Below are positions 1-64,000 of a DNA stretch of 64,000 nt, one piece after another. The stretch's first letter is position 1, and each line of letters begins with the position of its first letter. A program made the position numbers and the translations under genes. The notes under the pieces are model-generated. The model was not told where the DNA came from. It did not search any database and saw nothing but the letters and a program-made list of their open reading frames with translations. Origin of the DNA: Ramazzottius varieornatus (taxonomy: Eukaryota; Animalia; Tardigrada); contig BDGG01000001.1 in NCBI GenBank assembly GCA_001949185.1, forward strand, positions 8,155,067 to 8,219,066. The letters are read 5' to 3'.

Positions 1-1073
1 AGGTAGCGCTATCCACTGCGGCGCCAGACCTAAACCAGCTGGAGACTGAGCAACAGTTAGCAAAGTTTAAGCTGTTCCACGTTTGTAATTCATTTCAGGC
101 CTTGATTCAATGATTGACGAGTTCAGGACAAAACTTCTGTATGTTTTGGTAACAGTCATGGTTATCGCCATATTTTCCTGTAGTGTGGACAGATTCTGCC
201 ACTTCCAGCTTCAGGATGTAGCCAGAAGCTTATACATAGTTTGGAGAGTCGAGGAGGGGAGAATAACTCGGGCTATAGCAAGCATTCTCACTCAAACTAC
301 CCGTGGTTTTTTTGTCTCTTTCGGTGACGTCATGCGCCACCCGATTGCAAAAAACCTGTCGTTTGAGCTAAGCGTTGGCCTAATGCGTTTTCGCGTGGAA
401 GTTAGCAAAGTTTTAGCTGTTCCGATTTTCAGTAGAAAACACGTGAAGATTGTATCGGCACACCGACGCACGCCGTCAAATCCGTGTGGTTTCTGCTTCA
501 TCTGGTTCATATGGGGTTTACTGGCTTGGCTTGCTCTGCCCTCTGCAAGAAGTGGGCTCCCTAATATCGAACTCCATTTTCAAATGGCTTTTCTTCCGGA
601 ATTTCTCTCGTCATAAACTCCTGCTGAATCTCAGTTCTGCCGGGGTTAGAAGAGAACAAGGTGTTGGAAGATACTCGTGAATTAGTTTCGTATTGAAAAA
701 CCTGGTGGTAGCTGAGAAAATTAGCAGTTAGAAAAGTATTTCCCAGTTTGGGGAGTTAGAAAAGTTAGGTATTGCTCCTCGTACTCAAACTCCTATACGA
801 ACTATTTTTTGTGCACACGATACAGGTGGGATTTGCGGAAGCGCAAGCTGATAGGGATTGCCATATGACAGAGCATAGCGCGCCTTTACTCGTGCGCAGT
901 CAAACCATTGGCTGGTTTGTACTGGTGCACTTGCGCAGCGGCACCAAGTCCCAACGCGGCCACCTTCTATGGGGACTTCGGCTCCGCGCATCTTGGCTGT
1001 AGCACACGAAAAGCTTCGTGTTGTAAGTGTTATACAACACGATATTGTAGGACTGAGTGGATTCTAAGGTTGT

Positions 1074-1199
1074 TACTCTATTCCCTCGAAAGTTCTGTGC
1101 GGTCTCATGGCAGGCTCATAGATTAGGCCTCGGGGATTATTTATGGACCTGTCATTTGTTCTACGGCGTTCTGCCCAGAACTTTCGGGGGAATACAGTA
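1074..1199. mobile_element. Short TA-flanked MITE
   Basis: TACTCTATTCCCTCGAAAGTTCTGTGC at 1074 is an imperfect inverted repeat of GCCCAGAACTTTCGGGGGAATACAGTA ending at 1199; TA at both ends. Confidence 0.55.
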
Positions 1200-1228
1200 G
1201 CATGACTTAGAGCTGGCGTTTATCTAAA

Positions 1229-1775
1229 TATGAGTATCGGCATATGAAAATGCGTCCAACTGGTTCACATCTAAATTGTTCAGGAGAGAATTCTAAAGTT
1301 TCTCGACCTTAAGAGCGAAATCAAACGGGACTTTTACCTATACCAAACATAGTCTGGGGAAAAAGAATTCGAAGTCAGATTCAAGTTTTGGCCACTGGTT
1401 GGAAAGATAGGAAGAAGAAGGTAGTTGTGCCGAATTCCCGTACATTGCCTAGTCAGCACGCTGATCGGCTGTATGCGCTGTGCCCAGTTGTTTTAATCAA
1501 CTAATCAAACAACAATAGTGCAGAGATCACGTGCACCGGAAGTGCTCACTAGTTCGCGTCTCTAATGAGAGCGCGCTGCTTATGTTAAGGTTGCCTCTTA
1601 ATACCGCTGTGTTTTTCCAGTAGTATCCTCAATTCTTTCAGCCACTCGTTCGGGTTTCATTACCGCGGTAAAATGAACCTATGGTGCTGTTCAACATTTC
1701 GAACAACTTGATGTCATGAAAGGCTAATTTTGAGCGAAACTGCATTGGACGGATTCTCATATGCCGATACTCATA
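1229..1775. mobile_element. Non-autonomous TIR element (Tc1/mariner-type MITE)
   Basis: ~30-bp TIR TA-TGAGTATCGGCATATGAAAATGCGTCCAA / TTGGACGGATTCTCATATGCCGATACTCA-TA; no long internal ORF. Confidence 0.7.
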
Positions 1776-2567
1776 TGGCTGTCTAATTCAGCTAAACGGA
1801 CCATGTGATTGGTTGGTCGTCGTCAACAGGCCCCTCCTACTGTGATTAGCTAAACGGATTGAAATCGTCCATTTAGCTAAAACGAAACCAATAAGCTTCT
1901 CGGTGACGTCATGTCTGAACTCCGAAAGTTCACATATTCAAAAGTCAGAAAAACCTCAATCCCGTTTTATGATCTGTACCTCATCGCAGTTCTTCAGTCA
2001 GAGATTATAGTTTCTTTTGAGATTTTCGGGCAAATATCGTTACATAAATCATGAGAGCTATGAAAACGATCAGATGGCTCGAGTTTACTTGGAATACTGG
2101 GAAGCAGCAGAAAAAGCCTGACGTAATTTCCCACCGTCAGAATTCTGTGATGTTTCAAGTGCGAAAACACGAAAGTTAGAAAATCATGCAAGGGTTCTGA
2201 AGAAACTCCTTTTTCCCAACTTTCGAATATTTTGCTTCATACCATGCATCATCTGTTTTCGTGGTTTTTTGGCTGTTGCGTCTGATACCGCCGATAACCT
2301 TGCTGCGCACGATTTACTGTGGTCGGTCCTTTGAAGAAGAAAAAAAATCTTTCGACCCTTGGCAACTGGTCAGGACTGTATTCAAACAGCTCTCACATGC
2401 CAAAAAATGGACCAGAAAAAATCAGACAAAAATCATCGAATTTGAAGGTGATAAAAACTATTTCAGCTGCCCACAAATTATTCTCCGAAGTTGTGTGCGA
2501 AATTTTGAGCGATTCGGATCAGTGGTCTTCGCCTGAAAAGATGGACAAAAAAATAAGTACTTAGTCG

Positions 2568-2981
2568 TACTGTATTCTCTCCGGTAATCTTTGTACGTCA
2601 CAGTCGATATCTTTCTTAGGGAGTTTGCGAATCATGCTGTCAGCTTTTCATTTACGTCACGTTGTCACGTCATTCTGACGAAAGTTTGTGAACAGCTAAT
2701 TACTCGCGAAGATGCTAAGTTCGGTTCCTCAGTCTACCAATCTTTCACAGTAATCATACAAGCAAGTTCGACAATCAAAGTGTAATCTGAACAAAAAAGT
2801 GTCGATAGAGAAAATGCAACAAAAAGCACAAGGCGAAACACACTTACGATTGATTGCACAGCTTGATTGAGTATCATGACGACACGGTTTTGCTGCTGTG
2901 GCGCACATCTTAATCTCACTGTTACATCATTCCTAGAAACCATTCGAGTGACGTACGAAGATTACCGGAGAAAATACGGTA
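2568..2981. mobile_element. Non-autonomous TIR element (pogo/Tc1-type MITE)
   Basis: TA-CTGTATTCTCTCCGGTAATCTTTGTACGTCAC ... GTGACGTACGAAGATTACCGGAGAAAATACGG-TA, ~32-bp TIR with TA duplication. Confidence 0.75.
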
Positions 2982-3171
2982 CTTATAAATTAGATGGCCG
3001 GCTCATTCTTTGATAGCGTTCACTCACACTTCTCCTTCGAAGGCTTTATGGAATCGAAACGTCTGACGCTGGACTAGCCCAAAAGAAGGTATCCCGTTCA
3101 ATAGTTAGCAAGATTCAAACCACACGGTGTCGTGGAGCCCGTGTGAACACCTGCGGTTTTAAAAACGGATT

Positions 3172-4036
3172 GTGTTTGCAGATTTCTCTCGCCGCTTGGT
3201 ACCTGAAATTTTCTACGTTAACGCAATCGAGAACGAACTTCGTTCTCGCCAGATAAACTACGGTTTCACTTCGCATACGGTGAACAGCAATGATGTGAAA
3301 GATTTCATAGAATCCCTTCGGGTGAAAGAGCTATATCCCCATGACTGCGGCGATCAAGGAAAGCAACGAGGATGCCCCTTCTTGCATATTGTGGGTGGCG
3401 TATGGAAGTTTTGTCACCGCCACTGCGAAATGCCTGTGTTTGTGAGACAACAACACCCTTTTAACGGGTGTATTTGGTCTAGATTTACTTGACCGTGTTC
3501 GACCGGTCATTATGCTTCGTAGAATAAATTCGCTATGAAAAATATATCGCTGCCTCCAGTCTGCATCAACGAGCAACAGCACGGTTTTCTGTTCTGCACC
3601 AAGCACACGACGCTCGCCGCGAAGCATCTGCTACCGATTACAAGAAAACAAAAAGACATTGTGGTTCAGCAACTAACCAGAACTGCACCAGCTTTATCTG
3701 CGAATGCAACGTCAGTTGAGCCAGAGCAACGAACCGATTGCGCTACTGGTTTTGGACAATTGCTTTGCTCAAAGAACCATGGTGAAAAGAAAAAGGGATG
3801 TTGGAGTCGGGGTCTTCTTGTGTTTGTTCCCGGCTGTGGACACATCTCTTTCTTTGCACCCCTGTACCGGTAAATTTTTTATTCTCTTCTTCTCGGCATC
3901 GGGTTTCATGCTGTTAATTTACAGTTCGGAAATTCTGTCTCAAGTGCTGATTTTGATGCTCGAATGGCTGCACAGACGTCTCCAGCAAGTGACCCTGAAT
4001 GACCGAAAGGACTTCTTCCTCATACACGATAACATG
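3172..4036 (+). pseudogene. Degenerate KDZ (Kyakuja-Dileera-Zisupton/CxC)-type transposase relic
   Basis: Fragments HDCG..RGCPFLHIVGGVWKFCHRHC, CSKNHG..WSRGLLVFVPGCGHISFFAPLYR / intron / SEILSQVLILMLEWL..FLIHDNM resemble KDZ motifs (VxDGxxK; CxHG..ES..Q; YDNxC); stops and truncation. Confidence 0.5.
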
Positions 4037-4075
4037 TTCGTGTTCTATGTATTTGAAATCGATCAGAAAACCGAA

Positions 4076-4220
4076 TACTCCACAGCCCTCCCCGCACTCC
4101 ACGCTGTCCACGGCTCTCCACCGTCTTCAGCGTCTCGACAGCCCTCCACGGTGCTCGACGGCCCTCCACCATCTCCACAGCCTCCATCATCTCCACTAGA
4201 CTTCACGGCCCTCCACGGCG
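4076..4220 (+). repeat. Degenerate CTCCAC-core minisatellite (~9-10 bp period)
   Basis: ctccacagccctccccgcactccacgctgtccacggctctccaccg...ctccacgg. Confidence 0.7.
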
Positions 4221-4360
4221 ATACCTGACGTTTCGGGTGCGCTCGCATTCTGGATCCATGTACAAATCGCGCCATGCACAAGATGGTATTCCAAGCACGG
4301 AAATCGGACTACGGGTTCGGAAGTTCCAAGCAAGCAAACTAAATCCATGGTCGTAATCGT

Positions 4361-5086
4361 GGGCCCCGTACCTGGAACCCTAATAACAATTTCCCCTAAT
4401 ATACTCTTTCCCCTAACTGGCAAACCTAACAGCCTTGAACCCGAAGAACTCTTGCCCTGAAAAGTCGAAGCTAGACCCGAATACCACTTTCCCCTAACAC
4501 CATCGAACCCGAACAACTTTGACCCCGAAGAACCGCTGACCCGAAGACCACCTTCCCCGAAAGACGCTTCTCACTGCACACGTTTTCTGAGAAGCACCTG
4601 TTCATTGCACGGCAAATTAGTATGCTGTCGTGAGAAATGACAAGCATCAATTCGATCGAACCAACGGTCTGCCGCTCATGTTATTCAGTACGAGATGCTT
4701 CGCTTAACAGCAGCTCAGTTCGACAAAACATTCTCTCACGGTTCGAGCTGCGAGAAATGCTTTCGCTAATTGATCGTTCGGCTACTCAGGGAGGGCCCGG
4801 AGGGCAAGTCCAAGGTCCAGACAAGACAGCAGATTTTCACTGAAATTTCAAATTTGTGTTCGCAGGGAATGTTTTTAGGGCAGAGTGATCATCGGGGCTG
4901 AAGTTATTAGGGTTTGTGACTGTTAGGGGTCGAAGCTGTTCGGGGCCATAGTTCTTCGGGAATAAGGACATATTTTAGGGGCAAGTGCTGTTCGGGTGCG
5001 AAGCTGTTAGGGTAAAGCGCTCTTCGGGTCCGAGGTTCTTCGGAGCCACGCTTAGGAGATGGAGTTAGGGGATAACGTACCTCACC
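4361..5086 (-). mobile_element. Non-autonomous MULE (Mutator) derivative of the 8783-13147 family
   Basis: Ends GGGCCCCGTACC.. and ..GATAACGTACCTCACC match the two ends of the 8783-13147 element in reverse orientation; direct repeat CGTAATCGTG at 4352-4361 and 5086-5095 (9-10 bp TSD); subterminal CCCGAAG/CCCTAAC arrays. Confidence 0.85.
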
Positions 5087-6984
5087 GTAATCGTGACTGT
5101 ATGGTGCTGCGTGATTGTTCAGTGTAGAAATCCGTTCGAATTTGCAATCAAAAAGGGTGTCTTGCCGACATTAATGGCAGATTGAGGCTCTGGAAGTTGG
5201 AACGCCAAACGAAAAGTTTGTAAGTCTGACACATGCCTCGTTTGCAACATCGATCAATATCATCGAAGCCCAATACTTTCTGGTCATTAGCGGACTTTGG
5301 TTTTCAAAAGCACGTCTATGATTAAAAACAACCGAAGTAACGGCGTGGTGTGGGTCAATTAGAAACGAACCGTTTTCAGGTATTTATCGCGGTGGAGCTG
5401 TACCCCAGTGCACTCTAGGGCACATATGACTGGCAGAAAAGCAACTCGCACGATTCAGCGAGTCGGAATTCGCCGGGTTGCACCACCGGCAGGAATGCAT
5501 GCATTGTTTACAAATCGCAAAGAAGACATCAGAATATCTTGTCATACTGTCCGTGGATATCGGCGTCAGCAACGAAGTTGTTGAATTCTCGCGGAAAACG
5601 CTGCGTTCTTCCTTGTTACGTTACAATTACACTTTCGAAAACCGTGATGTTGTAAGTTGTTGAGCATCCAGATTTCAACCCATTTGTCTGGTGAAAAATG
5701 GGACAACCTAGTCCATTGAACGAGTCCATTGCATTTACAGATTGATCCGGTTGTGACGCACCACTACGACGCCATGGACTTGAACACGCAGCGATGAATC
5801 TCTAAGTCCTCGCGGATTTCCGCCAACAAGAACTTTTCCAGCGGAGAAAAAATTGATCCGTACGAGATAGTGTTTGCAAAATACTAAACCGGGACGTCGG
5901 CAACTGAATTCATCCAGATCGCTTTCATCCACGATTTTGTCATATGGAACATGGCTCACAAGTCCGGTGGATTTGAGGTATGGCAAAACATCGAACAAGA
6001 AAATTAAAGTGGTGCAGCTCGTTCGTGATAGTATGATCTGTTTGCCGTTTTTAAGACGTTGATGTCGCTCCCAGAAGGACCGGACGTCTGTGTGGGAAAG
6101 TTGAGGTGGGGAGGGAGCGACGCCTCCAACCACTCCATGCCTCCATTAAACTGTTCGATACTGCTGAGTTCCACTCTCTCAGCAGATCACCGTAACCATC
6201 CTAGACAGTTCTCGCTAGCGCGGTGAAAGCAATTTTGAATTACAGTTGGACCAGCGCATTATCCTTCCATCGATAGATTTCAGTTCCTCACATCGATAGG
6301 TATCAGTTCCTGCTGCGTAGCTGCTGAGTTCTTCGTCAGAACCGGCATCGGGTAGTTTTTGATTCGTTTTTTTTTACTGACCAACCCATCGACAAGAGGC
6401 TGTAATACACAAGTTTATCCGCCCCATCACACGCAAAAATCGGCCAGTTTGCTGTGTTTTGTCAGCTGTTTTCTGTTGCGAACTTGCAATTTCCTCTGCG
6501 TCGAAAGTAATCTCTTGCGACTCCATGTTTTCCCATCTGACTTCTTGGTCGACCATCATCTCACATTGTGTTCTGAGTTGGATCTACGGTAACCTGGATC
6601 GACGCTGTTGGATGCGCGGTAGACCAACTGGATGACCAGAAGTCAGCTTGCAGGCCTCGATGGTCGTGGCGATAGAGGTGAGATGACATACACTATGAAA
6701 AATTCGGAAGCTCACTACGACGGCTCCATATCTCACCGTAATCGTTCTCTTCTTTTTAGGGACGCAGTGGTCGACCAAACGCCATGTCTTCGGAGGGAAG
6801 CGCTTTCTTTCGTGATGATTGTTTCAGCCCCGTTCAGCTGACTACAATATTGCTCTGTCTTTCTCGTAATAGTTTTCTTGTTCGATATTCAGTTCAGTTG
6901 TACCGTTTAGAAGTTCAGAGTTTTTGTTTTGTGCGCAATAAAGATGATCAGCTAAAATTGTGATACTGGTCATGGTGGAGGTAA

Positions 6985-7690
6985 CATAAAAGAGATGTTT
7001 GGAAGCTCTTGAAAGACTGATTAACGCGTTAGGAAGATCTGCTGCCAAGCTGAGATGGACCAGAACCGAATCGCACATGTCTTACTGAGGGCCTAGCCAG
7101 TGTAAAAAACCGTTTTCCGATAAGCCTTCAGCAGCTCCTGGTCAGTGGTTCCCGTTATCGCCGGCATATACTGCCAATTTTGCACCACACGAGGAACTGC
7201 TGAAGGAGCACGGAGTACGAAACGCATGCTTCCAGCAGATTCGTCGGACGACAAAAATTTAATGGGGGATGATGTGGCTTCGAGGCTGACGACCCAGTTT
7301 GTGTTCGTAATATCGATGCGATAGACAGGAGAGTGATGCCAACCTTAGTACCCCCATTCTACTGTTTCCGGTGATTATATGTGTTGTGCCAGTCGCCACC
7401 AAGCGGTAAGCTGTCGTGCGAGCTAAGGTGAGGTTTGCCACTGGATGGGTACTCGGGAGATGTCGCATAGGCCTGTAACGCATTCATGATAAAATCACCA
7501 TTGTTTTTCTTCATTCGTACTTTACTCGTAGACCTAACTGTAGCGAACCGAATCGCACCAAGATTACATCAACTTTCTCGCGAACTAGTTCCTTCTCACC
7601 AACGTAGGGTTCCATATAGACTATGGTTTATCCGCCTGGGAAGCTTCAGTCAACGTTTTTTCCACTTTTACCATCTATCCTACTAATTTT
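6985..7690 (-). pseudogene. Decayed SF1 RNA helicase (Viral_helicase1-like), candidate endogenous viral element
   Basis: Across frameshifts and stops, in order over ~230 codons: GKSGK(T), NPTLVRRN*FARKL, FI(D)EC, IITGNSRMG, SMRF, TG*ALSKTCDSVLV, LISLSRASKHLFY. Confidence 0.4.
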
Positions 7691-10551
7691 CTGGAGTTCT
7701 TGCTCTTCCCCAACGTTGTACTCACTATCAAGGGCTCCCCTCTATAGTCATCCTTCTTTATGTTATGCTCATTCTCTTCATCACCGTAATAGAACGCAAA
7801 ACTCATCTTTTCTGTCGATAAACCGGTAAACTTACGTGATTCTGTCGCGGCAGAAAGTCTGTTCTTACCAAGTCAAGTAGTGATAGTTCAACCTGCTTAC
7901 TCCATAATGCAAAAAGCTCAAGTCCAGTATCACCGCCCGGCAATAAACCCCGCTTGTTTAAATATGTCACCAACATCGCGCATTTTGCATCTTTCCGGTA
8001 CCAGGAAGGGATGACCAGCCGTGTTCAGTTGCCGCCTACCTGATCTTCGTCTGCAAGAAGACAACAGGCGATAGAGTATGGAAAATCAGGCAGGCGGTTG
8101 CTGGCTACTGGTCAAGCCTCTGTTCGCCCTGATGCCACAAGCCTTTTTCACGGTTTTGTGATTTCTCCCGATGGAGAGGTGGAGCTACATAAACTCAACT
8201 TTCGACTGGCGATTGGACTCTTTCCGGCTGCCTGATAATTTTCACGAAATTTCGTTTTGAAATTTTGGACTTTCTGTTGTATTTTACTTCTGTCCGACAT
8301 CTTGTTCACTACAACGATACTGTTTCGAAGTCAGCCCTTTTTGGTAAGTCCGGACATGTGACATCTCAGAGCAGGAGTCTAGGGAGTTGGCGTCTCATTG
8401 CTGACGGAACCATCACCAGCTGCTGGGATAAGTCGCCAAATGCTGCTGCTATTTTCAAGGTATTGTGTGCTTCTAAATTCTTCTGACTTTATTCAAAAGG
8501 GCTGTGGAAGATTGCTACCTTTGCAGTAAGAGTTCTGAAATTACTTGTATGTGTTTCAAGTGGCAGTTTGGATGTTGAAGTGGGCTCTGCCTCAGGGATA
8601 TCGCTAAAGGATTACCGAACAATCAAGTAATGAATGCTTACAACTTGCTTCGTGTGGCTTTTCTCAGGTTGCATAGCCAGCCTTGTCAGTATCCTTATTG
8701 CCTCCCTAATATCTGAAGACCGTGATTATCGCTTGCTTTTGTGGAGTGCTCACCTACGACAGCAAATGCCGTCTTATGAAACGGTGGGGTACGTTATACC
8801 CTAACTCCAACTCGTCCTAAACCTGGCTCCGAAGAACCTCGGACCCGAAGAACTCTTTCCCCTAACGACTTCGAACCCGAACCACACCTGCCCCTAAAAT
8901 ATGTCCTTATTCCCGATTTTGCACAGCAGGGTGATTTTGCACAGCAGACCGTTGCACCGTTCGAATCGGTGCGTGCTGCGCCCACACACAAGTGGTGAAT
9001 CTCGCAGTACGATTTCCATTCGCGCTCTTCCATCGCATTTGTGATCCTTGCAAAACTTCAAGAAACTTATTTTTACACTTGTCTTAGTCTTCGACTGTTT
9101 CTAGTTCAAATTCAGTGTTGATACTGTAGCAAGGACGTTTTCTGCCATGGCCAACGACAGTATTCATGATATCATAGTGGCTCTGGAAGAAACGCCTTCT
9201 GTTTTCGTTGTCAGCAATAGTCCAAGCTTTGTGAAGTTCATAAAGTCATCCAGAGGAGGTAATATTGCTGTCTTTGGGAGCTACACGTACATCAAGAACC
9301 GGAATCTTCCGCATGAACGAACCTACTAGAACTGTAGGAAGAAGGAAACTCACGGCTGTCAGGGAACGATCACTTTGGATTCTTCCAACAACGTGTTGTC
9401 TTTTGCCGAACACAACCATGTGGCCAACGTGAACGAGATGAAAGCAGAAGATGCGAAAGCTGCCCTACGAGAACGCGCGAGAAAGAGCTTGACCAAACCT
9501 CGACGACTCCTCAGCGACCTCGTTCAGAACATCCCGATCGAAGTAGCCGGTCATCTTCCGTCCGCCCATAACTTAACCAGAATGGCACGTCACCAACGAC
9601 AGGTGTAGATGCCATTGCCAGAAAAGCGAGAAGATATTGATCTGAATACCTATCTCGAAAAGAGCGAGCTTGGGTGGGAAAGCGTTTTGTTGGACACCGG
9701 AAGGGCTGATCAGATAAAGATGCTAAAAAGCGAATCGTATCCAAACTACAACGCATTATCGTATTAAAGGGGGAGGATTTTCAGTACCTGCGGTCGGCTA
9801 GCACGTGGATTATGGACGGGACATTCCAGATCGTTCCCAAATTATTCCACCAATTGTATACCATCCATGTGGAGCACTTCGGCGGTGTATTTCCGGTGAT
9901 ATTTGCCCTGTTGCCAAACAAAAGCAGCGCCACCAACGAGAGGCTTTTCCGAGGGATTCGCGACGAACTTGAGGCAATGCCATTCCGACTTGACTTGGGC
10001 GAAGGACCAAAGCCAAAGAACATCGTGGTCGATTATGAGCGAGCGGTCATCAACACCGCCGGCAAGATTTTTCCGCACGCCCGTGTTCAAGGTAAAAGTT
10101 TTGTCAAATTCTGCAATCGTTGGAGAAATAATGTAGGAGTAAGATTTATAGAATCTACCGCTCCCCTAGTTTTGATCCCCGTAATTTTTCAGGCTGCTAC
10201 TTTCATTTCTCGCAAGCAGTCTGGAGAAATGTCCAGAGATATGGCCTGACTGAGCAGTACCTGAACGACGACGAGTTTGGCCGCGCGGTTCGCATGGTGC
10301 TGGGTTTGGCTTACTGTCCAAGGGAGAGCATTCGAGATGCCTGGCAAACGTTGTTGGATATGGGAAGCTTCGCTACGACACCGAAATCTGATTATGGAAA
10401 GGTAGGAAATCTGCTTTGTTTGGGATTTCTGTGATCTGAATAAGCTCAGGATAATTATCGCATGCTTTTAGTTCTTGAAGTACTTCAGCGAGACTTGGAT
10501 CGGCTACACAGACCCAAATGGGAGCGAAGTTCCAGCAATGTATCCTTCTGA

Positions 10552-12329
10552 CAAGGGATTAACGCCAGTCTGTCCACTCTGATCCTCAAACCAATATGAT
10601 AGCATGATAAAGCAGAGTTTGCTCCACAAACTGAGATAAACTAAATCGGCGAAATAAAATCCTGGAAGACGCCACAGGAAGAGGAAGTGACGTCGAATTC
10701 TTACATCGACATGACATGACCAACTATACTAGCACAGTCTAAAATTTCACAGAACTCATGGAAGATAAATTTTACAGAGGTGATACTGATCGTAGAAGTG
10801 ATGGAAGCAGAGAGGAGCTTTGCACCAGCCGTACTTAAGCAAAAGCCGTTCGTCGCAGTTTTCATGGTCGCAATGACCAGTCAACTTCTTGGGGAAAGAG
10901 AATTCGGTAGGATTTACATAGTCAAAGGACTCGTCAGTATAGCCGCACAGATGCCAGACCTGGTTCACTAGGTCTCCAAACCGGGGAGACTGAAACTGTT
11001 GGTAAACCAAAGAATGCATCTTGAGGATTACGTATCGATGATGAACTTGAAGTGGAAGGCTGTGCAAAATGATGAAACTGGAGATCTTCCGGAAGAAGTC
11101 TTTATACATTCGGAAGGAGAGTCTGTCCAGTGGTTGGATATCACCAGTCACTCTCGGAAGAATCGTGATCATTTCGTCTTCCAGTTCTTCAGGCTTGGAT
11201 TCCAAAACAGCTTCCTGGTCAGAATAGGTTCTCCACGAATCGGCCAGCAGAATGCGGCGATCTTCCACATGAGAAAACAATATCTTTTCACACCATTCCA
11301 AGTAGAGCTTCTTTGTCATCTTGCCCGAAGCCGAAGCAGTGACATACAGGTTGTCAGCTCTAAACATTGTCCTTGCCAGAATAGGACCGAAAACGCCTTT
11401 GTCCTCCTGGAGAGTGATCCACAGTTGTGGGAGAAACTTGCGCTTGCCGGGCGAAATGGTCATCATAACCGTGTAGCTATGCGTCATGGAGTTCTCCGAC
11501 TGACAGATCGCCGATTCTTGTAGCGTTTCTTGTAGTCGAGGGTGACTGCGTTCTTTGGCGGCTGTTTAGGGTTCGTTATTCGCGGGACATAGAATTTGTT
11601 GGACGATGGTTCCGTTCCACTGGAAAGAGGCTCGACGACTTTATCTTCTTGGCTAGGATTTTCGTCGGGTTCAGCCAGCTGATTAGACGCAGCAACCAAC
11701 TTCTCGAACTTGTCGAACGTCCGCATGTCTGTTTGCAGTTCATAGTGCAGGTCTTCTTCAAGTGCCAACAAAGAACTACCTGCTCGGTTGATTTTAACAT
11801 CCATAAATTCTGAAACAGAAACAGAAAGGTAGAATATCTCATATCAATGTCAGCCATAGTAAACGGCAACAGTGCAATACCTTTGACGAGTTCTTTTAAC
11901 TGCTTATCAGCCTCTCTCGGTTGTCCATCCAGTTGGCAGAGCTGCTTGTAGTCCTCCTCCAGAAGCTTCAACACATTCATCGGATTAACGGAATCCATTT
12001 CGGGCGACAGTGGAAATCACGCAGTAACGGAACGATGTAAGAGCAATGAAGCAACAGGCACAGCAAAACTGATTGCGCTTGGCTTAGTGTAGAGTACAAG
12101 CGCAACTTGTTCAATCAATATCAAATCAACCATCTGGCAATCAAATCAGTTGATTTGCTGTCACACTGTTGATCCGCCCTGAATTTGACGTCACTTCCGC
12201 TTCCTGTGGCGTCTTCCAGAATTTTATTTCGCCGATTTAGTTTATCTCAGTTTGTGGAGCAAACTCTGCTCTATCATGCTATCATATTGGTTTGAGGATC
12301 AGAGTGGACAGACTGGCGTTAATCCCTTG
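10552..12329 (-). mobile_element. Tc4/Tc5-like (pogo-related) DNA transposon nested in the MULE transposase
   Basis: ~149-bp TIRs (10552-10700; 12181-12329) beginning CAAGGGA; TGA duplicated within target CTGAG (CTNAG/TNA as for Tc4/Tc5); removal restores the host frame YPSELWGVY. Confidence 0.9.
10756..11998 (-). pseudogene. Tc5-like DDE_1 transposase, internally deleted
   Basis: 243-aa ORF with THSYT, LQE..G.FG, SGKM, LLADSW, QPLD and C-terminal C/H cluster; N-terminal part split over frames; no CENP-B HTH seen. Confidence 0.8.
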
Positions 12330-15290
12330 TGAGTTGTGGGGAGTGTACGAAAGCACGCTGGAAGGGGTGTGGAGAACCTCGAACAACGCTGAAGCCTGGC
12401 ATGGTGCGTTCGGAAATCAGGTTGACTGCGCACACCCGGGAATCTACAAGTTTCTTGATGGACTTTCAAAGGAACGGAAGTTCATCAAGGCGCGTGTGGA
12501 GGCACTTCGTGTTGGGGGTTCTTTACCGCCGAGGGACAAGTACTACCTAAAATACTCACAGAAATTGGTCGACATTTGTGAGTCGTATGTCCGTGCTCCC
12601 CGCCTGACCGAAGACTATCTGAAGCTGGTCGCTCGAAACATCGACATTGTGGCAGCGGTGAAGAAACGCCGGGTTGATAACGGTGAATAGTTTGGATACG
12701 ATTCGCTTTTTAGCATCTTTATCTGATCGCCTTTGTTTGCTCTTCGCCGGGTTTTATTCCAGATAATCAACTTTTCATTTAAGCCGAGTAGTTCTCGGCT
12801 TAAGGTTCATTGGTCTGTCACGGTTTTCTTCGTCAAATTATCTGCAGGGTATATTCGTTAGGTGTTTGATGAAGCAGTCAGTGGGGGGGTTCTGGCGGTG
12901 CATCAATTAGGGACTTTGCAGAAGATTTGTGTAGTGGGAAGCGTTCTTCGGGGAAAGAGGTCTTCGGGTCTGACGTTCTTCGGGTTCGAAGTTCTTCGAT
13001 TTCGAGGCTGTTAGGAGAAAGCGGTCTTCGGGTCTGGTTTCGATACTTCGGGGCAAGGGCTCTTCGGGTTCGAGGCTGTTAGGTTTGCCAGTTAGGGGTC
13101 AGAGTATGTTAGGGGAAAACGTCGTTAGGGGCCGAGGTACGGGGCCCTTATGGAACACAGGAAGACGATGTTTACAGGCTGAGAAAAACAGCAATAATCG
13201 TGCCAAATGGGAGCTCCGCATACAAACTCTACAAGATTATTTTTTTCTCAAATAGCGCACGTTCTCAATATTGTTGGCAGGAAGCATGCGCCACTCGGAA
13301 AGTGTATTATCCGAAGTGGAGCCCTGTGGCGGTGATACTGGCTGATGCTTGCGCCACTTTCCCAAACTTCCGAATGGAATAAACAAAGATATGGCGGTTA
13401 TGAACTATTTTGGCTTTAGTTTCACCATTCTTCTCAAGCAGATAATTCTCTGCTGCAGTGGTGGCCCATTCAATTTTAATTCTTTTTGACAGCTGGAAAT
13501 CAAATGATTGGCGGTTTTGAGCCGTCAGGTCGGATTCGCATGCTTCTCGAGACCTGCTGGGACGACGGCCCAAGCTGCCAGACTGTCATTCGTTAGAGTC
13601 CTTCGAAGTATCGTAAAGATTGTCAGGCGAAGTAACGCAACATTGTTGACTACCTAATCCGACACATGGGAAAACATGCTGTCAGTCTAGAGCAGAAAGT
13701 CCACCACCAGATGGAACAGTTTACGCTGGAGAAACAACCTTCAGAGGAAATTTTATCTGGAATGCTTTCAAAGTCATAATTTATCTCTTTTCTTGCTGTA
13801 GCGTATTTCACGCAGGAGTTCGTGCATTGCAAGCTATTTACTTCAGGACCATCTTGGATGCACTAACCAAAGGGCAAACCGTTCTTCCCGAAAGTGAGCG
13901 GGAAGTAAATCAAAGAGCGAACTGAGTTTTCTTCCAAACTTTTTTTAATTTTAGCGTTTAAGAGTACCGCAATCTACTTCAGCCACGTCATCGGTTTCAC
14001 GGAAGCTGTGGAACAAGCGAAGTTCCCTCTAAAGATCGTGAATATCCTCACTGGCCTGTACAGTGTCTGTGACAATGTGATCGCTGATTACGACGTTTTT
14101 GAAGCGGAAGCCGGTGAGTGCGATGCGCCTTCAGTCCAGGGCTCGTTCTTTTATGTTGCTTTTCTGATGTTGTTCCCCTCTTTTCCAGTCGGCGACGCGT
14201 ACACGGTAAGTGTCCTTTCTGAATCCCTTACACTAAGTGTTCCGTCTGGAACCACCTGCCTGTTTGCAGATTGTTGGTGGTCTCCCGGTCCGCAATGGAA
14301 ACCTCCACATTCAACACATTGCTTCGATGACTCTCGTGTTACGGAAAGAAGTAGGGAATATACAAGACGGGTGGCGGCCTCTCATGTAACCTTTCGATTA
14401 TGTGTGAGGATACATTATGGTGAGTTTCTAAGACCGAGAATTCTTTCTTCCGATGTGGTCTACGAACAACTTCTGATTTCTGATTTCTTGGAATACCCTG
14501 TGTATCGTCGGTGGTGGATCACGAATGCCTCGTTACTGTTTGTAAGTGTCCGTTTACAAAAGTAATCAACCTACGTACTTTGTCAAACGTCTTTGCGTAG
14601 ATTCGGAGACACTATCAATACGTCTAGTCGCATGGAAGCTCATGGCGAAGGTGAGTCTGGCGTGAACGGCTAGAGCAAAGCTCCACGAGTAGTGTACCCC
14701 TTCAATGGAAACTAATATTTACCCAGTTGTTCTTCCAGCTGGAAAAATCCATCGTAATCCCCGCCAAAGAGCTGCTTGGCCAATTTCAACAGTTTGTCGT
14801 TCTACCAGGCGGAAAAATAAATGTCAAGGTTAGTGCAAATTTTCTGATAAGGTCTGTCCTGATCATAATATACCAGATATAGTCCACTCGCTCGAGAAGT
14901 GTACAGCGCTCTTCGATTTCGAGATGTCGAAATTACCGTAAACACAAAAGAGTTTGCCATAAACATTTTTCGATTGTTTGTTGATTTACGCACCTGATGC
15001 ATATGGCGGAAAACAAAAAGTTGATTTTCATTCAGATTGATTGCATGTGAGCTGTTGACGTCACTTTCTTTTGTTTTTGGTAAGCTGTACGGTGAATGTT
15101 TGACCGGTGCCAAATTGAAACCGAAGAGCGGTGTATACTTCTCGAGGGAGTGGACTGTACCGAGATCAGGAAGTTCAGATGCACACCTCAAGATTGTTTT
15201 CCTTATGACGACCTTTCTTTTACTGCGGCAAACGACTGATGTAAACATACTAGTGGAAACCGACCGTCTATTTGAAATTTTCAAGTCAGA

Positions 15291-17514
15291 ATCCGCGTAA
15301 ACGTCAGCAATGATCCCAACGGATCAACCGTAAATTTTTCTTTCCGATCCGACGACTTGTTTAGCAAGGGCACCATCGCAATCGGCGGCCCAACTTGGAT
15401 TTTTCCGGCAACACTTAGTCTTCTCATTCTGATAAGTGCCATGTTGACCAACGGTAGTGTGCTATATTTGTTCATTTGCGAACCCTCATTGATTACGCCT
15501 TCTACTGCATACGCCATCAATCTCTTCATAGCCAACCTCATGACTGGAGTTATTCCTTACCCGTTCAAACTCTTCTCCCAAGTGTACTCCACATGGTGGA
15601 TCGGAGAGGTCTCGTGTACCATGGAGCAGTACACCGATTACATCTTCAGCGGAGGTATGTTTTATAGTCATGCTCTGCTCGCTTTAAATCGACGTTGGGC
15701 CGTGACCTTTCCAGTTTCGTACCGCCAGAAACATAATACCAAATTCGAAGTGTCTATAGGCCTGGCCATGTGGCAGCACTTGAACATCTGCGTGGTTCCG
15801 ACAATCGTAATTAACGCTCTCTATCGAGATCCAGGTTAAATTAGAGGTTGCGATTTCGGCGAGTCCACATCCTACGAATGAGTGATCTTCAGGAATATAT
15901 TTTTCGTGCTGACTCGGTGCACGGCCTGCCACTGCCTTTTCTCCGTGCACTGCCCGTGACACTCCCTTGTACTAGGTGTACTGGTTTTTACAATGCTTTT
16001 TGACTAAGTGCAGCGGGCTGGAAACGACCTTCAGACATAGTGACTTCGAAGGTTGTCAGCCCACCAAATCATGCATTTCATAGACCAGAAACCGCCGTGT
16101 TGATAATGGTAGCTAAACCGCGAGACTATATGGGTATCTGCATATGGGAATGCGTCCAAAGGGTGACTGACCGACTTTTTCAGGAGAACGATTCGAAGTT
16201 TCTAGGCTTTGAGGGCCAGCTCAAACCAGACTTGAACGTCCGTAAAACAAACCCTGAGGAACACGAATCTAAAGTCACAAACGGGCTTTGACCACAGGTC
16301 AGAAAGCTAAAAGGAAACTGAAAGTGCCGAAACCTGTGCGCTGCACATATTAGTGCGCACAACGGTCTCATACGCTGTGCGCTACTGTGAGTAATTAACT
16401 AATCAAACACCAAAGTAATGGATCCTCGTGCGTCGAAGGCGTACGCAAGACCGCGTCTTCGGCTGAGGTAACTTACTGATGGCAACAATATCCTGTTACA
16501 CCCCTGTAGTTTTCGAGTTGCAAGCACGAATCTTCCCGCCATTCGTTCTTGCTTCATTGCCGTACCAAAGTGCACCAAATCGAGCTTGTGGTTCAGTTTG
16601 ATATCTCAAACAATCTGTTGTCAGAAAAGACCGATTTGGACGAAAAAACTTTGGACGCGTTCTCGTATGCAGATACCCATATCTGAGAAAAGTGTTGGAC
16701 CAGAGAGCCACTATGACCTCGGTTTGAGTGGTGGTCTTTGTACGAAATATGGCGAAACCGAAGTAGGTCCAAAGGAAAACTAAAGCTACCGAGGCGCTTC
16801 ACCTCCGGGTCCTGGGAAGTGTGTCATCTTTTACACCTAGTATATCTCCACTCGGCAAAAAATGCTTGATTTTCTGCGCCGACAACCTTCGGAGTCGTTA
16901 CGTTTTGACCGTCGTATCCAAGCCGTGCACCTGGCCAAAAAGCAGTGTGGGAAGCAGTGCACCTAGTAAAAGGAGTGTCACGGAGAGTGCACGGAGAAAG
17001 TGCAGTGGTAGGCCGTGCGCGTAGCCTCGACCAATATTTTCTGACCTGCCAATGGCTGCGGTTGTGTTGGTGTTCCCGAAAGTCTGTTGGAAAGCGTCCA
17101 AACACAAACAATCCGCGTTCGACCAAAGCCTGAAACTGCTGTCACGTCCAGACAAGCAGTAACAATACTTAGGGCGACCGTAGAAGGAACACCCATGGAA
17201 ACTCAGAACTCCAGGTCAAAGCACTCCAGCTCAATGCGGCTGATTTGGCGCCCATCTCCGACAACAAAAAGCCCCGTGGCAAATACAACCGGCATTTCGT
17301 TGTACTCTGTTTAATGACCATGACCGTGCTGATATGCCACACACCTGTTCGGGTATACTACGGTTTGCGGCTTTTCGATGTCGACGTTCCTGGCTTCTAC
17401 CGGGTTGGCTCCATCACGACCGAGTGCATCACTGTGCTCGATCCTATATGGTTCGCGCTATCCTTAACGGAATTACGCAGCGCTTTTCATCGTGTCTACA
17501 TCCTACGCGTTTGA
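15291..17514 (+). pseudogene. Rhodopsin-like (class A) GPCR, disrupted
   Basis: TM1-4 in 15357-15839 (NGSVL, INLFIANL, W..G...C, LNRRWAVTFP.SYR); TM6-7 in 17245-17514 (ICHTP, LDPIWF); stop at 15839, insertion and frameshifts. Confidence 0.75.
15905..17030. mobile_element. Non-autonomous TIR element inserted in the GPCR
   Basis: ~65-bp imperfect inverted repeat GCACGGCCTGCCACTGC..CTCCGTGCACT..GTGACACTCC..ACTAGGTG at ~15913-15980 vs ~16955-17025; exact ends and TSD not resolved. Confidence 0.6.
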
Positions 17515-17582
17515 GATAACACTTTTCACGGCACAGCTTGTAGAGTCATGAATCTTGGCGTGTGATATTTTTAAAATAATCT

Positions 17583-17788
17583 GGGATCCCAGCAAACAAC
17601 CTCAACGTGATCGTGTTTCTTCTGAGTGGCGCACGCTTTTAGCCATTTACACCGAGAAGGTGCGCCGCTTGAGACAGCCTTCAAACTCGACAAGATCTTT
17701 TTTCAAGGGGCACACGTTCTTGGTATCATTGACCGTAAGCGTGCGTCACTTCGAAAGCCATCTTGTCGAGTTTGTTTGTCCAGCTCCC
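17583..17788. repeat. GTGGCGCAC palindrome family, 2 units (intergenic)
   Basis: GAGTGGCGCAC..GTGCGCCGCTT, AAACTCGACAAGATC, CTTGTCGAGTTTGTTTGTCCAGCTCCC. Confidence 0.8.
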
Positions 17789-17826
17789 AGATTACCGTCA
17801 CGAAGATCACACCGGAAAATTTACGT

Positions 17827-20353
17827 TCATATTTTCCCAGACGCATACACATGCAGATCGGAACTGGCGGACATATCAGCCAGTTGAAAAACAATCTTCA
17901 ATGGCAACAAAGACAAAAACTGCAAATTTATCCTATCCACAATTCTGCTATCAATTTGAAACTGACCGTTTTGTACACTGATTCCTTCTAAACATTTTAC
18001 CGCTTGCACACAGTTAGATATCAAATCAGAGGACAAAATCTCGAAACCACAGTAAACGCCGGCATCCAGCACCTTCTTCATATCCCCTTGAAGCGATTTC
18101 ACCAATTCTCTCAAACTCGCGAAAGAAGTCTGCACCGAAACCGCATCACTTTGCAGCAACCGAAGAACCATTGCGTACCCCACCAGGAAAGGCTCAACCA
18201 TATCCGAGAAAAGCTCGTGTATTTCACCCGAAACGTTCGTGTAATCGTGGGAAATTTCAGGAATCACAAACTCTCTCGAAAACAACTGTTTTAAAAATTC
18301 GAACGAATTCAACGATTCAACTTGCGACTTTTCCGAAGCTAAACGGAAAAGCACGCTGGGTGCCACCAGATTAACTATGTGATTTCTGTAGTGTGCCAGC
18401 CTGAGATGCAGTGTTCTCATATCCGAAAGGTGGCTTTGCTGGATCCACAACGTTCCTTGTTTTGAATCTAGCTGTAAAATGTTTAAGTGAATCTTTGTAC
18501 ATCTAATGAGATTCTTTGCCTCGAATCTACGGTCTGAATTACGGTCGTCTTTGGTCTGAGAAATGAGCAGCAGTGCCGAAAGTAACTTCTGACATCCTCC
18601 AACGAGCTCGTCCACAGGAAAGCTCGTTGTTCCCGTAGTCCGAAGTCTGTTTAACAAAACCGAAGCTAGCACAGCCCAGTCATGTATTTCGATCAGGTCT
18701 TGCTGTTGAGCAACGACCTGTAAAGCGAGATCACGGACAGCGCCCGACCCGTCCACCGTACTCTTAAATCTGTTTCGCGGCGAAGTATTATGAACTGCTC
18801 GGTCGACTCTCTTCTTCATAAAGTCTCTGACTGAAATCGGGGCTCCGCAACGGAACCATATCGAGCCATAGTTGTCCGTTAGAACTGTCTGTGAGGCTTT
18901 GAGCAGCCCAGAGGTCGTCTCGCGCGGCTTGGGCAGACCCAGGAGCTCTTTGGCGAAGAGTGACTCCTCCACGGTGCGTTCGTAGGTGATGCCCACAGGA
19001 ACAATCATTATATCTGGTACCCTACCTACCGTAAACAAAACAACTTGCAACAAGGAAGTTTCAAACCTTAATCCAATACCATACCTGCTAAGTACACTTC
19101 CACTGCGGCTTGCAAGAGGCCAAACTTTGGGTAAAGAGATTTTCCGCTTCGGCTGCGCGTTCCTTCCACGAAGAATTCCAGCGGCTGAGGCTGGTGAAGA
19201 ATATGATAGATGTATGCGGCGAATACTGTCCTGTAAAGTTCGTCATCCGCGAATGTCCTACAGGAAAGAGAAATCGAAATCATTCTGTACTTCTCAGTGA
19301 ACTTCTGCACTGAAAACGCCCAAAAAGCGTACTGACCGACCGAAAACCAAGATCGAACTGAATCCACTGATGACGGCACAATGACAACGCCAATTTAGAC
19401 CATATGCTCCGTACACCAGAAACACAGCTGTGATGTCGCGCGTAAGCCGTCTACTGACATCACGGACAGCATCTGATGACGTTCGCACAGTCAGCTTAGC
19501 AGTGGTGTACTACGTAAAGACTGTGACGTCATGCGCGACTTTGGATAAGAATACTGTCTGCTGTTGGATTGACAGAAATGTTGATCACTCCGTCCTGATT
19601 TTGCACATACCTTCGGATGAAGAACGCTCCAGCTTTTCGCAGGACTTCTCCAACACCAGTCATGCCCATGAAGTCCACACCAGAAGCGATCAAAGGCAGG
19701 GGAAGGCCGTAATGGAAGGCGACGAAGGAGATCAGGAGGAAGTCGATATAGCTTCGATGCGTGGGCATCAAAATGACAGGTACATCTTTCTCTTCGAACA
19801 GGCTCTTGAGCAGCCGAACCGACCGGAGATCTATCCAAATATGCTCGTACATCCTCCGCGACGTCTTGATCAGAATCAGGCCCATCAGCCGAATATAATT
19901 GATGCTGTACTTGTGCCCCATTTCTTCCAAAATCCTCCTCACTTCCGACTGGAGTTCCGCTTCTGAACGCTTCTCGTCTTTCCTCACGAGTAGCATCCAG
20001 ATGACATCGGAGATCCTCTGGCTTTGCATCACTCGCTTCTTTAACTCTTCCGAGTCGATAGTGGACGGATTTTGTGAGGAAGACTGGGTTGTTACTGTCC
20101 ACCGGAAGTCACCGACCGATCGAAGTTCTTCGATGAGATCTTGCCTCTGACAGGTAGTGATGCCTGTCCAATCCATGCTGACAGCGCGCTTGCTAGACCA
20201 TACTTCGATCAAGTGGTGCAGAAGTCGGTCAGGTCTCAGGCCGGCCAGAAGGTACAGCAGCTGGTCTACGATCTGTGCCCGCGACGCAGCATCGTCCACC
20301 GCGTAGGGCTTGCTCCAGTGCAACACCACGTCGATCAGGCTACTTATCCACAT
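17827..20353 (-). CDS. GNPAT: Dihydroxyacetone phosphate acyltransferase (glyceronephosphate O-acyltransferase)
   Basis: Exons 20353-19611, 19257-19085, 19025-17827; motifs PTHRSYIDF, ASGVDFMGM, GAFFIRR, FFVEGTRSRSGKSLYPKFGLL, VPVGITYERTVEE. Confidence 0.9.
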
Positions 20354-21084
20354 TTCGCATTTCTCAATGACACACCAGACTTGCGAACAGGTACGGGATA
20401 AGAGGACATGGAAACTTTAAGGAGGAGAAGACTTTACGGGATGACGTAATTTCAAGAAAATAAATTAAATATTAGATTTTGAAAAGTCCAGCTGTGAGCA
20501 ATCAAGTATCCATCCACTTGACCAATCAACTCGTTGGGGTTCCATGACGTAACTGTGGACCTCTGGTTTGCGTCTTTGTGGCTCGGTTCAGAACAGCGAA
20601 AGACCACCGCAAAACGGTGGACAAAATCCAGGCGCTAATTTACAATTTCTTCGCGATCGCTTGATGCGAGAGTTATTTTTAGAAAATCGAGGGTATCTTG
20701 TTGTCCATTACAGTAGTTACTCATCTCGGAAGGCAGAGAAAGCATTCCATCCTCTCTGAAACACTATGGCCACTTCCTGTCGGCAACTACAGCGAGCCAG
20801 TGTTTTACTTCTATGGCACTTTGTTTTACTAAAGTTACTTGGTACGTTTCTTAGTATTTATCACATCAGAACAATGACTAGGCAGAAATGAATACGTTTA
20901 TTATCAGATCACTGTGTCGTGGCTAGAAGGTACTAACAAGGCCTTGCTGCCGTTGATAACATCGGGCATGAGGATGTTATCTTATCTCCCGGTAAGTAAC
21001 TGCTTCATGTAGTCGAAACATCCAGTGGTGGGAATTTAGTAGAAGAAACGTTTGGTATCCTTTCTCCTGACAGAAGCATTCAGC

Positions 21085-23137
21085 ATGGACTCAAGCAAGG
21101 CTAAAGAACCCCAGTACCAATCGGGTTTCGGCAACTACTTCCGGTCAACCGACCCAAGATGCCCAGACGCCCTTCCCGAAGGACAGAACAACCCCCAAAT
21201 GTGTCCTTATGGCTTGTACGCTGAGCAGTTATCGGGAACAGCCTTCACTGCACCACGGGAAACCAACAAGCGAACCTGGTTTTACCGTATCCGACCATCG
21301 GTCATCCATCGACCGTTCGCCGTAAGTTTTATCTTCATGCTGGCCGTGCATTATTCGCGTGGTTCTACTGAGGATAAAAATGAGATATGGGACAAAAAAC
21401 TGGGACAAAAATGCCGGCAAACGAAACGTACAAGGGCGTTTTTCCCAAGTGGCGTACTCTTCCAGCCAATCACAATACGAACTTGCGCCCCTGAGGATGA
21501 CGATCCTGTGCGTTCCGTTTGCCGACCTCCCAAATGATGGTGACTGTGACTTATTGTTACAGAAATACGAGCACGCGGGTTTTCCCGACACCTATACCGA
21601 TGTCGCACCCAACCCCAACCAACTACGCTGGAAACCCTTTCCCATCCCAAGTTCCGATTCCCCCGTAGACTTTGTCGATGGTATTCGGACCATCTGCGGA
21701 GCCGGCGAGCCTTCCGTTCGTCATGGGTGCGCTGTCCACATTTACGCATGTAACGCCAGCATGGAAAACAAGGCATTTTACAGCTCAGATGGCGACTTCC
21801 TCATCGTACCCCAACAAGGTAAGCTACGGTACCTTCCGATGACATTGTTGTCCTCTTGTGACGATATCTAACTTCTGGGCAGGTACTTTGAGGATCAGGA
21901 CCGAATTTGGCGACATGATCGTCGAGCCGAATGAAATCTGCGTGATTCAGTTGGGGATGAGGTTTCAGGTTCTGGTGGACGGTCCTTCCCGTGGTTACAT
22001 CCTGGAGGTTTTCGACAGTCATTTTCAGCTGCCAAACTTGGGAGTTATTGGTAAGCTTTCTTTGAGTTTTAGTTCTTTAAATTCCCGATACCGAAGTGAT
22101 GTTCCTCCCTCCTAACAGGTGCCAATGGCTTGGCCAACCCTCAGGACTTCTGGACTCCAGTGGCGGCTTTCGAAGAGAAGGAAGAGACATATAAAATCGT
22201 CAATAAATTTCAGGGCTTTTTATTTGTCGCGGAACAGGTTAGCCTAGTTAGAGACCATTCAGACTATACGCCGGAATTATGAATGAAAAGCTGTCGTTTC
22301 TCTTACAGGATCACTCGCCTTTCGATGTGGTGGCCTGGCACGGGAATTACGTTCCGTACAAGTACGCCTTGGAGAACTTCGTGGTAGTGAACACAGGTAT
22401 CGAGTACTCTGCTGATGTGAATATTCTGTTGATATTTCTCGCAAGGATCGATGTGTCATTGGTGGTTCGCTCTCAGTGTCTGTGGACCACATCGACCCGT
22501 CAATCTTCACCGTACTGACTTGTCCGAGCGACAAACCCGGGACCGCCATTGCCGACTTTGTCATCTTCCCACCACGGTGGGGTGTGGCCGAACACACATT
22601 CCGACCTCCCTACTACCATCGTAACTGCATGAGCGAGTTCATGGGCCTCATTAAAGGCAACTACGAAGCCAAAGTACTGTAATGCAGGAGAAAGATCTCG
22701 TCAAACAAACTTTATAAGGTTGTTTTCTCAAGCAGCGCACATTGTCGATGTTGTTCGCTGACAGTTGCGCCACTTGGAAAAGCGATCTGGTCGAGTTTGT
22801 TTTGTTTGCGTACTGCAAGTCTCCATCAGTACAGTTGAGTGAGTATCCTTTTGTGTTTCAGGAAGGAGGTTTTCAACCAGGTGGCGCTTCGTTGCACAGT
22901 ATCGGAACACCTCACGGACCGGATGCCCTTGCCTTTGAGAAGGCTTCGAGAGCTGATCTGAAACCCGAACGTGTGGCTGACAACACCATGGCCTTCATGT
23001 TCGAATCCTCCTTGAGCCTCAAAGTAACTCATTACGGCAACACGGACTGCCGAGCCGTCGACGAGAAGTACTATGAATGTTGGAAGCCACTCAAGAAATA
23101 CTTCGATCCAAACAGCCGCGATGTAAAATTAACCTGA
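21085..23137 (+). CDS. HGD: Homogentisate 1,2-dioxygenase (7 exons)
   Basis: [82 protein letters not shown]; GT-AG introns. Confidence 0.97.
21402..21531. repeat. GTGGCGCAC palindrome family, HGD intron 1
   Basis: TTTTCCCAAGTGGCGTAC..TTGCGCCCCTG..GTTTGCCGACCTCCC. Confidence 0.75.
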
Positions 23138-23614
23138 GACGATCACAAGCTTCGGATACATGGTCGTGGATTCTTTCGGACATGGAAGACCCTACGTCGC
23201 TCCATACTATTATTCACTCATTCAGGAGTGATATTGCTGGGTTCTGCCACAATCATGAAACTCAGGAAGTACAGTCATCATAATGCTTTTCGTGTCTAAT
23301 TTTTTCTGCAGATTTATTTCATCTCCAACCAAACAACTTTAAATGACTACGAGTATACAATGCGTTTCTCTCTAAGTATCAGCGTCGAGCTTTCAAAGTT
23401 CAAGGTTCAGCTTTTGCGAAAAGGGATGCAAAAAGAAGGTCGCGATACAGCGCACCTATTGAATGCATCGTATTTATCGTTGTCCGACTTAAAGACCACG
23501 GTTCTTCTGGTGAAGTATCGTTGCAGGAGATCACAGTCCATTTTGTCTAATTGATGCTCCCAAAACTTTAGTCCGCAACCGAGAATCTCGTTGAGCCAGG
23601 CCACCCGTTCCTTC

Positions 23615-24421
23615 CTACAAAAGCATGAGGTCAAGTACCATAGGTTCTGCAATATGTCCAAACAAACTATTCGGTTTTCTACTGCCGTACCGTGTCTTGA
23701 GCTTGGCGAGGAACTCTTCCGTCTTCCAGCGCTGGTCTGCCTCTTCGAAGTCCTCGGCCAGCTTTTCTTGCATCCACTGCACCTGTTGAGCATTGGATGG
23801 CCACAGCAAGTCTTGTTGCACCAAAGCTTCCACTAGCCAGCGAAGAGGATTGAACCTATACCCTCCCTTTCGAAACCCGCTTCTAATCTTGTCGGTATAA
23901 TTGACAACAGTACTCTCATTCAGAACCAACCGTCGGACCACGTAAGACTCCATGCCCAGAGGTTCCGGTAAGTTCCACAGAGTGAACGTGCAGTTGACGA
24001 ACTCGAATGTACCAATGGATTCTCCGATATATTCTATGGTCAGCAGATACCGCTGCTGACTCTTGTTGAACACCCCAGTAGTCGAACACGTGAATATCTC
24101 TTTCACAAAGACGAAACGATCGATCCGTCCTGCGCACGCCCGCACACTGCATCGGAGGGCGAAATTCGAGCGCGGTTCATCCGTTATGCCCAAAATGTTG
24201 TCAAAACGATAAGCCAGCTTGGCAGGCTCGAAGACGCAGCAAAGGATTGCGCCGAACGAAGGAACCGATAGGACGTTACACCACCAAGAAGCATTCAATC
24301 TCATTTGCTCGATCATTTTAACCGGAAATGGGGTCTTCGGAATGTGCACACTGTGGAGGGATTCGTTGATAAAACGACAGACACGCTGGAAGAACCGAGA
24401 TTGTTTCAGATCGTTCAACAT
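23615..24421 (-). CDS. Uncharacterised protein (~268 aa)
   Basis: Uninterrupted ORF of globular composition between HGD and the HTH gene; no recognised domain; 5' end uncertain. Confidence 0.5.
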   Translation of the reverse strand: MLNDLKQSRFFQRVCRFINESLHSVHIPKTPFPVKMIEQMRLNASWWCNVLSVPSFGAILCCVFEPAKLAYRFDNILGITDEPRSNFALRCSVRACAGRIDRFVFVKEIFTCSTTGVFNKSQQRYLLTIEYIGESIGTFEFVNCTFTLWNLPEPLGMESYVVRRLVLNESTVVNYTDKIRSGFRKGGYRFNPLRWLVEALVQQDLLWPSNAQQVQWMQEKLAEDFEEADQRWKTEEFLAKLKTRYGSRKPNSLFGHIAEPMVLDLMLL

Positions 24422-24945
24422 CGTTCCCACATCTCCTGTACAGTAAACATGCTAGTCAGGACTTCCTCTTGTTGGTCGAACGGGGCCGCCATGTAGCTTC
24501 AGGATTTGGTTGATCGTGGGTTTGATGCGAGCCCTGCTAGCAGACCTGCAAACGGAAAACTCCGCACCAGCTGCTGTCCTGTCTCTCGCAGCTTTCTCTA
24601 CCGATTACAAGGATACCACTGAAGATTAACATCACTAGAAACTGTGAGAAGAGCACTGCGCTTCTGAATTTCTGCTGCAATGGAATTATGATTTTTTACA
24701 AACAACCGGAAGTCAGTCCAAGCACCCTTCGGCACGCCATTACCGCCATCGCCATGGCAGGCGACAGGGTAATATTAACAAATGCTCTTCACGCATTCAG
24801 AGTTCAGATGCAGTCGTCTGGAAGTTCAGTTCAGAAATTCTTCAGCGTTCCAAATTCATTCCCAGGATACCTGCACCGCTTCTTTTGGACCATTGATCCC
24901 ACTTGGAACACCGGAAGTAAAAACCTGGGCGTCAGCTCGTCTCAG

Positions 24946-26719
24946 ATGGCGGATCCTATGGATGCCAGCACTTCGAAAGCTCCAGAAAAGTAAGTCGGCC
25001 AACCGCACGTTCAAATGGCTGGAATCAAATAAATTCTCGAGACGTTTAGGCTCCTGTTCAGGGTTCCACTGATCAAGAAAGAAAAGATGACGGAGGAGGA
25101 GCATTCGGAAGAAATCGAAAAGGCGATATGGCGAATGCATCGACGAGGCGACGACGTCAAAAGAATAATGGCCAACCTGAAATTCTGCGAGTTGATTGTC
25201 TCCAGAAAATACATCAACATGGCCATCAAACGAGTGACGGTTCAAATGAAAGATTACATGCAGACCGATTCTCCTCCCGCTGTGGAAGAACTGGATGAAG
25301 GCATGGACGATTCACCGAAAACAATTGATGCAGAAATGACCGAGCACACCTCGAAGATCGAAAACGGGATCGATGAAGAGAAAGAAACCCAACTGGAAGT
25401 GGAGGACGAATCTATAGGAGATGCGCCTGCTGAGAGAGACGAGGAGGAACCTAAGAAGTCTCGAAGGATAAAGACGACAAATGAGCTGGTTGAGAAGCTC
25501 CAAGAGGACTTTCGGTTGTACCCTGACACCAAAGTAAAAATCCGAGCTGCAAAGTTTGGTATCGCCGTGGGGACACTGTGTCAAATCAAGCATAACATCC
25601 TCAAGATGCCGAAAGAGTCGGGCAGGACGTGGAAGTCGACACCACAGATGGTCGAAGGAATAGCTTGCCACATGCGAGACTTCCCGGAAATGAAGGTGAA
25701 GGATAGAGCGAAGAAGTTCGGGATCAGTGTGGGGACGTTGTGTCGCATCATGCACGATATCCTGGAGCTGCCTAAAAGATCGGTCACGCGAACCACACCT
25801 CGTGGTGGAGGAAAGGTGACGGGGCCCGAAGTTCCTCGGACAGTGGCACCTCCTTCCACTCTGAAGGTCACTGTGGTGAAAGAAAGAAAAGAAACAGTGG
25901 ACACCTCATCGCAGAAAAGCAGGTACTGTAGGACAATTGGACGTCGGTAAGTGATAAAATTGATTTTACCCAGATTGCCCTTTCGAGTGGCGTACGTTTC
26001 CCCCGTTATCGTCTAGACGCGTGCACCACTTAAAAAAGCGATCTTGCCAAGTCTGTGTTTTATTTTCTCAAGTGACGCACGGCACAATGCTATTGGTCGA
26101 AAGCGCGCGCCACTTAAAAAAACGATCTTGTTCGGTTTGATTGTTTTCTCAAGTGGCGCATGTTCTCATTGTTATTGATAGAGAGTCTGCACCGCTTGGG
26201 AAAACGATATGGTTGTGTTCAATAACCCAGTTTTCGTCTGGAATGATCGCCCCGGTGGTAATTTGGGCTGTATGTCAAGTGTTCGCATGTTGATACCACC
26301 GTAACGAGGGCGCATTTTGAGCGCGAGAGTTTCAGCGGGAGTGCCAAACTCATTTTTCCTGGTTGATTTGCAGGAAGCGCAAGAAGAGCGAGCCGGCGAA
26401 GAAGCCTGCACTTCTCGCCCCGGCTCGGTCACCCACGAAGAGCATCACTCAAATGTGTCAACTGCAGCTGAACGGCGAGGGAACCAGTCAGATGTTTGTC
26501 CTGACCTTCGACGCGGAAACAGCCGCGCAACTGTCGAACGAGGGCAGTGTGGGTTTGCAGATCCCCGGCAACGACGATATCGTTTGGGTGGTTAACTCGC
26601 CTTCCGCCATGAACCAGGGTAGTGAGGGCACAGTCGAGAATGTTCCTGAGACGGAACGTGAAGAAAGTCCTGTCAGAATAAGTGTGGAAGACCAGTGCTT
26701 CATCATCCCGTCACGTTGA
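24946..26719 (+). CDS. Putative DNA-binding protein with tandem Tc1/mariner-type HTH repeats
   Basis: In-frame exons 24946-24989, 25062-25922, 26374-26719; two ~47-aa repeats (P.xKVKxRAxKFGIxVGTLCxIxHxILxxPK); acidic tract; RKRKK NLS-like motif. Confidence 0.75.
25955..26225. repeat. GTGGCGCAC palindrome family, 3 tandem units
   Basis: Three AAGTGGCGCA / GCGCCACTT pairs in the HTH-gene intron. Confidence 0.8.
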
Positions 26720-27233
26720 TCATTACTGATGGTTCTTTCACGTCTACATCTTTGCTCTTGTTTTCCGTCGTAGATAGTTCCGTCAGTAAGCCGTATATTA
26801 ATGTAGTTCTTAATTTTTCCCGGCAACTAGATTACACAGTATTGGGCGATATGGTCGACTGACCGGAAGTAGAGTTACCCAGGCAGGAACGCTCCCGGAA
26901 GTCCGCGGATATAAACGATGTAGTGGTGCCAGATAAATAAAACAGAATTTCGAAAAGAAATCGTGATATTAAAGAGTGGGAAGGAGGTATTTGAAAAATC
27001 ATGCCAATCATACACTTCTCGAAGGAAACATCTAGCGAATACAATGGACACCAGAAGTAGATGGAAAAGGTGTGAAAGGCCCGGAAACAGGATCTTGTAA
27101 AAGCGGATAAACGAGCAAACTAAGCAGCGGACTTACAAATTTTCAACGTATCGAATGTCGAAAAAAGATAGTAAAAAATTAATATGCACAGAGAAAGAAT
27201 ATCCGAATTCATCTGACCAAAATAGGAAAGAGC

Positions 27234-28421
<1,188 letters not shown>

Positions 28422-28836
28422 CTTTTGCTCGTAATCCCTTCAACAAGATGAGAACCCAGCTGACCCACATGAAAAATAATACGGCATCAATCTACTCACA
28501 GTTTTTATGGTCCGATCACTGAAGAAGAGGTGATGTTTGCGATCTAATTCCTGTTCAGCAGAGGACAACAATCTTTCCCAAGATCCAGTCCGCTGCGATG
28601 CGAGGATCCGATGGTGACAGGAGATTTCGTGGAAGATGTCCGAGGTCGGAGGAAGGATGCTGTCTCTTCGGACTTTACAGAAATCAAGAGGCAATTGGCT
28701 GCTGTAAAGACAACAAATCAATAACCTCAACTGGAGTAGCAATCAACCGTAGGACACTGTGGTGAGTTGGCCAAAGCACAGTGAAACCAGCGATCGACGG
28801 CGATAGCGCTGGTAAAGATACGTTAAAATTCGATAC

Positions 28837-29480
28837 TAGTTCTGGCAACGATACGGTATACCGATATCGTATCGAAATATATCCAATCCTTGTGATAAAA
28901 TATGCGGCAGGTATCGTATCGAAAATATCGATATGAAGCTCATATCGAATAACGCACTAGATATTCGGCGATATCGTATCGCGCCATACCGATATATTAT
29001 CAATATATCGGTATTTTGCTGAATGGCAAACTCACCAGCGATATATCGTTTACGGAAGACCATGGTTGACTTCAAAGACTTGATTTTGGCCATGGTGTAC
29101 CGAGCACACTCCGCCCATTCGGTTCTGGTACTAGTTCTGTCCAGGTTTCCATGTGTTTGAAGTCTTGGTATGATCATATCCTTGCTGCATCCGACGCTTT
29201 CAATCTTACTGATACTTTATGTGGAAATCGTCTTCTTGAGTTTTTGGGCTTGAACAAGTAGAATTCCGGAAAACCAAAATTCCAGAAATATCGATATATC
29301 GCTGCGATATAATAATATCTATCGAAAATACGGTAACGGAAAAATATCGTATCGAAATGTTGATATCGAATGAATATCGAAGACCGCGATAAAATATCCG
29401 CCGATATTGTATCGAGAAATATCGATCGAANNNNNNNNNNNNNNNNNNNNNNNNNNNNNNNNNNNNNNNNNNNNNNNNNN
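28837..29480. mobile_element. Second copy of the same hAT family inserted inverted inside the first
   Basis: Starts TAGTTCTGGCAACGATACGG; TTCGATAC at 28829-28836 and again at 29481-29488 after the N gap; body is the imperfect reverse complement of 29489-30022. Confidence 0.65.
29431..29480. other. Assembly gap (50 N)
   Basis: Run of N at the centre of the large inverted repeat. Confidence 1.
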
Positions 29481-30412
29481 TTCGATACATATCGGCGGAT
29501 ATTTTATCGCGGTCTTCGATATTCATTCGATATCAACATTTCGATACGATGTTTCCGACACCGTATTTCGGATATATCGCATCATATCGCAGCGATATAT
29601 CGATATTTCTGGAATTTTAGTTTTTCGGAATTCCACTGGTCCAAGCCCCAAAAACTCAAGAATCTGATTTCCACATTAAGTATTAGTAAGATCGAGAGCG
29701 TCGGATGCAGCAAAGGCATGACTATAACCAGGACTTCAAACGCATGGAAACCTGGACAGAACTAGTACCAGAACCGAATGGGCGGCGTTTGCTCGGTACA
29801 CCATGGCCAAGATCAAGTCTCTGAAATCAACCATGGTCTTCCGTAAACGAGATATCACTGGCGAGTTTGCCATTCAGCAAAATACCGATATATCGAATAT
29901 ATATCGATATGCTGCGATACGATATCGCCGAATATTTTGATGCATTATTCGATACGAGTTTCATATCGATATATTTCGATACGATATCGGTAATTCGCTA
30001 TACCGTATCGTTGCCAGCACTAGACGGCGACAATGGGTGATTTTGCGAGAGCTCGGCCTAAATGGCTGGCCTTCCAGCGGAGCTTTTGAATGAATCATAG
30101 ACCGCTTGAGTCATCGTAGAAAGCTGTTCAGGCATTCTAAAGCCCTAAAATTGGGAAAATTATAGCAAGCCTGAGCCTCTGGCGGAAAGATCAAAGGATG
30201 GGAACCAAGGTTCATTCACATCTGACGTAATAAAAAGCCAAAACCGGTTGCCACGTCCATTGACCAATAGACAGAAAAAACTGGACAATAAACCAGCTGC
30301 GATTGAGCGGCTTACCTCTTAATGCCAGTGGCTAGTATCGGTGGTCAAACATAGCAAAACCAGGAGCCGACGCTTAGTGCTCAACCTAGAAAGACCAATG
30401 ATCAACCACTAG

Positions 30413-30460
30413 TGGTTAATCTACCAAGATCAATGGTTAATCTACCAAGATCAATGGTCA
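30413..30460 (+). repeat. 21-bp tandem duplication
   Basis: TGGTTAATCTACCAAGATCAA x2 plus a partial copy. Confidence 0.8.
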
Positions 30461-31588
30461 ACCACTAGTAGTCAACCAACCTACCCACTCACCCTGGCGA
30501 TTTTACCATTGCACGATCATCTACTTTCCTGCCTAGTTACCCAGCCGCGTTGTTGCCGATCGCGCAGCAGGCAGCACGAGTTACCTCATACCCTGTCGGT
30601 CCTACCATTGTCCGACCGGCAGGGTCCTGAGAGTGATCAATTCTTTGTTGATCAACTAGCTGTTTGCGCCAGTTGATTCGTACGAATTGGATCGATCAGA
30701 CACAAAGTCATGGTTGAGCAAAAACTAGAAAGATGGAAAAAACCAGAAAAAAAATCATCCTGAAAAAAGGATTGTGCTTTCTGGAGCTCGAGCTTCCTCT
30801 GATGAGTTTGCGATTCAGAGTCCCCTTGGGTATACGCAGCCTAATATCGCGATTTACGCAAATGTCGTTTACGAGCTACTACAATACAAGTTGCGATAGA
30901 AATCTATCATGACGCTTTTTGGAAATTACGGAACGCTTTTTGGAAATTACGAAGATCTTGATTGGTGGTCTAACTGCGAGAGCCGGGCTGTACTTGATGG
31001 TGTGAAGCCGATCTGTGTTTTCGATAATTCGCTGCGTAAATCACCCGTCGATTGCTGAGTGAAACCACTCAAACCAGGCCAGTGACTGTTTGGCACGCTA
31101 CTCGGTAAGACGACTAGTTGACCTGCAAAAATGATCGCAACTGGAATCGAATCCTGGATCTGCGCGCGAACCCCAGCTTCGTCGAGACTGGCTTGAATGG
31201 CAAAATTAATTCTGCTGACAAAAACGCTTCCCGTCCTTGATCTGGTCGGTCAGACTGAATGTTCGGCTTGCGCAGTGCGTTTCAATTCCATCGGCAGCGT
31301 CCTTCAATCTTCGAAGTTATCCACTTCCTTCAACCGTTCAACGCCATTTACAGATCATGAGTCGCAAGATTTTATAGTTCTTCTTTTACGATCATCGCGT
31401 TTCACAGCTGTTGTAGATCGAAGTAGACGAAGCTGTGCCGGGCTCTTTATGGACAGCTCGAGCTGAATCGACACGTGCGCCAAACGACGAGGTAAGTCAT
31501 TCAGCTCTGTTCCCGGTAATCCTACAAGATCTTGTTTTCACGTGATCTATAGATGCTGTTGCATTTGAAGGATCTGGTCGAGTGCAAC

Positions 31589-32923
31589 ATGTCGGAGAAT
31601 GGTTCTGCTCAGGAGAAGTCGCAAAAGAGTGCGAAATCAACGCCGAAGCCTAAGCCGAAGGATCCACTTCTGGAGAAACGGTAATAAGGATTCCTCTGTT
31701 TTCCGCGACAGGCTTCAAGCGAACTATTTATGTATTCTCTCCAGGAAACAGGAACTGAAGCAGTGTGCTGATGAACGCGTGGCTGCCGAGAAGAGGGCTT
31801 ATCAGACAGTGCTGGCGCTAATCGAGAATCCCGTCTCGGAAGATGCTCTCCAACAAGCCGTAAGTCAATCAACCAAATCAGTCCATTCGTTTGCGAATGG
31901 CGCACCCTTGCAGTCTTACTGCTTGGAAGCATGCGCCACCTGAAGTGGAATTAATTTGGTTTGGTATGAGATTCGCTTTGTTTTTCTGCAGCTCGTTGAA
32001 TACCTTCTGCCTTGTTCTCACAGGCCAAATACATCGACCCAGGTCACTACAACGACGTGACTGAAGAACGAGCTTTAGAGAAGCTCTGTGGCTACCCGCT
32101 CTGCAGTAACAGCATCGTGGGCAGCAACTCGAAAAAAGTCACTTCTCCAGTCAGCCGCAACGCTCACTTCCGCATCGACTGCTTCTCAAACAAAGTGTAC
32201 GACGTAACGGAACGGAAGGTAAGAATTAGAACTTCGTTGTAAATTTAGCCTCCGTTCGACATTGCGCATGATTATTCTCTCAGCTCACTTCGAAAATGAT
32301 ATGAGAACAAACTTTCCATTGTATGAGGCAAATTCCAACCGGAGGCAAAATTGTTCAGTCGACTTTTCGTTTCCTTCTCTGATATTTCGAATCTTGTAGA
32401 AATACTGTAGCGGAAAATGCTACGGAGCTTCCATCTTCTACCAAAAGCAGCTTTCTACCACACCAGTCTGGCTGAGGAAAGGTGAAAAGCTCGACGAGGT
32501 CGAACTCATTCCTCTGGACAAAATTAGGTGAGAAAACTTTTTCAAGTACTGAGACTTAGGCAAACAGAGTAGACAAGTTCGTCTTTCTAAGTAGAGCGCT
32601 CTTCGGTCAGTAACACTGTAAACGTAGGCCTCTTGGGAAAACAAACAAACTCGGCAAGATCATTCCTCCAAGTGGCGCACGCTTCCAGCTAGTAGCTTCG
32701 GAGATATGCGTCACTTGGGAAACCAGACTTGCCGAGATTACCCACCTTACGTTTAGCTTCACTGGGGATATGCGAGAGGGGAAATACTTCAGGTTTGTTT
32801 TCCAGAGGAGTGCCCGGACTTCCAGTTAGCATAGACGACCCAGTGCAGACTGCCCTGCTGGACGAAGTCAAAGCGATGAAGTTGGGTGAGAGTGAAAGAG
32901 AAACTATCCATTCTGACAAGTGA
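31589..32923 (+). CDS. RPAP2: RNA polymerase II CTD phosphatase RPAP2/Rtr1 (short form)
   Basis: 5 exons; YNDVTEER..LCGYPLC..NKVYDVTERK/KYCSGKCYGAS..PVWLR zinc motif. Confidence 0.88.
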
Positions 32924-33197
32924 TGTATGGATTGCCTTCCCACATGTGCCGATGTTTAGATCCTTGCAAATTACTCTTTACTGACCTGACAGCCTAGTAC
33001 GGTCTTCCTTCTCGGTTTGCTGAAACTTTTACGAATTGTGCTTTCATTAGTCGTGATGGGCAGTAGGCTGGTCGTGATAAGTCCATTCTGGACATCCTGT
33101 TTCATTTCCAATGTGATTTCAAAGATCCTTTTGTACAGCATTCTTTTGTACTTCCTCAATGGTTTTTCTTTTTCATTGCGTCATGCAATTTGTGGTG

Positions 33198-33238
33198 TAT
33201 ATAAAACAGCAGAAAAGTCGCTTCGCGTTCGCTCATTC
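33198..33238 (+). promoter_or_regulatory. TATA box + Inr-like element of ZP gene 1
   Basis: TATATAAAA at 33198, TCATT at 33233, ATG at 33349. Confidence 0.45.
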
Positions 33239-33348
33239 GCGTTTCTATTCTCTTCGACACTCGGAAGAATCTCTTGGCTGGATTCTGAACGAACCTACCT
33301 GGTTACAACTTTCAAGAGCCGCTGGTCGGTTTCTTACGGATTTTCAGC

Positions 33349-36300
33349 ATGGCCAATTTCAAATCTGCTGTACTCAGTATCGCTGTAAGTATTTTTTCCG
33401 ATGTGGATGGCCAGACGGACAAAATTTCTCGCGTCTTTCGTCTACCGGCAAACATTGAACCGTGCATATTTTGCTGTGATGAAGTATGCAGGTGCGCGAC
33501 GGACGGACGGACGGACGAACGAAATGTCTGTCTTCTGGTTTTTCTCTCATTACCTTTCGCTGGTCAGCAGAGGCACCTTTCGGTTACCTTTTTTGTTCTC
33601 TTTCAGATATGCTTATTGTTAAGGGTGGAAGCACGAACGGAAGTCGAGATGCGGGACACTAACCACACAACACCAGTGATCGAGGGTCGCCAGTTCGGCG
33701 GGCCTGTGGGAACGCCCTTCATCAGCTACGGTCTCGGCTCGGGCAACGGTATTCCCATCCAGCAGAGCGGCAACCACCTGAACCCCTGGACAGCCGTTAC
33801 CTTCCCACCCACCTTGGATCAACCCAGGCCGATGGCTCCTCAAGCAGAGACACCGGTACCGGTCCGTCAGGACTCGATCGTGCCGACCAAGAACCACTAC
33901 AAACTGGCCGTCAGTTGCGGAAATGACTTCATGACGGTCAAGATGGACTTTGAACGACCTTTCTATGGGATCGTTTACAGCAAAGGTACGCTTGGACCAG
34001 TTTTGGAGACTATTTCCGCCAATGCCGGATACTCGCGCACTGCTACGGTGAAAAAGCCGTGCAATTTGCGCATGTTGACATGGGTGGTTCACGGTTCAGT
34101 TTTCGTTTGCAGGGTTCTTCAACAAGCCACAGTGCATTTACGTTCGAGGCGACAAGTCTTCCGCATCGTTCAACTTCACGATCAACTACAACACTTGCGG
34201 ATCGTACAACAGGAAGGCTCAAGCTCCGCTCTTTCCATCCTATATCACGACCAGCTCGACGACCACGATGCCATCGACCACGGCTTCGACGCTTCGGTGG
34301 ACCGACAGTACTACGCCTTTCTCCATCGTCCGCCAGCTCGTGCCCAGCCCCATTCCGCTGCAGCCTTCTTCCGCTCAAGGTTCCTACGACCCAAACTTGT
34401 ACTACGGACCACAAGCCGCCACTTCGCCGCCTGTTGAACCTCAACAGCAACCACAATCTTCCTCGTTCAACCAACAACCCGTCGCGGTAATTGTTTTCTT
34501 TTTCATTGGTGCGACTCAGAAAAAATTTTAAATTTCCCGAAATCAAGTTCGAATTCGGTGATAGAAAACTGAAATATTTTCTGTTGTAGCAGCAGCAGCA
34601 GCAGCTACAACCAACTTCTGCCTTCCAGGCTCCCCAACCGCACCAACTATTCTCACCAGTCCAGCAACAACAGCAATTCCAACCAGTGCAGCAGCAGTTT
34701 CAGCCGCTTCAACAACAGCTTCAGCCTCTGTACAACATCCCGCACTATCAGCTACCGACAGGTTTGTTGAACTACGCAGCTCCACTGCAGCAGAATGCAT
34801 ACGGACTGAACGGACTTGGTCTCGCATTCCCAGTTCAACAGACGCACATGTACCCGCTGAACCCCTATGGTAGTGCGGGAAGTCTGGGAGGCTTCTTGCC
34901 GACCAGTTATGGAGGGCCGATGGCACGTCCCATGGCTCGTTCCATGGACGATGACGAGGCGGCTCCAACAATCGACATGCAGTGGGTGGAGAACACCATC
35001 ATCATTCAACAGGACGAGAATGTCCAGGATGCACTGGACGATGCCAAGTCCTTGCAGTGTGAATGGAAAGAACGGTCAGTGAAATCTCAAGAAATAGTCA
35101 ACTTTCACGAACTTGGATATGCACCCAAAACAAGATTCAGAATTCGGTTATGATGAGGCAAACCTCGCGATGGAATGCCATATTTCTATAAACTGGAAAA
35201 TCCGGGACGATCAAGGAGCACCTTGGAAAAAGAACTCGACCATAAGTTTTTCCCAAGTGGCGCTCGAATTCGAAGATATTGGCTGAAGGCTTGCGCTACT
35301 TGGGAAAGCAGTCTGGTCGAGTCTGCTTGCCGAGCTCTCAAATCGCCCGAATTACGTTTCTAAACTCCTCAGTGTCACATTATCGCTGTTACATTATTTT
35401 GAACATATTGCAGGTATAACCAGAAGATCGTCACGGAAGGTTACAAAGTCGAACTCGCCGATGTGGTACGCGCTTCCTTCCCAGGTGATAATGTCGGGGC
35501 CTACATGCAGATCAAGACGGGTCTCTCGCCCTTGTCTCCTGACACCAAAGATGTGGTCAAGATAGGCAGTCCCCTCACGCTCGTCGTCGGCTTGACCAAC
35601 TCCACCGGCAACTTTGACCTGCTCGTCCACAGCTGTACGGCCACCGGTAGTGGGGCGTCACCAAGCATCCAGCTGGTCGACGAGAAGGGTTGTGTCACCC
35701 GCGACAAGTACTTCGGTCCCTTCATGCCCTTCCGTTCGGTCTCGTCGCCTTTTGGCAAGAATCGGGTCGTCTATGCCTTCTTCCAAGCCTTCAAATTCCC
35801 CGATAGTACCGAGGTTTGTGAGCCCTGATCTATTTTCAATATTTGGCGGCTTCTCTGCGTACCTGCATACAGGGTCACGTAACGATTTCGGGGGTTCCTG
35901 TGTGCAGGTTGTTGACAGTCGAGCAAAGTTGGCTTTATCTGTTGGCTACTCCTTTATTGATCCCATGTTGTTTCCACAGGTGAATCTGGAATGTTCGGTG
36001 ACGATCTGCAGGAACAGTTGTCCAGCGCAGTGTGCAGGAAGGTACAACAAGGGTGGGGAGGATTTGCTGAATAATCCTAGCGTCAAAGTGACGGCCAGCC
36101 CGCTGCAGACCTTCCAGAAGAGACCTCTGACAAGACCATTCAATGTCAACAGCACGCTGAGCCAGGGTAGGATCATTGAAGCCCTAGAACGCCGACTGTC
36201 CTCCGTCAACGGACCGCAGGAAATCAGCGTGGACAAGGCGCCGAGCAACCCGCGTTTCCTGATGTTGAGAGAAGTAGGTCCTATAGCACGAAATCACTTC

Positions 36301-37114
36301 CGAAAAGTCCACATTTAAAAGCTCGACAAACAAACTGGACGAGATTGGTTTGTAAATGGCGCACATTGTGAGTGCTATTGGCCGAAAACGTGCGCCACTT
36401 GAAAATTTCATCTTGGCTACCTTCGAAATTGGCGCATTCTTGCAAGCATGCGCCACTTGGACAAACGATCTAGATGAATTTATTTGTCGATGTTCCATCA
36501 AACTTTATTCAGTGAGATAATTTTCGTTTTAGCTGGACGATGCTTCCGCGGTTTCCAACCTGACGAGCTCCACTGTCAAGCCTCCATCGTTGTTGAAGAT
36601 GAAGCGCGAAGCTGAACTTGAGTCTTCCAAAGTCGATCTACGCCGAAGAATGACGGTAATCAACACGAGCGACGTCGAAGACCTCAACTCTGACCTCCTC
36701 CTCGGTTCCGCACCATCCGATGTCGACGCTCTTCCCGAACGCTCCCTTCTCCCCCTTCCACCTTCCCTTCCTTCCAATACCACGAACGGTACAGTGATAG
36801 GGAAGTCTGAACCTGAGCCGCTTCAGCAAGCAGCAGCTGTAGAGAAAGTGACGGAAGCTCCGGCCTTCTACGCCGTCCAAGATGGCTACCAACACGTCTG
36901 CTTGCCTCTGTTGGTGGTGATCGGAGTGGGTGTGGGAGTAGCGCTTCTGGTTCTTCTTTCTTTAATCTGTGGGTTGAGCATGTGCTGTCGATACCGAGCG
37001 TTGGTGAAGAAGCAGAAAAGAAGCTTTAACCTGTATAGTACTACCTCCTTGTATTCTGAACCGAAATCTATTGGGGCTAGTCCCACTCGAGCTCGAAACT
37101 TTACCGAACTCTAA
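33349..37114 (+). CDS. Dusky/Dusky-like family ZP-domain transmembrane protein 1
   Basis: Signal peptide MANFKSAVLSIA/ICLLLRVEA; exons ~33349-33384, 33607-33985, 34113-34486, 34590-35074, 35414-35813, 35980-36273, 36533-37114; FERPFYGIVYSKG, ENTIIIQ, GDN, IQLVDEKGCV, YAFFQAFKFPDS; C-terminal TM. Confidence 0.88.
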
Positions 37115-37789
37115 GGCCCGTTTCTTACAGTGTTCTTTTTCTAGATCGATCTTTTCAGGTATCTCTGCACCAAGTTTGTCCTTGTTGGTTCCGCGTCGCT
37201 CTCCAGTTCTTTCCTAGCTGAAGCTTTAGGCTATTAAACTGGAAAAAACCTCAAAAAATTTTCGGAATGGCCCATGCACCGTGAAACGTTTCGATGCATT
37301 AAACTTTCCGGAATTTTACAGTCCGCCGTGAAAAGCCAGCAGTCGAAAATTACATGACGTGGTCAGGTTTTGCCGTTTGGTACCTTATTGTGTCATTTGA
37401 ACAATTCCCAAAGCTCCTTAGCCTCGAGAGCCTCGCGTCGCGGAAGCCGTGCCTGCGAATGTACCGTAACACGATTCGGTTCGTGAACAGTTGAATCTTG
37501 GTTCTGGAAATAGCGGTTAGAATAACAGCCATGTCTTGATATGGATAACATGTAATTTTATGGTTGATAGTTGATACCGTAATGTATGTAATGGCCTGAT
37601 CAACAATCAAGCACTGGTCCAATGTCAGTCTTGTCTTTCTGATATAGCACCCTTTCTTCCAAAAGTTAGGACCTTTACCATCACTCTTCGACGATCTGTG
37701 GCAGCTTGGGGAATTCGCTTCCAGTACCACAGCTCGTCTGGGTAGACTGGCTGATGCGACGAGCTGGATTGTCGCTTGCATCAAACGCG

Positions 37790-40663
37790 ATGACGAGCGC
37801 GGACAAATTCACCATCATCGAAGGATGCTCCGTGTCCAAAGCTAGGACCGGCCTCCTGCAGCTGAGCCACTACGTTATCGAGACGCCCATGTTCATGCCA
37901 GTCGGTACGAAGGGATGTATGAAAGGCGTTCTCCCGGAGCAACTGGAGGAGTTGGATGTGCAGATTATTCTCGGTAATACGTATCATCTGGGACTGAAGC
38001 CAGTAAGAACAGCAGCCGAATTATACCGTCGACCTGAAAGTATCTCTGTTGCCTTTTCGAAATTTCCTTCGGTATTCCAGGGACCGGAACTACTTCGGAA
38101 AGCTGGAGGTCTACATAAATTCATGAATTGGAAACGGGGAATGTTAACGGTAAGTTTGCTGCAATGGATATAATAGAATCGCATTTTCTCTGGAATTTCA
38201 TCATCATCGGCGCCTGACGTCATAACGTCGCGGCCTGTTTGCGTCAGTTTATAATGCGCTTGTTGGGAAGCGCCATGACGTCTAGCGTCGATTGAAGTGG
38301 GCAATGTTATCTGTTCTTGAATTTCCCGAAAACTGATTTCAGATTGGTTCTGTTGTCTTGCTTTCCTTACATTCCGCTCATCCATTGTCTTCTTGTAGGA
38401 TAGTGGAGGTTTCCAGATGGTTTCTCTGCTGAAACTGACCGAAATCACCGAAGAAGGTGTGCAGTTCGAGTCGCCCTACTCCAGCTCGAACCCTTCAACC
38501 GCGTCCAAAGGACGGAAGAAATGGAAATCTTCCACAGGCACGGAGAAGGCACCAGGTAGTCCGAGAGCCGATGGGGAAGCCGTAGTCCCTTCCAAAGACC
38601 TGATGATGCTGACACCCGAGAAGTCTATGGAGATTCAGAATGCCATCGGAGCGGACATCATGATGCAGCTGGACGATGTCGTGTCGAGTACCACGACGGG
38701 ACCTCGCGTTGAAGAAGCTATGGACAGGTATGAAACTCCCTCTTCCGTGTCTCATCTAATGCTGAGAAATTATTCTTTTCCTTCGTAGGTCCATACGATG
38801 GCTGAAACGATGCGGGAAAGCTCATTCGAGAGCGGACGAGCAGTTTCTCTTTCCCATTGTAAGTCAGACCCTTCATTCTTCGGACAAAGTATTTTGTCTG
38901 TTTCCGCGATCGCACGGAAGAGCGAAGGATCTGTTCTGTCTAGGTTCAAGGAGGTCTGAATATGACACTTCGTGAGAGATCCGTTTCAGGTAAGCTAACT
39001 GGAATTTTGCTTTTGCTTGCTAGATAATTTCGTACGTCGGCAGATGATTCCACGCAAATCGTTTTCCTTAGTGGCGTACATTTCCATTGTTACTGGTTGA
39101 GAGGGTGCGTCACCGGGGAAAACGATCCGGGCAATTCATCTAACCAACGGCCCATCTTGCTTGGGAGAAAGAAAGCTTTCTGCGGAATGACTTTTATTTC
39201 GGTTGCTTGGTTTGCAGGTATTCTAGAAGATGAGTACACCGGCTACGCGATCGGGGGTCTGAGTGGCGGTGAGGCCAAGAACGATTTTTGGAAGGTAGTG
39301 GACGCTTCCACCACTCTCCTACCCAAGTCGAAGCCTCGCTATGTCATGGGCGTTGGCTACGCCGAAGACCTTGTGGTCTGCTGCGCTCTGGGCGCCGATA
39401 TGTTCGACTGTGTTTTTCCCACCAGAACCGCCGTAAGTCGTCCTTCTTTCTTTTCCGCTGTATGGGCAAATCCGCATCAGATTTCATAGAACTGTAGAAA
39501 AACAACCTGAATACGGAGGCAATATCGTCTGTCAGAATCATTAACTCTAGAATGCTCGACTTGTCACACGTACTGATTTGCGATACAGATTAAGGAACCC
39601 TTGCCGGTTTATTTTTCCAGCGTTTTGGGTGTGCTTTGGTTGATGCCGGTCAGCTCAATCTCCGACTGAAACAGTACGCAAGTGACCACACACCCATCGA
39701 TCCCACGTGCAAATGCCTAACTTGTCAGCGGTACACGCGCTCTTACCTTCACCACATCGTTACCGACATCCCGACGGCAGCGCGGCTCATGTCCATCCAC
39801 AACATTGCCTACCAAGTAACCTTCCTTCCCTTTACTGACAGCTTGCCAAACAAACGCGTCAAGATTTCTCTCCCGAGTGGCGCACGCTTCCAGTACAGTC
39901 CAGTCGCTCGAAATCCGTACCAAATTTCTGGCTCTCGATCCAGAGCCCGCCATACATTCACCATGCAGCACGCCATGATAAATGCCAAAATCACGTAACA
40001 CAAGCACCTTGTCTTATCTTGTTTAATCAAGTAATCAACCGCCAGATGACTGGCTATCTGGGCATGGCGAGCAGTGTGGTTAACTTCCAATGATTTTCAC
40101 GTTTTAGAAATGCGAAAATTTGGTACGGATCTCGAACGACCGGACTGTATTATTGGCTGGAAAGCGTGCGCCACTTTGGAAAACGAGTTTGTCTAAGTCG
40201 TGTTTGGTTTTCCAAAGTGACGGACGTTTCCAGTATTATTGACTGAAGTGTGCGCCACTTGGGTAAAGGGGTCTGGCTCAGTATGATTTTTGTTTCCTTG
40301 AGTGGCGCACGTTGTCAGCGTTATTGGCTGCGATCATGCGTCGCTCTGAAAAAGGATCTTTTCGAGTCTGTTAGCCTAATTCCTAAGCTAAACGCGGCCT
40401 TAGCGAGGGCGTGGTTTTCGCAGATGAACCTGATGAGGAGGATAAGGAACAGTCTTCGCGTGAACCGTTTCCCCGAGTTCGTGACGCAGTTCATGCAGAA
40501 CCGCTACGGTGACAAAGAAATCCCTTCCTGGATAACTGATGCCCTGACTTCGGTCGGTATCGTCCTTACTCGAGACACTCAAGCCGTGTCCAGTGATTCT
40601 ATCGACTCACAATCTGACCGGAAGAAACGCTCGGCGGACGGGGAAGAGACCGGTGAACAGTGA
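37790..40663 (+). CDS. QTRT1: Queuine tRNA-ribosyltransferase catalytic subunit (TGT)
   Basis: [73 protein letters not shown] zinc site; alternative ATG at 37754. Confidence 0.96.
39841..40375. repeat. GTGGCGCAC palindrome family, 3 units, interrupted by a MITE
   Basis: GAGTGGCGCAC at 39875 pairs with GTGCGCCACTT at ~40167 across the MITE. Confidence 0.8.
39896..40147. mobile_element. Tc1/mariner-type MITE in a QTRT1 intron
   Basis: TA-CAGTCCAGTCGCTCGAAATCCGTACCAAATTT ... AAATTTGGTACGGATCTCGAACGACCGGACTG-TA. Confidence 0.8.
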
Positions 40664-41803
40664 AGAACGAACAACGAGGAAGTAAGTTCGCTTTCAGTTT
40701 TGGCCGCTAGAAATAGACTGCTGAGTTCCGGTTGAATACTTTATCCGTAATAGATGTATTGAGTTGAACTGATGGGAAAGTAGTCATGTGGTGATGCGCA
40801 GTGTCCCAGAAATAGAAATCGGTGGTAATGATGAACGAGAAAGTTGGCTTTTGGTGTGTGAATATGTGAGGTGTGTTAGTCATTGTGCTTACTGACCTAG
40901 AGCTCGGAAGACGAATTTTGCTCCAGCTGCATCTTGATCAAGGTGATGTAATGACTGGTGCATGAGCATTCTTCTTGGAGAAGAATTTGTTCGGTGGCCC
41001 GGTGCGATAATTGACCGATTTGCCGATATTTGTCAATCAACAAAACTTGCTTCTGTATACTACATGTTATTTCTGAAAAAAAATACGCCCGACTAAAATA
41101 ACAGAAGTTTTTGAGTAATCTGACAGATTCGGCCACACTCGAAATTTGAGCTCTACAAAGTGGACAATATTGTTTTTCACAAGTAGCGCACGTTATCAGG
41201 GTTTTTGGCTGATAGCGTGCGCCACATCGAAAAACAATCCTGTCGTGTTTGACTGTTGTCCCAGGTGGCGCGCTTTTCCAGCGTTGTTGGTTGATACGGT
41301 GCGTCACTTGGGAAAAGAATTTTGTCCAGTTTATTTCCCAGCTCCACAATGACTAAGGATGAGTCGGCAAACCGGTTGAGCCTTTCATAGCACCGAACTC
41401 CACATCCGAGGTTTCATCGCGAGGTTCCACCATGTGGTGCGCACCGTGTTCCTCGGTCAAGGTTTTTTGCGCGTATGATGAAATTCTGATTATAAGGATG
41501 CAGGTTTTCTTCACACTTTATTACGGCTATGATAAGGCACACCTGTGAAATATTTGAGCGATACTAGGTGAAACATTGGTACCTTTGCTCGTTGCCCTAT
41601 ATCTGCAGCTGGTGTCATGGCGGATGCTCGTGAAGCGGCTAAATTGCACCACGCTATGTTGTGTTGACCATCGAGAGATAGTTCGGAGCAGACCCACGAA
41701 GAAGTCGTGTGGGCAGTTCTCGATGGTCTTGACGAAGTTATGAGTGACAGTGCAGCAGTTATGAGCAATACAAGCACCAAGTATGGGTCAGGTTAATTTC
41801 TCT

Positions 41804-41840
41804 TATAAAAACTCCCACATGGCGCTTAGCTGGGTCAGCT
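41804..41840 (+). promoter_or_regulatory. TATA box + Inr-like element of ZP gene 2
   Basis: TATAAAA at 41804, TCAG at 41835; signal-peptide ATG at 42228. Confidence 0.4.
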
Positions 41841-42227
41841 CAGCACGTAACTTCTTGTTGCTTCTCCGCACAGTCTAACGTTTTGATCGAGAAGAGCTGG
41901 TCTGTGCAAGGTCCAACTAAGTAGTCTTGACCTCGCTGGCTGCCTCGTTCTGCGGTAGTATCTCTTTACGATAGTCACGGCCTGACATACTCCTACCGTC
42001 TTCTACCTGCCTCTTCTTCTTCATCTTCGCTTGGCTTGCCGTTATCGAGGCGAGCGAGTATCCGAGGCCGCTGGTCGGCTTTCTCGGTTGTGTTTTGTGG
42101 TACTGTTGGGATTACGGGAAGGAATATTGTCAAGAAGAGTCGGGAATACTTGGGGACCCCTTTGGCCGTGGTCGGAGTACCATTCTCCGGAATACTCCGT
42201 GGGAAAGCCGCGCCGGAAACCAACATC

Positions 42228-45200
42228 ATGGCCAAGTTATCCTGTATAGCGCTGGCGCTTCTTTTACAGGTTGGTTGTAGATCTTTTGTCCTACTAGAGG
42301 TGAATGGGAATTCGGCAAACGGACTCGACCAGATCGTTTACCCAAGTCGCGCATGTCGCCGGCCATTACCACTGAAGAAGTGCGCCACTTGGAAAAACAA
42401 TCTGAGCGAGTTGAATACCGTATTACTTCGGATACGATATTCATTACTGAGAAAAACTCGTAGGAAAATGTGAAGACAGAAGAAGGATCGATGGTTGGAC
42501 TGAAATTCACTTCAGCAGTCAAATGATTAAGCGAACGATTCTTAATTGAGGGAAAGCTCATAGAAAACTTGTTCTTGTCTGCTTTGTCGATATGTTCCAG
42601 AGTTTTGACTTATGGGCTTATGGTTTGGTATTAATGAAGCATATCGAAATCTTTTCATGAGGGATTCTCTTCGAGTTCCCCGTTAACCCGAATTTGCGAA
42701 GGAGGTGATGTTTGCGAAAGTGGGCCATAAAAGCTGATGATGCCGGTTGAGCGTGGCCCAGATCGGGGAAATGACTTGAAGGTTGATATGTCGGTGCAAT
42801 ATTGGTGCATGGTTATGAGGCAGTTATAGCTGACGGGGAGCCACAAAGCGCCGCAGCCGGCGATGGCATCACTTCCGTAATAATGGCACGTTTCATCATC
42901 TACGACAGTTAGGAAGATACCATTCATTTCCATCAGACCATAAGACCCACTTTTTCTCCTTCAACAACCAAAACTTTCCACTTTTATTTGTGTACACCAG
43001 TTGACCACTTAACAACTTTCGAATTCCCGTCTTTGAACCTTCAACGATTAATCTTCCAAGCCGGAAGAAAAATATCAAATCTGAGATTACCACAATCAGA
43101 AAATTTCAGGCAGTGACCGCTTCAAAAACGCGAAAACCACAGTTTCGAAAAATGCAAGTTTTCGAATGAAGTTTCCGGAAATCAGCTTTGTCCAGTATCT
43201 TTCTGCAAGTATTGAAAGGTACCTTCGGGAAGAAACTGAGAACTTTTCTACGATATTTCTGCACCAATACTGAATATCGGGTTGAAACTCATTTCTGCTT
43301 CCTCGTTTTGTTTCCCGCTGCGCGAATTCGTGGTTATGGGTTTGACAAAGCTCAAAGACACTAGACAGACATACGCCGCTTTTGAAGTTGTAAAAGCTTG
43401 GTTGAATGGAAAACACTGCCGGAAGCGAGTCGACAAAGTTAGCAAGTGTCTTCCGGGGTGCTTTATAATTCTCTTGTAAATTGCTGTTTGCGAGTTGTCT
43501 CTCCATGATGACTGACAAAAGGCGGCCACAATCGTCGTGTGTGTGGTGGTCAGCGCATGCGGGGAAGAGTAGCGATAAGTAGGTGTCCAACTGCAAAATG
43601 TGTCCATTAATTCACACTCGTAAGCGACGCTCAAGATCACGAAGAGCAACGCGGAACATCAAGTCGAGATTATCTTGTGTGTAATTTAATGGTCACATTT
43701 GCAGCGGCTCTCGTAAGTACTTGCCACAAACACGTCAACTCGATATCAAAACATGAGACAAGACAGGAACAGAATCTGATTACGATGAAAATGAATCATC
43801 AAGAAAAATACATGAAAAAAATAATACTTCCTCGTTGAAGAATTCTATTTCTTCCTTTCGCGTCCGTAAGTTTCTAACATGTTCTTTTTCCTTAATTTTT
43901 GACGAACTTGTTAGCTTCTAACTTTGAAATAAACGAGTGGTGAGGTTTTAGTTGTATCCGGTAAAACGTGAAAAAAGATGGACAGTTTCCGCGTTTCGTA
44001 ACCGATTGATTGATTTCACTGAATATTTTTACTGACTCTGTTTTTCCTCTTCTTCCAGGTTGCTTTCACCTTCACAGCTGATTCTTCCAACCGGATAAAG
44101 AGTCTGAACGTCAAATGTGGCGACGCGGACATGCTAGTGGACATTGAGTTTAACCAGCCCTTCAACGGCATCATCTTCTCCAAAGGCTACTTTGCCCGCA
44201 ACGAGTGTGTCTACGTCAAGGCCAATCCTTCCAAGTACAGCTACGAGTTTACCATCTCCTACTCGGGTTGTGGCACAACCGCTGGAGGTTCTGGCATCAG
44301 TACCACCGGAGCTCGACGTTCCGATGGCTTCCTCCGAAGTGAAAGCGATGTGGCTGCCAACGGCACACGCGCACGTCGCGAAGTGGCGGCTGGAACCAAC
44401 GGCTCGACCATTTCTGGGGCCCAGGGTCGCTCACTGGGCGGCTATGGCATGCCAGGTATGGGTTCTGGGCCTGAGCCTTTCGGTGACCCATACGCCTCCA
44501 TGGGCAACCAGGACTTGTCAGCTGGACCAGGTCCAGGCATGCAGATGGGCGCACCAGGTGGCATGGGTGGAGGAATGGGCGAGATGGGCGGTATGGGCGC
44601 TGGCGGAAATCCTTACGCTAATCTGATGGGTAGCGGACCGCAGTACCAGAGCGGACCAAACTCCGCCTACTCTAATCAGATGCCCATCTACGGGGCGGGT
44701 CAGGCGGGCGGATACCACGGCGGAGCGATGCCGCAAATGCCCGCTCCGCAGATGCCTGTTCAACAGCCGAACATGCAGCAACCGTCCGGAGTTTGGAATG
44801 GCGGAGCTCCTCAGGGAGGGCAACAAGTCTTTTCTAACAACAACCAGAACCAACAGTTTTCTCAGAGTAGTGTTCGTCAGCAAGGGAACAACGCCAGGGT
44901 GTCAGGATCGGCTTTCGCCTCGTCGATTCCAGGCGGTGGTCAGGTAGTCAATCAAGACCAACACGATGATCAATCAAGCGAACAAGACATCATCGACTCC
45001 ACTTCTTCGTTGGACAAGAACCAGCCTTTCAGCGAAGACAGGACCGGTGGAAGCAGTCGTTTCTTCGAGAACATCATCATCATTCAGTATGACGCTAACA
45101 TTCAGGAAGTGTGGGATGTGGCCAAGGCGCTGCGATGCGAGTGGCATGATAACTACCACAAGACCGTAGCCTATAAACCTTTCCAGGTGGATTCACTGGA

Positions 45201-47239
45201 AGTCGTGCCTGCGACGTTTGCTGGTGACAACGTCGGAGTCTGGATGACCGTCCAACAAGGTATCACTACCTCTCGTAGACTGAGAAAGCAAACTAGCATC
45301 TTCGTAGTAGTCCGAAACAAATGGCGGAACAAAACATAGCCGAGAGCTCGGCAAAACAAGCTCGACCAGATCGTTTTCCCAACTGGCGCACATTGTCTGT
45401 CATGTTGGCTGGACGCATACACCACTTTGGAAACGATCTTACCGAGTTGGTTTGCCAAGTCCATAAATACAAAAATGGCGGAAATGACATTGCAGTTTTC
45501 GTTTATAGCGAATATTTGGCCCGAATGTCAAAGACGAATGGTCTCCACTTCTCTCTCAACCTCACTGTTCGTCCTTGTTTACAGGCAAAGGACCTTACGC
45601 ACCGGAAGTGAACGGTATCGTCCGCATCGGCGAGTACCTCACTCTGGCCATCGGTATCCAAGACAAGACGAAAAAGTTTGACATGCGAGTAGTCAACTGT
45701 TTCGCCAGCGACGGAAACCGGCCCGCCATCCAGCTGGTGGACGAGTACGGCTGTGTTACACGCCCCAAGATCATGTCGGACATTGCCAAAGTGACCAACT
45801 ACGGAGACCAAGCTAGCGTGGTCGCTTACGCCTACTTCCAGGCCTTCAAGTTCCCCGACTCTGTCGACGTTCACCTGGAGTGCAGTGTGGAGATCTGCAA
45901 GTTCGGCTGTGCCAAGCAGTGTTACAATAAGATGTTGGGTCTTGGCGATGGAAGATCGAGTGGAGCTGCGGTGGCCTCCGTCTCTTCGGATGTCCGGCTT
46001 GGAAGCGTCCTCGGCTCGCGCGGACAACAGTAAGAAACTCTCCTATAATTGGACAAATAGAAAGTTGGGCAATGAAGCTCGACAAGACCGTTTTACCCAA
46101 TGGCGCACGATTACAGTGCTGTAGGCTGAAGGCTTGCGCCACTTGAGCACACGACCGTGACGAGTTTGCGCCACTTTGCTTTGGCAAGTGGCGCACGTTT
46201 CCAGTGCAACTGGTCGACAGCGTGCGCCACTTGGAGAGACCATATTGTGGACGTTCGTTATCGAGTTCACAAGTATTTTTTCTCTGACGTGTTATGGTTT
46301 CTCAGGGGAAGGAAAGTAGACGTTAGCTCGTCGAGTTTCTCGGACGATTCGTCCGATTCGTCCGATTCCGCCTCGTCCTTCCGGTCAAGTTCAGCCTCGG
46401 CCTCCGGAAAGAACGCCGGAGTCCTCAACGTAGTTTCCTCCATGAGCAAGTCCAAGTCTGGTTCGTCGAGCTCCTCTGACAGCGTGGAGGATAACGTGGG
46501 CTCTGTCAGCTCAAGGATCCGCGACTCGTTGAGCAATGGCAAGTTGGTCATCAAGATGGCCACTTCGGCACCGACTTCGTCTGCTGGAGCAGGTCAGTTG
46601 CTTTCACTCTTGGTGAATAAGTATTACCAATAGTTCCATTCGATCAGAGAAGGTTTTTGGATTTTTTTTGTGTGAGAATTTTTATTTGAATTGCCTCGAT
46701 TTTAATCCGCAAGAAGGGCCTATGAGCGTCTTTTTACGGTCTCTTATGGTTACAAGCCCAATCGTTTCCGTCTCTTTTAACCGTTTCCCCTCTTTGCAGC
46801 TTTATACAACGCAATGGGCTCCGATGACGACGATGAACCCATCACCAAAGCCACCACAAAACGAACAACCCACGCCAAGAGAGTCCCTTCGGACGACGAT
46901 GACACGGCCTACCGTCGAAAGCGAGACACTTCCGACAAAGATAGCCAACAGAACGTGGGTATGAAGCGGACTATCCGCGTCGTCGCACCCGGCGACCTGT
47001 CCTTCATGGAGGGTAACCGCAACAACACGGTGGTCTACTCCAACGCTCAGCGTATCGGCGACGACAACGCCGTCTGCATCTCCCCACCCAGCTTCGTGGC
47101 CGGCATCGTCGTCCTGCTGGCCCTGTTAGTCCTGACAACGTTGACGGCGGTTATTCTGTGCATGAGATTGAGGTCGCTGGACAGGGTGTCGAATAAGCTA
47201 AAAGATATGGACATGGAGTATATCAAGCATACCATGTGA
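42228..47239 (+). CDS. Dusky-like ZP-domain transmembrane protein 2
   Basis: Signal exon MAKLSCIALALLLQ, 1.8-kb intron, exon from 44059; IEFNQPFNGIIFSKG, ENIIIIQYD..QEVWD..LRCEW, GKGPYAPEVNGIV, RPKIMS, YAYFQAFKFPDS; RRKR furin site; TM. Confidence 0.92.
45342..45462. repeat. GTGGCGCAC palindrome family, ZP2 intron
   Basis: GAGAGCTCGGCAAAAC..GATCGTTTTCCCAACTGGCGCAC..ACCACTTTGGAAACGATC. Confidence 0.8.
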
Positions 47240-47258
47240 GAGAGAGAGAGAGAGAGAG
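47238..47258 (+). repeat. (GA)n microsatellite
   Basis: gagagagagagagagagagag directly after the stop codon. Confidence 0.9.
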
Positions 47259-47562
47259 GAAAGAGAAGCGGGTTGCCAAACAGTTCTTTCAATGTTCACT
47301 TCCTTCTGCTTTTTCTTTTTCCAATTTATGTTTGTTCTTCAGGGAAAAAAATATGGCGCTGGCTGCCACTCTTTATTTTCCTTTCTGCAGAAAACAAGCT
47401 TTGCTGTTGTAGAATAATCACAGGTTGTTGTGTTATATTGTGAGAAAAGAGCGGTAAGGCCAATTTTTCTGGCTGCTGGTTAAAGACTGTAACACAACGG
47501 AGAAATTAACAAAGAACTCAAGCTAAAATCGCAGAAATGCCTCCTTGTTGTGCTTTGACTCT

Positions 47563-50179
47563 TTAGACGGCAGTTTCGCCGTGAGGCAGAGGGCTTCCGG
47601 GCTCGTAGTAAGGCCCGTCTTCCACCACACCTTGCTCTTCCCTGCGCTTGTCTTTGGAAGTGTCACCAGAATTCAGCACCAGGAAGCTCAGAATGTCCGA
47701 CAAGGAAACCATCCCGACGACACGCTCTTCGGAGAGCACAATCACACGGTGGACCTAAAATGAACACTGACCATTGATAAAAACGATTCCTGCCGAAAGA
47801 CAGACGGCTTTTGTTGGGACACTTACGTCACTCTTCATGATGATCTCGAGAACTGTCGACAACTGATCGTCCAGATCACATGTACAGACTTCTTCTGTCC
47901 ACTACAACCATCAAATAAACCATCAAACAAATTTCCACAATCTCCATGATGGTAGACAAGGAAAAAGATGCCTTACTTGGAGCTCGCTCCTTTCCAGAAG
48001 AGCCTGATGAACCGTCTTGGTTGACATACCGTATGTCTTGTTAGCCGCCAAGTTCTAAGAACAAATGGCAGCTTGGATCATAAACTCGACAAGATCGTTC
48101 TCTCAAGCGGCGCACATTTTCAGTGAAAGTGCATGGTGGCGCGCGCCACTTGGAAAAACAATCTTATCAAGTTTGTCTGCGCGGCTGCGAATATCCGTCA
48201 AAAGACGAACCGGATTTTCTGGAATGCGCCAACTAGGTTGAACTATGTTAGAATTACCATCACATCATATTTGGCATAGACATCCAAGAGCTTTCCGCTA
48301 TTATCGACCACGGGCAAGGCTGAGACATGGCTTCGGCCAAACTTCCTCAGGACTTCCGACAGCGAAGTTTCCGGGAGAACCTACCGGTATCGTCAAAATA
48401 TCATCAAAGAAGGGCAACAGTCTGAAAGTACGGGCTTACCGTTTCAAGGTTGGAGTAGGTGCCCATCCACGGTCGGAGATTTCTCAGCGTACGATGAAGG
48501 ATGTCCGGTAGCAAGAGCTTGGAAGCCAAGCCATCGAGGAGCTGGGCTTCGTGTCCTTGGCTGAAGTGGATCCACTGACCAAGCTATTATTACATTCACA
48601 AGTGCTGCTGTGAACAAGCATCAATACAAGGAGACTTACATAAGCCAGCAGGAAGGAGAGAATCCTCTTGTGGGTGAGAATGTACAACAGGTTGCCGGTT
48701 TGAGGATCCATCACCGGAAGACGGTGCACGTGGTTTCTTACCAGTGACTCCACGGCTTCTCGGATTCTGGAACATAGCGCCTTACATAAAACGATCATGT
48801 CACGCATATGCGACGCTAGAAAAACAGCACGGACAGGATCGTTGTGTCAAACGGCGCGCAGTTCCGGCCAGTCACAATGTAAACATGCGCCACTGGAGAG
48901 AACAGTCTTGTCGAGTTGTTCGCCAGGCTCCCTTAGATTTGCCACCGGAATGTTTCGCGCGTTTTCACTTACGAAGTCTCAGGACAGATCGAGATGAGCT
49001 GTCGCCGTTCATGGCCGAGTAGTTCTCGCCAAGATTGGACAGTCGATTGCTCCATGAGTTGGTCCAGCTCTTCCTGCAGAGCAGAAACCTGACTTCGTAA
49101 ACGTACGTTACCCATCTGTGTGAAAAAATCATCCAAAACTCACGTACCGAACTGAGTTCTCGGTTCTTCAGTAGAACGGCGATGAAGTCCGTGACGGTGA
49201 GCATACCTGGAAGAGAACGATTATAAGAAACTAAACAACCGGAAGCACAGCCTCGGCTTGCGGTCTTACCAACGAAGGCATTCTTTTCATTGTCCCAAAC
49301 TGGAGCAGCCCGAATTCCTGCATTAAGATCCATCTGAATATTTCTTGAGAAGAAGATTCAGAACAAAGTGCATGAGAAATGTACGTACCATTGAACACCA
49401 ACGCGTAGAAGGCCTTCTTGACGCACAGCTCGTTATGGAAGACGATCAGCCTGGTGCTGGTGGGAATTATGTCATAGCACGAATGCGCCTCGGCGAACTT
49501 GAAGAACACGCTGGAATATTCTAGGTCTATAATGCGGAAAACGACCATAGGACCATGTACAGAGGAAAAACAAATTTCACCACACATGAGCAAGAAATGT
49601 TCGACAAGATTGTTTTCTCAAGCGGCGCACGCCGCTAGCCAATGCAACTTGTAAAGTGCGCCACTTGGAAAATCGGCCTTGCTGAGTCTACACGCTTCCC
49701 TAAAGTGGCGCGACTTTGCGGTCTTATCAGCTAGAAGCATGCGCTTCTTGGGAAAAAACGATTCTGTTAGATTTGCTCGCCTGGGCCAAATATTCGAACT
49801 TACGCCGTTCGTTCCCGGCAACTCCGTCGTACGTATATTCGCTGTCTTCCACGGGGTACTATGAAAGAGAAACAGGTACTTTCGCAAAATACAAGCCGGA
49901 TTCTCGGAAAGAAATGAATTTCGATACCGATAGGCTTACCGAGCAAACCTTTCCTTCGGAATTTCGGTAAATCACCTTCAGGTGATGAGGAGATCGCTCC
50001 GAACTGGCGTCAGACAAAGAAAAGTTGGTGCTCGTACTGTCCCATGTCCTGTTCTGTGAGACATCGACATCTCCGGACGGCTCGTTGCTGGTCGTTCGAT
50101 AGAGGTTGCTCGTCCGCTTCTTCCCAACCGTCGAGCTGTTTTCCAGCGTCGTGGCTGGAAACGTGAAGCGCCGCGACAT
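47563..50179 (-). CDS. PRKAG: AMP-activated protein kinase gamma subunit-like (4 CBS domains)
   Basis: [86 protein letters not shown]; ~11 exons. Confidence 0.9.
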
Positions 50180-50764
50180 CCCACCCTGTCGGCATCACAT
50201 CCGCTTGCTCATCTTGGTACCCCGTCTGTCCTTCAGTCCCGCACTCGCGACTTTGACCTGGCAAACCTGCAAAATACAAAATTCGCAACTTGCAACTTGC
50301 AATGATGCAGAAGCAGGGCGAAAACACGGCTGCAAACTACAGCAACATGTAAAAATGGGCGGCGCAGCGAGGCTGCTTTCGATGAGTTCGATCGTTCGAT
50401 CAACTGTAACCGCTTCGCCATTCGATTTCCAACGCTCCCTTTGTGTCAGAACCGAAGGAACTGGCAGAACCAAACCAGGTGCCAAACAGGGCGGGGCCAG
50501 AAAACCCAAACACATGCGCACGAATCACAACTTTTAGTCCTCATAGGTACGTCCTGAATCGCCCTTTTCGACTTTATGGTGGTCTTTGTGGAACCGCTAG
50601 AACACCCAGGAACGGTTGCGCTTGCGGAGGCGAAGTTTTTTGGCGAAAAGACTTTTCCGTAGAAAGCTGTTAAGCTGTTCAATCAAGCCGGTAGACCACC
50701 CTTCTAAGGTTCCGATACAAGTTCCCTTTCTTACCTTTTGACGATTCTCCCGGGGGAGACAAAG

Positions 50765-53700
50765 ATGTCCGACGAATCGTTTAACCTAGAGTACGAAGCA
50801 GCTGGACAGTCGCATATCGAAGAAGTCCAGGATGATCTGGAGGAGAAAGTCGGAGAAGGTAAATCCTTGAAATTTTCAGATGACTGACATGGTGCTGAAT
50901 GCTGATGCTTTCCTTGCCTTGCAGGCGGAGAAAACGATGAGGAGAGTGCCGAGCCCGAATACGAAGTCGAGCGCATTTTGAGTCGCCGTCTTGTTGGGAA
51001 GCGGAAGACTGAGGAATACTTGGTCCGGTGGAAGGGATACGAAAGCGAAGACGACACCTGGGAGCCGAAAGAATCGTTAGATTGTCCAGATTTACTGAAG
51101 GCATTCCTCAAGGAACAAGCAGAGGCCTCAGGTGAGTGACCGTGAGTCGGTAGAGAGTAGAAGCGGATGATGGCAGTGCTCGAAAATGGACGAGAACATA
51201 CGTAAACGGGTACTGATGTTGCTGTTTCGTTTTCGAGACCGCTTGACTTGATTGGCTTATTGCTGTGGGCTGATTTGCGTAGAGTTGCAGTAGTGTGTCC
51301 CTACGCCGCAATCAAATCAAACACTGAGCGATATGTTCAATCAAGGAATTGATTGGAATCCAGAAATTCGGAGATGTTCGAACGTGTTTTGTTTCGTTGA
51401 AATTCGCTCAGGCTTAGTAACCGATCCTTTTGGTAACCGATCCCCTGGTGTTTGCAGACGGTGAAAGGGAGGAAGAGGAGGACGAGAAGACTGACGATGA
51501 CGTTGAAAACGCAGAAGAAGTTCCAGAAGGGAAATACGCGGTGGAGGGCATTCTCGATCGGCGAGTGCTGCCTAAGCTTGGTCGTCGTCGAAGCGCGGTG
51601 GTCGAATACCAAATCAAATGGAAAGGTAACCGCTTCACCGTTCTGCAAGATGTTTTGATACTATTCATGATCGGTTTGAAACTATACAGATTACGACGAG
51701 ACCACATGGGAGCCCGAGAAGAACCTGAACTGCGGGCAGTTACTGGAACGCTTCGCCAAAGACCATCCAGATTTGATGGCTGGTACGCCTTTGTTCTTTT
51801 GTTGTTGCAACCCTTTGACCTTTTGTGTTGTTTGTTCTTGCCGTTTTGTGTAGATTTGGCAGTGATGGTCAAAAATCCGGCTCGCCGTAGTCGAGCCTCG
51901 AATGGAACGATCAAGAAAGCCGCCGGTTCAGCCAAGAGAACGGAAACGGCTAACTCGCGCAGATCATCAAGGAAGGCACCTTATACCAACAGAAACTCCA
52001 CTCGGACGGCACAGGCTGCCCGACCACGCCAGCGAGTTCTCCAGAGAAACTCAGACGCGCGGCAAGAAGGTACATTTTGCAGCTCCGTTTTACAGCTTTG
52101 AGATTAGTGTTGTACATCCAGCAAGAAGCTCTTTTGAAGAAGGCTGAAGAAAATCAGTCAGAACTCGGAACTGTGGCGTACTCGTACAGTTGCACTCGAA
52201 GTCTCGAACGGTTAAAAGCGGATGCCGTCTGTGCCGCTTCTGGTGGTAAACCAGCGGGCGCTGGCGGTAACGCATGAGCCGTTATCGTGAGTAGGAGTTA
52301 CGCCGACTGATGGGGATAGTCGTACGACTTGCACCTACTGGGCTGTCAGTAATACAGTCCGGTCGCTCAAGAAGTGGACACCATTTTTCGAAAATCAAAG
52401 CAAACACAAGGGTGCTCGCCATAAGCACTTTTGATTGACTGTTCGTTCGTTCACGCAACAGAAGCAGCCTGTTGCATTCACTTTTTGTTCTCTGTCCAAA
52501 GTTCCAAACCTTGTCCTTCTTATCGCACCGAGTCTTCATCAGACAAGCATCGGACATTGGGATTGTGAAAGGATGGTCAGAGGTTGACGGCTTGACTATA
52601 CAGAATTGCTTCGGAAATTTAAGACTTCTCACATAGTGGAAAAGAAGTAGTTGATTTTCTCTCACATTGATTGTTGGTAGACTCTTGACGTCACCTCCTT
52701 CTGTTTTTGGCAAGCTTTACGGTAAATGTTTGACTCGTGAAGAATAAAAATGGAAGAAGGATGTCGACTTCTCGAGCGACCGGACTGTATATTGTTCCGC
52801 CCAGCTTCTTTCAATTTTTCACTTCCGCGCAGCTTCTTCCAGTTTCACAGATGATTACAAGGAAGCGTCTGACGCCGAGAATGTTCAGGAAGAAGACGAT
52901 AATGACGAGGTGAAAGAGCAGCAAGGCAGTGACACAGATGGCGATAACGAGGAGCCTTGCGAGTACGAAGTGGAAGAGGTGGTGGGTCGCCGGGAACGTG
53001 GTGCTAACCGGATGGTCGAGTACTGCCTGAAGTGGAAGAACTACAGGAAGACTAGCTGGGAGAAGGAGGAGAACCTGACGCATTGCATTGACTTGTTGCG
53101 TGAGTATGAGAAGGCTCGAAAAGAGAAAGGCATCAAGAACGACGATGACAATGATGGAGGTGGTGACGAGGACGACGAAGGCTACAGCCCGCCTCGGTCA
53201 GCTCGTCGTAAAGTTCCAGCCCGAAAGCAAGTCGGTGGAAGGCCACCGGTGAAGAAGCGAATGGCCACTACGCCAAACAAGGCAAGCTGTTGAAGGCAAA
53301 CTTAATCGACAAAGTTGTTTTTCCAAGTGGCGCATACTGTCAGCCAATTTCACTGTAAACGTGCCTTTCTTGGGAGAATAGTTTTGTAGATTTCGTTTCC
53401 CCAAGTCAAAAGTTGAGTTAGGTGGAAACGTTCCCGTAATTAATGATTAATGTTCGGTTGAAGGTGGCGAAGGGAGTGCCCCGCAAGTCCGTTAGAAGAC
53501 CAGCCAAGAAGGAGGCTGAAGAGGCTAGTGGAACTCTGTCCGAGTTCCTGACGGACTTTCGGGGTCAGCCGTTGCAGAAGGACAACGAGGCTGGTCCGTC
53601 AACGTCGAAACGGACTTCTCGATCGGCAGCGCGATCCACCTCTCGGGGAGCCTCACAGAATACTGCCAAGAAGCGAAAGACATACGATGAGCTGGGCAGC

Positions 53701-54472
53701 GCCGAAACGTCCAGTGCTGTCTATTCCAAAGGTGAGTCTTTCACTCTTTCTCCATGCTGGAATAAGTAAAACAGAGAACATCAACGAAGTCGACAAGATC
53801 GTTTTCACAAGGCACACGCTTCCATCCAACAAGAATGAAGGCGTGCGCCACTTGGCGAGATGGTCTTTTACGAGATTTGTTTTTGTTACCAAGTGGCGCA
53901 CTTTCTCGGTATGATTGGATAGTGGAAGAAGAACGATCGTGTCGAGGCTGTTTGGTTAGCTCATAAACGTCAGCATTATATTTTCTGGTTGTTTTCAGTG
54001 CTTCCGGTTTTCCTGATGAAAGGCAGCAGAGTTCTGTCCAGGCGAAGCTGGAAGTTCATGCCGACGGACGTGGATGACTGGTCGTTCCTGGATGTCAAGA
54101 ATTTCGCTGACGAGGAGGAAGCCGTGCGCGTCTTGGGCAAGGGGAACTTTGATGGCTTTGATGAAACCTTCTACATCATCGTTCAAGGTGCGGCTCCCAA
54201 TCTGTACATGGGCGTTACAAGCAGGTTCTTGGAGCGTGAGTTTCCCAACACGTTCAAGCACCATCAAGAAGTGGGAACCTTTGAGGATGATGACGAGAAC
54301 GACAAAGTATGGTAAAGCTCCGCACTTCGACTCGTTCTTTTTCTTACAATGTTCGTTGTTTTCAGGACGAAGGAGATCACACCCAGAACAGTTCGGATAT
54401 TTCAGTGAGCTTTGCTCTCTCTCGGTAAATTGGCTTGTTACTGATGAGTTTATTCTATTTCAGATGGAGTAA
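50765..54472 (+). CDS. HP1-like protein with three chromodomains and a divergent chromoshadow-like C-terminus
   Basis: CD1 EYEVERIL..YLVRWKGY..DTWEP; CD2 KYAVEGIL..YQIKWKDY..TWEP; CD3 EYEVEEVV..YCLKWKNY..SWEK; acidic linkers, basic hinge; last exons 54366-54404 and 54464-54472 predicted. Confidence 0.85.
52355..52787. mobile_element. Tc1/mariner-type MITE (same CAGTCCGGTCGCTC terminus as 39896)
   Basis: TA-CAGTCCGGTCGCTCAAGAAGTGGACA ... TGTCGACTTCTCGAGCGACCGGACTG-TA in a chromo-gene intron. Confidence 0.8.
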
Positions 54473-55159
54473 ATCCGCGGTGGATTTGGAACTTGAAAGA
54501 TTCTTCTTTTTTTCGCAATAAATTCTTTTGTACGAGTACACGTGGCCGACTCCTTTGTTTGTGCGGTGGTTTTCGGAGCGTTTTTGGTACATTTTTTCCA
54601 TCTTCTTTAAATTTTTAGACTTGAGTAGTTTGCAGCAAACTCCTGTTTCTGAAAATAGTGGGGTGGCTTGACAAGCTGACGAATCTAGCTACTCTTTTCT
54701 CTCCTTGTTCCCGGCAGTGGGTCTGTTCGATAAAACAATGTCTTCCTAGTTACACTGGGTTTGTTTCCCGTCAAAGTCAGTCAGGTTTTCAGTTTGTTTT
54801 TTTCGTGGTTTAGCAACGTGATCAGTTCTCTTCCGCGCACTTGAGTTGGACAGCCCCACACCGTGAGGTAACCCTACCCTGATTTACATGCGCAAGACGT
54901 CGTGGACCCCACCGGAAAACAGTGCCCCAAGTATGACGTCAGTGCGCAACAAGTCTGTGAACTTGAAAACAAATGTCTGACGTCAGGATACTCGTAACAA
55001 AGGCAATCAGCTGTTGCTCGTTGATCAGCTGATTTTTTGCTGGATGCGATCTACTTTCCTTTCGTTAGTCGTTACATTGCTTTCCCCTCAACCTTTTTTT
55101 CAGGCTTCACAATATTTCCACTGCGTACTCCCTGCTTTGTTTCTCAACATTTAGGTTGA

Positions 55160-56501
<1,342 letters not shown>

Positions 56502-57082
56502 CTTGTCCTAATCCTGATGAAGCTCTCGTTCCTCAGACCAATTTACAAAAGTGCCCCTTCTTCCCGCTCAACGATTCTAGAGTTTCCTCCTCGACCTCCC
56601 CAGTCGTCCACAGTCCTTCTTAAGTTTTTTCCTGCGGATATTTTGTCGATTTGTACAGTTCAAACTCAGGAGACTTACAGAGTTACCCTTTGTGTTTAAA
56701 AAATAATAACAACATTATTGTTATTTTTCAAACTTTCAAAGGTTTATACAGTGAATAAATAACGAGAAAGGATGATCGCAGAAAAGCTGCGATGGACATA
56801 AAAAACACACACTTCCGTTTCATTTCGAACACAAACAGAAATCAATCAAAGGTCGGAAGGAAAAACAACGCATTTCCAAAATTTCAAAACAAGAAAATAG
56901 AGGTACATAATCAACAAGAGAAACGACAAGAAGGAGCCTTTCTGGGTCCAGCCCTTGGAAAACAATGGCACACACCAGTAATAATAAAAGTAGTTGTCAA
57001 AATTCAAAGATAATAAAAATCTGCCTTTTGGGCATACTTTGTCTTTTGGACGTTTTACTTTCCTGTCATGGAATCCCTTCTC

Positions 57083-60000
57083 TCATATGCGTTCTTTGGA
57101 GGGTACCCAAGCTTTCTCTGCGCTTTCCCGCTTGATGATGTCTTTGACGCGCGAGTAGATCTCTTCGGGAGTGTCGCCAGTGACGACGGCTGTGAAGCAG
57201 TGGCCAAACTCCTTTTCCAGTTTGGCGCACTTGTCGAAGCTGCGCTGAGCTTCCACCTCAGTCATTCTTCTGCTCATTTCCAGGATGGAGTCCACCGACT
57301 TTGGCTTGATGTAGATCACAATGGGGAAGAGGTTGTTGGCGCGCAGGCGACGGACGGCGGCTCCACTCACGTCCAAGACACAGTGCTTTCCCTGTCCAAG
57401 AAAATTCACGTTAAAAATCCGAATTTTCGGCCGAATTCACACCTCAATTTTTACTATTCTCGAAAAACTCATCCGCGAACTTTTCATATGATAGCGAACA
57501 ACTCACCGGTCGACAAACAAGCCCTACGACATTGTTTTACCATGTGGTGCACGTTTCGGTATTGCTGGCTGAAAGCGTGCGCCACTTGGAATGACGATCT
57601 TGTCCAGTTTGATCGTCTTTCCAAAATGGCGCACCTATCCATCAGTACTGGCTGATAGCATGCGCCACTCGGAAAAACATTCTTGCCGAGTTTGTTTGCC
57701 GAGCTTCCACGTCGAATTTCGAAAGTTCACAACGTTAGGTACCTGTTCAGCGACTTCCTTGACGGCGGCCACACTCGTGCCGTACAAGTTATCACTAAAC
57801 TGTCCGGCTTCGATGAAGAGACCAGCTTGAATGTCGCGCTCCATCTGCTCGCGAGATTCCACAAAATGGTAATCGCGGCCGGAAACTGCAGAATGAGGAG
57901 AAAAATAATAAAGTCTTTACCACGCTAGTTGGGTTCGCGCGTTCAGAAAGCCCGGCCAAAAGACTGTGACTAGGGCAGCGACTTACCTTCGTTCTCGCGT
58001 CTGAACCTTGTGGTATGAGGCACACAGGAAGCAAAGGTATCAGGGAACTCTGCTATCAGGTCGTCGCTAATCCGATCCTTCAGCGGTCCCATCACTATGA
58101 CAGGCCGAACGTACCTGAGACGTTCAAAGGCAACAGGCTCATACGAATGTATCGTCTCTTCCGGTCCTACAAAGCAAAACAACGTTACAGATAAAGTCAA
58201 ACGAAAACCATCCCAATCGTGATAGAGACAAAAATCCATGCTTTTCTCACGTTGCAGCCCATTGACGCAACGTAAGAAAAGCGTGTTCTGAAGATGGTTT
58301 CTACGGCTGGGAAACATCTGATTGGAACTTACGGTCCGATTCGCTCGTGTCATCTCCGCTATGTTCCTTCCCGCCTTTGAAGAAGGTAAACTTTTTGGCG
58401 CCGTTCTTATCTTTGTCCTTTTCCTTCTTCTTCCCAGTGAACCTGTCGAGAGTGCTTGTGCTGGCTGATTTGTTGTGCGAGTCGTTAGGTTCGAATTTGA
58501 CGGATTTGAGGCGAGCGCGTTCTTTCCTTTCATATCTGAGATTGAAATCACATGCAAATGAGACAGAAGGACGATTGATTGTGTCAGAGGACAGATGGTG
58601 ACGTACCTCTGTCTTGAGGGAATAATTCCCAGGCCTTCCTCGACACCATCAGCGTTAATCCTCTTGGCCTGCCACCATTCATCGTCGCTGGCGTTCGTCA
58701 CATGCAAAACGTCGCCGATGCAGAACGGCAATCCGCGACTTGGTAAGCCGCTGTCTTTCGACGGATCGTAATCGAATTGAGCTCTGCAAACACAGACGGA
58801 AATTAGTTGCAAATCACATAACTTTAAAAGCAGCGCATGGGAAACTCAGTAGACAAACTCGACAAGACCATTTTCCAAGTGGCGCACACTTCCAGCCGAA
58901 AGCGCCGTGACAGTACGCTACTTGAGAAAACAATTCCATCAAGTTTGTGTTTTCAAGTGGGGCACACTTCTATCCAGTAATACCGAGAAAGTGCGCCACT
59001 TGGGAAAGCAATCCAGCTTGACCAGATCGTTTTCCAAGTGGCTCACGCTTCCAGCCAACAATAAAAAAAGTTTGCGCCACTCGGGAAAAAGTTTTTGCCG
59101 AGCTCGTCGAGTTTCGAAACGGAGCTATGAAATCACGGACAAGCACCAGATGCACTTCAACCAATTTAAAATCCGAAACATGGAGATGCGCCTACCTGAC
59201 GTAGAGTGTGCGCTTCATGGAAGGACGAAGACTTCCGGTGCTGGCATTGATCATTCTCTCCTTAATTTCCTGGATCTTATCCTCGAATATCTGATATTCT
59301 GCAAGGAATCAAAAACTACTTATTAGAATCGACTTCTCATCGAAAGATGACCGAAAATCCGGCTCAACATAACAGGGTTAGACTAAAGCCTGGTCTATCG
59401 CGAAACTGACCGGTTATTCCGGCAGATGACGTAAAATAATAATAATTATCAGTAAGTATTCAAGCCGCTCATGTTTCGCACTGGTAATAAATGGGTCAAA
59501 ACGCTTGTAGAGCTGCTCAAAAATGCACGACCAAACCACAACTTGTACCAGATACACGTGATTCCACACTAAAGGACCATCAAACATTTTCGTAGAAACA
59601 TACCGCAATGAATTATAATCAACAATCATCCTCCCGAAAATTTTCCTGCCAATTCCTCAAAGGCACTATCCAAACCTGGAAACTTCATTTCAACGAAGGT
59701 CTGGCTGTCAGAATATCACAGCAAGCAACTGAATACAAGGCTGCAGATTCGGGTGTCTCAGTATCCCCACTTCCTGCTTCGCATCGAAAAGGACGTCAAG
59801 CAAAATGCTCGGAATGAAGTGATGATCTCTTCATTTTGCACTTGTAAAAGCGAAGAGATCAGCTCGTTGAATCAATAGAAAGCATCCTTGCACATTCATT
59901 TACGGCGTAATTAAATTACGAGGGATGCATAATGCAATCTTGGTAAACGGCCCGAACGTCGAGCATTCACTCAACATGCCCTGTAAATCATCGCTTCTCG

Positions 60001-63000
60001 TACAGTGTAGTCATCCTCAATGCTTTATGCATCGACCACTGTCTTCCTTCCTCACCACGGTGGCACTGACAAACATTAAACTTCACTACTGTGCACTAAA
60101 CTCAAGCTGTATGCAACTTCCGTGAGTGAACCGCGCTGTCAAACGCGCAAATACCGCCCCGGTCCGAAACCCCACGGACTAGTCATGCTTTTCCACGTCA
60201 TACTCTCATGTTATCGCACTTCATCATTACGAGGCGAAAGCATGGTTTTCGGGTCAGACTTCCCACCGGGTGCCTAGCAGAGCAAAGCGAAAGTGGTATT
60301 AACAGCTGGAGGGGATTGTTTGCTGCGTCTAGCTTTTGAAGATTGTCGCTTCCATTGGGCAGATTGTTTACGTAATACGCCAGAGAGACTCCTCACCAAA
60401 GTTGACTTCCATTTCATCTCAACTGTCTGTCGGCAGCCCGCGTCACACTTGCCTTCACCCGATATTACATCCTCATTCAAAAATTTCCCAGTGCATTTTT
60501 CGATGCTCTTTCCTCCAGACATGCGCCACTGATGACTCCGATATCGATCTCACTACTTCAACTCCCTTTATGCTTCTTGATGAGCACAGGGCCGTGGCAA
60601 ACTCCTCGCACACTCTTCCTCTCAAGTTCGAACTGCAAATTCTAACCCACACTTTCTTCGTCTGCGCAAGTCATTAGTAGTCTCACGCTTTTAGAGAGCT
60701 TAACCTTATGACACCATGTCCATGCGCGAGATCGTCGAGATCATTTTCCCCCAAGTGGCGCACACTGCCAGTTAACACCAACCGCGTGCACCATTTGAAA
60801 ACATGATCCTGACGAATATGTTTTTCCAAGTGGCGCGCTTTGTCTCTGTCTTAGTATAATAGCCGGCGCCACTTTGAAATACAGTCTTGTGGAGTAATGA
60901 GTCCCTGGCCTGTGTCCCAGTCCGCTTTTTACTGGGGCCAACACAGTTCACTGCGCTTTGATCCTATACGTCGCTCAAGCCTAACCCTACCGCACAAGCT
61001 ACAATGAGGAGTTGGATAGACTTACCTTCCGGTCGATACTGCGCCACAATAGTCACCAGGTTCCCCGCTCCTTTCAAGGCTTCGGCGGCATCCTGCAAAA
61101 GAAGCAGCCTAGTCTTCACTTCTTCCTCGAAACTCGACTGTAACCCTACAAGTTAACGACGAGGAAGCCAAGAAGAAAAACACAATCATGTGTACCTCGT
61201 GCGAAGCGTGCTTGATGTTGATTCCATTGACGCTGATAATTCGATCACCTGGAAGGGAAAAAAGGTCTCTTCGTTCAGCTCTCTGACAACAGAAGTCATC
61301 ACGAGCGACTTTTGACAAACTGTACTCTGGAAAAAAGAGGCAAAGAAAGGATAAAGGTACCTCGTTTCAGCTGTCCATTGAGGTCGCAACTTCCGCCTGG
61401 GATAATGTAGGAGATGTAGATGCCTTCCCCTTCCTCTCCCCCGACGATATTAAACCCTAGACCGCCCGGACCTTTCGTCAACACGACAGTTCGAAGCTCC
61501 CTGCAACACAGAACAATATTCCCATGATACCTATCGAAAAGAAAACACTTTGGCAAGATTCCCCCAGTAGACGGGTAACACCGGATGGTTTTTCGAAGTG
61601 GCGCATAGGCTGAGCCAAAATTAATGAAACTTTCCGCCACTTGAAATAACAATCTCTATCAATTTATTTACCCACGTCCCAATTCTTTCTGACGTTTTTC
61701 CATCTAATGTTCATTTCGGATAATTGGAATCCGATTTTTGTTTCCGATTTATAGAAAGATAACCAAATTATTTTTCCAGATTTTATCACCTGGAAGGTTC
61801 TCCTTGGTCCTCGTTGGAGTCGGTGGAGGCGACCGGTGCTTTGTAGACGGGCATCTCGGTGGTGTCGCTTCGTTCGCTCCTGGTTCCCGGTGTAGGACTT
61901 CGTTCGTTACGGCCTCGTTGAGCAGGTGAATCGAAGGCAAAGTTGCTGGAGGAGGGATAGCGTTGAGCAGGCGAGTCGCGACGGATAGGACCATCGAGTC
62001 CATCCGCGAGGCCACTATGTGCCACCAAGGACGGTGTGGAGCTGCTGACGATCCCTTCGCTCCACGATTCCGGAAGGGTGGCGGCACGCTCGACATGCAG
62101 CGTCACCGTCTCTCCGGTCGACTTTAGGACGTTGACGGCAAAGTCATGCTGACAGTTCCGCACGTCGGTTTCTCCTACCTGTCAAATTCACAACAATAAA
62201 CATCAGAATTCGCTTTACTGCTCAGAGACATGTTCCCCGAATCTCCGAAGGAATTCCCTTGCAAGAAAGCCATTGGGGAGCTCGGCAGACAAACTCGCTT
62301 AGATAATTTTCTCCAGTGGCGCAAGTTTTCAGCGTTTCTGGTTGACAGCCTGCGCCACTTGAAGAAAACAATCTTCTCGAGCTTGTTTGCCTACTGTGAG
62401 TCCCACCTGAAAACTACTGGACTTCTGCACGATCGTTTAGAGACGCACTGATAAAGACAAGCTACTTCTGTCTTCGCCGAAAGCAATCAACAGAACTTCC
62501 GGCAGAAATACGGCCGGTGAAATCGCTGAAGGTGATTTCCCCCGAAGACGCATAAACAACAATCAAAAGAATAATGTCCAGAATGACGTTCGGCAACTCG
62601 CGAAACGCCAAAGCTCGAGAAATAAAATGAAATTTTACAGCCAATTTTGAGAACTGTCGCGCGGAATGATTTCTCGGTAGGAAATATTTGGAATGGAAAA
62701 TGTGCGAGGAAGTGTCGAGTGAAAGATTTACTCACCGCCAGAATTTTGTCCTCGACCTGTAGTCTGCCATCTACCCAAGCAGCTCCGCCTTCGACAATCT
62801 TGGTGATAAAAATGCCATTATCGCCCAGGACGTGCTGATTACCAATTCCACCAGCAATGCTAATACCCAAACCTAAACACCAACAAGCAAACCAACCTTT
62901 AACCCTTTCACCAACAAGTGCAAACAGCCAATTTGTTCCACCGTGAGTGTTCAGATTTCTTCATCAGCCCAGAATTCCCAGCGAGGCAAACAGGAGCTCG

Positions 63001-63856
63001 GCAAACAAACTCGGCTGGGTTTATCCTCCCAAGTGGCGCACGTTTCCCATATCCCTTGCTGGAAGCGTGCTCCACTATGAAAACGCCGATCTTGTCGAGT
63101 TTATATGTAATGGTTTTAATTTTGAAAAAGCTTCTTTTCGCTGGATGATTTACCCTTTCTGGAGAATCTCATTCGGTGTATGGTGTGAAGAGCTATTTCG
63201 AAGACTTTTTCCATGGTAGTAAACACGCCATGAAATTTACATACGGTACCTCGATTGCCTTTGACAATGTCAAAGCGCATCTTCTGGGGCTTTCTTCGCT
63301 TGATGCGTAGCGTCAGGATGTTGCCTGCTCGTCGAAGAGCGGCGACAGCCACTTCGTGGTCGACATCAACGACGGCATCATCGTTGATCTGCAGTACCGT
63401 GTCACCGACCTGAAGAACTCTTCGCTAAGCGAGAGAAACATCGAACAAAGAAAAAAGAGCGAGACCTTACTTTAAGCCGCCCATCTAATTGCGCCGCTCC
63501 GCCCTCGATGATCTTGCTGATGTAGATGGAGGGATCGTTGTCGACGTGTGGATTATCGTTTCCGCCAGAGATGGAAAAGCCCAAGCCCGTTGCACCCTGA
63601 CGAGAACAAATTCCCTTTATTCACTTAAGCTTTGCTCCCTTCATCAGCAAGCTCAATCAATACCAATCATCACGGCAGGGAAGACGGAAGACTTGCTACA
63701 AAGTGATCCAGAGTTACTCACGCGCTCCAGAATAATCTCTTGGTATTCAAAGTCCGAGCCGGAAGCTGCAGCGTCAAGTGCTGCTTGACTGGTTGCTGTT
63801 GCTGGCACAGTATCCCCAAAGGAGTTGAATGAAGAGCGACTGGGCCGCTGACTTGC
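57083..63856 (-). CDS. dlg1: Discs large MAGUK (PDZ1-3, SH3, guanylate kinase); 5' end outside the window
   Basis: [102 protein letters not shown]. Confidence 0.96.
58839..59110. repeat. GTGGCGCAC palindrome family, 3 tandem units, dlg1 intron
   Basis: GGGAAACTCAGTAGACAAACTCGACAAGACC..three arm pairs..TTGCCGAGCTC. Confidence 0.85.
62275..62404. repeat. GTGGCGCAC palindrome family, single full unit, dlg1 intron
   Basis: GGGGAGCTCGGCAGACAAACTC..CAGTGGCGCA..TGCGCCACTT..CGAGCTTGTTTGCC..TCCC. Confidence 0.8.
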
Positions 63857-64000
63857 CTAAAACAACCACAGAAACGTAACTCAATTAACAGGTCGTGTTC
63901 ACCGCACGGCGCGCCACAACAAACACATGGCGTCACCACCACATGACATGCTTTGAGTGGTACAACCAAGCATGCACCGTTGAAAGCCAGCATTGATTAC

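What the first reader, a model, noticed from the sequence alone, without database searches (positions are those of the whole stretch)
13209..63105. A modular palindromic repeat that colonises introns throughout the window (~28 loci)
Seen: an approximate consensus GGGAGCTCGGCAAACAAACTCGACAAGATCGTTTTCCCAAGTGGCGCAC-N~25-GTGCGCCACTTGGGAAAACGATCTTGTCGAGTTTGTTTGCCGAGCTCCC. It recurs at ~13209, 17583, 21402, 22690, 25955, 27426, 31865, 32555, 35230, 36320, 39040, 39841, 41146, 42307, 45342, 46065, 48070, 48790, 49590, 53282, 53775, 56035, 57505, 58839, 60722, 61550, 62275 and 62992. About 25 copies lie in introns of HGD, the HTH gene, Rab6, RPAP2, both ZP genes, QTRT1, AMPK-gamma, the chromo gene, MOSPD1 and dlg1. 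None lies in an exon and only one is in the TE-rich first 17 kb. The core arms are conserved while the loop varies. Most, but not all, introns over ~180 nt carry a copy; the 55-100 nt introns do not. Inference: an old MITE-like family tolerated or retained in introns, because its orientation-independent hairpin could fold an enlarged intron back to near-minimal effective length. Alternatively it is a dyad binding site or a dsRNA/editing substrate in active genes.
Basis: partly seen in the sequence, partly recalled or inferred. Interest (0 to 1): 0.8.

Follow-up and report, generated by a model that had tools for sequence, protein, structure and literature searches.

The report
Tardigrade intron repeat with protected core
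A 128-base mirror-image repeat, likely a long-dead mini-transposon, sits in 24 of 64 introns of this tardigrade genome window; its two arms have decayed independently, so it likely does not work as an RNA hairpin, but a 9-base motif inside it has changed far less than the rest, which would fit a protein-binding site kept by the host.

Summary
The genome is that of the tardigrade Ramazzottius varieornatus. The consensus is a 128-nt near-perfect palindrome; the 'variable loop' has its own consensus. Copies lie in 24 of 64 introns (24 of 33 of 160 nt or more, 0 of 31 shorter), about ten times denser than in nearby UTR/intergenic DNA. The splicing-hairpin idea fails its own test: arm pairing equals shuffled arms (1023 vs 1024), G-U pairs equal A-C on the transcript strand (169 vs 163), and one copy is split by another transposon. 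Unexpectedly, the motif AGTGGCGCA, present in both arms, has diverged 10% against 26% for the outer arm. This holds when copies are found by the outer arm alone, in both arms, and with no subfamily structure. Best reading: an old MITE-like family that explains most long introns here, with a core likely kept as a DNA-binding site. No target-site duplication or partner transposase was established, and no description was found in print. Comparing orthologous copies in a second Ramazzottius isolate would settle the host-constraint question.

The parts
13205..13359 (.). copy (2 units) in the transposon-rich part, just upstream of an exon-like piece of a decayed guanylate-cyclase-like sequence
17581..17790 (.). 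copy (2 units) 37 nt downstream of the GPAT stop codon; 3' UTR or intergenic, not tested
21409..21535 (.). monomer in HGD intron 21322-21562 (intron inferred from the reading frame)
22692..22811 (.). monomer in HGD intron 22674-22861 (inferred)
25939..26232 (.). 3-unit array in HTH-gene intron 25947-26373 (inferred)
27421..27772 (.). 4-unit array in Rab6 intron 27366-27804 (inferred)
31896..31942 (.). core-only remnant in RPAP2 intron 31860-32023 (RNA joint)
32549..32744 (.). 2-unit array in RPAP2 intron 32528-32805 (RNA joint)
35214..35342 (.). monomer in ZP gene 1 intron 35075-35413 (RNA joint)
36315..36497 (.). array in ZP gene 1 intron 36274-36532 (RNA joint)
39028..39155 (.). monomer in QTRT1 intron 38990-39217 (inferred)
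39836..40386 (.). 3-unit array in QTRT1 intron 39816-40423, its first unit split by a nested element
39894..40149 (.). nested younger element: 252 bp between duplicated TA, 34-bp terminal inverted repeats (91%) starting CAGT, inserted in the central segment of the repeat
41155..41350 (.). 2-unit array between the QTRT1 3' end and ZP gene 2; intergenic by the contigs laid
42303..42427 (.). monomer 33 nt into the 1789-nt first intron of ZP gene 2 (RNA joint)
45342..45466 (.). monomer in ZP gene 2 intron 45260-45584 (RNA joint)
46058..46271 (.). 2-unit array in ZP gene 2 intron 46030-46305 (RNA joint)
48063..48191 (.). monomer in AMPK-gamma intron 48055-48257 (inferred)
48809..48935 (.). monomer in AMPK-gamma intron 48767-48972 (inferred)
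49595..49790 (.). 2-unit array in AMPK-gamma intron 49527-49780 (inferred, GC donor)
53292..53411 (.). monomer in chromo-gene intron 53282-53463 (inferred, GC donor)
53783..53966 (.). 2-unit array in chromo-gene intron 53732-53998 (inferred)
57505..57709 (.). 2-unit array in dlg1 intron 57392-57742 (RNA joint)
58838..59107 (.). 3-unit array in dlg1 intron 58784-59195 (RNA joint)
60727..60896 (.). 2-unit array in the 1727-nt dlg1 intron 59299-61025 (RNA joint)
61558..61684 (.). monomer in dlg1 intron 61501-61789 (RNA joint)
62272..62396 (.). monomer in dlg1 intron 62179-62735 (RNA joint); highest-scoring unit
62988..63120 (.). monomer in dlg1 intron 62873-63249 (RNA joint)

Best explanation
This is a 128-bp palindromic repeat, likely an old non-autonomous DNA transposon (MITE/foldback type), that sits in most of the longer introns here; its arms have decayed independently, while a 9-bp motif in each arm has diverged far less than the rest and is likely kept as a binding site for a host DNA-binding protein. 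Shown: palindromic consensus, high copy number, intron enrichment, independent arm decay, roughly 2.7-fold lower divergence of the motif. Inferred: the family spread from near-identical monomer and array founders into minimal (60-90 nt) introns; insertions in coding exons were purged; the motif was probably the binding site of the transposase or its partner protein; most divergence came after insertion, so the motif's slow decay reflects weak selection on, or protection of, each site on the DNA by a host or domesticated protein. The protein is not identified.
For: Anatomy: 59-bp stem, 7-nt loop, GG...CC ends with AT-rich flanks. Copy number: 1,168 of 1,290 DNA contigs of run X1 laid on 17 kb fit only partly, and summed depth at 57572 is 12,098 against 25 for single-copy DNA (some contigs belong to another family at 52.3-52.8 kb). 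Age: mean pair identity 0.62, best 0.77; no subfamily signal (P=0.385); monomers, array units and mixed pairs are equally alike outside the core (0.569, 0.570, 0.572; within an array 0.588); one unbroken 15,268-nt X1 contig spans 48085-63352, which suggests no young sibling of those copies (inference from my recollection of how such contigs are built). Core: 79 of 808 sites changed vs 522 of 1,986 in the outer arm (p=4e-24; 9-mer chosen after looking); lower than non-core in 39 of 42 units; the same trinucleotides are better kept inside the core than outside in 6 of 7 contexts; arms found with an outer-arm-only profile still show 10-11 of 11 core matches in 17 of 31 cases vs 14-20% simulated for neutral decay, and only 1 of 33 such hits lies outside known loci. 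DNA-level signs: 5' and 3' arms on the transcript are equally kept (8.3% vs 10.5%, p=0.37); non-intronic half-sites too (12%, n=12). Introns: 24 loci in 10.8 kb of residual intron vs 2 in 9.7 kb UTR/intergenic (p=3e-5); 10 of 24 host introns are 62-87 nt once the element is removed.
Against: No target-site duplication in the 3 loci with both ends recognisable and no matching transposase ends in the window, so transposon origin rests on anatomy. The termini, which cut-and-paste transposases need, are the least conserved part. Core mismatches follow a single binomial (37/33/14/3/2 observed vs 35/34/15/4/1) with no decayed subset and no redundancy effect (10.0% vs 9.6%), which fits a uniform lower rate or element-level selection as well as host selection. 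The 25-nt spacing is not specially kept (indels in 10 of 44 inner segments vs 5 of 29 and 12 of 38 outer segments). 40 of 64 introns have no copy. All statistics come from one window; no whole genome and no diverged isolate (run X22 was identical where it covered) was available. 36 of 64 introns are inferred from reading frames, and the AMPK-gamma model did not give one continuous frame (319 of 636 codons).
Confidence: 0.48

Rival explanations
1. Ordinary dead MITE: the core was kept only while the family was spreading, because many successive master copies needed the transposase-binding motif and drifted elsewhere; today all copies are neutral and introns simply tolerate them.
For: Core mismatches fit one binomial at about 10%, which could be the true post-insertion age. 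In PIF/Harbinger elements a Myb/MADF partner binds terminal or subterminal motifs (passage in bioRxiv 10.64898/2026.05.26.728016). 47 units drawn from thousands could look star-like even with many masters. One copy tolerated a nested insertion. Absence from the first 17 kb may reflect the youth of that DNA (terminal repeats there are 97-100% matched).
Against: Array and monomer types share one consensus and are equally distant; units in one array are barely closer than random pairs (0.588 vs 0.570); no shared derived changes between the two arms of a copy, which palindromic masters would leave; no long close sibling among the pieces listed (best about 81% over 86-95 nt; list truncated).
Confidence: 0.28
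2. The core is a mutational cold spot: it mutates less because of sequence context or because a bound protein or nucleosome shields it, with no selection and no function.
For: Homogeneous, binomial reduction at all half-sites; transitions and transversions are both reduced about 2-5 fold.
Against: Matched trinucleotides outside the core decay faster in 6 of 7 contexts; the GC-richer terminal segment decays fastest (0.34-0.39), so GC content does not explain it. Shielding by a protein would still imply binding.
Confidence: 0.12
3. One reading: the pre-mRNA hairpin shortens the effective intron and is retained for splicing.
For: Most copies still fold better than shuffles; copies are usually one locus per intron whatever its length (p=0.015 against a per-base model); intron minus element is often near minimal.
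Against: Watson-Crick cells 1,023 of 1,719 vs 1,024.3 shuffled; double compensatory changes 63 vs 63.3; G-U 169 vs A-C 163 on the transcript strand, 31 vs 31 in the core. 9 introns of 160-468 nt lack it and 6 of these are spliced in RNA contigs. Four host introns stay above 300 nt without it.
Confidence: 0.05
4. The copies are a source of dsRNA, small RNAs or editing substrates, like Made1-type MITE hairpins (recalled analogy).
For: Long hairpins inside transcribed genes; RNA contigs from other loci carry the repeat at high depth (468 and 262 in run X5).
Against: No pairing selection; no Rfam match; the motif is absent from the predicted Hypsibius miRNA table (another species); one contig covering the 48809 copy has no differing letter (contigs drop rare variants and may be DNA).
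Confidence: 0.05

Closest known systems
[quoted passage not shown]
   Same: Short, non-coding, long inverted arms with a tiny centre, high copy number, common in introns.
   Different: No target-site duplication shown; copies only about 62% alike; the internal motif, not the termini, is the conserved part; arrays of an about 82-nt module with a shared junction.
PHIS superfamily non-autonomous elements (PIF/Harbinger, ISL2EU, Pangu; PMC4482050 passages)
   Same: Ends begin with GG and flanks read AWWT; ISL2EU targets A|AT|T and Pangu duplicates ANT with AG or GG ends; Harbinger partners bind subterminal motifs.
   Different: The duplication itself was not demonstrated and no PHIS transposase was linked; this is a lead only.
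Modular foldback elements (Drosophila FB, Galileo; recalled)
   Same: Inverted arms built of tandem modules that carry a repeated short motif.
   Different: Much shorter; modules are themselves hairpins; no coding partner known.
Introner elements / invasive intronic elements (recalled; PMC7789003 seen only in a search listing)
   Same: A repeat family associated with a large share of introns.
   Different: Here the repeat lies inside pre-existing GT-AG introns (median 38 nt from the donor, 59 nt from the acceptor) and does not supply the splice sites.
Transposon-dispersed host binding sites, e.g. B2-SINE CTCF sites or helitron-derived MSL and HSF-1 sites (recalled)
   Same: A motif inside an old repeat decays more slowly than the rest.
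   Different: No protein or chromatin data here; the motif resembles the CTCF core only in part and differs at positions I recall as invariant.

Membership tests
MITE | short (<600 bp), no coding capacity | tested here: met
   128-nt consensus, loci 47-352 bp
MITE | terminal inverted repeats | tested here: met
   consensus folds into a 59-bp stem with one mismatch
MITE | high copy number | tested here: met
   27 insertions in 64 kb; 1,168 partly fitting genomic contigs on 17 kb, about 480-fold summed depth at one site
MITE | target-site duplication | tested here: inconclusive
   none in 3 of 3 loci with both ends; flanks biased to AWWT in 21 ends; copies about 27% diverged
MITE | autonomous partner sharing the terminal repeats | tested here: inconclusive
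   ends of the Tc5/pogo, MULE and two other inverted-repeat elements in the window differ; whole genome not held
MITE | empty orthologous or paralogous sites | not testable with these tools
   no diverged isolate among the runs laid
PHIS (ISL2EU/Pangu/Harbinger) derivative | GG/AG-starting ends | tested here: met
   ends read (T)GGGAG vs PMC4482050
PHIS (ISL2EU/Pangu/Harbinger) derivative | AT, ANT or TWA duplication | tested here: inconclusive
   AWWT flank bias but no clean duplication
Tc1/mariner-derived MITE (Made1 type) | CAGT ends and TA duplication | tested here: not met
   not in this family; met by the nested 252-bp element
Introner element | element makes up the whole intron and brings splice sites | tested here: not met
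   62-1,664 nt of other intron sequence remain; median 38/59 nt from the splice sites
Conserved structured RNA / splicing hairpin | compensatory changes and G-U tolerance on the transcribed strand | tested here: not met
   63 vs 63.3 compensatory cells; G-U 169 vs A-C 163
Known RNA family (Rfam 15) | match at gathering score | tested here: not met
   0 matches in the window; 0 tRNA
Transposon-derived host binding site | motif decays more slowly than the rest of the element | tested here: met
   9.8% vs 26.3%, with ascertainment control
Transposon-derived host binding site | constraint between orthologous copies; protein occupancy; effect of deletion | not testable with these tools
   needs a second genome, chromatin data or experiments

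The most novel reading that the evidence does not exclude
Ramazzottius has turned a dead transposon into a genome-wide array of paired binding sites (AGTGGCGCA facing its mirror image) placed in roughly a third of introns, perhaps tens of thousands of loci, where a host or domesticated DNA-binding protein marks or organises active gene bodies.
Probability: 0.3. Interest if true: 0.8.

Novelty: new variant of a known kind. Interest (0 to 1): 0.52.

Why it matters
Even as plain transposon debris the family accounts for 28% of intron bases here (4,110 of 14,892) and for most introns above 160 nt, so it would explain much of the intron-length spread in a model compact genome whose repeats are published only as 'unclassified' (65,730 elements, 19.7% of the genome; PMC5531438 S3 Table). 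If 24 of 64 held genome-wide, about 70,000 introns (13,917 genes x 5.02) would give some 26,000 loci; this is an extrapolation from one gene-dense window. If the core constraint is host-level, it points to an unknown sequence-specific chromatin factor in an extremotolerant animal and gives a defined 9-bp bait for finding it.

Tried and rejected
No whole genome is held, so no genome-wide scan. Metagenome scans: 0 matches to the 24-base pattern; 5 to a relaxed 20-base pattern, none with the outer arm, rejected as unrelated. Rfam 0, tRNA 0; Tandem Repeats Finder does not see the arrays (5 rows, none on them). No listed run is on record as RNA; the runs used are guessed RNA and showed spliced joints. 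Editing: contigs cannot show it; differing letters on copies come from cross-laid paralogues; one contig over the 48809 copy has none. Run X22, hoped to be a diverged isolate, was identical where it covered. Spacing constraint: suggested by 26 of 33 pairs at 25 nt, rejected because indels are no rarer there than in the arms. CpG decay: not evident; core CpGs are 84-96% kept; one search on tardigrade DNA methylation listed one paper, which I did not open. Subfamilies and recent local duplication: not seen. Redundancy between half-sites: not seen. The weak RING hit at 40900-41352 falls on the repeat itself and is rejected as a gene. Weak extra hit at 5891-5926 (outer arm only, no core) was left out of all counts. 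CTCF: only a partial recalled resemblance; PMC7854359 passages gave nothing on tardigrade CTCF. Three look-ups in earlier scan findings returned nothing. Literature: searches listed no paper describing this family. In PMC5531438 the first supplement search skipped files 14-27; only file 18 of those was then searched, and two archives are too large to read, so a repeat library there could hold it. Repbase and Dfam were not available.
Full report
Source. A GPAT-like reading frame at 17830-19200 matches a Ramazzottius varieornatus protein at 96% (the next hit, another tardigrade, 39%), so the window is from this tardigrade. No whole genome was held.

Observation. A 12-base half-site and its reverse complement occur as 33 pairs 18-32 nt apart, against 0.05 in Markov shuffles. 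A profile built from 12 monomers finds 28 merged loci, 4,689 bp, 47 units. So there are 27 insertions.

Anatomy. The consensus (printed) is 128 nt and folds into a 59-bp stem with one mismatch and a 7-nt loop. Many loci are arrays with a period near 82 nt. By eye, 14 junctions share one form (long right arm joined to a short left arm, no internal termini), and the unit after it has the same orientation in 13 of the 14; this suggests array founders rather than insertions into each other. Ends read (T)GGGAG; flanks are biased to AWWT in 21 scored ends, but none of 3 loci with both ends shows a duplication. The transposon ends in the window (Tc5/pogo, MULE, others) do not match.

Location. 28 introns come from spliced joints in contigs of guessed-RNA runs (the tables were truncated) and 36 from reading frames. 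Six inferred genes give continuous frames; AMPK-gamma does not (319 of 636 codons), and two donors are GC. The repeat is in 13 of 28 and 11 of 36 of these, 24 of 64 in all: 24 of 33 introns of 160 nt or more and 0 of 31 shorter. Density is 2.2 loci per kb of residual intron vs 0.21 in UTR/intergenic DNA of 17.5-64 kb (24 vs 2, p=3e-5) and 1 locus in the first 17.5 kb. Host introns hold one locus each; the five longest hold 4 where a per-base model expects 9.9 (p=0.015), though long introns may have grown later or hold other exons. Without the element 10 of 24 host introns are 62-87 nt, the size of the short introns: the arithmetic of insertion into minimal introns. Three loci are not in annotated introns: 13205, 17581 (37 nt past the GPAT stop) and 41155.

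Abundance and age. Of 1,290 contigs of DNA run X1 laid on 47001-64000 at 85% likeness, 1,168 fit only in part, and summed depth reaches 12,098 at 57572 against 25 for unique DNA: hundreds to more than a thousand other loci match even these few copies closely (part of the count is another family at 52.3-52.8 kb). Copies are 62% alike on average, at best 77%, with no subfamily signal (P=0.385). One X1 contig runs unbroken over 48085-63352 and the best listed relatives are about 81% over 86-95 nt, which suggests no recent activity (inference).

Test of the RNA-hairpin idea. Over 43 of the 47 units (those with 15 or more paired cells), 1,023 of 1,719 cells are Watson-Crick vs 1,024.3 when right arms are shuffled between copies; compensatory double changes 63 vs 63.3; no excess in outer, core or inner parts. 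On the transcript strand G-U and A-C mismatches are 169 and 163, 31 and 31 in the core. Most monomers still fold better than shuffles, as a decaying palindrome would. Six long introns without the element are spliced in RNA contigs.

The unexpected signal. Divergence is uneven: AGTGGCGCA (positions 43-51 and its mirror) has 79 changes in 808 sites (9.8%), the outer arm 522 in 1,986 (26.3%) (p=4e-24, window chosen after looking), the inner segment about 31%. The core is better kept in 39 of 42 units, and 6 of 7 shared trinucleotide contexts are better kept inside it. It is not ascertainment: a profile of the outer arm alone gives 33 hits at E 0.01, 32 in known loci, and 17 of the 31 that reach the arm's inner end have 10-11 of 11 core matches against 14-20% simulated; a search with the inner segment alone agrees. 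The exact 9-mer occurs 38 times in the loci and once elsewhere in the window. Both arms are kept equally on the transcript (8.3% vs 10.5%) and outside introns (12%, 12 half-sites), which points to DNA rather than single-stranded RNA. Against a simple 'one good site per intron' model, mismatches are binomial, show no redundancy effect, and the spacing is not specially kept.

Mechanism. Most likely the family spread as a non-autonomous DNA transposon from near-identical founders, survived where harmless (intron interiors, median 38 and 59 nt from the splice sites), and then decayed, except for the motif. Monomers and arrays are equally distant from each other and units of one array barely closer (0.569-0.572 vs 0.588), and arms share no private changes; this argues that most divergence came after insertion and hence that the constraint did too. 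A host or domesticated protein binding the motif is the simplest cause (0.48); none is identified. Rivals: selection on many master copies during spread, neutral today (0.28); a mutational cold spot (0.12); splicing hairpin (0.05); small-RNA source (0.05).

Comparison with what is known. It works like an old MITE, and meets the size, inverted-repeat and copy-number criteria; duplication and partner are unproven, so superfamily membership is not claimed. GG ends and AWWT flanks recall ISL2EU (A|AT|T) and Pangu (ANT) of the PHIS superfamily (PMC4482050, passages), whose Harbinger relatives use a Myb/MADF partner on subterminal motifs (bioRxiv 10.64898/2026.05.26.728016, passages). It is not an introner and not an Rfam family. 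The genome papers give only totals: mean intron 158 nt and repeats about 20% (PMC5531438, passages), 65,730 unclassified elements (its S3 Table), nothing on repeat families in PMC5034306 (passages), 4.3% classified transposons in PMC7943196 (passages). PMC9071541 and PMC7854359 (passages) added nothing on this family. Searches listed no description of it; subscription papers, Repbase/Dfam and most supplements were not seen. Made1, Cele, FB/Galileo, B2-CTCF and the CTCF motif are recalled, not from calls.

Verdict. Real, apparently undescribed, and mostly explained as an old MITE-like family; the splicing idea is not supported; the protected core is the part worth following. New variant of a known kind, interest 0.52.

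Noticed in passing
window 39894-40149 and 52353-52789: A second short family with CAGT...ACTG ends between TA (Tc1/mariner-like, recalled); the first copy is nested in the palindromic repeat, the second lies upstream of the chromo gene and attracts many genomic contigs.
   Followed up: partly
window 9708-12728 and 10548-12333: A MULE-domain element with perfect 41-bp terminal repeats encloses a Tc5/DDE_1 element with 153-bp repeats at 97%: nested, young-looking DNA transposons.
   Followed up: no
window 28961-29935: A roughly 1-kb foldback with arms 84-98% complementary and ATCG-rich sub-repeats, with the assembly gap (50 N) at its centre.
   Followed up: no
window 30030-30835: Further repeats hit by many RNA contigs of other loci, with loose ends clustering at 30824-30834.
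   Followed up: no
window 13480-14650: Decayed guanylate-cyclase-like sequence with in-frame stops (weak Pfam hit); the 13205 copy may be in one of its former introns.
   Followed up: partly
window 49527-49780 and 53282-53463: Two inferred GC-AG introns, both carrying the repeat within 0-10 nt of the donor; not checked against RNA joints.
   Followed up: partly
window 25033-25950: Host gene with two tandem helix-turn-helix repeats weakly matching transposase HTH families; a possible domesticated DNA-binding protein, no link to the repeat shown.
   Followed up: no
window 51421-52280: An open frame upstream of the chromo gene that reads like a second chromo-type paralogue by eye; no Pfam hit.
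   Followed up: no
window 56394-56500 and 56469-57390: The 3' ends of MOSPD (+) and dlg1 (-) overlap in the RNA contigs, which join a GT-AG and CT-AC introns in one record.
   Followed up: no
run X5 contigs laid at 45377, 58884, 59033: Contigs from other loci carrying the repeat have high depth (468, 262, 193), so some copies elsewhere may be in abundant mature transcripts.
   Followed up: no
   Followed up: yes
window 4361-5060 and 12895-13147, 8815-8916: Inverted repeats built of a 16-nt unit containing TTAGGG/TTCGGG.
   Followed up: no
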